A DNA stretch of 64,000 nucleotides. Source: Candidatus Obscuribacteraceae bacterium (GTDB lineage: Bacteria > Cyanobacteriota > Vampirovibrionia > Obscuribacterales > Obscuribacteraceae). Both the position numbers and the translations under genes were made by a program. Where the stretch lies: positions 63,538 through 127,537 of the forward strand of contig JBGASG010000012.1 in NCBI GenBank assembly GCA_044229845.1, given 5' to 3'. The notes under the pieces are model-generated. The model had not been told where the DNA came from. It saw nothing but the letters and a program-made list of their open reading frames with translations, and did no database searches. Positions 1 to 64,000 of the stretch are shown here, piece by piece. Position 1 is the stretch's first letter. Each line of letters begins with the position of its first letter.

Positions 1-143
1 TTCCGGCGGGCTCCGTGGTGGTCTCCGGCAACCTGCCCTCGGAAGACGGCAAATACAGCTTGTATTGCGCCGTTATCGTCAAGCAAGTAGACGAGAAAAC
101 ACGCGGCAAGGTGAGCTTGAACGAGCTGCTGCGCGATATATGA
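1..143 (+). CDS. dapD: Tetrahydrodipicolinate N-succinyltransferase, 3' end only (gene starts before the window)
   Basis: Frame from position 3 reads [46 protein letters not shown], the recognisable C-terminus of proteobacterial-type DapD. Its TGA (141-143) overlaps the dapE ATG. Not in the supplied ORF track. Confidence 0.9.
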
Positions 144-1300
144 GTTCCACGCCTTCTACGACTTCCACAACCTCCTCGCCGACCGCTCGGCTGGCAGTAG
201 CGCTGATTGAGAAACAGTCGGTGACGCCGGAAGATGCCGGCTGCCAGTCCTTGATTGCCGAGCGTTTGCAGCAGGTCGGGTTTCGCATCGAGCACATAGA
301 CCTCGCCGATACGAAAAACCTGTGGGCAACGCACGGCGAGGGTGCACCGCTGATGGTGCTGGTCGGGCACACCGATGTGGTGCCTACCGGTCCCACCAAT
401 CTCTGGGGAACGCCGCCATTCGAGCCGACTGTGCGCGACGGCGTCCTCTACGGACGTGGCGCCGCCGACATGAAGGGCGCACTGGCTGCGCTCGTGGTGG
501 CGGCAGAGGAGTTCGCGAAGAAACATGAGAAACATCGCGGCACACTGGCCTTCTTGATCACCAGCGACGAAGAGGCAACCGGCGAAAACGGAACCAAGCC
601 CGTCGTGGAAAAACTGGCAGCCCGCGGGGATAAAATAGATTACTGCCTGGTTGGGGAACCCTCCTCGGTCGCCACCGTCGGTGATACCGTCAAAGTTGGA
701 CGGCGCGGCTCCATCACCGGCAAGCTGATCGTCAAAGGAGTACAGGGGCACGTAGCTTATCCAGATAAAGCGCGCAACCCAATCCACCTCTTTGCGCCGG
801 CCCTGGCGGCGTTATGCGCCGCTCAGTGGGATCAGGGCAACGAATTTTTTCCGCCCACATCGTTTCAGGTCTCCAATGTAAATTCAGGGACAGGCGCAGA
901 CAACGTTATACCGGCGCATCTGGAAGCGTTGATCAACTTTCGTTTCTCCCCGGAAGTCACCCATGAACAATTGCAGCGGCGCGTCGCAGAGATTCTCGAT
1001 CAGCACAAACTGGACTATGAATTGACATGGCGTCTATCGGGAGAGCCTTTCCTCACTCGTGCCGGTGAGCTGGTCGCCGCAGTCAAAGCCGCCGTGGAAG
1101 AACATCTCGGCGTGACACCCGAATTGTCCACATCCGGCGGCACATCCGATGGACGATTCGTCGCCAAGGTCGGCGCCCAGGTAGTGGAGCTGGGACCGAT
1201 CAACGCCACCATCCATAAAGTCAACGAACACGTGCGCCTAGCGGACCTGGACGCACTGACGCGCGCGTATGAAAGCATCTTCGAACGCATGCTGGGATGA
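140..1300 (+). CDS. dapE: Succinyl-diaminopimelate desuccinylase (M20A)
   Basis: [45 protein letters not shown] and TIHKVNE motifs. Start moved to ATG 140 (ATGA overlap with dapD). Confidence 0.95.
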
Positions 1301-1406
1301 TATCGACTATCAGTCAGGAATGTGGATTGAGACCACTGGGCAGATACACCCCTCGTGTGGACAATAGATCTGGGAAGGCAGCGTCAGACGACAGGTGAAC
1401 CCGCAT

Positions 1407-2243
1407 ATGACAGAAGTCGAAACGAAACGCGTCATAGGCGGGCTGCCGGCTCTCACCAACGAGCTGATTCGCCGATTTGAGGTGATTGACGCCTTGCACG
1501 CGCAGCAGCGAATGGAAGGCATACGCGCTCAAAAGAACAATCCGTTCGGCATCGAGATCGGGAAATTCGGGCGAGCAATTGCATTAAAAGCCTCCGAGTT
1601 GCCCAGTCACTTCTTCAACCACGTGGTCGGACTGGGCGTTCCAGAACAAGACTTGATCGGCGATCTTTTGCAGTTTTACGGCACAACGCCATTTGCCATC
1701 GAGCTTCTTCCCAACGATATCAATGAAAGTCTGGCGGACAAGCTGACTGCGCATGGATTTCGCCACACGCAGTTTCACGCGGGATTGTTCGGCAGCGCCG
1801 AGAGTGACGACATCGATGACTTTGTCGAGATAGAAAAAGTTGAAAACCCAGAGCAATTCAGCGATTTCCTTGATACCAACTTTCACGGGTACGAGATTCC
1901 CGTTTCGATCAAAGAGCAGGCGCTGAGCAACATGCAGCACTGGATAGAGATTCCAAACTGGCACCTCTATCTCGCTCGGGTCGAAGACGAGCCAGCCGCC
2001 TCCGCCATATTGCAAGTCGGCGGCGATCTCGGATACCTGGCTTCGGCAGCCACTTTGCCTGGGTTCCGCAAACGTGGATTGCAGACAGCATTGATCAGGC
2101 GGCGGATCGCCGAAGCTGAGAAACTTGGTTGCCGACTAGTTTGCAGCCAGGCCCAATTCGGGTCGTCCAGCTTCCACAATTTGGAAACAGCCGGTCTGCG
2201 CCTGGCTTACCTGAAGGCTATCTGGACCCGGCAGTCTGTATGA
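1407..2243 (+). CDS. GNAT family N-acetyltransferase
   Basis: C-terminal acetyl-CoA motif ATLPGFRKRGLQTALI and SFHNLETAGL. Start ATG 1407 or GTG 1395. Confidence 0.85.
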   Translation: MTEVETKRVIGGLPALTNELIRRFEVIDALHAQQRMEGIRAQKNNPFGIEIGKFGRAIALKASELPSHFFNHVVGLGVPEQDLIGDLLQFYGTTPFAIELLPNDINESLADKLTAHGFRHTQFHAGLFGSAESDDIDDFVEIEKVENPEQFSDFLDTNFHGYEIPVSIKEQALSNMQHWIEIPNWHLYLARVEDEPAASAILQVGGDLGYLASAATLPGFRKRGLQTALIRRRIAEAEKLGCRLVCSQAQFGSSSFHNLETAGLRLAYLKAIWTRQSV

Positions 2244-2293
2244 TCCACGTGTGTTGGTGCTGGGGTGGTGTCATGCACGCAGCCTATGATACA

Positions 2294-2400
2294 TAATGCA
2301 ATCTTATCGGTCTGAACGCGCGTAGCGCGCGTTAATCCGCGACAAGCGGATTATGCCCAGGCGACCTCGCCTGGGTTCACCTAATGCAATGCTATCGGTC
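2294..2400. repeat. 19-bp imperfect direct repeat (88-bp period) enclosing three adjacent hairpins
   Basis: taatgcaatcttatcggtc (2294-2312) vs taatgcaatgctatcggtc (2382-2400). Hairpins: aacgcgcg/cgcgcgtt (2315-2333), taatccgc/gcggatta (2333-2353), cccaggcg/cgcctggg (2356-2375). Confidence 0.85.
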
Positions 2401-2985
2401 ATCCGAATGGGATTTAGCCGATCCACTCTCCAGTGGATGTGCCTTTCTGAAATCATTAACAAGCCTAGAACCAGCAGGCAGAATTTCTGTGTCTAGTCTT
2501 CCCATCTGCTTCCACCCCAAGAGCGTACTTAGCTCGCCTCTGTTTGACATGGCTTCATTCGCCACGTAATCCCAATTCGCTTTCATCTTGTCTTCGGACA
2601 CATTAGCAAATTCGTTTCGGCTATCTACGAATGTAGTGTAATCATGGACGCTTGATTTGTATCGAAGGTAGGTTTTCTTAACGACTAATAAATCAGGTCG
2701 CGGGCATGGTGGGATCAGTTGATCTTTCTTTCTGTGTGCATTAGTTACCTTGAGTGCGTTGTCGATTTCAGCTGTTCGTTGTTTCACAAAGTTGTTCAAA
2801 AATTCCAGTTCGTCTTGGGACAATTGCTTATCAACATCTTCGGGTGACAGCCTTTTTTGGGGACGTATGGATTGTCTCAACTTGGAGTCACGCTGATCGA
2901 GCGGAAGAGTTTGCGCCCCGGACTGCTGCATCAGGAGCCCGGCAACGGCTACGACCACGCCAACCTGGAAATAGTCAAATTTCAT
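2392..2985 (-). CDS. Hypothetical secreted protein
   Basis: 197 aa ORF with a signal-peptide-like N-terminus (MKFDYFQVGVVVAVAGLLMQQSGA), visibly more AT-rich than neighbours. Stop codon lies inside the second direct repeat. Confidence 0.6.
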   Translation of the reverse strand: MKFDYFQVGVVVAVAGLLMQQSGAQTLPLDQRDSKLRQSIRPQKRLSPEDVDKQLSQDELEFLNNFVKQRTAEIDNALKVTNAHRKKDQLIPPCPRPDLLVVKKTYLRYKSSVHDYTTFVDSRNEFANVSEDKMKANWDYVANEAMSNRGELSTLLGWKQMGRLDTEILPAGSRLVNDFRKAHPLESGSAKSHSDDR

Positions 2986-3200
2986 AAGAAGGAACCCTAC
3001 AACCTGCTAGGAATATGCTACCAAGCCCCGGGTTGAACTGGACTGGTATTTTCCCCGGATTCTGCTGGATGCGCACTGGCAAATGAGGCGTAGCACAATA
3101 CTATTTGGGAACTCTTCTTTTAGGTAAAACACTGCGGAAAAGAACCAATATAGGCAGTGTTTTTAGTGTCAAATGAACCAATCCCTCTCACGGGGCGCAG

Positions 3201-5312
3201 TCAGCGGCGTTCCAGCCGGCTTTGCGCCGCGTGCGTCAGAGCTTCCAGTGAGAAACCATCGGCAGGATACTTGCCCACCGCTGTGCGCACAGTCACCGAA
3301 AAGCGCATGCCGTTCTCGGCGGTGAATTGCACTTGCTCGACCTCGCGCGCCCAACGGCTGATGGCACGCTCGACGGCGCGGCCGTCTTCGTTCACGATCG
3401 CAAGACAGAATCCGCCCGGCCAGACGCCGCGCAATGACTCCGAGGGAAATCGAGAATGCAGCAATTTCCCCACGGTGGAAAAGACATTGATCTTCGAAAA
3501 CATGCCGTAGTCTACGCCCGGTGCTTGATCGACTTGCACCAGCCCTAGTGTCATCTCCTGGCTGGAGCGGCCGCAATTGATCAGCAAGTCGGACACCTTG
3601 GCCATGAAAGCCCGCTCCCGTAAAAGCCCAGTCAGCTCATCGTCGGCTCCTTGAGCCTTGTCTTGTTGCGCACGCTTGATCTGCATGTTGACGCGACCGA
3701 CAAGTTCTTCCGGAATAATCGGCTTGGATAGAAAGTCATTGGCTCCGGCCTGAAAAGCCGCCGCGCGCCCCTGGGCATCAGCCTTGGAAGTGAGGAAGAT
3801 GATCGGCAGTTGAGACCATTTTTCCGTCGCGCGCACGATGCGGCAGATATCATATCCGCTCAATCCCGGCATGATCACATCGAGCAAGAGCACGTCTGGC
3901 TGCACCTTCTCGAGGGTGTCGAGGATGTTGATCGGTTCGTGCAAGACAGAAACATTGATCGATTGAGAGGTGAGAATTCTCTCCATCAACTTGGTCAGAA
4001 CCTTGTCGTCATCGACCGCAAGTACAGTCGGCGGCTTGACCGGAGCCAGCGAAGCCAGCTTGGTGAGGCAGGCTTCGAACTGACGCGGATCGCATGGTGC
4101 CGGCATAGCGACTGAGGCGCCGGCGAAAATGCGATCGACATCGTCGAGCCGATAGCCTCGCGAGTGCAGAAACGCCAGCGGCAAAGTGGCATTCAATCCC
4201 GATACTCGCAGCTCTTTCGCCAGGCTGATCGCCACGTCCACACCGATTGCAGTGGTATCAATAATGGCGGCATCAAATCGGCTGGAGGCACCTTCTACGG
4301 CAGCCTGCACCGCGTTATCCGTGAAAATTACTTTGGCGTCAACGCCCGGCGTGTAGGGCTCCGGTGACACTTGCAACGTTTGCTGGCTGCCGACCAGAAG
4401 AACTCGTCCGGCCTGCAATCTTTTCTCCGCTGCCGGCGGCTCCTGCGCTTCCATAACTGCGCGCAGCTCAGCCTCGCCGTCGGCAAGTGACCTGAAAATT
4501 TCCAACCACAAAATGTTCTGAGCCAGCGGGTCGTTGGGATCGAGAAGCTTCACGTAACCCTCGATTTTGGCTGCCGCATTGCTGAATGCAGTTAGACCCA
4601 GCGATGCCGCAGCACCGCGCAATGCATGCGAAATAAACAATGCTTGATCGCGCGCCTCGCGGCTTGCACCACCGGAATTTTGCAGAGAGCGCAATTCCCG
4701 AGCCAGATTTTGCCAGTGCGAAGGCAGGTTGGCCGCCAGTTCCCGCTGGGCATCGCGCACCGAATTTTCGGCGAACTGCTGCTGACTGATCTCTTGCTGA
4801 TGTTGCTCGTAATGCGGATCGGAGAAGCTCTCTTCCGAACGCACCCGCTCGGCACGAAAGCTCGGCATATTGGCGACGGCAGATTGCGCTCGCGGCCGCT
4901 CCATCGACATTGGTTGATAACGAGACATGCGATCGCCGACTTGTCGTGCCGGTAACAGTGAACCAATTTGATCCAGAAACAGATTGGGATCGACGGGCTT
5001 CTGCAAAATCAGCGAGACGTTGAGGATATTGCGCAGATACTTGAAAGTCTCCGGGTCGCAAGCCTGGGCGCTGATAAAGACGACCGGTGTATTGTTTCCC
5101 ATTTCACGCAAACGTTGAATGAAAGAGATACCGTTCGCATCCGGCAACTTGAAATCGACTACTGCCAGAGCCAGTTCTCTCTGACCGGCAGTGCGAAGTC
5201 CCTCGGAGGCAGTACGCGCTTCCTCGACACCAAACCCGGTGCAGGACAGTATGCGCTGCATCAACTGAATGAAGTTGTCGTCGTCATCTAGAACTAGGAT
5301 CGATTTGGACAC
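3201..5312 (-). CDS. Multidomain response regulator: REC - Hpt - degenerate REC - REC - degenerate GGDEF
   Basis: REC1 (LVLDDD..VVDFKLPD..QKP), Hpt (SHALRGAAASLG), last REC (AVDDD..LLDVIMP..SKP), then DELTGL start of a GGDEF fold with the active site replaced by WPGGF. Confidence 0.88.
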   Translation of the reverse strand: MSKSILVLDDDDNFIQLMQRILSCTGFGVEEARTASEGLRTAGQRELALAVVDFKLPDANGISFIQRLREMGNNTPVVFISAQACDPETFKYLRNILNVSLILQKPVDPNLFLDQIGSLLPARQVGDRMSRYQPMSMERPRAQSAVANMPSFRAERVRSEESFSDPHYEQHQQEISQQQFAENSVRDAQRELAANLPSHWQNLARELRSLQNSGGASREARDQALFISHALRGAAASLGLTAFSNAAAKIEGYVKLLDPNDPLAQNILWLEIFRSLADGEAELRAVMEAQEPPAAEKRLQAGRVLLVGSQQTLQVSPEPYTPGVDAKVIFTDNAVQAAVEGASSRFDAAIIDTTAIGVDVAISLAKELRVSGLNATLPLAFLHSRGYRLDDVDRIFAGASVAMPAPCDPRQFEACLTKLASLAPVKPPTVLAVDDDKVLTKLMERILTSQSINVSVLHEPINILDTLEKVQPDVLLLDVIMPGLSGYDICRIVRATEKWSQLPIIFLTSKADAQGRAAAFQAGANDFLSKPIIPEELVGRVNMQIKRAQQDKAQGADDELTGLLRERAFMAKVSDLLINCGRSSQEMTLGLVQVDQAPGVDYGMFSKINVFSTVGKLLHSRFPSESLRGVWPGGFCLAIVNEDGRAVERAISRWAREVEQVQFTAENGMRFSVTVRTAVGKYPADGFSLEALTHAAQSRLERR

Positions 5313-5552
5313 GAGTGACTGAAAAAGTTGACAATTAACGGCAATTTCCTAATGCCACTTTAGGCGTGGAACGCTTATTTGGCAAGGGTTCCAGGAGTTG
5401 TCAGTTGCATTTTCTTTTCGCTCGTTGTACTATTCGCTATCGTATTTCAAATCAAAAGCAAAGACAAGAGGGATCGGAGTCGCCACGGGCGGTGCTTGAT
5501 GCCACCATCGGTGAGTTCTCTGATCTCTCTTGCCTGCTTTCGGTGTGCTTCT

Positions 5553-6422
5553 TCAGCGCACCTTCGACTTCCGCTTCGTCGACTTCGGCTTCACGCCTCG
5601 ATCTCGAACGCCGTACTCCACTGGCGCCAGTCGCGCTTCGTGGCGTGCCACCAGACGCATCTGGCGCAAGCGCTCGTTCATCGTGGCGATCATCGTCTGG
5701 TCGTACGCCCTGTCGTATCCGCTGCCGGCAGCCATCAGGCGCCGTTCGGACAGCTGCGTCCGCAGCGCGTGATACGCCTCTTCCACGGACATCGCCGAAT
5801 CGAGCCAGATCTCACCTTCCGGGACGAAAGGCAGATCGTAGTCGTGCGTGCCGAAGCAGAAGTCGGGATAGAGATCCCGCCTCACCTTCGGACCGTCGAC
5901 GATCCAGACGTCCAGACCTTGCCGGCGCCCGAAATATTGGCGGTAGACACCGACCAGGCTGACGGGCTCGACACGATGCTTGCGCCGCGTGCCGGCTCTG
6001 ATCACGGTCTCGTGCTTGCGCAATTGCGCTTCGCGCTTCTCAGCGCGGCGCCGGTCGCGCTCTCGCAAGAGCTTTTCGAGCTTCAGACCTTCCCCGTGCG
6101 CCCGGTCGTAAGACCAGCCGCGTTCGCGCATGAGCTTGCGCTCGATCAGCTCATGCTCCAGGGTGTAGAGGTATTCTTCGATACCCAGACGGTTGTCGAT
6201 CCAGATATCGTCCGGCGGGTTGTAGCGGTACCGCTGGTCGTTGCCACCCATGATGAAATCAGGGAACAACGTACGGGCCACCTTCTCGCCGTCGACAATC
6301 CAGATTTTCTGGCCTTGCCGCGTGCCGGTTTGCATGCGGTAGATGCCGGTTAGTTTGACCCGACCATGCCGCTTGTAAACCAAGCCGCACTGCGGGTGCT
6401 CTTTGCAGGAGTTGTTCTGCAT
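5553..6422 (-). CDS. Hypothetical protein with a tandem duplicated domain; first copy has HELxE..AH
   Basis: IWIVDGEKVARTLFPDF..DIWID..HELIERKLM..GWSYDRAH vs VWIVDGPKVRRDLYPDF..EIWLD..TQLSERRLM..GSGYDRAY. gaggataag RBS-like sequence upstream. Confidence 0.8.
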   Translation of the reverse strand: MQNNSCKEHPQCGLVYKRHGRVKLTGIYRMQTGTRQGQKIWIVDGEKVARTLFPDFIMGGNDQRYRYNPPDDIWIDNRLGIEEYLYTLEHELIERKLMRERGWSYDRAHGEGLKLEKLLRERDRRRAEKREAQLRKHETVIRAGTRRKHRVEPVSLVGVYRQYFGRRQGLDVWIVDGPKVRRDLYPDFCFGTHDYDLPFVPEGEIWLDSAMSVEEAYHALRTQLSERRLMAAGSGYDRAYDQTMIATMNERLRQMRLVARHEARLAPVEYGVRDRGVKPKSTKRKSKVR

Positions 6423-6522
6423 GTTCTTATCCTCAGCCTTCAGGTGAGGCCACTCCGGCGCAGTTTCTCAATCGAGACCGCACCGCCGAGAAGGCTTTAC
6501 CGAAAGGCTTACGAAGCTTGGT

Positions 6523-7848
6523 TTAGTTCTTGATTCGACCGTAAGTGCGCATCAGCTCGACGACACGATCGAGCGGCATCGCAGTCGACGTGTTTCCATC
6601 ACGTCCAACCACAGTGTCAGCCATGCAGAGCGCATTGATGATGGCTTCCTCGGTGGCATCAGCCGTCGCCGCGTAGAGCGGATCGATGGCGTTGTCACTG
6701 AGTTCGGGCAACGACAGGACGGTGTCTTCGGAGGCGCGAGGAATCTTGCGCCCGGTGGAGAAACCGACAATGAAGTCGCCGCTGGAAGTGTTGGCTACCG
6801 ACCCGGTGCGGGCCAGCCCCATGGCAGCGCGCTTGCACAGGCGTTCCACCTGGCGCGCGTTCAGCGGAGCATCGGTTGCCACCACGATCACAATCGAGCC
6901 TTCGCGATGAACCGTAGCCATGTCTTGCTCGAGATGGACGCCGACGGGAACGCCGTCGATGCGCATCTGGTCGCGGTCGCCATGGTTGCAGTTGACCAGA
7001 ACGCCGACGGTGTAGCCACCGTCGTCTTCGGAAAGCACGCGCGAAGACGTGCCGATGCCGCCCTTCCAGTCGTAGCAGGACATGCCTGTCCCGGCCCCGA
7101 CCGCGCCTTCGGCGACGGCACCGCTGGCGGCACCATCGAGAGCAGCGAAGACGTGCTCTTGTTTGACGTGGAAGCCCTGTGCATCGTTGAGCGCGCTGTC
7201 ATCGCACTCGCCGACCACCGGCACGTAAGTCTCGTCGTCGACGCCGATGTCCGGATACTTGCTGATCATCCAGCGCACCATGGCTGATGCCACGTCGCCG
7301 ACCTGATGGGTGTTGGTGAGCGCGATCGGGCCTTCGATTCCTCCCGATTCACGAATCCAGTCGAGACCCAGCATGCCGCCGTTGCCGTTGACGACGAACG
7401 ATGCCGCCGTCACCTTGTCGCGCCAGATATCTCCGGAGTGCGGCATGATGACTGTGACACCGGTGCGGGCAGGACCTTCACCGCGAACGAGGTCGCCCTC
7501 GCCGTGGAAAACAGTCGTGTGCCCGACCTTGACGCCCGGGACGTCGGTGATGGCGTTGAATTTGCCGGGAGCCAGCGAGCCGATCTCAACGCCGAGGTCG
7601 CGTAAGCGCCGGCGGGTCGATTTGTCGGTCTCAACTGGCTGGTCTGCGTCAGCGCCTTGCGCATCGGCAGAAGTGAGAGTCATGGCGCGAACATCTCCGG
7701 CGAAACACCGGTTGATTTTAGCGCCACGGGTTTGTTTCCGGCTCGTCCACCAGGCCCAGATCAGGAACCCGATGTTGAAGGCGAGCGAGAGAAACAGGAG
7801 AATCGCAATGCCCAGAAGGCCGTTGCTGTGGCTGTGCATCTCAGTCAC
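6523..7848 (-). CDS. P1/S58 (DmpA-like) aminopeptidase with N-terminal membrane anchor
   Basis: NAITDVPGVKVGH, ARTGVT, LTNTH, VVGECDD, EGAVGAGTGM, KGGIGTSSR, autoprocessing G|SIV, ATDAPL, TEEAIINAL. Hydrophobic segment at about aa 11-34. Confidence 0.92.
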   Translation of the reverse strand: MTEMHSHSNGLLGIAILLFLSLAFNIGFLIWAWWTSRKQTRGAKINRCFAGDVRAMTLTSADAQGADADQPVETDKSTRRRLRDLGVEIGSLAPGKFNAITDVPGVKVGHTTVFHGEGDLVRGEGPARTGVTVIMPHSGDIWRDKVTAASFVVNGNGGMLGLDWIRESGGIEGPIALTNTHQVGDVASAMVRWMISKYPDIGVDDETYVPVVGECDDSALNDAQGFHVKQEHVFAALDGAASGAVAEGAVGAGTGMSCYDWKGGIGTSSRVLSEDDGGYTVGVLVNCNHGDRDQMRIDGVPVGVHLEQDMATVHREGSIVIVVATDAPLNARQVERLCKRAAMGLARTGSVANTSSGDFIVGFSTGRKIPRASEDTVLSLPELSDNAIDPLYAATADATEEAIINALCMADTVVGRDGNTSTAMPLDRVVELMRTYGRIKN

Positions 7849-8203
7849 TCCGTGTTATCGCAAGCCGCGCCATCGTGCAATGGGGGCTGTGCGTTGGTTA
7901 AAGGGGGTCATCCACCCGAACGGCATAAGCAGCCGTCAGTAAATCCCGAGAATTCGTGGCGAGTTGGCTTTTGAGAAAGCTCTGGTTTTTGTGTTGGGTG
8001 GGTGTAGAGAAAAAGTACCTGCACCCTAAAACAATCAGGATCTGGAACTCAAGAGAAAATCGGTCAAAAAGAGGCCACTAACAGAGCGAGGCCAATTACG
8101 AACACCGTCCCTGCCAGCCGGTTTCCAAGAGACCAATCGAGAAATTCAAGCGCCTGAGAAATTGGTAACCCCGGCAGCGCATGGCGCACCGCCGGTGGTT
8201 GCA

Positions 8204-8521
8204 TCAGGGTTTCTTTTCCGATCCGCCGGCTGCGCCGGTTTCTTTCCCGGCATTGACTGCCGGCTTGCCTTCGTAACCGCCGACCATGAAGTTGAGAAAA
8301 GCACCGCCGGTGACTGCACGCGGGGATGTTCCGCCCTTCGGCTTGGCGGTTGCCTTACCAGCCTCCTGCTCTTTGATTGTCGCGTGCCAGACCGGTTTTG
8401 ACGACTTGGTCTTGGCGCCCTTTACGGCCGACTGTTGGGACAGGGCCGGCTCAACACCCCAAGCAAAACCTGTGAGCGCCAGCGTGCAACTTGTAGCAGC
8501 AATCAGCAGTTTTCGTCTCAT
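8204..8521 (-). CDS. Small secreted Lys/Gly-rich hypothetical protein
   Basis: Signal peptide MRRKLLIAATSCTLALTGFAWG; 105 aa. Confidence 0.6.
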   Translation of the reverse strand: MRRKLLIAATSCTLALTGFAWGVEPALSQQSAVKGAKTKSSKPVWHATIKEQEAGKATAKPKGGTSPRAVTGGAFLNFMVGGYEGKPAVNAGKETGAAGGSEKKP

Positions 8522-8855
8522 CTCGATCCTGGTTCGTGCAGGGATGCATCCACCTCAAGTTACCACAACGGCAGCCGATGCTCGCTAGGAAAAACCCGGA
8601 CTGTTCCACCCGAGCAATCAGTGCCCCATGCCACTACCAGCGGTGCCAGCCCTGCAAGCGGCCAGACCTCCTCCGAAACCAAATACGGTGTCGCTCAACA
8701 CAAAAATTTGCGCAGCCTGAACCCGGGCATACATGACCATCACGCCTGACAACACCCAGCCTATCGAGCATTATCGGCTCCTCGTATGTTTTATTTGTTA
8801 TGTACCGGGTATTTATCTAGCGGAAGTTGGCTACCCTGCAGCGCCAGGTCGGGCT

Positions 8856-11381
8856 ATGTCATCCGAACACGCGGGACAGAATCCAGGACATTCATCCGAA
8901 CCAGTCCAAAGGCTGGACGGTGAGATTTCTGCGCTGGGATTGAGACCGGCTCTGGAGCAGATCTTGGCGTCCGGGATTGAGGTCGGCATCCTGCACGTCG
9001 CCGCCCCCAACCGGTCCGGTGCCCTGTTCATACGCACCGGAGCAGTCAAAGCCGCAATCGCACCCGCTTCCAACTTGCAGGGCATGCCGGCCCTCAAGCA
9101 AGTGCTGGCCGCCGGCGAAGGTAAATTCCGATTTTCCACTGAGCTCCCGCGCGAGCCAATTCGCGAAACGCTCAATATCGACATCGGCTCCCTGCTCGCA
9201 TGGCGCAATGCCAACGTCGCCGACCAGATTCCATCTCTGGCTGAAGCACTGAGCGTCCTGTCCGCCAATGCTTACAGCACCTGGCCGACCGGACAGGAAC
9301 AGCGACCGACCGTCGCCGGCCCTCCGCCTGAACAGCAAGCCGCTGCTCCGTCCGCCCCGCCTCAGCAAGCCCCGTCCAGCGCCGACTTATTTGGGCTGCA
9401 AGAAGCGCTGGCCGCCTACGAAGAACAGAAAAAACAAGAGCGGCAGCAGACAGGCGAAGACCAGAGCGACAGCGCCAGACAGTACACCCTGGAGCAGATG
9501 CAGTTTCAACAGGGTGCGATTCCCACTCCCGCGCCAGCCAGCAAGAGCGGTGAAATCACGCAGCGCTACGACATCAGCGATTTGAAGGCGATCGCCACAC
9601 CTGAGACGGCCGCCCCAGGCAGTGCCGCGCTGGGCGCCGCCGCCGGCAACATGCGCGCCACAGGCGAGATGAACACCACGGGCGAACGTCCACGCGACCG
9701 CATCCAGGGTGACCCACGCCGCATCAGCATGCCCTATCAACGGGTGGGAGGACACGACCGCCCCAGCGGGGCGCACCGCATGCCGGGTGCGCCCGGAGCG
9801 CCCGGTGCGCCGGATCCCACCGCCATGCGCAGCACTGCTGAACTGACACTGCCCACCGGCGAGACTCTGAAAGCCTCTAAAGTGCGCCAGTTGCGGCACA
9901 CACTGATCAGTGTCGGCATCGCCGGCGTGCTGCTTTTGACGGCGGTGATTGCCACCAACAAGATGCTGTCGGAAACCAATTCGGCGCAGAACTATGCCCG
10001 CGGGACGAAACTGCTCAAGGACGGATACAAAGACCTGGCGAAAAAGAGTTTCGACAAAGTGTTGGCGTCCGATCCGAAACACATCAAGGCGCTTCTGGCG
10101 CGCGGTACAGCCAATATTCAACTCAACGACCTCCCGGCAGCCCAACGCGACTTCGATGCGGTACTGGAGATCGACAAGAAAAACCTTGATGCGCTCAACG
10201 GCAAGGCTCTGTGCTATCTCAAAATGCGTGACTTCAACCGGGCTGTGTCCGCCACTGAAGATCTGCTGATGATCGCGCCCAGAAACATTGAGGCACTGTC
10301 CACCTCAGCTCAAGCTCTGCTGGAACTGCGCAGATTTAAGCTGGCACAAGATGCTGCGGACAGAATCATCGCCGCCAAGCCTGACACCGGCATGGCAGCT
10401 GCTTATTCATTGCGCGGAGACTCATTTTTCGGTCGCCAGAAATTTGTCGATGCCCGCAAAGACTACAGCGAGGCGCTTACGCTCGAACCGGGCAATCGGG
10501 CTAATTATGCCAAGCGTGCCCGCACCGCCTTGCAGGTGGACGACTTTCAGGGCGCGGTCGCAGACACTACCCAAGCCATCTTCGGGGATCAGAGCAACCC
10601 CGACCTGTACATGCTGCGCGGTCAAGCCTACGAAAAGCTGAACCAACCAGACAAAGCAGTCCAGGACTATGACAAGGCAGTCGGACTGAAACCAGGCCGC
10701 GACACCTACGCAGCGCGCGCGCATGCGCACCTGTCCATGAAAAACTATAACCGCGCCGCCGCTGACCTGGCTGAAGTGCTTAAAGACCCCAAGGCGCCAA
10801 AGATCTATCACGATGAATTGGCGATGGTGCAACAGAAAATCAAGACGATGCCGGTGGCGAAAATCGATATGGATGCTTTAATTGGCAAGCCCGAAAAAGC
10901 TGTCGTCATGAAGTACGAACAAATGGTGCCGCACGGTCAGGCCTTGCTGGAATCTGGACGAGCCGCCGATGCCGTCAAAATACTGACAATGGCTGTCCGC
11001 GCCAAACCTCAAGACGTCTGGGCCAGGCGCTACCTGGCTCGCGCCATGGCGATGGCCGGCATGCCTCAACAAGCTATCGATCAGTTCAAGCAAGTGCAGT
11101 TCACTGACCGATTGGGTCCAAAAGATCGCACCGCCTATGCACACGCGCTCGTCGACCTGAAACAGCCCAACGAGGCTATTTCGCTGCTCAACGGTGTGGT
11201 CTCTGAAGACCCGGATTACGCCGACGCGCGCATATTACTCATCGAGTGCCTGCTAAAGAGGAATGACCGCGCCAACGCGGTAGAACTTTGCCGCGTTGGC
11301 TTGAGCCGCGCCAGAACCGCCAAGGACCAAGAAAACTTCCAGAAGCTCTATCAAGTTGCGGTTGGTTGGCAGGGCAAATAG
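8856..11381 (+). CDS. DUF4388/PATAN-like - linker - TM - TPR protein, paralog A
   Basis: N-domain LDGEISALGLR..GILHV..GALFIRTGAVKAA..EGKFRF; DLFGLQEAL motif; TM ISVGIAGVLLLTAVIA; many TPRs. Start set to ATG 8856 by alignment with paralogs (ORF track starts 8733). Confidence 0.85.
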   Translation: MSSEHAGQNPGHSSEPVQRLDGEISALGLRPALEQILASGIEVGILHVAAPNRSGALFIRTGAVKAAIAPASNLQGMPALKQVLAAGEGKFRFSTELPREPIRETLNIDIGSLLAWRNANVADQIPSLAEALSVLSANAYSTWPTGQEQRPTVAGPPPEQQAAAPSAPPQQAPSSADLFGLQEALAAYEEQKKQERQQTGEDQSDSARQYTLEQMQFQQGAIPTPAPASKSGEITQRYDISDLKAIATPETAAPGSAALGAAAGNMRATGEMNTTGERPRDRIQGDPRRISMPYQRVGGHDRPSGAHRMPGAPGAPGAPDPTAMRSTAELTLPTGETLKASKVRQLRHTLISVGIAGVLLLTAVIATNKMLSETNSAQNYARGTKLLKDGYKDLAKKSFDKVLASDPKHIKALLARGTANIQLNDLPAAQRDFDAVLEIDKKNLDALNGKALCYLKMRDFNRAVSATEDLLMIAPRNIEALSTSAQALLELRRFKLAQDAADRIIAAKPDTGMAAAYSLRGDSFFGRQKFVDARKDYSEALTLEPGNRANYAKRARTALQVDDFQGAVADTTQAIFGDQSNPDLYMLRGQAYEKLNQPDKAVQDYDKAVGLKPGRDTYAARAHAHLSMKNYNRAAADLAEVLKDPKAPKIYHDELAMVQQKIKTMPVAKIDMDALIGKPEKAVVMKYEQMVPHGQALLESGRAADAVKILTMAVRAKPQDVWARRYLARAMAMAGMPQQAIDQFKQVQFTDRLGPKDRTAYAHALVDLKQPNEAISLLNGVVSEDPDYADARILLIECLLKRNDRANAVELCRVGLSRARTAKDQENFQKLYQVAVGWQGK

Positions 11382-11519
11382 CCGAATCCGGACGGAACGA
11401 GGATCGCAGTGCACGTGCCTCGCTTCAAGTTGACCCCTCGTATTCCCTAGGCTACAGTGGTATTAGTCTGGAATCCGATCCCGCCTTATGCATCCTGAGT
11501 TACCTGAGAGGTTCACACC

Positions 11520-13598
11520 GTGAAGGCTCAAAAACACGTACGGGCACCCCGTGGTAATACCCTCGCGATGGTCGCCGGCGTGACGATTGTTTTGCTCATG
11601 GTCGTCGGACTGATTGTTCTCTATCTCTCGATGGTCCGTTCAGGCAGCGAACACAGGAGCGCCATCGACTCAGCCGCGCTGGCGGCAGCCAAAGACATCT
11701 CCCGCATCGCGATTAACACGCCTGAGTTTGGTTGGGTTGCATTGACCACCGAACCACCAATCGGACGCGACACGAATGCGCCGGACCAGTGGTTTCAGGA
11801 AGTTCATAGCCTCAACGAGCTAATGGCTACCGTCCGCCTCGAGATGATCATTGCTAACGAGCTGGGCGACAACTTCATGCGCGATCTGGCTATCAGCGAT
11901 TACAACGACGTAATGCAAGTCAAAGACGATTTGACGACGGAAATCAACCAGGCGCTGCCCAGTGGCGGTTCTGCGAAGGATGCCGCCGGCAACACGTTGA
12001 CTCCCTATCAAAGCGCCCAGCGCGTCTATCTGATGAACCAGGCGAAACAGTCCACTTATGTACCAGGCTCAATGACACTCACACTCGGATGCGTGCAGGG
12101 CGGACTGGAGACTGGCACGCCCGCACCCAATCCGATTGCCAAAGCAGCCGCAGGACCCTCTCAAACATCCAACCAGCGCTACATGTCCGAGACCAACATT
12201 CCTTTCGGCGGCAAAGACTTCATCTTCGGCTCGGTTGGTCGCCATGTCGGACTGGTCGAAAAGGACAAATTTGTCACCGCCATTGGTGGCTTGTCGTACC
12301 AGATGCCGGCCGTCGTAAAAGTGAGCGCGCGGCAACAATTTCAAGACCAGGGAAAAACCTGGCAGGTCAATTACGATGGCTGTGCCTGCGCGGGCAGCAC
12401 CGAGCCGCCAAGACCTGCGCCCGGAGCATTGACGTTAAGCTTTCCTGATGGACCGGTCCCGGAGATCAGCAGAGCCGGCGATGTTTGGAATTGCGCGGGC
12501 GTGCAAGGCACAACAGCGAAGGTCTATCAATCTGATAACGGGGACTTCATCATTGACCGACCAGCCGCTACGCTGGCCGCATGGGGTGGAAAGCCGATTC
12601 CTTTCACAAGTCCCGCCAACCCCAGCGCGTCGGAGACCGCTCGGCTCGCCCTGTATGACTGGTTGCGCTGCGGAGGCAGCAAAGTAGACATCGACTCGGT
12701 TGTGCAACTGCAGACCCGAGCGTTGAATGCACCCTCAACGCCCCAGATTATGTGGAAGTCGGTAGACCCGGCAAACGCGATGTCCTTGATCAATTTTGGA
12801 ATGGTGCCGACCGGCGTAATGCACATCTACACTTTTGATGCCAATGGCGTCATTCAATACCGCAGCGTCGACATCAAGCCCTACCCGTACACCGTGATCG
12901 GCGAAAAGCAACTATATGCGGAAACGGTTGAATCGAATCCGATCGGCAGCGCGGTGCCGCTCTGGACCCTTACCGGCATCAAGTACAAAGACATTCTGGG
13001 AAACATTCTCACAGATGGACAGATTCAAGGCACCGGCAATTACGACATGTTCGTCCGCGACTTCTCTCGCCAGCTAGGCAACATCAAAGGCGGCCAACAC
13101 GGCGGCGAACGCATGGATGGCAACCCACTCGTGTCATACGCCGGCGCATACCCGATCGAGCCGCTTCGCGGCGGTAGAACGTCTCTTACCAACGACATCG
13201 CCATGGCGCCGGTACCGGATGCAGAATTTTGCACATGGTCGGGCGAGAGCAGCTCTGGTCCTTCCACCTCGTCCAGCACATCCAGCTCGTCGGTGAGCAC
13301 CAGCATGACCAGCACCTCCGGCAGCAGTTCCACCACCAATAGTGGCACCACAAATACCGGTGGCGCCGGGCAGGGCGCACCAATTCCGGTGAGCCGCCAG
13401 GATGACTTCGCCTCCACCAGCACTCCGCCTCCGCCGTATATCACCTATACGCGTGGTCCCGGGGGTGGTGCCCCACGTCCCTGTTATCGAACCAACGGAG
13501 TGTCAGCCGACATTCGCTTCCGCCGCCAGGTTAAAGTGGGCCTTTTGCAATTCATGATCGGCGGTTACGAGTTCGGCTATGTGGCTGACATGCGCTGA
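11520..13598 (+). CDS. Large prepilin-like/TadG-like protein, paralog 1 (Ser/Thr-rich insert)
   Basis: RG|NTLAM + hydrophobic helix, then EHRSAIDSAALAAA (Tad/TadG-like N-domain). Shares CACAG, SFPDG, YDWLRCGGS, GERMDGNP, RQDDFAS and DIRFRRQ with four other ORFs here. Confidence 0.75.
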   Translation: MKAQKHVRAPRGNTLAMVAGVTIVLLMVVGLIVLYLSMVRSGSEHRSAIDSAALAAAKDISRIAINTPEFGWVALTTEPPIGRDTNAPDQWFQEVHSLNELMATVRLEMIIANELGDNFMRDLAISDYNDVMQVKDDLTTEINQALPSGGSAKDAAGNTLTPYQSAQRVYLMNQAKQSTYVPGSMTLTLGCVQGGLETGTPAPNPIAKAAAGPSQTSNQRYMSETNIPFGGKDFIFGSVGRHVGLVEKDKFVTAIGGLSYQMPAVVKVSARQQFQDQGKTWQVNYDGCACAGSTEPPRPAPGALTLSFPDGPVPEISRAGDVWNCAGVQGTTAKVYQSDNGDFIIDRPAATLAAWGGKPIPFTSPANPSASETARLALYDWLRCGGSKVDIDSVVQLQTRALNAPSTPQIMWKSVDPANAMSLINFGMVPTGVMHIYTFDANGVIQYRSVDIKPYPYTVIGEKQLYAETVESNPIGSAVPLWTLTGIKYKDILGNILTDGQIQGTGNYDMFVRDFSRQLGNIKGGQHGGERMDGNPLVSYAGAYPIEPLRGGRTSLTNDIAMAPVPDAEFCTWSGESSSGPSTSSSTSSSSVSTSMTSTSGSSSTTNSGTTNTGGAGQGAPIPVSRQDDFASTSTPPPPYITYTRGPGGGAPRPCYRTNGVSADIRFRRQVKVGLLQFMIGGYEFGYVADMR

Positions 13599-14767
13599 TG
13601 GTCAGTAGCGGTATCACTTCCGGAGCCGGAGCAGCTTTGCCAGAGAAATCAGACGGGGGCTCTCTCAGCGCGGCCGGCAACGCCTCCAACGTTCCGTATC
13701 GCTGGATTATCAATCCGACTTTCGACCTCCTTTTCGTTGCCGGCGGCGCCTTTTTCCTGCTCGTAGCAATCAACTACTTGTGCCTGGGCATGAAAGTGGC
13801 TGCTTACGATCCCCGTTATCCGCTGGGAGCCACATCACTGCTATTCGTGATCGCGTTTCTTGCCGTGCATGCGCTCGGCGATTCGCACATCTTCGCCACA
13901 TTCATGCGCATCTGGAGCTGCCCGGAGGACAAGAAACGCTTCGCCTTCTATCGCGTGTGGCTCACGGCTGTCTTGATACCACTATTCATAATTGGCATGA
14001 ACTCGGCCGTATTCACCGGTGCACTGCTTTCCATATTTTTGCTGACAGCTTTCTGGCACTGGACTACGCAGGCTTTCGGCATTTCTCTCATCTACTGCCA
14101 GAAACACGGCTACTCGATGACTGCGTTCGAACGCGACGCGTTTCGCTGGTTCATGCGCGGGCTGGCTGGTTATTTCATCATTCGCATGCTGGTCTTTCCC
14201 GATCGCTACGTGCCATCCAATTTCGCTGCCGTACCTGTAACCAAATTTCCGGCACTCCCCGAGTCTGTGCACGCAATAGCCAGCTGGGCGCTGATTCTCG
14301 TCGTCTCCGCATTTGTCGCAATCACGCTCCGCAAACTGGTCACCGAAAGAAAGTTTCCCCCCTTACCTGTGCTATCCATGATCGCGGTTATCTGCTGTTT
14401 CGGGTTTGCCGAAGATCGAGAGAGCATGCTGATCTGGTTTTACGGACCGGCGTTTTTTCATGGCAGTCAATACCTGGCAGTAACACTCTCCTACCACTTG
14501 AAACAACAAGGACTGCCTGAAGGCATGCCTACTTCGCAGATTTCCAGGCTGATGTTTGGCCTGCCGGGATTGAAATACATGGCGATCGCCATCGCCGGCG
14601 GTATCGTCCTCTACGTCGGCATTCCGGCCATCAGCGCACTCTTCGGCTACGACCGTATCATGGTTTTGGGACTGGTGTTTTCCCTTCTCAGTCTGCACCA
14701 CATCATCACCGATGCCGCCATCTGGCGGTTGCGCGACCCTCAATGCCGGCGCCTTTTGATCTCCTGA
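13598..14767 (+). CDS. Polytopic membrane protein with His-containing motifs
   Basis: About 9-10 hydrophobic helices; motifs SHIFAT, FWHWTTQAFG, FHGSQYL, LHHIITDAAIWRLRD. ATG overlaps the TGA of paralog 1. Confidence 0.8.
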   Translation: MVSSGITSGAGAALPEKSDGGSLSAAGNASNVPYRWIINPTFDLLFVAGGAFFLLVAINYLCLGMKVAAYDPRYPLGATSLLFVIAFLAVHALGDSHIFATFMRIWSCPEDKKRFAFYRVWLTAVLIPLFIIGMNSAVFTGALLSIFLLTAFWHWTTQAFGISLIYCQKHGYSMTAFERDAFRWFMRGLAGYFIIRMLVFPDRYVPSNFAAVPVTKFPALPESVHAIASWALILVVSAFVAITLRKLVTERKFPPLPVLSMIAVICCFGFAEDRESMLIWFYGPAFFHGSQYLAVTLSYHLKQQGLPEGMPTSQISRLMFGLPGLKYMAIAIAGGIVLYVGIPAISALFGYDRIMVLGLVFSLLSLHHIITDAAIWRLRDPQCRRLLIS

Positions 14768-14880
14768 ACTCGGCTTGAAACATATGGCGCCACGGCTTGT
14801 CAGGATACGACGGACTACACGAAGTGTTGTTTAATTGAGCCGTGTAGCCGATCACCCTTCAACCAGAAGGGCAGCCAGAT

Positions 14881-17187
14881 ATGTCACCCGATCAAGCTGA
14901 TCATTTACCCGCACCAACACCGACGCAACGCTTGACCGGCGACATAACCTCTTTCGGGCTACGCCCGATTCTGCAAGAGATACTGGCCTCGAACCAGCTT
15001 TCTGGCGTGCTTTTCATCCACAGCCTGGATTACCAGACCGGCACCATTCTGTTAGTGGACGGCATAATCAGAGCTGCAGTGATTCCGGCAGCCAACGTGC
15101 GGCGCATTCCGGCGTTGCGCCAGATGCTCTCAGCAATCAGCGGCACCTATGAGTATGTACCGGACAGCACCAGAGTCGAGTTGAAGAAACCAACCAACGT
15201 CGACCTCGCTGAGCTGCTTGCCTGGCGTTCGACTGAAACCCAGGAAACCACCCTCGGCGATTCGCTGGAAGCACTAAATACGATACCATTGAGCACGGGG
15301 GAGAAGTGGGAAAATTATATCGATAGAACCACCGACGAGCCGGGCTCCGCCAACCCGCCTGCCAGAGGCGCGGATGCACCGACCGTGAAGTCATACCTTC
15401 CCCTGGCGCCGGACGGCGACCTCTTCGGACTGCAAGAAGCGTTGCGTCAGCACGAAGCAAAACTGGCGGCGCAGGTCTCCGACGAGGCCCTGAGCGCCGG
15501 GTTGGAACCCGAGTACAACGAAGATCCAGACGTGCCCACGCTGATCAACCTGTCCGCAATCAAAGCCATCCCGACGCCCAGCGTCACGGCTCCCGACCGC
15601 ATCACTGCCAGTTATGAAATGCCGGACGGCACGGTAGTCGGCGGTTCCCCGACCGGCTCCACCGCCAGGCCCAAGCACACCTACCCGAAGTCGAATGCCA
15701 TTAGATACGGTGCCTTGAGTATCGGCATCGGCTTCCTTCTCCTGGCGGCAGTGGTGATCTCGACCGCCAAAGTTCTCGAAGAAAGCGACAGGCAGAAGAC
15801 CTACGCCCGAGGCGTCCAGCTGCTTAGAGAGAGATACTACGGGCTGGCCAAACAGCGCTTCGACAGCCTCCTCGAACACGATGCTCGCTTTGTACCGGCA
15901 CTCTTGCAGCGTGCACAAGCTAACTTACTGCTCAACGATCCTCAGGCGGCCATTCGCGATTACGACGCCGTCATACAAGCGGATGCCGGCAACGCCGAAG
16001 CTACCGACGGTCGAGCCGCCTGCTATCTAAAACTGCGCGACTATCCGAAAGCCGTAGCGCTGGCCGATGAAGCTCTGAAGGTAAAGCCCAACGACTACGC
16101 AGCGCTATTGATAAAAGCCACGGCCTATCGCGACCTCGGGGAGAACGCCCGCGCCATCTCAGTGGCCGGCGAGATCATCGCCAAGAAACCTGCTGCGCAG
16201 CTTGCTGAGGCCTACGCGGTACGGGGAGACGCCCTGTACAGGAGCGGCAAGTACAGCGAGGCGCGCGATGACTTCAACGCCGCCCTGGAAACAGATCCCA
16301 AGGCAAACGACATCTACGCAAAGCGCGCCATGGCCCTGTTGCAACTGAAGCTCTACAAAGAAAGTCTCGCCGACAGCACAGACGCCATTTTCGCCGACAA
16401 CACCAATTCGGATCTGTACATGTTGCGCGGCCAGGCTTATGAAAGGCTTGGCGAGCTGGAAAAGGCTGTGGAAGACTACGAGCAAGCAGTGTCGTTCGAG
16501 CCGACGTTCGAAACCTATGCTGCACGCGCCCGTGTCGAGATGGCACTTAAACAATACAACCGCGCGGTTGCAGATTTGTCCGAGGTGGTCAAAGACACAG
16601 CCGCGCCGCCTAGTTATAAGGCTTTGCTTGCCGAAGCCAAAGAGAAGGTCAAGTCGATGCCGGTAAACGCTGTGGACATCGCGGCGCTCACCGAGAAGGA
16701 TCGACCGGCCATCGTACTCAAGTATGACCAGATGGTCCGACAGGGTTTCGCGCTCACCAGACAGGGTCGAGGCATGGATGCTGCGCAGTTGCTGTCTGTA
16801 GCCGTGCAGGCTCAACCAAATGATGTGCAAGCGCGACGCTACCTGGCCCAGGCATTTGCGGTCGCGGGTCTGGGGGATCGCTCTATCGAGCAATTCAAAA
16901 TCGTAGAAAGAACCAACACCCTCACGGACGAGGATCGGTTCTACTATGCGCGTGCACTGCACAACTTGAAGCAAGATGCGCAGGTGATATCCGTCACCAC
17001 CGATCTGCTGGGCAGAGACCCTCACCACGGCGAGGCGCGCTGTTTGCTGATCGAGTCGCTCTTGCGCAGCAACGACCGCGCCCGCGCTATAGAAGAATGC
17101 CGACTGGGCGCCTCCTACGCACGGACACCCCAGGACATTGCCACCTTCCAGCGCCTGTACCAGGTTTCGCAGACTTATCACCGGTGA
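14881..17187 (+). CDS. DUF4388/PATAN-like - TM - TPR protein, paralog B
   Basis: LTGDITSFGLR.., DLFGLQEAL, TM LSIGIGFLLLAAVVI; TPR array colinear with paralog A (AIFADNTNSDLYMLRGQAYE). Confidence 0.85.
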   Translation: MSPDQADHLPAPTPTQRLTGDITSFGLRPILQEILASNQLSGVLFIHSLDYQTGTILLVDGIIRAAVIPAANVRRIPALRQMLSAISGTYEYVPDSTRVELKKPTNVDLAELLAWRSTETQETTLGDSLEALNTIPLSTGEKWENYIDRTTDEPGSANPPARGADAPTVKSYLPLAPDGDLFGLQEALRQHEAKLAAQVSDEALSAGLEPEYNEDPDVPTLINLSAIKAIPTPSVTAPDRITASYEMPDGTVVGGSPTGSTARPKHTYPKSNAIRYGALSIGIGFLLLAAVVISTAKVLEESDRQKTYARGVQLLRERYYGLAKQRFDSLLEHDARFVPALLQRAQANLLLNDPQAAIRDYDAVIQADAGNAEATDGRAACYLKLRDYPKAVALADEALKVKPNDYAALLIKATAYRDLGENARAISVAGEIIAKKPAAQLAEAYAVRGDALYRSGKYSEARDDFNAALETDPKANDIYAKRAMALLQLKLYKESLADSTDAIFADNTNSDLYMLRGQAYERLGELEKAVEDYEQAVSFEPTFETYAARARVEMALKQYNRAVADLSEVVKDTAAPPSYKALLAEAKEKVKSMPVNAVDIAALTEKDRPAIVLKYDQMVRQGFALTRQGRGMDAAQLLSVAVQAQPNDVQARRYLAQAFAVAGLGDRSIEQFKIVERTNTLTDEDRFYYARALHNLKQDAQVISVTTDLLGRDPHHGEARCLLIESLLRSNDRARAIEECRLGASYARTPQDIATFQRLYQVSQTYHR

Positions 17188-17336
17188 AGTCTGCGCCCTT
17201 GCAAACATTGCCGATAACAATTCTTTTCGGCAATATTGTCGAAAAGAAAATCGCTAGCTTGTCGCCGAAAAGTCACAGCACAATTGATTCCAGTCCCTTT
17301 TAGATGTAAGGTACACGGGCTTTCTGGAGATAGGAC

Positions 17337-17882
17337 ATGACCCGAAATATGCTTAGCACCATGACGACTATGGTCCTCATAACTGTGGCGGCGTTTCAAG
17401 CAGCCGGCGCAGAAAACAACAATGATTCCGAGTTGGACGGTTATTTGAAACGTCGAGCACAAATGATGCATGTCTCACACGCTTCGGAAAGCGACTTGCC
17501 GATCAAAGAGAACAAACCTGGTGATAATCCACCGAAGATTTACCAGCTGCATAGTGCTGGGAATGTTGAGAATACAGTGACGCTGTATATCGCAGAAAAC
17601 GGTGAACCGTTACTCCGAAAACGATACGGTAGCTCCGGGATCTCCTTCGATTCCGTGTCGCACAAGGACGCTGTGAAGCTGTGGCGGGGTAAAGGCACCT
17701 CCCAACTACGGAGCCTTTCGTTGTGGGGCTCGAACGGTATTCATGACAATGAATTCAAAATCGAGCTTCGCTTTAGGAAAGGATACTGTACTGAATATCG
17801 AGTGCAAGGCCCAGGCATCACGGACACAGAATGGAAGGGTTCACTAATGCAAAGCAGACCGGAGCCACTGACAAAAAGTTGA
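17337..17882 (+). CDS. Hypothetical secreted protein
   Basis: 181 aa; ggagataggac RBS; signal peptide ending AAGA. Confidence 0.7.
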   Translation: MTRNMLSTMTTMVLITVAAFQAAGAENNNDSELDGYLKRRAQMMHVSHASESDLPIKENKPGDNPPKIYQLHSAGNVENTVTLYIAENGEPLLRKRYGSSGISFDSVSHKDAVKLWRGKGTSQLRSLSLWGSNGIHDNEFKIELRFRKGYCTEYRVQGPGITDTEWKGSLMQSRPEPLTKS

Positions 17883-17917
17883 AAAAGGCGATGAGAAGGG
17901 CTTCCCCTTCTCATCGC
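17882..17917 (-). terminator. Rho-independent terminator between convergent cargo genes
   Basis: 13-bp perfect stem gcgatgagaaggg-cttc-cccttctcatcgc with an A5 run on its left (U-tract for the minus strand). Confidence 0.8.
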
Positions 17918-17930
17918 AAGTAGTTCAGCG

Positions 17931-19601
17931 TTAGTTCGGCGGGAAGGTGCCCGAACTAAAAGCCCCTGCCATCCAGTTGTTTTCCTGTGTCAGCAGAGAC
18001 TGGACTCCTTGGACGAACGGCTCAGCCGGTCCAACGAGTTGCTTTGCAAAGGCGCGCGCAAATGCTTCGCCTGGGACGTCGAGTTCCAGTCCTTTCTTCT
18101 GTTTTGCGATTTCCCAGTTGCTGAGTCCGGGACTCCAAGTTGAGCAGAGCTTCTGTCCAGCCGGAAGCCACTGATCAATTGCGGTGTTGCACGAGGTATT
18201 CGGCAGATTGAACTGAGTTCGATCGGCGTTAACGGCAGTAACCGCGAATGACTGCTTTTGGCTGGGATTGCTCTTGATGGCGTCGAGCTGGTGACCCAAC
18301 TCGTGGTTGACTGAGTTCTGATAGAACGGTTCGCCTTGTTTGTAAATCCAGAGCCCAGTGGATTTTTGGAGAACGTCACGGAATACAGCGGTACGTTTGT
18401 CGGACGTTTTGCTGATCCCGTAAGCGGCCAGGTCGGACCCATCTGGAGCTTTGTCGTTGTAACCGAAGAAGTCGTTCCAGTCGCGGACATCGCGCATAAT
18501 GTGAATCTGGATGTTGTTATTCTGGAAATCAGTCCGCCAGCCAGAAGGAATGTGCGAGCCGGTGGTCCTGCGAATACTGTCCAGCATGACCATCTCGGCA
18601 GAGTTTGGTTCATACGGGTGTACGCAGTTCCAGTGCTTGTTCGGCCAAAGAGTTGAGTTGTTAGTGTGGTCTTGAATCACACACAGAACCCAGACACCGT
18701 TAGTGAACTTCGACTTGGCTGCATAACGATCGGTGGCTGCGGGCGGTGTGGCATTCCAGACGTAGTACTGGATGATGCCATACGTATTCGGCATATCATC
18801 GAGCGCGCCGTTCAATGCTGCCGCCGTTGCACCAACAGAAGCTATCCTGCCAATTTGATAACCGAAGACTTCTTCGGGAGTGGCGCCGTAGACCTCGTCG
18901 AGGATACCCCAAGCATTCAGGGTAGGATATCCGTTATAGATCGTCGGCCAAACTATCGCTTTGCCTTTCGGCGGATTTTCATCCACATATGCAGCGTCGT
19001 AGTTGTATGCCGCCCTGAAGTGGTCATAGACATCTGGCACATTTGGCACGATCACTTTGGTGTAATAGATACGTCCCAGAATCTGTGCCATGTGGACGCG
19101 GAGCCCCGGGCTCGGCGTCACTGTGATCGGTTGCTCCACTCCGTTGGCATCCTTTTGCCTCACATGCCGAAATACAGCAGCAATTGGCGCAGTGACTGAT
19201 CCGTCATCGGTTACGACGGGATCAGCGTAGGAGCCATGCGACTTTGCCGCCGGTGCAGGTGCACCAGTAAAGGCTGCAAAGTCTGTCGCATTCTCGAAGA
19301 GATAATGCTCATAAGCTCCGACCGCTCCAGCGCGTAAATGTGCAGGCAGAGCCGCCGCCCCGTTGGTGATGTTGCGAGCATCGGTTTTGGTGGTCGTCCC
19401 ACCATTCACGGTGTCATCGCAATTCCAATAGTACTGCGGCCAGTTTGTCTGCGCTTGGTATTTGTTGCAGGTGATCCCGCCTTTTGTCTCGGTATCCAGC
19501 AACGTTTGCGCATGCGCTGGTGCGGCTATCGCAAGCATCGCAAAGATGCCCATGAGTGCCATACTGGCGAATGCCAGTAGCCTATTTGCTTTCAGTCTCA
19601 T
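17931..19601 (-). CDS. Secreted two-domain putative zinc metallopeptidase (HExxH in the C-terminal copy)
   Basis: Signal peptide ending AHA; HELGHQLD followed by EAFARAF; N-half is a colinear copy lacking HExxH; aaaggaaa RBS. Confidence 0.7.
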   Translation of the reverse strand: MRLKANRLLAFASMALMGIFAMLAIAAPAHAQTLLDTETKGGITCNKYQAQTNWPQYYWNCDDTVNGGTTTKTDARNITNGAAALPAHLRAGAVGAYEHYLFENATDFAAFTGAPAPAAKSHGSYADPVVTDDGSVTAPIAAVFRHVRQKDANGVEQPITVTPSPGLRVHMAQILGRIYYTKVIVPNVPDVYDHFRAAYNYDAAYVDENPPKGKAIVWPTIYNGYPTLNAWGILDEVYGATPEEVFGYQIGRIASVGATAAALNGALDDMPNTYGIIQYYVWNATPPAATDRYAAKSKFTNGVWVLCVIQDHTNNSTLWPNKHWNCVHPYEPNSAEMVMLDSIRRTTGSHIPSGWRTDFQNNNIQIHIMRDVRDWNDFFGYNDKAPDGSDLAAYGISKTSDKRTAVFRDVLQKSTGLWIYKQGEPFYQNSVNHELGHQLDAIKSNPSQKQSFAVTAVNADRTQFNLPNTSCNTAIDQWLPAGQKLCSTWSPGLSNWEIAKQKKGLELDVPGEAFARAFAKQLVGPAEPFVQGVQSLLTQENNWMAGAFSSGTFPPN

Positions 19602-20128
19602 AACAGTGTTTCCTTTCGAAAGTTTGGTTTGGGTTTATCTCAGACCGTTGTTAATCCGGTCCCACTCTGGGAGACAACTGCAATTACTTCGAGCGAATGA
19701 ACGATGTTCTGTTCTTTCGGGAGTGGCGGACGGATGGGGAACGGCTAAGATGCCCTTAGCATGCAAATTCGGGACCGCAGAAAACCAGCGGCATTGCGAG
19801 TTGGTGTCGATCGCTGCGAACCCTGCGAGATGAACTTAGCGGCGCTTGCAAGGGGCAATAGCGCCGTAGTTGCAGCTGCTGAGCTTGAATAAATTGTCAA
19901 CAAAACTTATGCCTCGCGCAGCATTGCGAATTCGTGGTGCCCGCATGGTGAGCCGAGCCAGCGCGAAGTGTCCTAAAAGAATTGTTTGCGATTGAAAGTC
20001 TACAGCCGGTAACGCAGCGTCTACAACGCCCATGAATAGCCAATGGACGTAACGTGATCGAACTTCCTAACCGAGTGTGAATCAGTAAGGAATTCCTTGC
20101 ACGGATTCAACGACCGCTTTCGATGCTG

Positions 20129-20839
20129 TTAGTCCTTCGCAAAGCCTTTAAAACGCGTTGGATCGAGCTGGGTGTATAGAACCGTATGCTGGATGTTTTT
20201 GTGCCCCAAATACGCCTGTATAGCCCTCGTATCTGCGCCTTTTGCAGCGAGCGCATACCCCCTGGCGTGACGAAGCATGTGGGGGTGCACCGGAAATTTG
20301 AATCGCGCTTCTTCGCCAGCTCGCGCGACCAGGGCGTGCACGGTGCGCTCGGAGAGCGGTCCTCCGCGTTCGGAGACAAAGAGAAAGGGCGAGTCGGGAT
20401 ATTCGCGCTGCAGTTGTCTGAGTGCCCGTAACTCGTCGCCTTCAATCCAGTGGACGCTGGGATCGCCGTTCTTGAGGCGATTTACGTGCAATTTGGCTGT
20501 TTTGAATTCAACCTGTTCCCATCTGAGCGCCACTATTTCGCCGACGCGAAGACCGTGGCGGTAGGCCATCATGATCAAGACCCAGTCGCGGAAGCCATGG
20601 CGGCCAATGTTGCGGGCGGCTTCTCGAAGTTTTTTGGCCTCTTCTGGCGTCAGATATTCGCGCGATCGCACGTCGACGTTGCGCGGTTTCTCCGGAGGTG
20701 AATTGGTCCGGCGACGTCGTGGGGCAGAAGCCTTCTTCTTGGCAGCCACCTTCTTAGACTTTGCCGAAAATGACTGCTGGCGAGGGGCAGAAACTTCCTT
20801 TTTTGCGACGACCTTGCGTTTTGTTGGTTGTTTAGGCAC
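20129..20839 (-). CDS. FimB/FimE-like tyrosine recombinase (catalytic domain only) with basic N-terminal tail
   Basis: REYLT, RHGLR, RLKNG, HPHMLRH, YLGHKNIQHTVLYT: complete R-K-H-R-H-Y catalytic set. Confidence 0.93.
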   Translation of the reverse strand: MPKQPTKRKVVAKKEVSAPRQQSFSAKSKKVAAKKKASAPRRRRTNSPPEKPRNVDVRSREYLTPEEAKKLREAARNIGRHGFRDWVLIMMAYRHGLRVGEIVALRWEQVEFKTAKLHVNRLKNGDPSVHWIEGDELRALRQLQREYPDSPFLFVSERGGPLSERTVHALVARAGEEARFKFPVHPHMLRHARGYALAAKGADTRAIQAYLGHKNIQHTVLYTQLDPTRFKGFAKD

Positions 20840-21073
20840 TGGTTTGGACTCCCGTCACTTTATGCCCGTGACGGGAGAATCATAACACTGCCTAATACGG
20901 TTCTTTTCAGCAAACACGTGTCGGTATTACCACCATATCTGGTGCGAAGGAACTGCCACCCGCTCCATTTGACAAGCCCGAAAACTCCTGCCGATCCCCC
21001 GGCTGAGTATTTGATAATATCGAGGGGGAAACCAAAGCGGATATTGGCGTTCTGACGCCGGGTGCGTGCTGCT

Positions 21074-23452
21074 ATGTCCTTAGAACCGCCGCCGAACAAT
21101 CTTGAAAACGCGTCTGCGCAGGTGCACAAGCTGGTGGGCGACATTGATGCCCTGGGTTTGCGCGAGGCTTTCGAGAGGGTCCTGCAGGCTGAAATTCCGG
21201 TCGGCATTCTACAGGTTGCTTGCCAGAACAAGGCGGGCGCCATACTCGTCCGCGGCGGCTCGATAAAGGCGGCTATCGCCCCTTCCTCGCAACTTCTGGG
21301 CGAGCCGGCCCTCAGGCAGATACTGAGCGCCGACGAAGGCAAGTATCGTTTCACAACGGACTTGCCCCGGGAGCCCGTCCGCGAGGTCCTGGACATAGAC
21401 GTGGCTGCCCTGCTCAATTGGCGACACCCCGCCCAGCCAGATGTGGTGCCGTCGCTGGTACGAGCACTTGAGACCCTCATGTCCAGCGAATCTTATACGG
21501 TGTCGACCGACCAGCATATTCCTGTTTATGTGCCTGAGCCGGACACGGACGAGCTGATAGCTCTTTCCGATGAAGAAATGTCGGCGGCGCGAACTGCACC
21601 CGAGGATTGCTTCGGGTTGCAGGATGTACTGGCACGCTTCGAAGCGCAGAAGAAGCAGGAAGCAGAGGACCTCAGACAACTTACTAACGAGCACCTGAAA
21701 AAAATCGAGGCGCCGCCAGATCCTTCGCCCGACGATCGGCCGCTGCCCATGAACCGCTCAACCGATCAACAACGTCGGGGATCGGCAGAGCATCCAACTG
21801 ACTCTCCTTACCGCATCACCGGCGGACATCGCGTCACCGGCGGACACACGACCGGTACCTACGCGCAGCTAGCGGCCGACCAAACAGCGCAGCTCCCCGC
21901 GATCTCCAGCGAGATTACCTTGCCGACCGGCGAGACCCTCAAAGAATCACGGACGAAACAGTTCAGGCAAACCTCCCTTTTCGTCGGCATCGCAACCGTG
22001 CTGATTACAGCGGCAGTAATCGCAACCAACAAAGTACTGACTGAAACCAACGCGGTGCAAGGGATGCAGGGCGGCAATCAGTTGCTCAAAGATGGATACA
22101 AAGATCTGGCCAAAAAGAGTTTTGCCCGGGTCATCGAGAAAGATCCAAATAACGTGCCGGCATTGCTGGGGCGCGCTGCTGCGTGTTTGCAAATGCACGA
22201 TCTGCCGGCGGCGAGCGCGGACTACGCCAAGGTCTTAACCCTCGATCCCGGCAATATCGAAGCCATGAACGGGCAAGCTGGAGTTTTCGTCCAACTGAAA
22301 GACTACGCAGATGCAGTGGCAATCACCGAAAGCGCCATCAAGGCAAAACCCGACAATGCGCGGGCTTTGCTGATCCAGTCGCAGGCCTATTTGGCGATGG
22401 GAAAAAACAAACAAGCCGCTGATGCCGCCACTCGCATCATCGAGAAAAAAGCGCCCGACGTGCTGGCCGCCGCTTATGCCGCGCGCGGTGACGCGTTTCT
22501 CGCCCTGAAAAAGTTCGGCGAAGCTTACTCCGACTTCAGTCAGGCGCTGCTGGTCGATCCAGGCAATCGCGCCAACTTTGGAAAACGCGCTCAGGCTGAA
22601 CTTGCACGCTACGAATACAACGCAGCGATTGCCGACGTCAACCAGGCGATTTTCGCCGATCAGTCTAATCCCACCTGGTTCATGCTGCGGGCGCAGGCAC
22701 TGGCGAAAACAGATCAGCTGGACCGGGCAGTAGAAGACCTCGACAAAGCGGTAGAGTTGAAGCCCGGAATCGACACATACGGCCAGCGTGCGCGCGTGCA
22801 CATGGCGATGAAAAACTACAGTCGCGCCTACGCTGATCTGTGCGAGATCTGCAAAGATCCGCGCGCACCAGTCTCGTACCAGGCACAACGCGACCAGGTG
22901 GAAGCCAAACTGAAGAAGGGACCTGTCACGAAGATTGACGTGGAGGGTTTGATCTCAACGTCGGAGCCGGCGCGCGTTCTGAAATATGATGAAATGGTGC
23001 GCGAAGGTTATGCGCGTCTCAACGCCGGAGACGCGCAGGGAGCGCTGCAATTGCTTTCGATGGTGGTAAAAACAAATCCGTCCGACCTGGAGGCACGTCG
23101 TTATCTAGCCCGTGCATACCAGAAAACAGGTCACGGGCAAGAAGCAGTCGAGCAGTTTAAGTACGTGCAGGACGTGAAACCGCTAGACGGGCACGATACC
23201 TACTGTTACGCGCAGGCCATGTATGACCTCAGGGAGTACAACCAGGCAATCCCACTTCTCACCGCGCTCGTGGATCGCGAACCGAACTATGCCGAAGCCA
23301 GGGTGTTGCTTGTGAACTGCTTGTTGCTGGTGAACGACCAATCAACCGCCCTCGAGGTGTGTCGCGCCGGTGCATCGCGGGCGCGCACCGCACAGGAAAT
23401 CGCCCGCTTTCAACAGCTCTATCGAGTCGCGCAATCGGGAGCGGGACAATGA
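21074..23452 (+). CDS. DUF4388/PATAN-like - TM - TPR protein, paralog C
   Basis: LVGDIDALGLR..EGKYRF, DCFGLQDVL, TM LFVGIATVLITAAVIA. Closest to paralog A (shared TLPTGETLK and LLKDGYKDLAKKSF). Confidence 0.85.
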   Translation: MSLEPPPNNLENASAQVHKLVGDIDALGLREAFERVLQAEIPVGILQVACQNKAGAILVRGGSIKAAIAPSSQLLGEPALRQILSADEGKYRFTTDLPREPVREVLDIDVAALLNWRHPAQPDVVPSLVRALETLMSSESYTVSTDQHIPVYVPEPDTDELIALSDEEMSAARTAPEDCFGLQDVLARFEAQKKQEAEDLRQLTNEHLKKIEAPPDPSPDDRPLPMNRSTDQQRRGSAEHPTDSPYRITGGHRVTGGHTTGTYAQLAADQTAQLPAISSEITLPTGETLKESRTKQFRQTSLFVGIATVLITAAVIATNKVLTETNAVQGMQGGNQLLKDGYKDLAKKSFARVIEKDPNNVPALLGRAAACLQMHDLPAASADYAKVLTLDPGNIEAMNGQAGVFVQLKDYADAVAITESAIKAKPDNARALLIQSQAYLAMGKNKQAADAATRIIEKKAPDVLAAAYAARGDAFLALKKFGEAYSDFSQALLVDPGNRANFGKRAQAELARYEYNAAIADVNQAIFADQSNPTWFMLRAQALAKTDQLDRAVEDLDKAVELKPGIDTYGQRARVHMAMKNYSRAYADLCEICKDPRAPVSYQAQRDQVEAKLKKGPVTKIDVEGLISTSEPARVLKYDEMVREGYARLNAGDAQGALQLLSMVVKTNPSDLEARRYLARAYQKTGHGQEAVEQFKYVQDVKPLDGHDTYCYAQAMYDLREYNQAIPLLTALVDREPNYAEARVLLVNCLLLVNDQSTALEVCRAGASRARTAQEIARFQQLYRVAQSGAGQ

Positions 23453-24009
23453 GGCAATTAGGAAAAGCCGACCTGGCGCCGATTTGCTTCTTTCTCCTGC
23501 TTGTGGCTGTCGAAGCCGGTTTCATCGCCTACTCAAATCTGGAGAAACAACGCCTGGCACCGCAGGCGGTAGCACCGCCTGTTTCTCCCTCGCTCAAAAA
23601 ATTATCCGCGCCCACCCTCACCTGCTATCGCATCGGTGCGTATGACCGCGCGCAGCCGGGTATTCTCGCCAATATGCGCGAGGACAACTTCGAGGATTTG
23701 TCGTTCCTGGGCACCTTCTATCGAGAGTGTGGTCGCTGGTCGCAAGCCCGCAAGTATCTCGAGCGATCTCTGACGCTGGCGCAAACAAGCGGCGACCGCA
23801 AGCGGACGGTGATTGCACTCAATAATCTCGGTATGTTGAGTTGCATCGAAGGCACCACACTTTCGGGCAAAGAGCGTCAAGAAACTTTTGAAGAGTCCGA
23901 ACAATATTTCCAGCGCGCGTTGCAGGAACTCAAAGAACTCAACGAACCGCAATTATCACAGACCGTCATGAGCAACCACCGCCTTCTCCAAACCAATCGG
24001 TCGTCTTGA
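23449..24009 (+). CDS. Small membrane-anchored TPR protein, copy 1
   Basis: ATGA overlap with paralog C; N-terminal TM; IALNNLG TPR motif; paralogous to 38425-39057 (AYDRA..FxGxFYR..IALNNLG..EG). Confidence 0.75.
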   Translation: MRQLGKADLAPICFFLLLVAVEAGFIAYSNLEKQRLAPQAVAPPVSPSLKKLSAPTLTCYRIGAYDRAQPGILANMREDNFEDLSFLGTFYRECGRWSQARKYLERSLTLAQTSGDRKRTVIALNNLGMLSCIEGTTLSGKERQETFEESEQYFQRALQELKELNEPQLSQTVMSNHRLLQTNRSS

Positions 24010-24906
24010 GAAGAGGCTTCTGATGCGGTCGATGAAACGCTGAATGTCGACAGGATCGACGAAGACGACATATGCGCAGATCATCTGCGACTCGAACATC
24101 GGAATGTTCATCGACCATTCGATGCCCAGGTGGAGAAGTATGCCAGCCGCCAGAATGTAATAACGAAATTCTTTGACCCAGATCAAAGTCCAGAGCGCAA
24201 ATTCAACAACCAGCGTGCCCCAGGTCAGAAGTTTGATCAAGAACATATTATCGAACACCCAGGGTACAGGCAGTTTTTGGAAATCCAATAGACGTCCGAC
24301 ATAGTAGATTGCAGTGCCGTCGCACCAGGTTTCACCAGCCAGCTTGGCCAGTGAACTTTGCAAATAGACTGTGCATAGTTGCAGTTGCAACAATCGCTGT
24401 GCCCAGATAGGACTGGTTGCCGGGGTCGACCGTCCTGATTTTTTGCGGATCAAGTTGTCCAGCGAAAGCGCATTTCCAGCCGGCGAAAGTAACAGATACA
24501 CAGCGGAAAGACGCATGAACAGATCACCTGAATTGAGAATGATCAAGTTGCGATGGTGAATCGAAAATAGCGCCAGGGAAAGAACCAGCAAACTGGTGCG
24601 TGTGAAGAGTCCCAGTCCGGTTGTGATTGCCGTTATGAACAGCAGCGCAAATGCACCATAGATCGCCCAGGGCGTATCGGGCAGCCAGGCAAACAACGAG
24701 AAGCGATCAGTGATCAGCCATTCTTTATTAGCGGCACTGGTGATCAATCCCTGAGAGCCGTACCAGTTGGAGAGATCCGGCAGCATCAACAAGACGAAGC
24801 CCAGCACGTGCAGAGAAAACAATATGCGGTACGCTGCCATGGGCAGCGGTGAACGCTCTTCGAACCAGAATTGATTCCACAACTCCCACAGCCGCTTCAA
24901 CGTCAT
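23956..24906 (-). CDS. HTTM domain (SdpB/VKGC-like) membrane protein, copy 1
   Basis: WNQFWF, HHRNLIILNSGD, LSLD, LQLCTVY..KL.GETWCDG, LTWGTLVVE, LHLGI..MNIPMF. Confidence 0.88.
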   Translation of the reverse strand: MTLKRLWELWNQFWFEERSPLPMAAYRILFSLHVLGFVLLMLPDLSNWYGSQGLITSAANKEWLITDRFSLFAWLPDTPWAIYGAFALLFITAITTGLGLFTRTSLLVLSLALFSIHHRNLIILNSGDLFMRLSAVYLLLSPAGNALSLDNLIRKKSGRSTPATSPIWAQRLLQLQLCTVYLQSSLAKLAGETWCDGTAIYYVGRLLDFQKLPVPWVFDNMFLIKLLTWGTLVVEFALWTLIWVKEFRYYILAAGILLHLGIEWSMNIPMFESQMICAYVVFVDPVDIQRFIDRIRSLFSRRPIGLEKAVVAHDGL

Positions 24907-25427
24907 TTCAGATCCTCAGCGGTGACGGGATATATGAAAAACGTGCGGTTATGGAAGGCTTCCGGCAGCGGTTTGTTCAGTCCCAACTCTGGTGGTGGAA
25001 TGTCTTGCCAGTGCCGCTGTAGCGACACATAGATAGGTGCGCGTGTGCGGAATCGTCGCGCAACGAAACGTGCCGCGTCCGCCCAAAGCATACGACTGCT
25101 GTCATAGTAGAGATTGTCGAGCCCATACTTACGGTAGCGCTCTTGCTGCGGTCTTTGCCAGACTGGCAGTTTGTCGTTGCGGGGAAATTCATAATATTGC
25201 ATGGACCCATCGGCGAAGGTAACGACTGCCGACACGTACATGTTGTTGAGCCGCGGATCGGGCGAGAACACTGCAAAATTTTGCCAGAGTCCGCTCCAGA
25301 GGAGTCCAGGCTTGAGCGGCTCATTGAGACGATTTCGAAGCGGCATGTTGGGGAGCATCCAGATGGCGTTGACGCCTGCATAGATCAGGATGCCCAGAGT
25401 AATAAAGATCCTGGTTGGTAGATTCAT
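24903..25427 (-). CDS. DUF5819/SdpA-like partner of HTTM, copy 1
   Basis: N-terminal TM, LWQNFAVFSPDP, ERYRKY; ATGA overlap with the HTTM gene. Confidence 0.78.
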   Translation of the reverse strand: MNLPTRIFITLGILIYAGVNAIWMLPNMPLRNRLNEPLKPGLLWSGLWQNFAVFSPDPRLNNMYVSAVVTFADGSMQYYEFPRNDKLPVWQRPQQERYRKYGLDNLYYDSSRMLWADAARFVARRFRTRAPIYVSLQRHWQDIPPPELGLNKPLPEAFHNRTFFIYPVTAEDLK

Positions 25428-25512
25428 CGTTCCGAAATCCGAATGCCAAACACATTCAGTGTTTCACTTACAGCATCTGTTCAATAGTGTATTCGATCTG
25501 CGATTTGTGGTG

Positions 25513-25575
25513 GCAACAAATCCAACAAATTCTGTTGGATTTGTTGCAACAGTGTTTCCAACAGAATTTGTTGGA
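25513..25575. promoter_or_regulatory. Nested palindromes in an AT-rich divergent intergenic region (candidate operator)
   Basis: Perfect 15-bp IR gcaacaaatccaaca-aattc-tgttggatttgttgc (25513-25547). Its 19-bp core (25521-25539) recurs as an exact reverse complement at 25557-25575. Confidence 0.6.
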
Positions 25576-25652
25576 ATGCAGTATCCAAGCCACTTGACGG
25601 GGATTGTGCATTGGCATAGGCTGGATGAGTAAACGCAGTTTAATAGAGTTAT

Positions 25653-27782
25653 ATGGGATCCTGCGTACCTATGACGAAGTGTCCACAACCGAGGCCACAG
25701 CGTGGCAACACGTTGGCCATGATAGCGGCTCTCACAATTTTGTTTTTGCTGGTGGCACTCTTCGTGATGCTCTATCTGATGATGGTGCGCTCCAGCGACG
25801 AGCATCGCACCGCGATTGACTCAGCCGCCCTGGCGGCTGCCAAAGACGTTTCGCGCATTGTCATAAACACCGATCAATTCGGCTACGTGGGATTGACCAG
25901 CTCGCCGCCGACGGGCACTGATACCAACGCCGGCGACAATTACTTCCAGGAAGTGCATGGCATCAACGAACTGACTGCTACTGCGCGAGTCGATATGATC
26001 GTCGCCAATGAAATCGGCGACACGTTTCTGCGCGGACTGGCGCAGAGCGAACTGGACAATGTCAAAGCAGTAAAGGACCAGCTGACTACGGAGATCAATG
26101 GTGCGCTCCTGCCGGCAGGCACAGCCAAAGACGCGGCCGGGCAAACACTTACGCCTTATCTGAGCGCCGAACGTGTTTATCTAAAAAACCAGGCGAAGAA
26201 CTCAATCTATGTTGGGGGTTCGATGCGGCTTACGTTTGGGGGCATCGAAGGCGGCATCGAAACGGCTACTCCCGCCCCGACTCCACTCTCCAAGGGCGCC
26301 TGCACCGGCATGGAATCAAACGGCAAATACCTTTCCGATATGAACGTTCCATTCAATGGCGTCGATTTCGTTTTCGGCTCCGTAGCACGACGAGTCGGCC
26401 TCTGCGATAAGAACAAATTCCGCGCCTCCGTGCCCGGCTTGCCTTACCAGAACCCAGGCGTGGTGCTGGTGGAAGCTCAGCAGAGGTTTCAAGAGCAGGG
26501 CAGATCATGGAACATAGCATATGCCGGCTGCGCTTGCGCGGGCGGCACCGAATCACCGCGCCCCGCCCCTGGTGCCTTCACGATCAGTTTTCCGGATGGA
26601 CCGATGCCCGAATTCACCTGCCCGTGCGACATCTGGGGCGCCGCGCTGATCCAGGGCAAGACCATGGATGTATATCAAGCCGCGGCAGCCGATTTCATCA
26701 ATCAAAAGCCACCGGCGCGTCTCGACACCTGGAGCGGCGCACTGCCCGTGGCGATGCCCGCGCAGGCTACGGAAGTGACGAAACTGGCTTTCTATGACTG
26801 GCTGCGCTGCGGCGGATCGCGCATCAACATCGACTCTGTAGTCGGCATGCAGTCGATGGGATTTAATGCGCCTTCGACTCCGAAAATCATGTGGAAAGCC
26901 ACCGACCCCGCCAACGCACCGGCCGTGCAAAACCTGGGACTGGTACCCACCGGCGTCATTCACATCTACACATTCCTTCCCGATGGTACGGTGCGATATA
27001 TATCGAAAGACGTGAAGCCCTATCCCTACACAGTAGTCGGCGAAAACCAGCTCTATGCCGAGATGCAAGACGGCAACGAACTGATCAGTGCCGCGTTGCC
27101 GTTTACGCTCTCCGGCGTCCGCTACCTGACCGACGCCGCCGGCGTGAAGGTGGGCGACATCCAGTTCACCCCCAACTACGATCTATACGTCAGAGATCTG
27201 ACGCGCCGCTGGGGCACCATATCCGGTGGCCAGCATGGCGGCGAGCGCATGGACGGCAACCCTAACTTGTCTTTGCACTCACTGACGGCGCCGGGCGCAG
27301 TCGAGCTTCTGCCCGCCGAAAAACTGATCGCCAGATCGGCCGCCGGTCAGCACGTCGGCGCATCTCAGAGCGCCGGCAACCCGGACCTGATTGCTTGCTT
27401 ACCGGAAGATGACGCTCCTTATATGCAAACAGAACGCGGCGAATCAGGCTTGCTCTCCGGTGTGATCAGCGTCGCCACAGGCATAGTCAGCGGTCTTCTC
27501 AGTGGACCAAGTTCCACCAACGGCACATCGACAGGCACACCGGGGCGTGGCGCTCCCAATCCGGTCAGCCGCCAGGACGACTTTGCCTCGTCGTCTGTAC
27601 CGACCCCGCCGTATTACACCTACAGTCAGGGTCCCGCAGGCGGAGCCACGCGTCCTGCCTACCAGACCAATGGTCTGTGCTGTGACATTCGCTTTCGCCG
27701 CCAGCTGAAAGTGGGAGATATGATGTTCGGCTTGGGCGGCTATAACGTCGGCTACGTAGGCGAGATGCTGGAGATTCCTTAA
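25653..27782 (+). CDS. Large prepilin-like/TadG-like protein, paralog 2
   Basis: RG|NTLAM + TM, EHRTAIDSAALAAA, all family motifs. Alternative start ATG 25671. Confidence 0.75.
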   Translation: MGSCVPMTKCPQPRPQRGNTLAMIAALTILFLLVALFVMLYLMMVRSSDEHRTAIDSAALAAAKDVSRIVINTDQFGYVGLTSSPPTGTDTNAGDNYFQEVHGINELTATARVDMIVANEIGDTFLRGLAQSELDNVKAVKDQLTTEINGALLPAGTAKDAAGQTLTPYLSAERVYLKNQAKNSIYVGGSMRLTFGGIEGGIETATPAPTPLSKGACTGMESNGKYLSDMNVPFNGVDFVFGSVARRVGLCDKNKFRASVPGLPYQNPGVVLVEAQQRFQEQGRSWNIAYAGCACAGGTESPRPAPGAFTISFPDGPMPEFTCPCDIWGAALIQGKTMDVYQAAAADFINQKPPARLDTWSGALPVAMPAQATEVTKLAFYDWLRCGGSRINIDSVVGMQSMGFNAPSTPKIMWKATDPANAPAVQNLGLVPTGVIHIYTFLPDGTVRYISKDVKPYPYTVVGENQLYAEMQDGNELISAALPFTLSGVRYLTDAAGVKVGDIQFTPNYDLYVRDLTRRWGTISGGQHGGERMDGNPNLSLHSLTAPGAVELLPAEKLIARSAAGQHVGASQSAGNPDLIACLPEDDAPYMQTERGESGLLSGVISVATGIVSGLLSGPSSTNGTSTGTPGRGAPNPVSRQDDFASSSVPTPPYYTYSQGPAGGATRPAYQTNGLCCDIRFRRQLKVGDMMFGLGGYNVGYVGEMLEIP

Positions 27783-27787
27783 CCCAA

Positions 27788-28243
27788 CTAGCTGGGCGGC
27801 ATGATCCACGTATAGGGGAACGTCTGGCGGGCTTTGAATTGCACGCCGCCCGGTCCGACCACTGCCGATACTAAGAACGGCGGGAAAACGTTGCACGTGG
27901 TTTCGATCGTCACTTCGCCATCGACCGGTCCGCCGTAGGGGGCTTGCGGCAGAGGCGGGTTCAATGACTCGGTCATAACGACCGTGGGCACCATTTTCAC
28001 GGCACCGGCACCGATGTGCTTAGCGACTACCAGTTCGGCACGCTTCTTGGGCTCACCACTCTGAATCTGGTCGGGTGGTCCAATCGAAGCCGCACGGGCA
28101 GCCTCCCGGCAAACGGAATCGTTCATATTCACCCCGATCATGATGGTTCCAATATCGATCAGAATCAGGACGATCGGAATCAAGATTGCTAATCCAGCAA
28201 CCAGTTCCATGAAGGACTGGGCCTTGTTTCTTCGTAATCTCAT
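27788..28243 (-). CDS. TadE-like minor pilin
   Basis: Basic leader RRNKA|QSFME with Glu+5, hydrophobic helix, then REAARAAS. Confidence 0.8.
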   Translation of the reverse strand: MRLRRNKAQSFMELVAGLAILIPIVLILIDIGTIMIGVNMNDSVCREAARAASIGPPDQIQSGEPKKRAELVVAKHIGAGAVKMVPTVVMTESLNPPLPQAPYGGPVDGEVTIETTCNVFPPFLVSAVVGPGGVQFKARQTFPYTWIMPPS

Positions 28244-28327
28244 GATTTCTCAGCGCGGGTGGGGCAGCTAGATGCCATCTCTCGTTATTCCCTCAGCATC
28301 AAATTGGTAAACACTGGCGCGTTACGG

Positions 28328-29704
28328 TCAGCAAAATATCAGCTCCTTGATCACCACCGGCAAAGCATTTGCTCGCAATGGCTTGCCGATGTCGATGTAA
28401 TCACCGGAAACTAGCTGGATTCCGTCAATAACGACAATCGGCACCGCCTGCAACCGACCGCGCAGCATCTGTCCGAGAGCCATTCCTACATCCGGCTGCG
28501 CAACGGCAATCAAAGGCTGGCTGCCCCGCAACTGACGAAACTGCTCGGACAGTCGATCCGCCCACCGGCTCAGCGTTTCATAATCAGTAGAGAGCAGTCC
28601 GCTCAGGTGCAACGCCACCGGTTTATCAGACCAATTCAGATCAAGATTCTTCAGCTGAGCTTCAACAGACTGCTCAATATCCGTAAGCCGCACCAGAGGT
28701 ATATTCCGCAAGGGCAGCGCATCAACAGCGGCTGCTATTGTCGACCCGCTCAACTGCACGCTGTGCATACCGGCACCAATCACGGTGGCACGGATAGCAT
28801 CGAGGGGAACGGCGAAATCGACAGCTCGCCGACGCAATTCTGCGCCGATAGCGAGCGCCAGCATGGGGCCGATGTCGTTGTACTCAAAGAGAGACTCGCC
28901 CTCCAGGGAACCTTCAACCGCCAGCATTTCGCCCACCCCGCCCGAAATGAAATACTGGTCGATCTGATAACGCTCTCTGTCGACTGTGTAGTCGGCAACG
29001 ACCTCAGCGCCGGTCACAGCTGCACCATTCATGAAACCGACAATAGCCGCTGCGATGGATGAAACCGCGTCCGCCAGCGATTTGCCGCCGGCAAGCAATG
29101 CCGTACCGGCGGCGGAACCGCCGGTTACCCGCCCTTCTCTATCGGTGCGAATGCTGCGTCCGCCCAGTGCCAGACAGGCGGTATCGAGCAGCTTGCCATG
29201 CTGATAGACAGCAATATTGGTTGTGCCACCGCCAATATCAACATTACAAATGGTTGCCTGTCTCGCCTCCGAAGCCTGCACCGCTCCCGAACCGCGCGCC
29301 GCCAGAATACTCTCCAGACGCGGCCCGGCGCTAGACACCACAAACTCGCCGGCAAACTCGGACAGGCTGGTCGCCACTTGCTCGGCATTGCGCAGCCTGG
29401 CCGACTCACCTGTGACGATCACAGCGCCGGTTTCCACATCAGGCGGCTTAACTCCGGCCAGTGCGTACTGCGTGCTGATCAAAGCTGCCGTCGCTTCAGC
29501 ATCGATGATACCGGCTGTGGTGACAGGCGTGCCGGCAATCGGGCTGCGATAAACGACTGTCCGTTCAGCAATGGTCATGCGCGGCGCTTGATTGAGCCGC
29601 GAAGAATTGGACAGTTTCAAGCGGCTGATCACCATGTGCGTGGTGGTAGTGCCGATGTCGATGCCGACGCTCAAGATCGCATCGTCACTGCGATGGATGT
29701 TCAT
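28328..29704 (-). CDS. eutA: Ethanolamine ammonia-lyase reactivating factor
   Basis: SVGIDIGTTTT, TGAVIVTGESA, AGPRLESILAARGSGA, DIGGGTTN, IRATVIGAG.HS..LSGSTI, GDYIDIGKPL. Confidence 0.93.
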   Translation of the reverse strand: MNIHRSDDAILSVGIDIGTTTTHMVISRLKLSNSSRLNQAPRMTIAERTVVYRSPIAGTPVTTAGIIDAEATAALISTQYALAGVKPPDVETGAVIVTGESARLRNAEQVATSLSEFAGEFVVSSAGPRLESILAARGSGAVQASEARQATICNVDIGGGTTNIAVYQHGKLLDTACLALGGRSIRTDREGRVTGGSAAGTALLAGGKSLADAVSSIAAAIVGFMNGAAVTGAEVVADYTVDRERYQIDQYFISGGVGEMLAVEGSLEGESLFEYNDIGPMLALAIGAELRRRAVDFAVPLDAIRATVIGAGMHSVQLSGSTIAAAVDALPLRNIPLVRLTDIEQSVEAQLKNLDLNWSDKPVALHLSGLLSTDYETLSRWADRLSEQFRQLRGSQPLIAVAQPDVGMALGQMLRGRLQAVPIVVIDGIQLVSGDYIDIGKPLRANALPVVIKELIFC

Positions 29705-29710
29705 CCACAG

Positions 29711-30499
29711 CTACCCGAGTTGCTGGAGGCGTACGCCTGATACGCCCTTCTCGATGATACGCGCGATCAGTTGCACAATGTAGGCTCCCGCTTCGGCGGC
29801 GGGCGTGCCCCGTTCGTGGATATTGGAGACAACGGTGCGGTCGGAGCTGATTGTTTGCGGACCGGGATTGAGTGTGATGTACGCGCTCAAACCCACCCCG
29901 GAAGAGAGTCCGGGTCGTTCGCCGATCAAGTTGACGACGACGCGCGCGCCCAATGCATGCGCAATCGGGTCAGCAACCGCCACCCGTCCATAACGCACGA
30001 CCACGGGCTTGCCGACGGTCAGCTGAGAAAGCGCCAGTCCGTCACGCAACATCGGCAGCAGTTCGCGCACATTGGCTTCCACTGCGGCGGCGCTCAGTCC
30101 ATCGCTAATGACGACCTGCACGTCCTGACCACCGGGACAACATTTTTTCAACTCTTCCAGGGTCGATTCGGCAACCCTTTTTCCCAGCGGCGGATTGAGG
30201 ACAAACTCCTGCCGCGAGTCGACCAGACTCTGCACAACCGGAAACTGGCTGCGGCGGGCAAACTCCAGAAATTCGTCGGAGAGCTCGCTGTGCACGGCGT
30301 CGCGAGCAACAGCATGATCGGCGCGAAACTGCAGCCAGGCTTGTGTCAGGGGCCGGCAACCAGCCCGCCAGACAGCTACGCGGGCGGGAGTGGTCTCCAA
30401 AAGGGCCGGCAATACATCACCCTCTGCGGCTGACGGTATGGCTGTTTTTGTGGGAGATTCTGGATACACGCCGATACAGGTTACACTATCTGCTTCCAT
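29711..30499 (-). CDS. eutC: Ethanolamine ammonia-lyase small subunit
   Basis: TPARV..RAG.RP, FRADHAVARDAV, ISDGLS, GRVAVAD, LIGERPGLSS, RTVVSNIH. Confidence 0.93.
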   Translation of the reverse strand: MEADSVTCIGVYPESPTKTAIPSAAEGDVLPALLETTPARVAVWRAGCRPLTQAWLQFRADHAVARDAVHSELSDEFLEFARRSQFPVVQSLVDSRQEFVLNPPLGKRVAESTLEELKKCCPGGQDVQVVISDGLSAAAVEANVRELLPMLRDGLALSQLTVGKPVVVRYGRVAVADPIAHALGARVVVNLIGERPGLSSGVGLSAYITLNPGPQTISSDRTVVSNIHERGTPAAEAGAYIVQLIARIIEKGVSGVRLQQLG

Positions 30500-30528
30500 T
30501 CAGATCGTTCGCAAGCGGCACAGCAGTC

Positions 30529-31923
30529 ATGAGCTATTCCCAAACCTGTCAGGGTCAGACCTTCGTATTCGGCTCGGTCAAAGAAGTCTTGGCCAAAGCC
30601 AACGAAGAAAAATCGGGCGACAAGCTGGCCGGTATTGCAGCTGCCTCCGAGCTGGAACGCGTGGCGGCCAAAGCCGTGCTCGCCGAACTGACCTTGAGCG
30701 AATTGCGCAATCAGCCTGTGATTGCACCGGAGGAAGACGAGGTTTCGCGCCTGATCGACGAAAAGCTGGATGCGCAAATCTGGCAACGCATCAAAGGCTG
30801 GACTGTCGCCGAACTGCGAGAGTTCCTTTTGGGCGGTACCGAATCGGAGACACTCAATTGCCGCACCATCGGTGCCGGCTTGACCGGCGAGATGGCGGCC
30901 GCTGTCGCAAAGCTGATGTCGAATATGGATCTGGTGCGGGCAGCCAAAAAATGCCGAGTGGTGGCAAAAGCCAATACAACACTGGGGCTCGATGGAGTTC
31001 TCGGCGCCCGCTTGCAACCCAATCACCCGGCCGACTCGCAGCAGGGCATTTTGACTTCCATCTATGAAGGCCTCTCCTACGGCGTCGGTGACGCCGTCAT
31101 CGGAATCAATCCCGCTTACGACGATGCCGAGTCTGTAGAGCGACTGCTGCACACCACCGACGAACTGATCAGAGCGCTGGGCGTACCGACGCAGAACTGC
31201 ATTTTGAGTCACGTGACCACGCAGATGAAAGCCATCGAACGCGGCGCACCAGCCGGACTGATTTTTCAGAGCATCGCCGGCTGTCAGCAAGGCAATACCG
31301 CATTTGGTATCACGCTCGACATGCTGAAAGAGGCGTGGCAACTGGGCAAAGACAAGTGCTACAACGCCGGAGAGCGTTGCATGTATTTCGAAACCGGCCA
31401 GGGTTCCGAGCTGTCTTCCAACACGCACAACGGCGCCGATCAGCTGACACTGGAAGCTCGTTGCTATGCAATGGCGCGCCATTTCCAACCGTTTCTCGTC
31501 AACGACGTGGTCGGCTTTATCGGACCGGAATACCTGGCTGACGGTCGGCAAATGATCCGCGCCGGTCTCGAGGATCATTTCATGGGCAAGCTTCTTGGGC
31601 TGCCCATGGGCATCGACGCTTGTTATACCAATCACATGGATGCCGATCAAAACGATCTGGAAAACCTGACGGTGCTCCTGGTGGCAGCCGGCGTCAATTA
31701 CTTCATGGGCGTGCCGATGGGTGACGACGTTATGTTGTCCTATCAGACCACCAGCTTCCACGACATCGCCTGCTTGCGAGAATTGATGGGCTGCCGTCCG
31801 GCTCCCGAATTCGAGCAATGGCTGGAAGAAAACGGCATTATGGAGGACGGCAGGCTGACCGCTCTAGCCGGCGATCTCACTTATGTACACAGCTTGCGTA
31901 AGGCGAAAGCCGGCAAGCACTGA
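30529..31923 (+). CDS. eutB: Ethanolamine ammonia-lyase large subunit
   Basis: KANEEKSGD, RLQPNHP, GDAVIGINP, FQSIAG, YFETGQGS, VVGFIGPEYL, LEDHFMGKL, CYTNH. Start set to ATG 30529. Confidence 0.96.
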   Translation: MSYSQTCQGQTFVFGSVKEVLAKANEEKSGDKLAGIAAASELERVAAKAVLAELTLSELRNQPVIAPEEDEVSRLIDEKLDAQIWQRIKGWTVAELREFLLGGTESETLNCRTIGAGLTGEMAAAVAKLMSNMDLVRAAKKCRVVAKANTTLGLDGVLGARLQPNHPADSQQGILTSIYEGLSYGVGDAVIGINPAYDDAESVERLLHTTDELIRALGVPTQNCILSHVTTQMKAIERGAPAGLIFQSIAGCQQGNTAFGITLDMLKEAWQLGKDKCYNAGERCMYFETGQGSELSSNTHNGADQLTLEARCYAMARHFQPFLVNDVVGFIGPEYLADGRQMIRAGLEDHFMGKLLGLPMGIDACYTNHMDADQNDLENLTVLLVAAGVNYFMGVPMGDDVMLSYQTTSFHDIACLRELMGCRPAPEFEQWLEENGIMEDGRLTALAGDLTYVHSLRKAKAGKH

Positions 31924-32118
31924 GGCGAGCACCGTATCTGGTGCCCAGCCCTGCATGCAGTATTTTGAACGTCTTATAGATCAGGTAGAGATCTTCTCAG
32001 ACCACCGTCGTGTTGACTGTACGGGGCCTATCGCCTAAGATAATTATTAGCTCGCGTTAATGTTGACCACCTTCGCGCCCCCGTCGCTCTCAGAAACAGC
32101 CGTCGCTGGAGGATATCT

Positions 32119-34152
32119 GTGCGTAGCCGCACCCGCACCTGCACCCCCACCAAGCGCCAGGGCAGACCGCCACTCGCGCAACGAACCCCTACGGGCAACA
32201 CGCTCGCCCTGATAGGCGTCACCACACTCGTGTTCGTGATTGTCATAGCGCTCGTCTTGCTCTACATGTCCATGGTGCGTTCGGACACCGAGCACAAGAC
32301 GGCCATCGAAGCCGCGGCCATCGCCGCCGCTAAAGACGTCAGTCGCATCGCTGTCGATACCGACGAATGGGGTTGGGTCAGCCTCACCGAACAGCCTCCA
32401 ATCGCCACCCAGACACGGGCACCAGACCAGTATTTCACGGAAGTCCACTCCATCAACGAGTTGATGGCAACCGCACGCAACAATGCAATCATCGCGGCCG
32501 CGCTGGGCGATCCGTTCATGCAAGCTTTATCCAATCAGGACGTCAACAATGTGAAGACCGCCAACACGACGCTGGTCACGGTCATCAATGGTGCGCTGAG
32601 CGGCGGATCTGCGCAGGATGCTTTCGGTAACACAGTCAACCCGTTAGCCGACGCTCAACAGGCTTATCTGAAAGACCAGGCCAAAGGATCGACATATGTA
32701 GCAGGATCGCTCCAGCTGACTCTAGGCGGCATTCAGGGCGGTATCCCGACGGGCATTCAAATCCCCAACCCACCATCAAAAGCCGCTTGCACCGGTCTGG
32801 AGGCCGAAGGCTTCTACATGTCGGACACCGACATCCCATTTAACGGCACCAGCTATGTCTTCGGCTCAGTGGGCAAGCGCGTGGCTCTGTGCAACATCAA
32901 CAAATTCAGCACCAACGTCACGGGCATCCCCTACCAGATGCCTGCCGTCGTGCGAGCAGTGGCAACCCAGCAGTTCTCCGATCAGGGTAAAACCTGGCAG
33001 ACGACTTTTACGGCGTGCGCATGCGCAGGCGCTCTCGACATTCCGCGTCCGAATCCCGGCGCTCTCACCGTCAGTTTTCCTGATGGTCCGATGCCTGAGA
33101 TCACCAAGATTTCCGACACCTGGACCTACGGACAGCTGAACACCAGCTGCCCGATGGATTTGTACACGTCGGTGGGCGGTGACTTCATAGTTAGCGGATC
33201 GCTGGGACCGTATCCTGGGCAGGCGTCGATCCCCTGGACCCTGGGTAACCCTCCGCAAGCTTCGGAAGTTTGTAAGCTAGCGGTCTATGACTGGCTGCGC
33301 TGCGGCGGTTCGCACGTCAACGTAGACGATGCTGTCCAGATGATTACCAAGCAGGGCTTCGCTCCTCCGAGCAAAACTACCACTTCGTGGATTTCTACCA
33401 GCATCGCCGATCCGACCCAGGTCGTCACAGTCGGCTCGGTGCCCCAGGGTGTGATGCACATCTTCACGATCCAGAAAGACGGTTCGATTAACTACAAGAC
33501 TGCCGACATCAAACCTGCACCATATACGGTGATAGGCGAAGGACAGATTTATGCAGAGCTACAAGACATGGGTGATATCACAAGTTCGGTGGCGAAATGG
33601 AGAGCGGACAATATCCAGCTTCCCGTCATCAAAGGTATGCCCACCAGCGGTTCGGTAGAAGGGCAGCAGATGTACGATCTCTACGTGCGCGACCTGTGCC
33701 GTCACCTCGGGAAACAAAAGGGTGGGCGGCACGCCGGCGAACGAATGGATGGTAATCCGCAAATCGGATACAACTACACGCTCTACGGCTGGCAAGCCGA
33801 GATCGACAACGGCGAGGAATACGACTATGGCGCCGGCAGCATAGCCGGCGGTGAAGCACCGCCGAATGGACCAAGCGGCAACAACAACGGCAACGGCAAC
33901 GGCACTCACGGCTCGAGCGCCGGCGGCGGCGTGCCACCCATGATCACCCGGCAAGATGATTTTGCTTCATCCAACCTGCCGAAACCATCGTTCTACACAT
34001 ACAGTCAGGGACCGGGCAGCAACGGGCAGCGTCCGTGCTATACAAAAACCGGACTGGCAGCAGACATTCGTTTTCGGCGCCTTCTAAACGTAGGCGATCT
34101 AGACTTCTTGATTGGCGGCAACGATTTCGGTTACATCGGCGAAATGCGTTGA
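32119..34152 (+). CDS. Large prepilin-like/TadG-like protein, paralog 3 (Gly/Asn-rich insert)
   Basis: TG|NTLAL + TM, EHKTAIEAAAIAAA, family motifs; insert GEAPPNGPSGNNNGNGNGTHG. Start uncertain. Confidence 0.75.
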   Translation: MRSRTRTCTPTKRQGRPPLAQRTPTGNTLALIGVTTLVFVIVIALVLLYMSMVRSDTEHKTAIEAAAIAAAKDVSRIAVDTDEWGWVSLTEQPPIATQTRAPDQYFTEVHSINELMATARNNAIIAAALGDPFMQALSNQDVNNVKTANTTLVTVINGALSGGSAQDAFGNTVNPLADAQQAYLKDQAKGSTYVAGSLQLTLGGIQGGIPTGIQIPNPPSKAACTGLEAEGFYMSDTDIPFNGTSYVFGSVGKRVALCNINKFSTNVTGIPYQMPAVVRAVATQQFSDQGKTWQTTFTACACAGALDIPRPNPGALTVSFPDGPMPEITKISDTWTYGQLNTSCPMDLYTSVGGDFIVSGSLGPYPGQASIPWTLGNPPQASEVCKLAVYDWLRCGGSHVNVDDAVQMITKQGFAPPSKTTTSWISTSIADPTQVVTVGSVPQGVMHIFTIQKDGSINYKTADIKPAPYTVIGEGQIYAELQDMGDITSSVAKWRADNIQLPVIKGMPTSGSVEGQQMYDLYVRDLCRHLGKQKGGRHAGERMDGNPQIGYNYTLYGWQAEIDNGEEYDYGAGSIAGGEAPPNGPSGNNNGNGNGTHGSSAGGGVPPMITRQDDFASSNLPKPSFYTYSQGPGSNGQRPCYTKTGLAADIRFRRLLNVGDLDFLIGGNDFGYIGEMR

Positions 34153-34287
34153 TCCTCTTATTGTGTGCAGATTTCGTGCAGATAACGGCCGCGGCATTGA
34201 CCGCAGACGTTGTGTGACATAGGATCGAAATGGTGTCACGCGCAATCGTTCACATCTAATCTGCATTCCCTCCCGGGAGGCTCTGTC

Positions 34288-36369
34288 ATGCTTATCAGAC
34301 ACAGCCGAGGCAACACACTGGCCATGGTGGCAGCGGTCACGGTAATTGGACTTCTGGTGATCATCTTCGCGCTGCTGTACATGTCGATGGTGCGGTCGGG
34401 CACCGAACATAAGACCGCCATCGAATCCGCAGCCATCGCCGCTGCCAAAGACATTTCCAGAATAGTGGTCGACAGCCCCGAGTGCGGCCTTGTCGGTTTG
34501 ACTAATCAGGCCGCAATCTACAGCGATACCACAGCACCGGATGAGTACTATCAAGAGGTGCACAGCATCAACGAATTGATAGCGACAGCTCGCCTTGGTT
34601 TCATCCTCGCAAATGAGATCGGCGATGCGGACGGTTTCTTGAAAGCGCTTGCTCAACAAGATCTGGACAATGCCAAAGCCGCCAACGCCGAACTGACCGC
34701 TGAGTTGCAGGCGGCGCTGGCTGGAGGCACTACCTCCAAAGATTCGGCGGGTAATACAGTCACGCCGTACGCCAGTGCCCAGGCGGCTTACATGAAGAAC
34801 CAGGCCAAAGGTTCCTCTTATGTGGCCAACTCGCTGGTGCTCACTCTCGGTGGCATTCAGGGCGGAATGCCCACCAGCACCAAGGTGCCGCAGCCTATGT
34901 CGAAAGGAGCCGTGGCAGGAAAAGAGGCCGAAGGCTTTTACATGTCCGACACGAACATTCCATACAACGGCACAGATTTCGTCTTCGGTTCAGTTACCAA
35001 ACGTGTGTCGCTGTGCACCGTCAACAACTTTCAGACCAATATCGCTGGCCTCCCGTATCAGGTACCGTCTGTGGTGCGCGCTCAGGCTAGACAACAGTTT
35101 CAAGACCAGGGCAAAACCTGGCAAGTTGATTACGCCGCCTGCGCCAGCGCTGGTTCCGTCGAACCGCAGCGTCCTGCACCGGGTGCACTGACATTCAGCT
35201 TTCCCGATGGCGGGTTGCCGGAATTGTCCAAGCCTGGCGATGTAATTGGTTACAACGGGATGGCTGCCTGCACGATGGATCTCTACACATCAGTCGATGG
35301 CGACTTCATTCTAGAGCCGGGTTCGTCTCTGGAGGTGTATCCATACACGGTTCCTTTTATCAACAACCCGCCCACCGCCGCGGAATGTGCCAAGCTGGCG
35401 CTTCACGACTGGCTGCGGTGCGGCGGCAGCAAAGTTAATATCGATGAAGTCCTCAATATGTTGAACACCGATTGGGCAAACCAGGGTCCGGACATTCTCT
35501 GGAGAGCCATGGACCCCGAGCACCCGCCGGCATTACTCACGATCGGCAACATACCGCGCGGCATTATGCACATCTACACAATCGAGCAGGACGGCAGTAT
35601 CACGTACAAGCATGTGGAGATCAAACCGTCGCCCTACACTTGCGTTGGTGAAGGACAACTGTATGCCGAGATCAACGAAGGTCAGTCGGTGCCCAGCAAG
35701 GTGGCTCTCTGGAAGTTGAACGGCGTTAAGTATCCAGACGTAAACGGAAACTTGCAAGTCGGCAATATTGCCGGTTTACAGGCTTTCGACGTGTATGTGC
35801 GCGACCAGGCTCGTAACATCGGCGACGTGAGAGGCGGACAGCATGCCGGCGATCGCATGGACGGCAACCCGCAAATCTCGTTTAATTCAGACCGTCGCCA
35901 TGACTTCGATGATGCCAGCCCCTGGGGAGTCTATACCGATTACGGGCGCGGTGCATTCGCCGGCGGAGAAGCCAACCACGGAAACGGCAACAATGGGCAC
36001 CACAACGGCCATCACAGCAACAACGGTGGCAGCCATGGCAACAACGGCAACCATGGCGGCAACAACAACGGACACAATGGCACAAGCGGCAACGGTCACC
36101 ACAGCGGCAGCCATGCCAGCGCCAGCGGCACCACCGGCAGCGGTGAGGGCATACCGCCTATGATCACGCGCCAGGACGACTTTGCATCCTCCAATCTACC
36201 CCTTCCCGACTATGTCTCCTACACGTATGGCAGTGGTGGTCAGCCTCGCCCCGCCTACACCAAAAACGGTCTGGCAGCCGATATCAGATTTCGCCGCCAG
36301 CTGGACGCCGGCGACCTTGATTTTTTGATCGGCGGCCACGATTTGGGATATGTGGGCGAGATGTGGTGA
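34288..36369 (+). CDS. Large prepilin-like/TadG-like protein, paralog 4 (His/Asn/Gly-rich insert)
   Basis: gggagg RBS before ATG 34288; RG|NTLAM + TM; family motifs; tandem with paralog 3. Confidence 0.75.
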   Translation: MLIRHSRGNTLAMVAAVTVIGLLVIIFALLYMSMVRSGTEHKTAIESAAIAAAKDISRIVVDSPECGLVGLTNQAAIYSDTTAPDEYYQEVHSINELIATARLGFILANEIGDADGFLKALAQQDLDNAKAANAELTAELQAALAGGTTSKDSAGNTVTPYASAQAAYMKNQAKGSSYVANSLVLTLGGIQGGMPTSTKVPQPMSKGAVAGKEAEGFYMSDTNIPYNGTDFVFGSVTKRVSLCTVNNFQTNIAGLPYQVPSVVRAQARQQFQDQGKTWQVDYAACASAGSVEPQRPAPGALTFSFPDGGLPELSKPGDVIGYNGMAACTMDLYTSVDGDFILEPGSSLEVYPYTVPFINNPPTAAECAKLALHDWLRCGGSKVNIDEVLNMLNTDWANQGPDILWRAMDPEHPPALLTIGNIPRGIMHIYTIEQDGSITYKHVEIKPSPYTCVGEGQLYAEINEGQSVPSKVALWKLNGVKYPDVNGNLQVGNIAGLQAFDVYVRDQARNIGDVRGGQHAGDRMDGNPQISFNSDRRHDFDDASPWGVYTDYGRGAFAGGEANHGNGNNGHHNGHHSNNGGSHGNNGNHGGNNNGHNGTSGNGHHSGSHASASGTTGSGEGIPPMITRQDDFASSNLPLPDYVSYTYGSGGQPRPAYTKNGLAADIRFRRQLDAGDLDFLIGGHDLGYVGEMW

Positions 36370-36435
36370 AATCGGGTATAACCCGCTTTGACTCACTCGG
36401 TTTGAAATGGTTTGGGGTATCGGAGGACTTTTTCC

Positions 36436-37707
36436 GTGCGCATCACATCTAATGTCGCCAGATTGGGCATTGGCTACCTTTTAGCGGCCAGCTTTTGCAT
36501 TTCTCCATCATGGGCGCTAACCAACCAGGACGTGGTCTACGCCATTAAAAAAGCAGGAATCTTGGGAGCGAATGTAGGCGTCACAGCTCGTGTCGACAAC
36601 GACAAGGTAGCGGTCGCTACATATCGCAACTCCAAGAACAACGACAAAGACACAAAGATCGATGCCGCCATGATCGCCAAGACGGTTGCCGATCTCGGCG
36701 GAGACGACATTGTGCGTGTGACCATATACTTCTACGGGTCCGACATGTCATCCTATGACGAAGTCTCGCTCACCAAGGGCGACATCAAGGCATTCGGCTC
36801 AGGTCAGATGAGCAAGGATGAGTTCCTCTCCTCCATGGCCGTCAACCACGGCAAGCAAGAGACCGGCGCTGACCGCGTCACTCGCAGATTGGAGGGCACC
36901 ACCGTCGGCGCCAAGCAATACAAAGTGGCTATCGCAACACCGGAAGCGGTGGACATCAGCGTTGAACAAAATTCCTGGGTGCCGGATGAAGAGGTCAAAC
37001 TGGAAGCGTTGCAAATCGCGATGAGCTCTCAGTCTGCCCTGCCGCCTGAAGCAACGAAAGTGAAAGTGTCTTTCATGGATCCGGAAGGAAAATCGGAAGT
37101 CAGAGAAGTCACCTTCAACAAGTCGGATTTGACGTCGATCTGGAAAGGCGTGCAGTCAAGCCTCGAATCAGCCACCTTCGCCAAGAAATCGGCGCCCGTC
37201 GAAGTGGGCAACCTGACGGTGGCACTGGGACCGCACCGCGAAGAACGCGAGCGCCTTCTCGCCCAACTTAAAGAGCTGGACAAATTGGGCGTCGGCATCG
37301 TGCCTTTTATTCGCGCATTCCAGTCTATCGAGGCCAATCTCAATTCATTGAGCGACGCGGCTCTGGTTGATGCAATCCAGAAACTGAGCATGTCTCTCTC
37401 CGATCAGGAGAAGGCTTTTAAAGCCGCCAAAGCAGCCAAGCCGACGAAGACCGCCGCTAAGGGTCCGGCGGCACCAGCAAAAGTTGGTCGCTGGGCGGCT
37501 ACCGGTCAGGAGCCTGTGATTCCCGGTGAAGTTCTGGCCAATCCGGATCAGCTGGTCAGCCGCTTTGAAGCCAAACTGGGCGGACACGATCCGAAGTTTG
37601 TGAACGTGCTCGATCAGGTCTCCGACATTCTGCGCAAAAACAATCGCGCCGGCGAAGCAGCCAAATTCGAACAACGCGCGGCGCAACTGCGCGCCACGAT
37701 CAGATAG
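36436..37707 (+). CDS. Secreted/periplasmic hypothetical protein
   Basis: ggagg RBS before GTG 36436; signal peptide ending SWA; about 423 aa; follows paralog 4 co-directionally. Confidence 0.75.
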   Translation: MRITSNVARLGIGYLLAASFCISPSWALTNQDVVYAIKKAGILGANVGVTARVDNDKVAVATYRNSKNNDKDTKIDAAMIAKTVADLGGDDIVRVTIYFYGSDMSSYDEVSLTKGDIKAFGSGQMSKDEFLSSMAVNHGKQETGADRVTRRLEGTTVGAKQYKVAIATPEAVDISVEQNSWVPDEEVKLEALQIAMSSQSALPPEATKVKVSFMDPEGKSEVREVTFNKSDLTSIWKGVQSSLESATFAKKSAPVEVGNLTVALGPHREERERLLAQLKELDKLGVGIVPFIRAFQSIEANLNSLSDAALVDAIQKLSMSLSDQEKAFKAAKAAKPTKTAAKGPAAPAKVGRWAATGQEPVIPGEVLANPDQLVSRFEAKLGGHDPKFVNVLDQVSDILRKNNRAGEAAKFEQRAAQLRATIR

Positions 37708-38401
37708 GCTCAACGACCACACGGCTAAACGCTTCTTTGATGCCGTCCTCGGCTGAAACCTGATTGCGGGCATGTTTCGTAATCTCGTCATAAGCGCGTG
37801 ACACCGCTTCCGCTACGTCGGCTGTGGCCGCTCGATACTGGGCGCAGATTTGCTGCGCCGCTTGTTTCTTGGCGGCACCGATGGCTGCTTGACGGTCTCC
37901 ACCTTTGCCGGTGAACTTTTTTCCGATCACGGCCTGGCATGCCTTTTTTGCCGCCGATTCGGCGCGTTGATCATAGATACGCCGGCAGATCTCAACGTGC
38001 CCTTTCTCATGCTCCTGCGTATGTTTGCGTTTACCACAAGCGCTATCTACATCTAGCGAGAGCTCCATGCCGACGCTGCGGACGCTCACAGTAACTTGCG
38101 TTTCCTTGCCGCCGGATTCGCTGGCTGATACCAGATCGCATTTTAGCCGCGGACGGCAATGGAAAAACCATTTCGTCATGCCTCGATAGCGCTCTCCGCC
38201 CGTCCCCTGAAACCGTTTTTCATCCCCTGGGACGTCTTGCCATTTGGCCGCCATCGGCAACTTTGTAATAGTCACCACGGGCGATGCCGTCCCTGGTGCG
38301 CTGGACCAGGCACCGTCGCCTGCCAGAGCCGCAGTTGCCAGGGCAAGTACAACTGCAACTGCGCTCGCCGCCATTTTCTCTTTCTGCTTCGGATTCGCCA
38401 C
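37700..38401 (-). CDS. Secreted putative zinc metallopeptidase (DUF922-like)
   Basis: Signal-like AVAVVLALATAALA; HEKGH motif; C-terminal AYDEITKH. Start may be ATG 38374. Confidence 0.6.
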   Translation of the reverse strand: MANPKQKEKMAASAVAVVLALATAALAGDGAWSSAPGTASPVVTITKLPMAAKWQDVPGDEKRFQGTGGERYRGMTKWFFHCRPRLKCDLVSASESGGKETQVTVSVRSVGMELSLDVDSACGKRKHTQEHEKGHVEICRRIYDQRAESAAKKACQAVIGKKFTGKGGDRQAAIGAAKKQAAQQICAQYRAATADVAEAVSRAYDEITKHARNQVSAEDGIKEAFSRVVVEPI

Positions 38402-38424
38402 AAGCGCCAGGGTATAAGGGGATC

Positions 38425-39057
38425 ATGCTACGTTCCCAATTATCCCTCATTCCCCTGGTCTATCTGACAGCTTTGTTGTCAGTCTTCGCAGCGATTGCGC
38501 TCACACCCATGGGTCCGCCCAGAAACGCTGACGGCAGACCGCTGAGCTCCGCCGGCCAACCACTTCCCTTAAGCACCGCCGAAAAATTCAGCAACGCGGC
38601 CTGGCAACGTGCCGGCAACAACATCGCCGCCTGTTGCAGTGTGCGCGCCTACGACCGCGCCCTGCCGCTCCTGGAAAAACGGCTGACCACCACTGATTAC
38701 GATGATGTCACCTTCATGGGCAACTTCTATCGTGACTGGTGCCACTGGGAGGACGCGGTCAGCTATTACGAGATGGCCTTGAAAATAGCCGAAGGCAAAG
38801 AGGACCAAAAGCAAATCGCCATCGCGCTCAACAACCTGGGTCTCGTCTACTTCCTGGAAGGCAACACGTTCTCCGGCGAAGCCGAGCGCAAGAAGACATT
38901 CGATCAGTCCGAGGTTTCCTTCAACCGCGCTTTGCCGCTCGCCAAGCAGTCCGGCGACACTGCGTTGAGCCAGACCATACAGGAAAACTACAAAATGGTG
39001 CTTCTGGAAAATGGCAAAACTCAAGAAGCCGGCAAGCTGTCCACCGTGTTCAACTGA
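38425..39057 (+). CDS. Small membrane-anchored TPR protein, copy 2
   Basis: aagggg RBS before ATG 38425; N-terminal TM; IALNNLG; paralog of 23449-24009. Confidence 0.78.
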   Translation: MLRSQLSLIPLVYLTALLSVFAAIALTPMGPPRNADGRPLSSAGQPLPLSTAEKFSNAAWQRAGNNIAACCSVRAYDRALPLLEKRLTTTDYDDVTFMGNFYRDWCHWEDAVSYYEMALKIAEGKEDQKQIAIALNNLGLVYFLEGNTFSGEAERKKTFDQSEVSFNRALPLAKQSGDTALSQTIQENYKMVLLENGKTQEAGKLSTVFN

Positions 39058-39974
39058 GGTTCCCGCGGCTGACCGCGTTTACCGATCAACCTGTCTAACA
39101 GCCACTGCAGATGCTGCGGATCGACAAACAGTATATAGCTTGACATCATCAGTGTTTCGAACTGGGGAATGTTCATCGTCAGCTCGATGCCGGCATGCAA
39201 TAGCAATCCCAGAGCGAGCACATAGTAACGAAGCTCCTTGACCCAGACAAGCGTAAACATGGCGGTTTCGGCAAAGAGCGTGCCCCACGTCAGTACTTTG
39301 GAGAACCAGATGCTGGTGAGAAGAAACGGCAGCTGCACGCGGTAGAACTCGCGCAGCTGCAGCACGTAATAAACCGTGGTGCCGTCCAGCCACGGCGCGC
39401 CGAAACTCTTGGCTAAAACGCTATGCAAGTAAACCGCACAGATTTGCAGTTGCATCAATCGCTGAGCCCAGATAGCAAACTCTGTCTGGGTCGCCGCCAC
39501 ACCGGCTCGTTTCTTCAACCAGGCATCGACCGACAGGCTGGAGCCGCAGTGCGAAAACATCAGGTAGATGCCCATCATGCGCATCAAACCATCGCCGGAA
39601 TTGAGGATAATCAAATTGCGATTGTGCAACGAGACGAGCATCACGCAGAGCACAACCGCGCTGGTGCGCGAGCAAAAACCAATCGTCAGCGTGATTGCAG
39701 CGATCGCCAACAAGGCGAAAACCGCGTAAACACTGGACTCTGTTTGCGGCAGCCAGAACAACAGTGAGAAACGCTCCGAGCCCAACCACTCTCGATAAGG
39801 TTGCATCGAAAGCATGCCGTTGGGCAGGTACCAGGTCATCAAATCGGGATAGATCAACACGCAGAAAAAGAGCACATGCAATCCGTACAGGATGCGAAAA
39901 ATGCAGGTCGGCAGCGGCGAGCGCAGTTCGAACCAGAAGTGGTTCCAGGCAGCGAGGATGTCCGCCAGTTTCAC
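39021..39974 (-). CDS. HTTM domain (SdpB/VKGC-like) membrane protein, copy 2
   Basis: WNHFWF, HNRNLIILNSGD, LQICAVY, WLDG, LTWGTL, MNIPQF; colinear with 23956-24906. Confidence 0.88.
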   Translation of the reverse strand: MKLADILAAWNHFWFELRSPLPTCIFRILYGLHVLFFCVLIYPDLMTWYLPNGMLSMQPYREWLGSERFSLLFWLPQTESSVYAVFALLAIAAITLTIGFCSRTSAVVLCVMLVSLHNRNLIILNSGDGLMRMMGIYLMFSHCGSSLSVDAWLKKRAGVAATQTEFAIWAQRLMQLQICAVYLHSVLAKSFGAPWLDGTTVYYVLQLREFYRVQLPFLLTSIWFSKVLTWGTLFAETAMFTLVWVKELRYYVLALGLLLHAGIELTMNIPQFETLMMSSYILFVDPQHLQWLLDRLIGKRGQPREPQLNTVDSLPAS

Positions 39975-40567
39975 TGCAAATCCTCCGGCTTCACGTAATA
40001 AACAAAAAATGTCGCACTGTCATACCCAACCGGAAGCGGCTTGCCAATGCCTTTTTCTGGTGCTGGAATATCGGAGAAGTTGCGTTGCAGAGAAACTGCA
40101 ATCGGCTTGCGTCCGGCGTGATAGAAAAGGCGAGCCACGTAACGTGCCATATCCGGCCAGAGTCCACGGTCATCGTCTTTGTAGACGTTGTCCAGGGCGT
40201 ATTTTCGATAGCGCTCTTTCTGCATGCGGTCCCACAGACTCAATCTATCGAGTCGCGGATAGGCAAAGTACTGGGAAGACCCGTCAGCGAAGGTCACCAC
40301 TGCCGAGATGTAGATATTCGATTCACGCGGCTCCGGAGAAAACACCGCGAAGTTTTGCCAGAGCGCCGGATAGTCCAGAACCGGCGAAACCAGCTTGATC
40401 AGCCGATTGCGCGGCGGCGATTCCGGTCCCATTTGCACAAGCAGCGCAAACGCGTAGGCGATTATGCACACCGAGAACACGGTGCGGAAGACCTTTCCGG
40501 GTACCTTTGGCTTTGCTTCCACCTGTGCGCCTGATAGTGCGAAACGAGCATGTCTACTGATGTTCAT
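39971..40567 (-). CDS. DUF5819/SdpA-like partner of HTTM, copy 2
   Basis: LWQNFAVFSPEP, SAVVTFADGS, ERYRKY; GTGA overlap with the HTTM gene. Start uncertain. Confidence 0.78.
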   Translation of the reverse strand: MNISRHARFALSGAQVEAKPKVPGKVFRTVFSVCIIAYAFALLVQMGPESPPRNRLIKLVSPVLDYPALWQNFAVFSPEPRESNIYISAVVTFADGSSQYFAYPRLDRLSLWDRMQKERYRKYALDNVYKDDDRGLWPDMARYVARLFYHAGRKPIAVSLQRNFSDIPAPEKGIGKPLPVGYDSATFFVYYVKPEDLQ

Positions 40568-40708
40568 GCCACACCAGCAGCCTCAACAAACCGCCCCATC
40601 GGCACGTGAACCGCCCCGCAAGCCATTATCAGCCGGAGGACGTAGGGACTTCCGTCGGCATCCGCTACCCATTCATTTTAGCTACTATTCTTTACAGTAT
40701 CCACCTCG

Positions 40709-40764
40709 AAAAAGAAAAAAGAGGGTGAGAAACGCGCGGGACGGCTGTCGCCGCGCGTTTCTCA
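40709..40764 (-). terminator. Probable terminator downstream of cdd
   Basis: 14-bp stem tgagaaacgcgcgg / ccgcgcgtttctca with an A-rich run on its left (U-tract on minus strand). Confidence 0.65.
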
Positions 40765-40832
40765 ATGCGCCAATTATCGAGCATTTTCATGCTCAAAGAA
40801 ACGCGCACACCCCGTCAACGGACAGCGACCGC

Positions 40833-41327
40833 TCAGTGCGAGTGGTTGTGCGATCCGCGGACGCTGGCCAACACCTCTTCGATCGGGAAGGGCTGGGGAA
40901 TCAGCTTGCCGAGCGGCTTGCAGAGAACGGGTCCCTGTTCGCCTTCGGCGCCGTAACCGATCACGTGCATGGTGAAGCCGAATTCCGAGAGGAACTGGCG
41001 ACAGTTGCAGCACGGCCACGGGTCGGTGCCCTTGGGGGCGTAGACGGCGATCGCCTTGATGAAGTTGAACTGCGTCAAGCCAGCCGCCTCGGCGCGCTTC
41101 AGGGCACCATTGGCGATGGCATTGCAGACAGCCACTTCTTCGGCGTGCACCGTTTGCGAGTAGCCCGCGTTCTCGACGTTGCAGCCGACGTAGATCTCGC
41201 CGTTCCAGAGGAGAACGGCGGCGCCGACGTTGTACTGCGAGTAGGGACGGTACGCGTTTTCAGCCGCTTCCTTGGCACGCGCAATCAGGCCGCGATAGGA
41301 CGCTTCGGTCTTGCGTGACAATCTCAT
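40833..41327 (-). CDS. cdd: Cytidine deaminase
   Basis: AYRPYS..VGAA..GCNVENA, HAE and PCxxCRQ..EF zinc motifs. Start set to ATG 41327. Confidence 0.92.
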   Translation of the reverse strand: MRLSRKTEASYRGLIARAKEAAENAYRPYSQYNVGAAVLLWNGEIYVGCNVENAGYSQTVHAEEVAVCNAIANGALKRAEAAGLTQFNFIKAIAVYAPKGTDPWPCCNCRQFLSEFGFTMHVIGYGAEGEQGPVLCKPLGKLIPQPFPIEEVLASVRGSHNHSH

Positions 41328-41486
41328 GGTTTGGTCTCTGCCGCGTGTGCGAATCGCTGGCATTATATACCTGCCGGCGGAGGGCAGATGTGCCGCTCAG
41401 CCGACGTGTATGAGTTTGCATTGCAACACCCGCACCGGTGCTGCCGAATAGGTTTGAGGGCGCCAGGTGTTACAACCCGGCGCCCT

Positions 41487-41513
41487 CGTAGACGTAGACG
41501 TAGACGTAGACGT
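41487..41513. repeat. (CGTAGA)4.5 microsatellite next to a GC-rich hairpin
   Basis: cgtaga x4 + cgt; adjacent stem gagggcgcc..ggcgccctc (about 41457-41487), just downstream of the 41519-42370 gene. Confidence 0.85.
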
Positions 41514-41518
41514 GATGC

Positions 41519-42370
41519 TCAGACCCAGGCGTCGATGTCGGTGGCCGCCTGCCGGACGGTGTGGTTGAAGTACACGCTCCAGTTGTGAACCCGGAAACCG
41601 TGTGTCTTCTCCACGTACTCGGCAAGCACGGCCTGGATCTCGGCGGCACTGATGCAGGAGGCGGAGACCGCCTTCTTCTTCCAGGGCCAGACGATGCGAT
41701 CCTCGACCTCGACTTTGTAGCGGCGCCCTTCCGGCGTGATCGTGGCGTAGATGGCGCCGCGACCGTCGTCGGTGTGGAACCAGATGGACAGGCTGTCGGC
41801 GTTCTTGCTGGTTGGTCCCCAGGCAAGAGCGCGTTCGACAACGCCGGCGACGAAGCCCTCGAGCTCCGTATCCGTCGTTCTGAACATCGGGAGCGTGAAC
41901 CGCCCCTGTGGTTTGCCGCGAGTCTCATCCAGCGCGCACTGGGCGAAGCTGGATGTGCGATAGCTGAGCCGGTTGATACTCAGCTCGACGTTCGGGAAGT
42001 GCTCCCCGAGCGCCCGCGCCAGCATCTCCTGAGCCTCGGTGAGGCTGCCCGCCTGGAAGTGGGTGACCACCTCCGACGGGTCGGGGATGCTGGTCAAGAC
42101 GGACATGCCGGTGACGCGTTCGACGCGCACGTTGTACAGTCCGTCCTGCTCTTCCGCGAATACCTGCAAGTTGAACTCCGAGCGCACCTCGGCCGACCGG
42201 AAAAGTCCGGACGCACCGAGACCAGCCAGGAGCGCAGGGCTCATGGCGCGCTCCGCAGAGGGCACCACGATGTCGGGTCCGCCGCCGGTGAGCTGAATGG
42301 TCAGCCCGCCTTTGGACGGTTCCCGCGCCAGCAGGTCGAAAGAGACTTTAGCGATAGTTTGGTTGTCCAT
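41519..42370 (-). CDS. Hypothetical protein
   Basis: 283 aa; ggaggt RBS; high-GC codon usage; no motif recognised. Confidence 0.7.
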   Translation of the reverse strand: MDNQTIAKVSFDLLAREPSKGGLTIQLTGGGPDIVVPSAERAMSPALLAGLGASGLFRSAEVRSEFNLQVFAEEQDGLYNVRVERVTGMSVLTSIPDPSEVVTHFQAGSLTEAQEMLARALGEHFPNVELSINRLSYRTSSFAQCALDETRGKPQGRFTLPMFRTTDTELEGFVAGVVERALAWGPTSKNADSLSIWFHTDDGRGAIYATITPEGRRYKVEVEDRIVWPWKKKAVSASCISAAEIQAVLAEYVEKTHGFRVHNWSVYFNHTVRQAATDIDAWV

Positions 42371-42782
42371 TCCGTACTACCTCCGCCGCCGCACCTCAAT
42401 CGTGCGGGGGCTATGGGTTGAGTAGTCGAGCGCGCCATGCGCACGCCGGCGGGCGAATGAAGCCCGTCCGACGTGCACATGCACGCGCCATGAAGTGGGG
42501 CACTTGCATGCCCCAACCACCTCGCCCCGAGCAGCGCAATCTGTCGCTGTCCGGGTTTTGTCGGCGGCTCGCCAGCCACTGGCACGGCGCAATCTGGACA
42601 GATTGCGCACGCACCAGCAAGCGGACAAGCCGTCGAACCAGCAGTTGCAAAACCAGTGCTGGATTCAACGAACTGAGTTCGCGAATGGTCCAGCAATCCG
42701 GCCTGGCAAAATAAGCACCGGGTCTTGCGACCCTAACTCCTGCCCTCAAGTCGTCCGTAGTGCGACTTGCCTTGCAAGAGCG

Positions 42783-44606
42783 TCAGATGAGCGCTTCGAA
42801 CTGGTCGAGAAGGTCGTTGAACTCGTCCAGCGCAAGCTGGATCGGAGCCGGCGTCGAAAGGTCCACGCCCGCCGCACGCAGCAGGTTGATGGAGTAATCC
42901 GACGAACCGGAGGACAGGAACTTCAGGTACCGCTGCACGGCCGGCTCGCCCTCGGTGATGATCTGCCGCGCGAGCGCGGTAGCCGCCGAGATGCCGGTCG
43001 CATATTGGTACACGTAGAAGTTCCGGTAGAAGTGCGGGATGCGCGCCCACTCGTCCTCGATGATCTGGTCGACGTGGCACACCTTCCCGTAGTACTTGTC
43101 GTTCAGCTCCTTGTGCAGCGCGCAGAGCACATCCGCGGTCAGCGGCTTGCCTTCCTCGACGAGGGCGTGCGCCCGCATCTCGAACTCGGCAAACAGCGTC
43201 TGGCGGAAGAGCGTCGTGCGGAAGCCTTCCAGAGCGTGGTTGATGATGTACTTGCGCCGCTCCGGGTCCTTCTCGACCTTGAGCAGGTAGTGCGTCATCA
43301 GCGCTTCGTTGCAGGTGCTGGCGATCTCAGCCAGGAAGAGCGTGTAGCCGCTGTAGTGGAACGGCTGCGTCTTGCGGCTGAAGTAGCTGTGCATCGAGTG
43401 ACCCGACTCGTGACCCAGCGTGTACGCCGTGTCGAGCGAATCGAACCAGTTCATGAGCATGTACGGCGGGGTGCCGAAGCTGCCGCCGCTGTAGGCGCCG
43501 GAAGCCTTGCCCTTGTTCTCGCGCACGTCCACCCAGCGGGAGGCGTACCCGGCGCGCAGGGCGTCGCAGTACTCCTTGCCGAGCGGTGCCACCGCGGCCA
43601 GCACCATCTCCTGCGCCTGCTCCCAGGTCACCTTCCACTCGACGCTCGGCACCAGCGGAACGTAGAGGTCCCACATGTGCAGCTCGTCGACGCCGAGGAT
43701 CTTCTTGCGAAGCTCCAGGTAGCGGTGGAGGCGCGGCAGGTTCTTGTCGACGGTGTCGACCAGCGACGTGTAGACGCTGACCGGCAGGTTGATCCCGCCG
43801 ACAGCCGCCTCGAGCGCGCTGGGCCAGCGCCGGATCTTGGCGCCGATCACCGCATCGTGGACGTTGGTCCCGTAGAGCGACGCCATCGTGTTGCGCAGCG
43901 CCTTGTAGGACCCCATCATCGCCTCGAACGCACGCTGGCGCTCACCGCGATTCTGGCTGTCCAGGAAGAAGCCGCCGTAGTTGCCCTGCGTCAGCGCCTT
44001 CATCTCGCCGTTGTCGAGCTTGACCTCGGGTAGCACCATGTCGGCGTCGCAGAGCGCGTCGTAGGCTTCGCCGACGCCGGAACGGACGGGCGACAGAGCC
44101 GCCAGCACTTCCTCGACCTCGGGCGAACGCACGTGTGCGCGGTGCGCCATCGTCTCCTCGAGGTCGTGGCGGAATGCCTCGAGCCCAGGAGCGGTGCGGA
44201 ACATCTGCTCGAGCTTCTCGGGCTTGATGGTGAGCAGTTCGGGCGTCACCCACGACATGGCGGCGCCGATCTTGGCACCGATCTGCCGCATGCGCTTGAT
44301 CAGCCCCTGGAAGTGGCTGTTGGCGGTGTCCTCGTCACCCTTCATGCTGGCGTAGACGTGGAGCTTGTACCACACCGGATACAGCTCGTTCTGCAGGTTG
44401 AGGAAGGCCAGGAGGCTCTTGCCGCTGCGCTTGAGCTTGCCCTTGAAGGCGACCAGCTCCGGGTAGCGGCTCTCGATCATGGCGAACGCGGTTTCCCAGT
44501 CCGCCTCGGTGGCGAAGATCTGGGTCAGGTCCCAGGTCTCGTTGACCGGGATGTCGCTGCGAGCCGGCAATGCTGCGGGCGTAGCTGTTGCTGTGGATTC
44601 ACTCAT
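42783..44606 (-). CDS. pepF: Oligoendopeptidase F (M3B)
   Basis: WDLTQIF, GKASGAYS, HESGHSMH, AEIASTCNE, RQTLFAEFE, WARIPHFY..YVYQYATG. Start set to ATG 44606. Confidence 0.95.
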   Translation of the reverse strand: MSESTATATPAALPARSDIPVNETWDLTQIFATEADWETAFAMIESRYPELVAFKGKLKRSGKSLLAFLNLQNELYPVWYKLHVYASMKGDEDTANSHFQGLIKRMRQIGAKIGAAMSWVTPELLTIKPEKLEQMFRTAPGLEAFRHDLEETMAHRAHVRSPEVEEVLAALSPVRSGVGEAYDALCDADMVLPEVKLDNGEMKALTQGNYGGFFLDSQNRGERQRAFEAMMGSYKALRNTMASLYGTNVHDAVIGAKIRRWPSALEAAVGGINLPVSVYTSLVDTVDKNLPRLHRYLELRKKILGVDELHMWDLYVPLVPSVEWKVTWEQAQEMVLAAVAPLGKEYCDALRAGYASRWVDVRENKGKASGAYSGGSFGTPPYMLMNWFDSLDTAYTLGHESGHSMHSYFSRKTQPFHYSGYTLFLAEIASTCNEALMTHYLLKVEKDPERRKYIINHALEGFRTTLFRQTLFAEFEMRAHALVEEGKPLTADVLCALHKELNDKYYGKVCHVDQIIEDEWARIPHFYRNFYVYQYATGISAATALARQIITEGEPAVQRYLKFLSSGSSDYSINLLRAAGVDLSTPAPIQLALDEFNDLLDQFEALI

Positions 44607-45344
44607 CTTGGAACCTTTCGTTATCAACGTTGATCCAAATGCTGCCCGGAGAGCCCGGTGCAGCATGCGTGGTGTCTATTCGCCAGTGCATGACCGCCCT
44701 CGTAGTTCGACCCCCTGTAGTTTGCAGGAGACGAAACGCGCGAAATAGAAACGGAGTTCTGGTTTCGGTACGGGGTGCAGTGATGAGGTGGGGAACAGAC
44801 AGGACCGCCATGCTAACAATCGGATGTCAACGTTTTCGAGTGCTGAAGCCGATGCTATGAGGCTTCTTATATTCTGTTTCTATTATCCATCGCACAAGTG
44901 GACTTGGTGGAAGGTCGCGCCAATACAAGTTAGCGGGAAGCGAAGTAGTTTCGCGAACGCGGGTGCGATGGATGACTTGGTCTATTACGCAAGAGAGATC
45001 CCGCTCTAGTGCGCGATGTGAATCGCGAGCGTACTTGCAAAGAGATTTGCGAGCTTGCGTGATCTGTTGCGCGAGTACTTTCGCGAAAGTATACGCCCGA
45101 AACACTCCGTAATACTGCCTCGACGCCGGTTTTCAAGATGGCACGCGCTGCGCAAATTGTCGCGCCCGCAAGTGCCGACCTGGTGCGGACTCGATGCCTG
45201 GTAAAAGGTGCGCACCTCATGACAATCACGGTAATCCGGGAGCTTTTACCAGGTGGCGATCGGCACTACCCCTCGAGGGCGCGCAGCCGTTTCTGGTGCG
45301 ACTTTGCGGTAAACTTGGCGATCCGTTCGTATAGGAGAAGATCC

Positions 45345-45515
45345 ATGTACAAATCCGAATCCGAGCAAATGCTGCGGCGCGCCATGGAAGACGCCGGCTG
45401 CCCAGCCAACACGTTCACCGATCAGCAAATTGAAGCGCTTGCCGAAGCCATGCGCAAAATCGCCGCCCGCATCACCGAAGAAGCGCTCTCCATGTACAGA
45501 CCGCCGCGGTCTTAG
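45345..45515 (+). CDS. Small helical hypothetical protein (56 aa)
   Basis: aggag RBS before ATG; MYKSESEQMLRRAMEDAG..FTDQQIEALAEAMRKIAARITEEAL. Confidence 0.65.
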   Translation: MYKSESEQMLRRAMEDAGCPANTFTDQQIEALAEAMRKIAARITEEALSMYRPPRS

Positions 45516-45578
45516 TTTCACCGCCGGCCGTCCTGGTTTCATCCCTAAGCAAAATAGTTCGAAAGAAGAATCATCATC

Positions 45579-46760
45579 ATGCCTAGCACAATGTCCCTAT
45601 TGGATCAGTCCAAAGAACTGCAAGCCGAAATCATTGAAGTGCGGCGCCATCTGCACCAGTACCCCGAATTGAGCTTCGAAGAAGTGGAAACTTCCAAGCT
45701 GGCCGCAGAACGCCTCAAAGAATTGGGTTATGCCATCAAATCCGGTATCGCCGGCACTGGTATCACCGCCGATATCGGATCCGGTGCCCGCACCATTGCC
45801 ATTCGCGCCGACATGGATGCCCTGCCGGTCGATGAAGCCAAAGACAGACCATACAGATCCAAACGCGAAGGCGTCATGCACGCCTGCGGACACGATGCCC
45901 ACGTCTCCTCGGCGCTGGCCGCCGCCAAGCTGCTCGCCCGCGAAGAAACCCTGCCCGGGCGCGTCCGCATCATCATGCAACCGGCTGAAGAAGATGTCGA
46001 TGAAGAAGGCTGGTCCGGTGCCTACCGAATGATCGAACAGGGCGCCATGGAAGGCGTGGACGCCGTCATCGGATTGCACATGGACGCATCGATTCCCGCC
46101 GGCAAAGTGGCCATCATGCACGGACCGGTCATGGCTGCCGCCGATGGTTTCCGCATCACGATCAAAGGACAGGGCGGGCACGGCGCGTACCCGGAAGCGA
46201 CCATCGACGCCGTCGTGATTGCAGCGCAAATCGTGCAGGCGATTCAGCAAATCGTCTCGCGCCGCATTCCCGCCATCGAACCGGCGGTGGTCACCATCGG
46301 TTCGATTCACAGCTCCAGCATTCGCGGCAACGTCATTTCCGACCGCGTCGAGTTGTTGGGCACCATCCGCAGTTTCAACGAAGACATCCGCAAGAAACTA
46401 ATTAAAGAAGTCGACCGCGTGTGCTCCATGGCTAAAGCCCTGGGCGGCGACTATGAGACCGAATATGAAATGGGCTACCCGGCTACCGTCAACGAACCGC
46501 GGATCACCGAAGTGATGCGCAAAGCCGCCGTCGACACAATCGGAGCTGAAAACGTCATCGCCGTGCCCCTCAAGACCTGGGCGGAAGACTTCTCGATGCT
46601 GGCGCAAGCGGCACCGGGATGCTTCATGTTTTTGGGCGGCGAGATTGCCGGCGACAGGCGCGCTCACCACAGCCCCACCTTCGATCTCGATGAAAGCGGG
46701 CTGCACATCGGTCCGGCCATTCTGGCAGAGACTGCACGACGCTTGCTTCTCGAAAGCTAG
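45579..46760 (+). CDS. M20D amidohydrolase
   Basis: RHLHQYPELSFEE, RADMDAL, MHACGHDAH, QPAEE, GGHGA.P, AEDFS, HHSPTF. Confidence 0.93.
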   Translation: MPSTMSLLDQSKELQAEIIEVRRHLHQYPELSFEEVETSKLAAERLKELGYAIKSGIAGTGITADIGSGARTIAIRADMDALPVDEAKDRPYRSKREGVMHACGHDAHVSSALAAAKLLAREETLPGRVRIIMQPAEEDVDEEGWSGAYRMIEQGAMEGVDAVIGLHMDASIPAGKVAIMHGPVMAAADGFRITIKGQGGHGAYPEATIDAVVIAAQIVQAIQQIVSRRIPAIEPAVVTIGSIHSSSIRGNVISDRVELLGTIRSFNEDIRKKLIKEVDRVCSMAKALGGDYETEYEMGYPATVNEPRITEVMRKAAVDTIGAENVIAVPLKTWAEDFSMLAQAAPGCFMFLGGEIAGDRRAHHSPTFDLDESGLHIGPAILAETARRLLLES

Positions 46761-46773
46761 TAGGGAATCACTG

Positions 46774-47337
46774 ATGTTGCACCGTATGCAGTACCAACTG
46801 GCAGCGACCGGGCTGATGTTGGCGCTGGCGATGCCGTTTCTGGGCGGATGCACCACCTCCGGTTCGCCGGAAGATGGGGACTCGAAGTGGGTGAGCGTAC
46901 CCAAGCTATCCGCCAACACGATTCAGCTGGACGAGGGACACAACTCCGCCAGCGGCGGCGACTCCGTACCCTACGTGATTGACGCCACCAGTGCGTTATC
47001 CGTTGATCCCAACGGCTACACGGTGCCCATCTTGCCCGGCACCGGCATCTCGGAACCCAATTGCATGCATCTGACGCGCGGAACCGACTTCTACTTCCGC
47101 ATCCCGTGGGACGGTCACAAACCGGTGACTCTCTCGACGGCAACACTGACAAACTTGAAGGACAAAGCGCCGTTCCCCGGCTTCAAGCCCGGCGAGTACT
47201 GGATACTCGGCATCGGCAAAGATAAGGGCGACAAGGATATTCAGCTGCAAGTCATGTGGGCGGCGACGATCAAGGTATTGGACAAGCCGCCTCAGAAAAA
47301 GGGCGCAAAACCGGCGACGCACAGTGGAAGAAATTGA
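46774..47337 (+). CDS. Putative lipoprotein
   Basis: Hydrophobic leader with lipobox LGG|C; fills the gap between operon-like neighbours. Confidence 0.7.
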
Positions 47338-48277
47338 ACGATATCGCGGCTGCCTGCTAGGACTGGCCAGCGGTGACGCGGTCGGGACGACTCTGGAATT
47401 TAAGAAGCCGGGGACCTTCGAGCCAATCGATGATCTGGTGGGCGGCGGTCCGTTTGCTCTGCCCGCCGGACATTGGACTGACGACACGTCCATGGCGCTG
47501 TGCCTGGCGGAAAGCCTGGTCGAACGCCAGCGCTTCGATGCCAAAGACCAGCTTGAGCGCTATGTGCGCTGGTGGAAGGACGGGTACTTGAGCAGCACCG
47601 GCGAGTGTTTCGACATCGGCGGCACCACCAAGCGAGCACTCGCGCACTTTCAAATCACCGGCGACCCCTTCTCGGGGCGTGACGACGAACGCTCGGCAGG
47701 AAACGGAGCCATCATGCGCCTGGCGCCCGTACCGATGTTTTACGCTAGACAATCGACGCTGGCCATAACCGAATCGGGACAGAGCTCGCGCACCACCCAT
47801 GGTGCTTTGCTCTGCATAGACGCGTGCCGCTATTTCGGCGCTTTAATCGCCGGCGTCCTTTCTGGTGCCGGAAAGGACGAACTGCTGTCCGAGATGTACA
47901 GCCCCGTTGCCGGATACTTCGACCAGAACCCGCTTGCCGACCCAATTGCCGCCATCGCACGTGGGTCGTTCAAGCAAAAGGAGCCGCCCCAGATCCGCGG
48001 CACCGGTTTCGTAGTCGACTCGCTGGAAGCCGCGCTCTGGGCTTTTCACAAGAGCGAAGACTTTCGGCACGGCTGTTTGCTGGCAGTTAATTTAGGCGAT
48101 GACGCCGACACGACCGGCGCGGTCTACGGGCAGATTGCCGGCGCCTATTATGGCGAGCACGGCATCCCCGAATCATGGCGCCTCAAGCTGGCGATGCGCG
48201 ACCGCATCGAAACTCTGGCGACGCGCCTGTACGAGCTGGCGGCCTGCTCTTCGTCACCCTACTTCGAACAAATGTAG
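47324..48277 (+). CDS. ADP-ribosylglycohydrolase family protein
   Basis: [36 protein letters not shown]. Confidence 0.93.
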
Positions 48278-48342
48278 CCGGTCCCGCCCCTACGTCATTC
48301 CGGGAGCCCGTGATATTTTGGCGCCAGAACATCACGGGCTGA

Positions 48343-48439
48343 TCGAAGCCCGCTTCTGTCAAGTTTTCGGCGGGATCAGTTGACAAAACCCCGGTCGAAG
48401 CCCGCATCTGTCAAGTTTTCGGCGGGATAAGATGACAAA
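48343..48439. repeat. Tandem 45-bp repeat, 52-bp period, with TGTCAA-N17-TTGACA core
   Basis: tcgaagcccgcttctgtcaagttttcggcgggatcagttgacaaa vs tcgaagcccgcatctgtcaagttttcggcgggataagatgacaaa (3 mismatches). Confidence 0.9.
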
Positions 48440-48474
48440 TTTATTGCTATCTGCTGTAGTATAACGAGGCAAAC

Positions 48475-48540
48475 AAAAAAGAGTGCCGGCCGCAGTTCCC
48501 AGAAGGCTCTCGCCTGCCAGAATCCTGCGACCGTGCATTC
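48475..48540 (-). terminator. Probable terminator of the 50036-48554 gene run
   Basis: Imperfect stem gagtgccggccgcag / ctgcgaccgtgcattc, followed on the minus strand by T6. Confidence 0.5.
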
Positions 48541-48553
48541 TAGATTGCTCAGC

Positions 48554-48895
48554 CTAGCTGGCGCCGGCGGCGTTGTCGTTGCCGTCACTCGCCTTCTTCT
48601 TGGGCTGCATGACGACGAAGAACGCGAAGCCGCTGACGAAGGTGCAGAGCACCAGCGACACGGCCCACGACCACATGTGAGGCAGTCCGACTTGGACGAG
48701 CAAGCCGGTGAGCGCGGGCACGAGGAACGCGCCGCATCCCCAGCCGATGAACAACACCGCCAGCGCGAGCGGCCAGTACTTGCCGAGGCTGCCGTAGCGC
48801 GCCTCAACCAGTTTGCTGACCAGTCCACCGCCGATGAACGAGGCACCGGCGATGGCGAGGGGCAGCAGGTCTGCGATTTCCGGATCGACTTGCAT
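48554..48895 (-). CDS. Small three-TM membrane protein
   Basis: ggag RBS before ATG 48895 (MQVDPEIAD..); three hydrophobic segments. Confidence 0.7.
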   Translation of the reverse strand: MQVDPEIADLLPLAIAGASFIGGGLVSKLVEARYGSLGKYWPLALAVLFIGWGCGAFLVPALTGLLVQVGLPHMWSWAVSLVLCTFVSGFAFFVVMQPKKKASDGNDNAAGAS

Positions 48896-48935
48896 GAGAG
48901 TTTCTCCAGGTTGTGCGGACTTCTGACGACCAGCG

Positions 48936-49367
48936 TCAGAAGCCGGCTGCGAAAGTGCGGTCGTATTCCACCCAGACGCGGAACGAACCATCGTCGTCCG
49001 GATACGGGTTGATCTCGAACTTGACGCCTCGACCAGCCAGCGAGTCGCGGGCTTTCTCGAGTTCATCCGGTGTGGGGAATTTCCGGATGCGCGAGTTCGT
49101 GCCTGGCGCGATGGTGCCTTTGCAGGTGTTGCGCTCCAGGTCCTCGAGAAGCTTCGCCGTCCACGACTGCGTTGCGGCAGGCGCGGCGGCGGAGGTAGCA
49201 TTCGCACGCCGCAGGGCAGTGCGAATTTCGTCGTAGGCGCCGTTCACATGCAACCACAGCATGCTGCGGTCGAGGAGCGGGGGTGTGCGTTCGACGAAGT
49301 TCGGATTGACGATCAGCCGCATGTAGGGCACGCGGGTGGGCAATCCGATTTCGGGTGCGTGTAGCAT
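48936..49367 (-). CDS. Hypothetical protein
   Basis: 143 aa; aagaagga RBS; co-directional and closely spaced with both neighbours. Confidence 0.7.
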   Translation of the reverse strand: MLHAPEIGLPTRVPYMRLIVNPNFVERTPPLLDRSMLWLHVNGAYDEIRTALRRANATSAAAPAATQSWTAKLLEDLERNTCKGTIAPGTNSRIRKFPTPDELEKARDSLAGRGVKFEINPYPDDDGSFRVWVEYDRTFAAGF

Positions 49368-49406
49368 TGGGACGTTTCCTTCTTGTTTTTCAGTCCACCC
49401 GACCGC

Positions 49407-50036
49407 TCATGCGGAATCGGGCAGGCTGCTGAGCACTTCCAGCGCCCGCTGCGGGTCGCGGAATTCCTCAGGACCGAGGTGAATTGCCGAAGCCGGGACA
49501 TCGCCGCCGGGGAGGACATTGCACAGCCCGAGATTCGCCGCGTCGAGCAGCGAACACGAGACCGCCTTGCCATCGAGCAGCGCCCGGGCAAGCTTCTCCA
49601 GAGCGGTGAGATTCGTCTTGTCGTGAGCCCGCAGCGCAACGTTCTTGCCGCTGTTGTCGGCGAACGTCACGGTGCACCCTGGCGTTTCTTCCATGGTGAC
49701 TGCGAACACCGACACGTCATCCGGGTGAGCCGGGTTGACGATGACGATCTTGCCGCTGCCGATGCCGCGCGCCTTGGCGGTATCGCTCCAGTCGACGTCG
49801 AACCCGTAGACGCCGCCATCCCGCGAGGGTCTGGAGTCGTTGGTCTCGGTGGATTGAACGAGATCGCCGTCGACCGACAGGACATAGTCGCGATCGGCGA
49901 TGAAGCCGACGTACATGCCCGCGTCGGCGGCGCAAGAGACGGTGCCGCTCATGCCGCGGAAGCCTTCGCCGCGGTTGTAGAGGCGAGTCGTGTGGTCAAC
50001 GGCGCCGACGATGTTGATGCTGAATTTGTCGTTCAT
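49407..50036 (-). CDS. Hypothetical protein
   Basis: ggag RBS before ATG 50036 (MNDKFSINIVG..); 209 aa; AT-rich upstream region. Confidence 0.65.
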   Translation of the reverse strand: MNDKFSINIVGAVDHTTRLYNRGEGFRGMSGTVSCAADAGMYVGFIADRDYVLSVDGDLVQSTETNDSRPSRDGGVYGFDVDWSDTAKARGIGSGKIVIVNPAHPDDVSVFAVTMEETPGCTVTFADNSGKNVALRAHDKTNLTALEKLARALLDGKAVSCSLLDAANLGLCNVLPGGDVPASAIHLGPEEFRDPQRALEVLSSLPDSA

Positions 50037-50502
50037 GGTCTTCTCCAGTTCAGATGTTTGCGGCAGGAATGATTCCCTGCCGTTAGGCGTGACTCTGCTG
50101 CTTGTACATAACCTTCCTAGCTCGCACAACCAATCACGCGGGAACGCAGCATCTGCACGCCATTCAGCGTGTGGGAGATGCATGTGTAGCCGTGATGTGA
50201 TTGGAGATTTCTTGACGCGAGAGTGAAAGCGAGAGGTGTGCTTTAGAGATGCTTTTTTGATACCAGGATCGTCTTCAGGATCTTGTCAAAGATTGTGAAA
50301 CACGCCTTCTTTACAACTCGACATTTTTAGGCTGGTTGGTAATTTTGGGCACCGGCCAGGCTTTCAGATCCGGGGGCACAGTTGGTCGAGCTGCACCAGC
50401 TTTTTGGCACCAGATTCGCCACCACGTTGCAGCATTAAACTTGGCGATATGCATGTAGCGACGATCAGGCAGGCTGCACGAAGCGCGCCAATTTCGCCAT
50501 AC

Positions 50503-51510
50503 TCACGTGCAAGTTTTGTGACCCGAAAAGCTCTCCACGAGCTGCGCTACTTCCAAAGCACACCCCCAGGACAATGTCACTCCAGCGCCACCATGTCCAT
50601 AGTTGTGGACAACCGTCTCATCGTCAGACAGTCGCTCCGCTTCCAGTCGCACTGCCGGTCGGCACGGTCGCAGCCCACTGGCTGAACCGACTACCTCGAT
50701 GTCTGCCAGCTCGGGGCACATGCTGCGGCAATCGTTCAAAATTCGCTCCACCTCGGTGTTCTCGACACCCTCGGCGGTAAAGGCCTCTTCGAACGTTCCT
50801 CCCAAAACAACTTCTCTTTCGCGGGGCACCACCATGCGAAATCGGCTGTGGTTGCTTTCGTCGAGCAACACCGTTTGCGGCACCAGGGGTCCGTTTACTT
50901 TCACACGCACGACCTGCCCTTTGACGCCGACCAGCGTCTCGTCCGGCACCAGTTCGCGGGCTCCCAGACCCGTGCAGTTGATGTACATCGAAGCTAACTG
51001 TGGCTCGGTGTCGACGTCCGGCACCGGATGGTGCTGAAGCCCGACAATCGGCACTTCGTAAATGCTGATGCCGGACAGCTCGCACTCTTTCATGAGAAAC
51101 GGCATGTACATGCCCATATCAATGACAAATGTGTTAAACGAAACGGCATGAGTCACGCCTGCAGGCGCGGCGTCTGCAACCACCGGACCTTCGCGATATT
51201 CTTCGGTGACCGACGCAAAGCCCGGCGGCTCAAAGTCTCCCTGGTAGTAGCGCACCAATCTCCGTTTGCGAACTCCAGCTTGCGGCGCCTCCACTGCTAA
51301 TCTGGCGAACTCGCTGAATGACTGGGCTGCCCACGATTGCACTCTCTCCAGAGGCTGCGCCGCGTATGGATACCAGAAAGCCGCCGCCACGTCCGAAACG
51401 GTGTTTGGAGTGCGGTGCTTAGTGACGATGGAGACCTGATGTCCGCGACGATGCAGCACCAGTGCCGTCGTCAGGCCGATCACTCCCGCTCCGAAAACAA
51501 TGACGTACAT
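50503..51510 (-). CDS. D-amino-acid oxidase family FAD oxidoreductase
   Basis: GAGVIG, SDVAAAFWYP, INCTGLGA, KGQV, LGGT, GLRPCR, HNYGHGGAGVTLSWGCA. Confidence 0.92.
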   Translation of the reverse strand: MYVIVFGAGVIGLTTALVLHRRGHQVSIVTKHRTPNTVSDVAAAFWYPYAAQPLERVQSWAAQSFSEFARLAVEAPQAGVRKRRLVRYYQGDFEPPGFASVTEEYREGPVVADAAPAGVTHAVSFNTFVIDMGMYMPFLMKECELSGISIYEVPIVGLQHHPVPDVDTEPQLASMYINCTGLGARELVPDETLVGVKGQVVRVKVNGPLVPQTVLLDESNHSRFRMVVPREREVVLGGTFEEAFTAEGVENTEVERILNDCRSMCPELADIEVVGSASGLRPCRPAVRLEAERLSDDETVVHNYGHGGAGVTLSWGCALEVAQLVESFSGHKTCT

Positions 51511-51513
51511 GGT

Positions 51514-52503
51514 TTATCTCTCGACTTTGGCCATTTGTTCAGGCGAGTAGCGCGGACCGGAAGTCTTTTCAGCAATAGCGGAGAGCTGCTTCAACTCACT
51601 TTCAGTGAGAGAAACTTTGACAGACTGCGCGTTTTCATTGAGATACTTCAATCGTTTGGTGCCGGGAATCGGAATGATATCGTCGCCTTGAGCAAGCACC
51701 CACGCCAGCGCAATCTGTGCCGGACGCGCATTGTGATGCGCGGCAACGGACTCCACAATCGACACCAGGTCGAGGTTGCGCTGGAAGTTTTCACCCTGAT
51801 AGCGCGGGTCGATGCGCCGATAGTCGCCTTCCGGTATCTGGTCGAACGACTTGATCTCGCCGGTCAAAAACCCGCGTCCCAGCGGGCAGAACGCCACAAG
51901 TCCGATGTCCAGTTCGCGTAAGACGGGGATAATGCGCTCTTCCAGTCCGCGCTCCCAGAGCGAGTATTCAGATTGCAACGCCGAGATTTTGCGTGTTCTC
52001 TGGGCGCGCTTCAGTGTCTCCGGACCCGCCTCGGACAGACCCAGAAACCGCACCTTGCCGGCATCGACCACTTCGCCCATAGCGCCAACCACTTCTTCAA
52101 TCGGGACATTGGGATCGACGCGATGCTGATACCAGAGGTCGACATAATCAAGCCCCAGCCGGGTCAGCGATTGGTCTATGACCTTCTTCAGATGCTCCGG
52201 ACGGCTGTCCGTATCATGAGGCGGCTTGTCTGTGATGCGGAAACCAAACTTGGTCGCCACCACAACTTCGTCTCGGCGTCTGCCTTTGAGCGCCTGTCCC
52301 AACAGTTTCTCATTGGTATAAGGTCCGTAAACTTCGGCGGTGTCGAGAAAATTGACGCCCTGGTCAAGCGCCGCGTGGATAACCTTGATCGACTCTGCGT
52401 CGTCGCGCTCGCTTGCCTGTCCGTAGGACTGGCTCATTCCCATAAGACCTAGCCCGATGGCGCTTACTTCCAGCCCCTCAGAACCCAACTTCCGCTTCTG
52501 CAT
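51514..52503 (-). CDS. Aldo/keto reductase
   Basis: GLGLMGMS, DTAEVYG, ATKFG, YQHRVDP, GLSEA, QSEYSL, PIPGTK. Start set to ATG 52503. Confidence 0.93.
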   Translation of the reverse strand: MQKRKLGSEGLEVSAIGLGLMGMSQSYGQASERDDAESIKVIHAALDQGVNFLDTAEVYGPYTNEKLLGQALKGRRRDEVVVATKFGFRITDKPPHDTDSRPEHLKKVIDQSLTRLGLDYVDLWYQHRVDPNVPIEEVVGAMGEVVDAGKVRFLGLSEAGPETLKRAQRTRKISALQSEYSLWERGLEERIIPVLRELDIGLVAFCPLGRGFLTGEIKSFDQIPEGDYRRIDPRYQGENFQRNLDLVSIVESVAAHHNARPAQIALAWVLAQGDDIIPIPGTKRLKYLNENAQSVKVSLTESELKQLSAIAEKTSGPRYSPEQMAKVER

Positions 52504-52553
52504 ACAGACCCCACTGGCGACGAGTCGGCAATTATAATGCGTTCCGGCAGAAC

Positions 52554-53609
52554 TTATTCGGGTCGCTGGCGGCGTTCTTGCCTGAGCAACTCGTTTTTGC
52601 GATCGAGCCCCCAGCGATAACCGCCCATGGTGCCATCCTGACGGATCACCCGATGGCAGGGCACAGCCAGCGCGACACGATTGGATGCGCAGGCGCGGGC
52701 AACGGCGCGCACAGCCTTCGGTTGCCCGATGTCTTCGGCGACCTGGGTATAAGTGCGGGTTTCCCCAGCCGGTATCTTGCGTAGGTAACTCCATACCGTC
52801 TGCTGAAACGCCGTGCCCTTCAAGTCAACCGGTAGATCAGTGATGCGAAACTCGCCGCCCGACAGATAGTTGGACAGCCGTTCTATCCAGTCTGTGAGCT
52901 CGCCCGGATTTTCTACAATTACCGCGGCAGAAAACTCTTCTTGCAGCTTGTCCAGCAATTCTTCTTGCCGGTCGCCGAACTGCAGGAAACAGAGCCCGCG
53001 CCCCGTTGCCGCCAGCAACAGCATGCCCAGCGGCGAACGCACAAACGCGCAATTGATCACCTCGCCGGCGCCTCCGCGTTTGTAGGCTCCGGGCGTCATG
53101 CCCAGCTTGCGCGTACTGGTTTCGTACAAGCGGCTGCTGGAGCTGTAGCCGGCTTCGTAGAGAGCCTCTGTGACGGGTCGCCCGCCCTTCAGCTGTTGCT
53201 TCACAGCCTCTAACCGGCATTCTTCTGCGTACTCGCGCGGGCTCAGCCCGGTTGTCTTTTTGAATACTCGCTGCAAATGAAAGGGGCTGGCACCAACTGC
53301 GGTACCAATCATGTTGAGGGTCACCGATTGATCTAGATTCTCTTTGATGTATTGCTGGACTTTTTCGACGAGCATTTCCGAATTGTTCCTCTCAGTGTCG
53401 GGATGACAGCGCAAGCAGGCTCTGTAGCCGGCAGCGCGCGCTTCTTCCCGGGTCGCGAAAAACTGGACATTTTCGCGGTTGGGGCGGCGAGACGGGCATG
53501 AGGGGCGACAGTAGACTCTGGTGGTGCGCACGGCGAACACAAATCGTCCGTCGTGCGACTTGTCCTTGTCGCAAACTGCTTTCCACATGGATGTGTGTGT
53601 TGTTTTCAT
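52554..53609 (-). CDS. ada: Bifunctional transcriptional activator / O6-methylguanine-DNA methyltransferase
   Basis: YCRPSC..CLRC zinc site, AraC-type HTH, PCHRV active site. Confidence 0.94.
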   Translation of the reverse strand: MKTTHTSMWKAVCDKDKSHDGRFVFAVRTTRVYCRPSCPSRRPNRENVQFFATREEARAAGYRACLRCHPDTERNNSEMLVEKVQQYIKENLDQSVTLNMIGTAVGASPFHLQRVFKKTTGLSPREYAEECRLEAVKQQLKGGRPVTEALYEAGYSSSSRLYETSTRKLGMTPGAYKRGGAGEVINCAFVRSPLGMLLLAATGRGLCFLQFGDRQEELLDKLQEEFSAAVIVENPGELTDWIERLSNYLSGGEFRITDLPVDLKGTAFQQTVWSYLRKIPAGETRTYTQVAEDIGQPKAVRAVARACASNRVALAVPCHRVIRQDGTMGGYRWGLDRKNELLRQERRQRPE

Positions 53610-53682
53610 GCGCCCATCTTATCCAGCGCCGGGGTGGACAACTATCCGGATGTTGCTTTCAAATCCCGTGGGCGTCCACCAG

Positions 53683-55614
53683 TTAAGGCAGCATCTCGCC
53701 CACGTAACCGGTTTTGACACCGCCAAACACAAACGAATAGGCATCGCCGATCTTGACCTGGCGCCGAAAACGAATGTCCCCAGACAGACCGTTCTTTAAA
53801 TACGCGGGTCGGGGAGCGCCACCGCCGGGTCCCTGCGTGTAGACGGTGTAGGGCGGCGCTGGAATTGTCGAGGAAGCGAAATCGTCTTGTTTGGAGATCA
53901 AATTAGGAGCTCCCGGTCCGCCACCGCCGGTAGTTCCAAGCACTTCGCTTTGCGGCTGATTGAAGCAGATCCAGTCTTCTTCTAGAGAACCGAGGGGAGG
54001 CTGGCTGATAAGCGGATTGCCGTCCAGTCGCTCGCCGCCGTGCTTGCCACCACCTTTGGAGCCAAGGCAGCGAGACAGGTCGCGCACGTAGACATCAATC
54101 TTGTCCGTTCCTTCAACCTCGCCATCTGTCTTCAGCGCGCCTTTAAGCAGATAATGCACACTCTTGAACTTCCATGGTTGGGTCGCCTTGACGTTGCTCT
54201 TAACGCCGTCGTCCTTGGCAAACTCACCATAGAGCTGGTTTTCGCCAACAGTGGTGTAGGGATAAGGCTGAATTGTCTTGCTTACATACTTAGTCGTGCC
54301 GTTGGTATTGAACGTCAAAATGTGCATGATGCCCGTCGGCAGAGGTCCTATCAATTGCAGACCGCCGCTTTGAGGATCGATGGCTTTCCATGGAGTCGTG
54401 CTGGGTGATGGCGTATCCAGCGTCAGGCTGCTGAGCGCCAGCACAGAGTCAATGTCGACGTTCGACCCGCCGCAGCGCAACCAGTCATAAAGCGCCAGTC
54501 GGGTTACCTCAGATGCCGGGGGCTGGGTTTTAGAAAACGGAATCGGCGCACCAGGCCATGGCGTCACAAGAGCGGCTCCCTTTGGCACTTCCACAATGAA
54601 GTCGGCATTCTTCACCTGGTAAACGTCCATATCCTTGCTGGCCAGGCTTTTCCAGTTCCACGCGTCGGCGGCATTAACCACCTCCGGAATCGGTCCATCC
54701 GGAAAACTGAGGGTCAGGGCGCCGGGCGCGGGACGCGGCGGCTCGCTGCTTCCCGCACAAGCACAGGCAGCATAAGTGACTGTCCAGGTCTTTCCTTGAT
54801 CCGAAAACTGTTGGCTGGCTTCAGCCAGCACAACGCCGGGCATTTGATACGGGAGACCCGGCACAGCAGCCTTGAACTTGGTCTTATCGCACAGCCCCAC
54901 CTTTCTGCCAACGGAGCCGAACACAAAGTCTTTTCCACCGTAAGGTATGTTCACTTCCGAGAGGTAGCGGTTGTTGGACTCTTTTCCGGCGCACGCTCCC
55001 TTCGACAACGGCTTGGGCGCCGGAGTGCCAGTCTCAATGCCGCCTTCGACACCACCCAATGTGAGCCTGAGCGAACCGGTGACATACGTCGAACCCTTTG
55101 CCTGGTTCTTCAAATAAATGCGCTCCGCATCATCGTATGGTCGGAGTATATTGCCGGCTTTGTCTTTTCCTGAGCCTCCGCTTTGAATAGCATTCGTCAG
55201 TTCCGTGACCAGCGCATCCTTCACTAACAACACATCGTTGTAGTCCTGCGTCGCCAGATCAGTCATGAATGGATCCGCCAGCTCGGTGGCAATGATCAAG
55301 TCCAGTCGGGCAGTCGCCATCAACTCATTAAGGCTGGTGACGTCCTGGTAGTAGTCATCGTTTGCCTTGGTGTCTGAACCGGTCGGCGCCTCCGTCGACA
55401 GAGCGACGAAGCCAAACTGCTGCGTGTTCACCACAATGCGAGAAATGTCGTTGGCAGCCGCAAGAGCCGCTGCATCTATGGCGGTTCTGTGTTCGCTGCT
55501 CGATCGATTCATCGACATGTAGAGCAGCCCGAAAGCCAACACCACTATCAACACGATGGTTGTGGCAGCGATCAGCGCCAAGGTATTACCTTTTCCGGTT
55601 CTAGATGTCACCAC
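53683..55614 (-). CDS. Large prepilin-like/TadG-like protein, paralog 5 (shortest insert)
   Basis: KG|NTLAL + TM, EHRTAIDAAALAAA, family motifs; ggagg RBS; directly downstream of TPR paralog D. Confidence 0.75.
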   Translation of the reverse strand: MVTSRTGKGNTLALIAATTIVLIVVLAFGLLYMSMNRSSSEHRTAIDAAALAAANDISRIVVNTQQFGFVALSTEAPTGSDTKANDDYYQDVTSLNELMATARLDLIIATELADPFMTDLATQDYNDVLLVKDALVTELTNAIQSGGSGKDKAGNILRPYDDAERIYLKNQAKGSTYVTGSLRLTLGGVEGGIETGTPAPKPLSKGACAGKESNNRYLSEVNIPYGGKDFVFGSVGRKVGLCDKTKFKAAVPGLPYQMPGVVLAEASQQFSDQGKTWTVTYAACACAGSSEPPRPAPGALTLSFPDGPIPEVVNAADAWNWKSLASKDMDVYQVKNADFIVEVPKGAALVTPWPGAPIPFSKTQPPASEVTRLALYDWLRCGGSNVDIDSVLALSSLTLDTPSPSTTPWKAIDPQSGGLQLIGPLPTGIMHILTFNTNGTTKYVSKTIQPYPYTTVGENQLYGEFAKDDGVKSNVKATQPWKFKSVHYLLKGALKTDGEVEGTDKIDVYVRDLSRCLGSKGGGKHGGERLDGNPLISQPPLGSLEEDWICFNQPQSEVLGTTGGGGPGAPNLISKQDDFASSTIPAPPYTVYTQGPGGGAPRPAYLKNGLSGDIRFRRQVKIGDAYSFVFGGVKTGYVGEMLP

Positions 55615-55713
55615 CTGAAAACCTCCGAGAATAACTCTGCTTGGTTACTATCAGTGTCTATTTAAAAACGGGACTAACTCTAGTTTACTACTGTCTTGAC
55701 GTCAACTGATGAC

Positions 55714-58077
55714 TCAATGCTGGGCTGCCGGAGTTGAGTCTGACTGCCAGGTTTCGGACAACTTGAGCAGATTCTGGAACTTTTCCAGGTCCTTCGCTTG
55801 CTTGGCACGCAAGACACCGGCCTTGGACATCTCGATGGCGCTTGCCTTGTCGTTCATGCTCAGTTGTGTCTTGATGAGCAGCACTCTCGCGGCATGATAA
55901 TCCGGATTCTGGTCGAGAATTGTTCTGAGCAGATCCACGGCTTGCTTGCGCTGGTCCAGGTGGGTGAGCGCTTCCGCATACGCATATCTGTCTTGCGCCT
56001 CCAGCGGCTGAACGGTCTCAACCTGTTTCAGCTGCTTGATCGCTTCCGCCGCCCGGCCCGATGCTGCATAAGCTCTAGCCAGTAGGCGCCGGCCGGTGAT
56101 GTCTTTCTGATTAGCGGCCGCTGCTTGCTCCAACACCTGCACGGCCTTCGCGCTTTCCTCAGCATCCAACAGCCTCTGCCCATACTGCAACATCTGCTCG
56201 TACGTCAGCTTCTGCACAGGCTCATCCTTACCGATCAATCCCTCCATGTCCATTTGCACTGGCATCGACTTGATCTTTTCCTTGACCATTGCCAGTTGTT
56301 CTTTGCTCTCCGGTGGTGCTTTCGGGTCTTTCACTACCTCTTCCAGGTCAGCTGCCGCCCGCGAGTATTTTTTCAAGGCGAGGTTGGCTTTACCACGCGC
56401 AAAATAAGTCTCTGTGGACGGCTTGAAACCAACCGCCTTGTCGAAGTCCTCGGCTGCCTTGTCCATTTGCCCAAGCTTTTCGTATGAGCGACCGCGCAAC
56501 ATGAACAAATCCGCATTGGTGGCGTCAGCGAAGATGGCTGCCTTAGCGTCTTCTGCCGCCGCTTTGTAATCGCCCAGATCAAATTCGACTCTAGCCAGGT
56601 CGGCATAACTCTTGCCGTCCTTTTCGTCAATTTTGACTGCCTGCTTCAGATCGTTTTTTGCTTCCGCAAGCTTTCCGGCCTTAAACAGCGCCTCACCGCG
56701 CGTAGCATAGACAGCACCCAGCCCATCCACCGGTTTTAAATCTATGATACTGGTGGCGGTGACAATCGCCCGATCGTATTCACCAAGACCCAGTTGCGCT
56801 TGCGCCTGCGCCACCATAGATGGTGCGTGCCTGGGCTCGACAGCCAGAGCGGCCTGCGCCGCATCCATGGCATGCGCATAGTCTTTCATGCCAAGGAACG
56901 TCGCAGCCCGTCCATACAATGCGTCCAGATTCTTGGGCTGGAACACCAATACCTGGTTGTAATCAACTAGAGCTGCCGTGTAATCTTTGGCGCGCGTACT
57001 AGCCAAAGCCCGCCCCAACAAAGCATCTACGTTACCTGGCGAAAGCTGCAATACTTTGTCGAAGTGTTTCTTGGCGATATCGCTATAGCCATCGTGCACG
57101 GCTTGCATACCGGCTTTGTACTGGCTGTCCGAATTGTTTTCCTGCAAGTACTTAGCCGTGGTCGACACCGCCACTGCCATAATCCCCAGCCCCACTAACA
57201 CGCTAACTGAAATCCCGGCGGTCTTAACCACCTTCTTCCTGGTTTCAGCGGCACGCTCGGCGGCTTCTTCATCTACGCTGTGCGAACGGTCCGGTGCCTC
57301 GACTGTCGGAATCGGAATTTGTTTGATGGCGGAGATGTGCAGCGCCGTCTTAGCATCCGGGTCATACACGGCATCAAGCCATGCTCCAGGCACCACGTTC
57401 ATCTTCTCGAGGTCTTCTCGGCGCTTCTCTTCGTAGTTGGCGAGCGCCGCCTGCAAACCGAAGGGATCGGCTCCCGGAAGGTCCGGTGCCGCCGGCTGCG
57501 CCATTGCCCCGTTCGCCGCGGGCGCCGGATTTTGTCCGGGTGGGGCCGGACGCGTTGCCTCCGGGCTCGGTCCGGCGGCTCTAGTCAGGTCGCCAAAGCC
57601 CGGACTGTCTGGTCTGCCAAACATCTGCCTGCTGTCAGCTCCCGCACTGAAACCTGGACCCATGGCGGCGTTATTGGCGATCGCTGTGAGAGCATCAACG
57701 AGCGAAGGCTGTTGATTAATGCCGCCGGTATGCCAGCTGAGGAGCGCGCCCAGATCTACGTTGAGATTTTCAGGAATCGGCACAGGCGGCAGATCTGTTG
57801 AGAAACGATACTTTCCTGCACCGGCAGACAGAACATGAGCCAGCGCCGCCATGTCCGTCAGCCTGTGCTCCGGAGAGCTGGCAGCCTTAATCACGCCGCC
57901 CCGAATGAAGAGAGCACCCGAATGCGGTCCCGCAACCTGAAGGATGCCGGCCGGTGCCGTTAACTGGACGATTTTCAAAAGCCCGCCGCGCAATCCTGAC
58001 GGTCCGATCTCACCGACCAGCAACGTGCCTGTGCCGAGGGATTTCTGCTGGCCTTCTCCACCGTGACCTGACGTCAT
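55714..58077 (-). CDS. DUF4388/PATAN-like - TM - TPR protein, paralog D
   Basis: LVGEIGPSGLR..AGKYRF, DPFGLQAAL, TM ISVSVLVGLGIMAVAV, colinear TPR array. Confidence 0.85.
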   Translation of the reverse strand: MTSGHGGEGQQKSLGTGTLLVGEIGPSGLRGGLLKIVQLTAPAGILQVAGPHSGALFIRGGVIKAASSPEHRLTDMAALAHVLSAGAGKYRFSTDLPPVPIPENLNVDLGALLSWHTGGINQQPSLVDALTAIANNAAMGPGFSAGADSRQMFGRPDSPGFGDLTRAAGPSPEATRPAPPGQNPAPAANGAMAQPAAPDLPGADPFGLQAALANYEEKRREDLEKMNVVPGAWLDAVYDPDAKTALHISAIKQIPIPTVEAPDRSHSVDEEAAERAAETRKKVVKTAGISVSVLVGLGIMAVAVSTTAKYLQENNSDSQYKAGMQAVHDGYSDIAKKHFDKVLQLSPGNVDALLGRALASTRAKDYTAALVDYNQVLVFQPKNLDALYGRAATFLGMKDYAHAMDAAQAALAVEPRHAPSMVAQAQAQLGLGEYDRAIVTATSIIDLKPVDGLGAVYATRGEALFKAGKLAEAKNDLKQAVKIDEKDGKSYADLARVEFDLGDYKAAAEDAKAAIFADATNADLFMLRGRSYEKLGQMDKAAEDFDKAVGFKPSTETYFARGKANLALKKYSRAAADLEEVVKDPKAPPESKEQLAMVKEKIKSMPVQMDMEGLIGKDEPVQKLTYEQMLQYGQRLLDAEESAKAVQVLEQAAAANQKDITGRRLLARAYAASGRAAEAIKQLKQVETVQPLEAQDRYAYAEALTHLDQRKQAVDLLRTILDQNPDYHAARVLLIKTQLSMNDKASAIEMSKAGVLRAKQAKDLEKFQNLLKLSETWQSDSTPAAQH

Positions 58078-58145
58078 AATTGCACTTTCTCAACACCACG
58101 CGTCGGGACTCCGAGATTCATATCTCAGTTTACCTGGCCCGAGCA

Positions 58146-60398
58146 TCAACCAGGACTGGGTTCCGGGCCGGGCTCCGCAGGATGGGCAGACGGCGTTCCA
58201 GAGATGCCTCCCTCCGTTCCGGATCCCTCACTTGCGGCAGCATCAGCGGATTCCATCGCCGCGGTGCCGGCGGCAGTCAATGGCACTTTACGCCAGTAGT
58301 GGAAGGCCAGTCCGTAAAGAGCGAGCGCCACCAGGTTTAGTGCCGAGATACCGAGCACCATCGAGAAATATTCCAGAGCACCACCAACCAGCGTACCGAG
58401 CAGGTTCATGCCCAGCGCGTTGTGCGGTACGTCGACTTTGCTGAAGGTAATTGCGAAGATCCAGGAAGCGAAAAATATGGGCAACGCCAGCACCAGTCCG
58501 CCCAGGGTCAGACGTTCGAACATGCCCATGGCGTTGAACATCGAAAGCGGCATGAAGTAACTGCCGATCAGTGCAACGAAAAGCAGGATATACAGTGGTT
58601 TGGGATCCTGCACTTTAATGCGCATCTGCAGGATGTTGGCAATCAGAATCATGATCAAGATGGCAGCAATCACAGCCGAGTTAACCAGCCAGGTGGTACC
58701 GGCCAGCAGTCCCATTTGAGAAACGCTCTTCACTTCAACCAGCATGAACGCCGCGCCCAGGTAGAACATAGTCCGTCCGAGCGGCTCCACCGTGTACGAT
58801 CCGAAGCACTTGCGCACCAGGCGCCAGCCGATACACAGCGTGAATATCAGTCCTGCGGCGTAAGTAATGGTCATGCCGCGCTCACGTAAAAACAGATACG
58901 GCCAATCGTCGGTGGTGACGTTGATGCGGTCCCAATCGGCCAGTTCGGTCTTGTTGAGGGCTTTGTTCTCTTCTTTGTCGAAGAGTTTCATGCCGGTGCC
59001 GGCAATCACTTGTTTGATGTGTTCTTTATCGACCCCGGGTCCTACCAAAAACTGCAATGCGGTTTTGTTTTCCGACCAGATACCGATCGGTTCTTCGCCC
59101 ATGGCTTCGGTGATGGTCTTGAAGAGACGCGTCGTTTGCCAGGAAGTCGTAGCGTAGAACGTCACCGCCATGATGCCGTCGGGCTTCATCAGTTTCTTAG
59201 CTTCTCTAAAACTTTCGAGCGTGTAGATGTAGTTGTCCAGGCGAATCGACGACATCGACGAGAAAGCGCTGTGACTGTCGAGGTACGCAAAGTCCACCAG
59301 GTCATACTGCCGCTTCGTTTGCTTGAGGAACGCGCGTGCATCGTCAATATGAATGTGCACGGCCGGGTTGCTGTAAGGCTTTTCGGGGTGAATCTCGGTG
59401 CCCAGTTTGTGAATCACCGGGTCGATCTCCACAGCATCGATATCGGTGGCACCATGCCGCAGCCCCGCCGCCAGGTCGTTTCCTGCCCCGGCAGCCAGCA
59501 CCAGCACTGAGCGCGGTTTCTCGCCGATCAGCTTATAGAGCATGTCGTAGTAATCGAGCATTTGCTTGCGCTGGGCCGGACTGGCCTTCGCAAACGTTTC
59601 GGCGCGGTGATCGTAGGCGCCTTCGATGCCGTCGTGGTTTACATCAATGGTATTGCCGTAAAGAAACGCCGGATGATCGCCATCAGCCGGAATGACGTTT
59701 TTCGTCAGGCTGACGCGGTAATAGGGCGACCAGATGACGCCGGGTTGGCTGGTGAAAAATGCCAGTGCCGCGCACGCCGCGAGGATCCCCAGTTGCCACG
59801 GCTTGCGCCAGAACCAGGCACACATGACTGCAGCGCTGGTAACCCAGATCTCAGGCTTGAGCGAGAGAAACGACATGAGCGTGAACAGCGCGATACCGAT
59901 GAAACTGGCACCGACGTTGATACTGTATGCAACCAGCGGAGGAAACTCGTCGAACAGCTTGCCGAGCCGCTGCCCGATGCTCATAAAGGTGCCGACAATT
60001 ATGTAGAACACGGTGCACAAAACGATCAGCCCTGGTATGACCAGCATAGCTTTGTCCAGATAAGTTGCATTGCCTTCGAATCCGCGCTCGTTCGTGCCGA
60101 TCAAATAGTGTTCGACCGGGTTGATGCAAGTGACGTGCACCAGGTGCAGGGGATCGGCAAATGAAATCAGAAAGCAAAGAATGAAGAGCCCGACAGGAAA
60201 CATCCAGCCCAGGTCTTTCTTGGAATTGGAAAGTGCCAGACCCAATCCCAGACCGAACAAAGTTGCCATCAGAGGAATGTTTTTGAAATACGCAAAAATG
60301 CGAATCTCAGATGACAACCAACGTATTACGAGAAGTTCAACGAACAGCGAAATGACGCTGATCAGAAACAACTCCCAGATTTTGCGAGACTTGAACAT
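58146..60398 (-). CDS. Membrane-embedded spermidine-synthase-like SAM-dependent enzyme
   Basis: N- and C-terminal TM bundles around a class I SAM domain: WSPYY, VLVLAAGAGND, AVEID, DDAR, LDSH, YIYTLES, TDDWPYL. Confidence 0.85.
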   Translation of the reverse strand: MFKSRKIWELFLISVISLFVELLVIRWLSSEIRIFAYFKNIPLMATLFGLGLGLALSNSKKDLGWMFPVGLFILCFLISFADPLHLVHVTCINPVEHYLIGTNERGFEGNATYLDKAMLVIPGLIVLCTVFYIIVGTFMSIGQRLGKLFDEFPPLVAYSINVGASFIGIALFTLMSFLSLKPEIWVTSAAVMCAWFWRKPWQLGILAACAALAFFTSQPGVIWSPYYRVSLTKNVIPADGDHPAFLYGNTIDVNHDGIEGAYDHRAETFAKASPAQRKQMLDYYDMLYKLIGEKPRSVLVLAAGAGNDLAAGLRHGATDIDAVEIDPVIHKLGTEIHPEKPYSNPAVHIHIDDARAFLKQTKRQYDLVDFAYLDSHSAFSSMSSIRLDNYIYTLESFREAKKLMKPDGIMAVTFYATTSWQTTRLFKTITEAMGEEPIGIWSENKTALQFLVGPGVDKEHIKQVIAGTGMKLFDKEENKALNKTELADWDRINVTTDDWPYLFLRERGMTITYAAGLIFTLCIGWRLVRKCFGSYTVEPLGRTMFYLGAAFMLVEVKSVSQMGLLAGTTWLVNSAVIAAILIMILIANILQMRIKVQDPKPLYILLFVALIGSYFMPLSMFNAMGMFERLTLGGLVLALPIFFASWIFAITFSKVDVPHNALGMNLLGTLVGGALEYFSMVLGISALNLVALALYGLAFHYWRKVPLTAAGTAAMESADAAASEGSGTEGGISGTPSAHPAEPGPEPSPG

Positions 60399-60505
60399 AA
60401 CCTACAATTACCCAGCTGCACGCACCGTCATGCACCTGAATACGAGCTTCTGATATAGTGTTCTGCCGCACGCGCAGTGGCGCCATTCAAATTCAGGTGA
60501 GATTT

Positions 60506-61204
60506 ATGGAGAAACCTCAACGAGCCCTCGTCGTCGCCGCCCACCCAGACGATGCTGAATTCGGTTGCGGCGGCACCGTCGCAAAGTGGGCAAATGCCGG
60601 CAGCGATGTTTATCTGCTGCTCGCCACCAATGGCGACAAGGGAGACGATGCGGGCAAGTACCACCCGGAAGAACTGGCGAAACTGCGCGACAAAGAACAG
60701 CGAGCGGCGGCGCGCCTTCTGGGCTTCAAGGAAGTACAGTTTTTGCCCTATGCGGACGGTGCACTGGAAAGCGGCGCCGAATTACGCGGGCATGTCGTGC
60801 GCTGGATTCGCACCTGGAAGCCTGATGTGGTGCTGACGCACGACCCGACCGTCCTGCTGCACAACTATGGCGGCATCAATCACAACGATCACAGGCAGAT
60901 CGGAGAAGCCACCATCGATGCAGTGTATCCATTCTCGCGCGGTCCGCATCAGTATCCCGAGCACATGAAGGAAGGATTGCATCCGCATACGGTGCGGCGA
61001 TTGTTGCTCTGGTCCAGCAACTCACCCAACTACTACGAAGATGTGACCGACACAGCCGAACAGAAGCTGCAGGCACTGCTCACGCACACCAGCCAATTTC
61101 CCGATCCGGTCGGCATGCGCGAATTCACAACCGACATGATGGAACGTGCCGGCGCCGCACTATCCACGCGTTATGCGGAAGCGTTTCGTCGCGTCGACTG
61201 CTGA
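60506..61204 (+). CDS. PIG-L/LmbE family N-deacetylase
   Basis: AHPDDAE, TNGDKG, HNDH, HTSQF. Start set to ATG 60506. Confidence 0.92.
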   Translation: MEKPQRALVVAAHPDDAEFGCGGTVAKWANAGSDVYLLLATNGDKGDDAGKYHPEELAKLRDKEQRAAARLLGFKEVQFLPYADGALESGAELRGHVVRWIRTWKPDVVLTHDPTVLLHNYGGINHNDHRQIGEATIDAVYPFSRGPHQYPEHMKEGLHPHTVRRLLLWSSNSPNYYEDVTDTAEQKLQALLTHTSQFPDPVGMREFTTDMMERAGAALSTRYAEAFRRVDC

Positions 61205-61232
61205 TGTACGGCGCCAACCGCTCGCCCCTCAC

Positions 61233-62135
61233 TCAGCCGTCGGACCGCAGGCGTTTGTCATACCGTTTGCAATAGCCGCTCCCACCGGCGTAGAAGATCT
61301 GCGCCGTCGGGCTGAAGTAGCCACACAGGCTCGCCTTGTCACCCTGGTTGGGTAGTTGCGCCGCGTTGAACCACCAGAACTCCCAGAGTACATCCAGGGT
61401 GTGCGGGTAATCCGACGGCTTGCCATAAAGAGTCGAGTCGATGCGGAATTGCACGCGTGCCGGCTTGCGTTTCAGCGCGTCACCGCGATCTTCGATCTTG
61501 ATGATGGTGCCGCTGAGCGTGTTGCGCTCCTCGTGCTCCGGAGTGGCTTTCCGGCTCCAGAGAAACGGCAGGTGCTTCGTCGAAGAATTGAATCGTTCAA
61601 CTATCGTGTCCAGAGATCGGCTGTCGAAGTCGCTGCACAAAACGCCCGAACCATCGCGCAGATATACCTGAAACAACTGTCGGTCAGAACTCATAAACCC
61701 GCCCAGACCTCTCTGACCCGCTTCATCATAATGCGTATCTATGACATCTATCCAGCTCCATCTCTGTCGCTTCTCACCGCGCTCGCTGACGACGCCAGAA
61801 CCGTCGAACTCGATGACGTGATATGGACCTTTACTGGATGACCGACCCATTATGTAAACAACCGACAGGACTGCGCTCAGCCCCATGAGAATGTACACCG
61901 TCTCGCGATGGTGGTTGCGCTTATTGCGATCGAGAAAGTGATTGACCGGGTCAGCGGCAAAAAGCGAAAAGAAGAAACAGAACAACAGCGCCAGAATCAA
62001 GAGCCCGACGTTCTCAGACAGAATCCTGCTGAACGAGGGTTGATTGCTGAAACTTTCGCGTCCGCCACTCATGATGCCATTATACGCTTTCGAAACGTTT
62101 CCGACACCAAATGCGGTGCCAGAGCCATCTGCCAT
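61233..62135 (-). CDS. Hypothetical membrane protein (two TMs)
   Basis: aaggaag RBS before ATG 62135; two hydrophobic helices, then soluble domains. Confidence 0.7.
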   Translation of the reverse strand: MADGSGTAFGVGNVSKAYNGIMSGGRESFSNQPSFSRILSENVGLLILALLFCFFFSLFAADPVNHFLDRNKRNHHRETVYILMGLSAVLSVVYIMGRSSSKGPYHVIEFDGSGVVSERGEKRQRWSWIDVIDTHYDEAGQRGLGGFMSSDRQLFQVYLRDGSGVLCSDFDSRSLDTIVERFNSSTKHLPFLWSRKATPEHEERNTLSGTIIKIEDRGDALKRKPARVQFRIDSTLYGKPSDYPHTLDVLWEFWWFNAAQLPNQGDKASLCGYFSPTAQIFYAGGSGYCKRYDKRLRSDG

Positions 62136-62151
62136 GGCGGCTTCCTTGAGG

Positions 62152-63420
62152 TTACTTCTTAGCCGCCTGGGCTGCAGCCTCTTCTTCGGCAAGTTTCTTC
62201 ATGACGTCATAGAAGTTGCTGGCTTTCTTGATCTTCGCAACTTTCGCCGGATCATTCTTGAATGTCTCAAGCAGGATGACACCAATCTGCGGCGCTTGCT
62301 TGTTGGGATCGGCTTCGCGCAGCTTGTTCTGTTGGTCGATGGCAGCCTGGAACTCTTGAGCGGTAACCGCGCCGGTACCGACAAACGCGGCTCCCACTCG
62401 CGGATATGGGGCGTTGAGATTCTCGGGTTTCAGCGTGCCGGCGGCGATTTCCTGCGTCACGAACGCTTTCATTGCATTGCGTACGGCCGGAGCATCGGTG
62501 TCTTTGCCCAGTTCTGATTGGACGAGAGCCTTGCCGACAATGGCGTCGCTGGGGACATTCCTTTCAATCGCGGCAGCCAATGCCCTCTGCCGTTCCAGTT
62601 CAGCCTGGCGCTGTGTCTCGAGCTCGGCCGCTTGCCGCTGCTTCTCCAGCTCGGCCTGCCGTTGTGTCTCCAGCTCCGCTGCTTGCCGCTGTTTCTCCAG
62701 CTCGGCCTGCCTTGCTTGCTCAGCCTCTGCTTTTGCTTGTTTTTCAGCTGCGGCGCGCAGTTTGCCTTCTTCTTGGGCAGTCATTTCAGCGATTTCTTTA
62801 TCGGTGTACCGCACCGTCCTGTCGCTGGTCTTGTAATAGTTGCGGGGGTCATTTTGCTCTTTGAATTTGGCAAAGTCGCGGTCGCGAATACGAATCGAAT
62901 CCGCCACCCAGTCAGCACCTACTGATAGAACTGCCTTTTCTTCTTTAGTCAATTCTTTGCCGGCTTTCTGCTTAGCCAGCGCGTCGTTGCGCAGTCTCTC
63001 GATGGCGTTCCAGGGACCTTCGGTCTTATTGAAACCAAAGTGGAAGTTGTTGTCCTCGAGCTTCTTCTGATAGGCGGCTGCCTGCTCTTTAATCTTTGCC
63101 TCGACTTCCGGACTCAGTTTGATCGGTTGGTCTTCAGGCGAACCGGAATATCCATATGGATCCTTAATCCGTCTATCGCCGGTTTTGCCATCCTCGGGAG
63201 CGCCGGAGTAGGCATACGGGTCGCCGTCGGCTACCTGAGTCCCGGCCGTACGGACTACTTTGGGATCCGTCATGTCGACAAGCACTTTCTTGCCGTCGGC
63301 ATTGGTTAGCATGCCGGTCGGTGGGACTTCAACAGCTCGGTCACTGCCCATGGCAAAAACCTCGGAGGGGAACTGGGGGAATAGGTAGCTCTTAGCATAC
63401 TCAGATTCAGGCGGCTGCAT
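62152..63420 (-). CDS. Coiled-coil hypothetical protein with internal repeats and a C-terminal MshEN-like motif
   Basis: DPYxYSGxPED x2; (QAELEKQRQAAELETQR) x2.5; RVGAAFVGTGAVTAQEFQAAIDQQ..QIGVILL. Confidence 0.75.
   Translation of the reverse strand: MQPPESEYAKSYLFPQFPSEVFAMGSDRAVEVPPTGMLTNADGKKVLVDMTDPKVVRTAGTQVADGDPYAYSGAPEDGKTGDRRIKDPYGYSGSPEDQPIKLSPEVEAKIKEQAAAYQKKLEDNNFHFGFNKTEGPWNAIERLRNDALAKQKAGKELTKEEKAVLSVGADWVADSIRIRDRDFAKFKEQNDPRNYYKTSDRTVRYTDKEIAEMTAQEEGKLRAAAEKQAKAEAEQARQAELEKQRQAAELETQRQAELEKQRQAAELETQRQAELERQRALAAAIERNVPSDAIVGKALVQSELGKDTDAPAVRNAMKAFVTQEIAAGTLKPENLNAPYPRVGAAFVGTGAVTAQEFQAAIDQQNKLREADPNKQAPQIGVILLETFKNDPAKVAKIKKASNFYDVMKKLAEEEAAAQAAKK
62586..62712 (-). repeat. 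In-frame 51-bp coding repeat (about 2.5 copies)
   Basis: Encodes the QAELEKQRQAAELETQR repeats; copies differ at synonymous positions. Confidence 0.8.
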
Positions 63421-63691
63421 AGCCCCGCCTTCGTATTTTCCCCCGCCTCTGCTACGTAATTTGCACGCCTTTTTTCAGCCCAGGCGTTGCGTCCGAGCGC
63501 TCAGTCCGCCCGCGATTTCGCACCGCCAGTGGTGGCGCAGCCAGAAGTGCGCACCACGGCACACTCTCCTCTAGGCGTTCGCCACTTTCTGGCACGGCAT
63601 TTCGACGCCTACCCATACATCGCAGATGTGTCCTCCCTACAAAGCACCTGTCGCGCGTGCTCCTCACAGTACCTTCAGCAAACGCGAATCA

Positions 63692-63783
63692 GTTTTCGTC
63701 AACTTACTTGACGGATAACTTGTCAGAACGCCCTTGCTGAAGCGGTTTTGTCAACTTTATGGCGAGATAGCTTGTCAGAACGC
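63692..63783. repeat. Second locus of the 52-bp-period motif
   Basis: gttttcgtcaact-N9-gataacttgtcagaacgc (63692-63731) and ggttttgtcaact-N9-gatagcttgtcagaacgc (63744-63783); aligns to the reverse complement of 48343-48387. Confidence 0.8.
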
Positions 63784-64000
63784 TCCGCATCACATGTCGG
63801 CAACCCGGTTTTGTAATTGAAACCTTCCTTTATAATACTAAACCACATAGTAGTACTTTGTAACCGGAATAATTCACGAAGCCTGATATTGAAGTAATTT
63901 TCGGGCATGCCAAAAAGCCCTGTCAGTTGGCTCAGAATCTGTGTTTACGAGACAACAGAACTTGAGAAACGACGAGGCCTTTTGGATGGAACAGTTTAAA

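Follow-up and report, generated by a model that had tools for sequence, protein, structure and literature searches.

Genes of the locus and assembly of the window

The window, i.e., the whole stretch of 64,000 nucleotides that was analysed, belongs to a Candidatus Obscuribacterales genome that is 88% complete. It encodes five large TadG-like pilins, a TadE-like minor pilin, two pairs of HTTM and DUF5819-like proteins, a set of TPR proteins and further secreted or membrane proteins (Table 1). Every gene listed in an earlier note on this DNA was recovered with its orientation; the statement that the same families recur across about 52 kb had to be narrowed, since some 22 kb of this span are unrelated (eutABC, peptidases, Ada and a recombinase island).

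Mis-assembly was ruled out by a congeneric genome, which is collinear at 96-99% across most of positions 3130-59681, and by contigs from two other DNA runs, which bridge the regions 33952-40999 and 21000-25760. In the pilin 3 region, 1.2 kb are deleted in the congeneric genome. Contigs from an RNA library, which can neither show transcription nor rank genes, span parts of the TadE-like gene, of pilins 3 and 4 and of the gene for the secreted protein. Phase variation via the FimB-like recombinase was rejected, as the sequence contains no convincing invertible element, and no relative was found in the other loci scanned. Recent gene conversion among the window pilins was likewise rejected, their longest common DNA block being 25 bases.

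Table 1. Features of the window (positions in nucleotides).
Feature	Position	Strand	Remarks
TadG-like pilin 1, 692 aa	11520..13598	+	PF13400 over cut-off; AlphaFold2 model
TadG-like pilin 2	25653..27782	+	end-to-end paralogue alignment; PF13400
TadG-like pilin 3	32119..34152	+	end-to-end paralogue alignment; PF13400
TadG-like pilin 4	34288..36369	+	end-to-end paralogue alignment; PF13400
TadG-like pilin 5	53683..55614	-	end-to-end paralogue alignment; PF13400
TadE-like minor pilin, 151 aa	27788..28243	-	leader; cluster mate matches PF07811
HTTM protein 1, GGCX-like membrane domain	23956..24906	-	PF05090; family profile matches human GGCX
DUF5819-like protein 1	24903..25427	-	weak DUF5819 match; 4-base overlap with HTTM start
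HTTM protein 2	39021..39974	-	PF05090; family profile matches human GGCX
DUF5819-like protein 2	39971..40567	-	weak DUF5819 match
Secreted HExGH protein, DUF922-like lead	37700..38401	-	
Secreted protein, no known family	36436..37707	+	recurrent pilin neighbour
His-motif membrane protein, no known family	13598..14767	+	conserved H97, H154, H288, H367, H368
Membrane spermidine-synthase-like SAM protein, membership doubtful	58146..60398	-	PF01564
TPR-A: PATAN/DUF4388-like domain, one TM helix, TPR array	8856..11381	+	possible start 8733
TPR-B	14881..17187	+	paralogue alignment
TPR-C	21062..23452	+	paralogue alignment
TPR-D	55714..58077	-	paralogue alignment
Small membrane-anchored TPR protein 1	23449..24009	+	convergent with HTTM
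Small membrane-anchored TPR protein 2	38425..39057	+	

Five TadG-like pilins and the Tad machinery of the genome

The five large proteins can be aligned end to end at 46-58% identity, and each carries a basic leader, the motif G↓NTLA and a hydrophobic helix. In a genome-level scan, the Pfam family Tad (PF13400) matches all five (E 2e-5 to 6e-3), three of them over the cut-off. The cleavage glycine is kept in 83/98 aligned rows of the family and is followed by N/S-M/T-L, while Glu at +5 is absent from this 98-row alignment; the family has a single conserved Cys. None of the five window pilins has a VWA Pfam match at E 0.01, a domain matched by 5/6 scanned TadG proteins from other families. The family was found in 26 of the 27 genomes of the order that were searched, in 0/13 other members of the class and in 0/200 other members of the phylum. 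In a tree with 57 locus rows from other genera, the window pilins group in a clade of their own (support 1.0).

The AlphaFold2 model of pilin 1 (pLDDT 80, pTM 0.79) consists of a long N-terminal helix (residues 14-62) and a beta-rich body with antiparallel strands. With the full-length model, Foldseek gave no match at E 0.001, and the best VIA hit had a Z of 5.2 (RecN, rmsd 3.8, 116 aligned; 4.0 in a second look). A PDB sequence search with the pilin query returned nothing significant.

The machinery needed by such proteins lies outside the window. A scan of 45 window proteins confirmed the earlier observation that a Tad motor, platform protein, secretin and prepilin peptidase are missing here, and the proposed service by a Tad machine encoded elsewhere was borne out by the rest of the genome, which carries two TadA/TadB/TadC loci with CpaB, two A24 prepilin peptidases and two secretins. 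A Flp-like gene is present in the genome, and CpaB was found in 32/32 sampled genomes of the order. Only pilin 2 has an adjacent TadE-like gene, a single one, and the window holds no L-M-N triplet; elsewhere, a TadE-type neighbour was detected at 7/38 pilin loci with the TadE model and at 5/38 with a second model. Tip partners must therefore mostly come in trans.

The five proteins are best read as tip pilins of the TadG/KilN type, from a family specific to Obscuribacterales that has multiplied locally in this lineage. That they are instead membrane-anchored surface or pseudopilus proteins outside any extended pilus appears highly improbable: the model matches no solved pilin and known-family matches are confined to the first 60 residues, which would fit such a role, but the conserved cleavage glycine, the Tad Pfam match and the Tad motors and Flp-like gene that the genome encodes argue against it. 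In the reading as tip pilins, a prepilin peptidase would cut the leader at G↓N, and the cut pilin would assemble with minor pilins of the TadE/F type into the tip of a Tad pilus, whose motors are encoded on other contigs. The variable distal domain, at about residues 300-690, would be exposed at the tip, judging from the anatomy of the proteins and from Kil and CpaL.

The Kil Tips of Myxococcus xanthus (KilL/M/N) are paralogous large TadG-type pilins, for which a role as interchangeable tips of a single Tad pilus was proposed (PMC12075869). The window shares with them several large TadG-type paralogues, putative variable distal domains and a location of the genes away from the motor. However, Kil Tips are disulfide-rich L-M-N triplets tied to predation with a T3SS (PMC12075869), whereas most window pilins lack adjacent TadE/F genes, possess one conserved Cys and adjoin HTTM/DUF5819, HExGH and TPR genes, which are absent from the available portions of the Kil descriptions (PMC12075869). 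Similarities also exist to Caulobacter CpaL/TadG, whose orphan gene encodes a minor-pilin-like protein of about 600 aa with an N-terminal pilin module (PMC12607857, PMC12918778). The C-terminal beta-strand of CpaL was proposed to complete the pilin sheet; the model of pilin 1 has a C-terminal GYVG strand (residues 685-688; GY kept in 88-89/98 aligned members), which may have a corresponding place. In contrast to CpaL, which is single and has a VWA/MIDAS domain, the window family is multi-copy, lacks a VWA Pfam match and has a distal fold that remained unmatched in searches. On the reading as tip pilins, interchangeable Tad tips would occur not in myxobacteria alone but also in an uncultured sister group of cyanobacteria.

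HTTM/DUF5819-like pairs and their linkage to Tad pilins

Both HTTM genes match PF05090 (E about 1e-15), and each is preceded by a DUF5819-like gene. The DUF5819 Pfam match is weak (11/24 members of the family hit at E ≤ 1, the lowest E being 0.0023), and a PDB sequence search with the DUF5819 query gave nothing significant. The HTTM family profile matches human gamma-glutamyl carboxylase (GGCX) with an E-value of 4.5e-16. With residue numbering taken from this profile alignment, K188, W194, H259 and F271 are invariant in 24/24 HTTM rows and align with K218, W223, H287 and F299 of GGCX, in which Lys218 is the base that deprotonates vitamin K and Phe299 stacks CO2 (PMC12647623). The family resembles GGCX in its catalytic Lys, Trp and Phe, but N159/H160 of GGCX, which bind glutamate (PMC12647623), align with S126/G127 (21/24 and 23/24 rows). 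Instead of the pair, one genus has a fused full-length VKGC-type gene beside the pilin (3 loci), which encodes QNH and a lumenal domain. The genome contains two menaquinone-pathway genes, and VKOR was not found in it at 88% completeness.

In their adjacent DUF5819-HTTM genes and retained catalytic residues, the window pairs resemble a split GGCX-like complex and MloH (10.64898/2026.08.19.745780), and they are best read as a split GGCX/MloH-like membrane enzyme. Bacterial relatives of vitamin K-dependent carboxylase are widespread, and the available part of that report names no substrate for the split DUF5819/HTTM enzyme (10.64898/2026.08.19.745780).

A neighbourhood analysis supported a tie of the pairs to Tad pilin genes across the order. 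In 24/32 HTTM-anchored loci, TadE/F/G-like genes lie near the HTTM gene, in 20 of these at a distance of no more than 3 kb; the background in the window's genome is 4.4%. The 107 genomes of the order contain 325 HTTM matches; the 32 loci were drawn from the top of those listed rather than at random, and the background stems from this one genome. In a one-per-genus set, 15/20 HTTM loci have such neighbours; outside the order, 0/12 do. The linked loci are spread over several HTTM clades and involve three families of pilins. In most HTTM loci the neighbouring TadG protein comes from another family, which often has VWA, and an HTTM gene is present in only 2/38 loci anchored on the window pilin family. 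No pilin gene was found in the 20 kb locus of the genome's third HTTM pair. Twelve linked rows belong to one clade, whose conserved block includes hydrolase, thioredoxin and SpoU genes as well, so inherited synteny inflates the HTTM-Tad count.

The unrelated genes in this block are compatible with a scenario in which the pilins are Tad tips and the HTTM/DUF5819 pairs are hitch-hikers of an old syntenic block, acting on a lipid, a small molecule or another periplasmic protein. A Tad pilin is indeed missing from 8/32 HTTM loci of the order and from all 12 outside it, and the substrate of MloH is a polyketide-peptide intermediate (10.64898/2026.08.19.745780). We nevertheless regard hitch-hiking as rather doubtful: the pair stays beside pilins although the gene order varies and the pilins and HTTM proteins fall into three families and several clades, respectively, is located co-directionally and directly behind TadE/F genes in loci L145 and L162, and was duplicated along with the pilins in the window.

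Most likely, judging from gene linkage, the pairs would act either on the pilins themselves or on partners of these at the periplasmic face during maturation. Taken as a whole, interchangeable, lineage-expanded Tad tip pilins that would work in the manner of Kil Tips, with a pair that acts in their maturation are the probable explanation of the locus, and a two-part carboxylase-like membrane enzyme may chemically mature pilus tips. Menaquinol-dependent carboxylation is our leading guess for the chemistry, and a tentative one. Bacillus SdpA/SdpB is also a two-gene pair with an HTTM-related membrane protein; SdpAB is needed to mature a neighbouring exported protein (PMC13343845). Unlike at the sdp genes, the neighbours here are pilins, no SdpC-like gene was recognised nearby, and the HTTM proteins reach 52.7 and 42.5 bits with the SdpB model TIGR04033, below its curated cut-off of 178.4. 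It is possible, though well short of probable, that the pair acts on pilins as an SdpAB-like maturation factor through a processing, folding or redox step rather than as a carboxylase; the invariant Lys and Phe speak against this, as does the fused VKGC-type gene that occupies the same place in one genus.

The earlier note had regarded the locus as a candidate undescribed system. Interchangeable Tad tips have in fact been described already (PMC12075869), but the HTTM/DUF5819-Tad pilin context is new and is an addition of the present analysis; literature searches on Obscuribacterales Tad pili, Melainabacteria tight adherence and HTTM with SdpB yielded no reports. With 75% of the HTTM loci sampled in this one order associated with Tad tip-pilin genes, these pilins become a concrete candidate substrate for the split enzyme. 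If pilin carboxylation proved true, a bacterial vitamin K-dependent carboxylase would have a ribosomal-protein substrate.

Accessory proteins of the pilin loci

Apart from the leader of the pilins, none of the pilin, HExGH, secreted and His-motif families is assigned in Pfam. The HExGH gene, which the earlier note had missed, is the commonest pilin neighbour (18/38 pilin loci); conversely, a pilin is present in 31/40 HExGH-anchored loci. HExxH is found in 51/57 family members and a lipobox in 30/57. PF06037 (DUF922) has no match in the genome; the DUF922 lead stems from an Atlas neighbour at 0.93, 17% of whose members carry this domain. The HExGH model (pLDDT 87) had its best matches among unrelated small domains (Z up to 7.0, 54 residues), and PDB sequence searches with the HExGH and His-motif queries returned nothing significant. 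The family of the other secreted protein, for which the Atlas gave no family, lies beside a pilin in 12/38 loci. Both would be accessory factors of the pilin family itself.

A complex prediction for pilin 4 and the HExGH protein scored 0.42 versus 0.01 for the best control, with 41% contact agreement and a partner pLDDT of at least 78. The mark for this score is reached by 116/157 solved and 2/215 mismatched pairs, and at scores up to 0.60 by 18 solved pairs and both mismatches; the prediction lends weak support to a pairing of the two proteins. Since Kil Tips mediate killing (PMC12075869), it was considered whether the tips carry the metalloprotease-like HExGH protein to other cells as a Kil-like contact weapon. 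The frequent HExxH motif and the predicted complex would agree with this idea, which seems quite improbable to us: the lipobox in 30/57 members suggests membrane tethering, no immunity-like gene was seen, and published predation data for the order were not found.

Relatives of the His-motif membrane protein occur in 89/107 genomes of the order. Its proposed neighbourhood conservation stood in that the family is linked, but at longer range: in 23/70 genomes, the best match lies within 30 kb of an HTTM gene listed, and 10-25 kb separate HTTM from the His-motif pairs in other genomes. A still wider proposal, which we consider speculative and doubtful, is that a split menaquinol-dependent GGCX homologue carboxylates acidic residues of the tip pilins to yield metal-binding adhesive tips, as part of an order-wide tailoring cluster in which the His-motif protein would be a metalloenzyme and the HExGH protein a protease bound to the tip. 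The SAM family, present in 95/107 genomes of the order, could not be retained as a general part of the system: it occurs in 0/38 pilin-anchored and 0/40 HExGH-anchored loci, and other spermidine-synthase-like genes adjoin pilins in 4 loci only.

TPR proteins

The four large TPR proteins (768-841 aa, 36-48% identical) have one TM helix each and a putative N-terminal PATAN/DUF4388-like domain (Pfam E 6.6e-4, 20-24 bits versus a cut-off of 25; hhalign probability 85, E 6.7e-6, 75 columns), a domain that the earlier annotation had omitted. They would share this type of domain with cyanobacterial PATAN regulators of type IV pili (10.1101/2021.06.11.447907); unlike in the latter, a TM helix and a TPR array replace the receiver domain, and the motors of the genome are TadA-type.

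It had been proposed that each TM-TPR protein is a periplasmic adaptor of the neighbouring pilin. A TPR gene is indeed located immediately upstream of pilins 1 and 5, there is a hint that 5/10 full-length TPR relatives found share contigs with relatives of the window pilins, a distant PATAN-TPR gene lies directly upstream of TadE-TadG-TadF in genus g22 (L140, L154, L155), and PATAN domains of Synechocystis bind PilB1/PilC (10.1101/2021.06.11.447907). Such adaptors are nevertheless unlikely, and a general role in the system did not survive the comparison with other genomes: full TM-TPR orthologues are restricted to the window's genus (2/107 order genomes), the family is absent from all 38 pilin loci of other genera, and PilB is not among the genome's four PF00437 matches. 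Pairwise identities gave no sign of the expected TPR/pilin co-divergence, as the nearest relative of TPR-A is TPR-C (48%), whereas pilin 1 most resembles pilin 5 (58%), which has TPR-D beside it. Within the explanation as maturing Tad tips, the PATAN-TM-TPR proteins would be a genus-level addition, which may signal to the motor. Small-TPR-like genes are found in 5/32 HTTM-anchored loci.

Organization and integrity of the cluster

The window (G000:C21:63538-127537, in a 5.16 Mb genome) probably holds a variant of a Tad tip-pilin repertoire, tied genetically across the order to a split carboxylase-like enzyme. The recurrence of gene families described in the earlier note is real, and its interpretation as interchangeable pilus proteins with adaptors and modifying enzymes was right in part. 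ORF mapping and Pfam scans reproduced all listed genes and orientations, including two HTTM genes, each located downstream of a DUF5819-like gene and convergent with a small TPR gene. Assembly error does not explain this arrangement: a congeneric genome is collinear (96-99%), and contigs of two other DNA runs span 33952-40999 and 21000-25760. The cluster contains a variable island, which has divergent alleles in the congeneric genome and an imperfect 30-base direct repeat; its tyrosine recombinase scores 144 bits against a cut-off of 222.

Features of the window and related loci
Feature	Location	Remark
Pilin 1	11520-13598	TadG-like
Pilin 2	25653-27782	TadG-like
Pilin 3	32119-34152	TadG-like
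Pilin 4	34288-36369	TadG-like
Pilin 5	55614-53683	TadG-like
Pilin 3 deletion	32860-34059	1.2 kb, congeneric genome
Secreted protein	36436-37707	
HExGH protein	37700-38401	
His-motif membrane protein	13598-14767	
SAM family	58146-60398	spermidine-synthase-like
Variable island	17250-20900	two secreted proteins without family, recombinase
Recombinase	20129-20839	FimB/FimE-like
Direct repeat	17204 and 20884	
eut genes	28328-31923	eutA, eutC minus strand; intact eutB divergent on plus; ordinary
289 aa protein	5553-6422	HExxE-like motif in two internal repeats; no Pfam match
PATAN-like plus TPR proteins	G000:C19:138138-146071, C18:30245-33481, C8:530088-534293	large; not near Tad genes
DUF5819-like/PMT_2 fusion	L138:4920-6920	glycosyltransferase-like membrane protein upstream of HTTM

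TadG-like proteins, probable tip pilins

The five pilin ORFs encode 643-709 amino acids with end-to-end identities of 46-58%, and all of them score with the Pfam Tad model PF13400, three above the cut-off. In the aligned family of 98 members, the cleavage glycine is retained in 83 (13 rows are gapped there), with L, M or F in place of Glu at position +5. Pilins at the most distal position (GspK/PilX) typically lack Glu5. An AlphaFold2 model of pilin 1 (pLDDT 80, pTM 0.79) has a beta-rich body between an N-terminal helix (14-62) and a last strand (685-688), with a disordered, variable segment at 541-619; a GY motif near the C-terminus is retained in 88-89 of 98 rows. This predicted strand and the GY motif recall the C-terminal strand of CpaL, which licenses assembly according to the available part of PMC12918778.

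Of 27 genomes sampled in the order, 26 have the family (one marginal), with up to 16 matches per genome; searches of 13 other members of the class and of 200 more from the phylum found none. At E 0.001, 641 representatives match. The window pilins group with 11 metagenomic relatives in a single clade that excludes every one of the 57 locus rows from other genera (FastTree support 1.0) and thus represent a local expansion. A deletion frame-shifts pilin 3 of the congeneric genome, where pilin 5 and TPR-D are also interrupted; a contig of run X17 shows the deletion junction too, as a loose end. These changes would fit a redundant repertoire that is turning over. At seven loci of four genera (L024, L111-L113, L141, L148, L149), HTTM is convergent with a pilin split into genes of ~550 and 160 amino acids.

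The assembly machinery, proposed to be encoded elsewhere, is indeed present in the genome: each of two TadA-type ATPase genes has CpaE- and CpaB-like genes before it and TadB/TadC-type genes after it, and two A24 peptidases, two secretins, a PilT-type ATPase and a small Flp-like gene were also found. Local models detect 25 Tad pilin-like genes in this genome, and CpaB occurs in 32/32 sampled genomes of the order. The window pilins are very probably Tad tip pilins served in trans. Among described systems, the four interchangeable Kil Tips of Myxococcus come closest and appear to work alike (PMC12075869, as far as available); however, Kil Tips are encoded in L-M-N triplets, and the window does not belong to them since it lacks such triplets and its neighbours differ.

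A split carboxylase-like enzyme genetically linked to Tad pilins

The HTTM/DUF5819 pair occurs in 98/107 genomes of the order (325 matches). From 150 listed matches, 32 loci were chosen: the 12 top-scoring ones, two of which were known beforehand to adjoin an HExGH gene, and 20 others, one per genus, with long contigs favoured. With Tad pilin models derived from G000 and from loci anchored on other genes than HTTM, TadE/F/G-like genes were detected in 9/12 and 15/20 loci, respectively, in 20 of these 24 at a distance of at most 3 kb; such genes occur in 4.4% of 20 kb stretches drawn at random from G000. Most neighbours form complete TadE-TadG-TadF triplets whose TadG belongs to another family and often has VWA. 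The proposed neighbourhood holds for Tad pilins in 24/32 HTTM loci, whereas HTTM was found in 2/38 loci of the window's own pilin family. In L145 and L162, co-directional TadE/F genes are directly followed by the pair. The small TPR gene is present again in 5/32 loci, and in genus g22 a fused gene for HTTM and a lumenal domain with QNH lies between pilin and HExGH genes (L034, L106, L117). In a 39-row HTTM tree, pilin-context labels need 11 changes and linked copies are spread over several clades; a single clade accounts for 12 rows, which share a conserved block that includes unrelated genes, and the loci are therefore not independent. No Tad pilins were found in 12 HTTM loci outside the order (all ORFs compared with local models, 71 selected neighbours with Pfam) or near the third pair of G000. 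In four genomes (G021:C39, G054:C6, G091:C19, G093:C1), the distance between a cpaB gene and the best HTTM match is 22-28 kb, which hints at one ancestral Tad supercluster.

The HTTM profile matches human GGCX (E 4.5e-16), and its invariant K188, W194, E235, H259 and F271 align with GGCX K218, W223, D263, H287 and F299, whereas GGCX N159/H160 align with S126/G127. In GGCX, K218 is the base, W223 its support, F299 a CO2 contact and N159/H160 are glutamate ligands (available part of PMC12647623). Quinol chemistry thus looks intact, and the substrate site differs from that of GGCX. G000 has two VitK2_biosynth genes and no match to VKOR. DUF5819 and HTTM have been modelled as a split GGCX/MloH-like complex in a preprint of 2026 (10.64898/2026.08.19.745780), whose accessible portion names no substrate. 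Genomic context makes Tad tip pilins the candidate substrate, and the pair would act on them with slightly better than even probability; that it carboxylates them is rather unlikely. No published description of the order-wide tie was found in a search of mainly open-access literature.

Neighbours of the pilin family

In 38 pilin-anchored loci of other genera (stronger profile matches plus two extra, without congeneric-genome loci and one duplicate), the most frequent recurrent neighbour was the HExGH protein (18/38), which had been missing from the earlier note. Ser/Thr kinases (14/38, L024-L059) may recur because they are abundant in these genomes; the secreted protein family occurs in 12/38 loci and TadE-like genes in 7/38 and 5/38 (two models). 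Conversely, 31 of 40 HExGH-anchored loci, taken from 150 listed of 164 matches, contain a pilin, and the nine misses include the weakest-scoring members. The HExGH family (71/107 genomes) has HExxH in 51/57 rows and an invariant downstream Asp; a DUF922-like nature is a lead only. The predicted complex with pilin 4 (0.42 against 0.01 for the best control; contact agreement 41%, partner pLDDT at least 78) weakly suggests binding; in the range up to 0.60, the mark was reached by only 18/157 solved complexes, and both mismatched pairs that passed lie in this range.

TPR, SAM and His-motif families

The four TPR proteins are 36-48% identical, and each comprises a PATAN/DUF4388-like N-terminal domain, a variable linker, one TM helix and a TPR array; by the positive-inside rule, the first would be cytoplasmic and the last periplasmic. 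Strong matches are confined to this genus (2/107 genomes), and only 10 full-length relatives were found. Pairwise comparison of TPR and pilin paralogues did not support their pairing as cognate adaptors. A regulatory role is plausible by analogy, since in Synechocystis the pilus motor is a binding partner of PATAN domains (available part of 10.1101/2021.06.11.447907) and distant PATAN-TPR genes lie upstream of Tad triplets in three g22 loci. The 38 pilin-anchored loci contain no PATAN-TPR, SAM or His-motif genes. The SAM family, common (95/107 genomes) and unlinked elsewhere, is a doubtful member of the system. The His-motif protein (89/107 genomes; five conserved histidines, no match in Pfam or PDB) shows a link at longer range: its best match lies within 30 kb of a listed HTTM gene in 23/70 genomes (8 genera; HTTM matches were listed for 62 of these 70 genomes; rough expectation 2%), which suggests a larger ancestral cluster.
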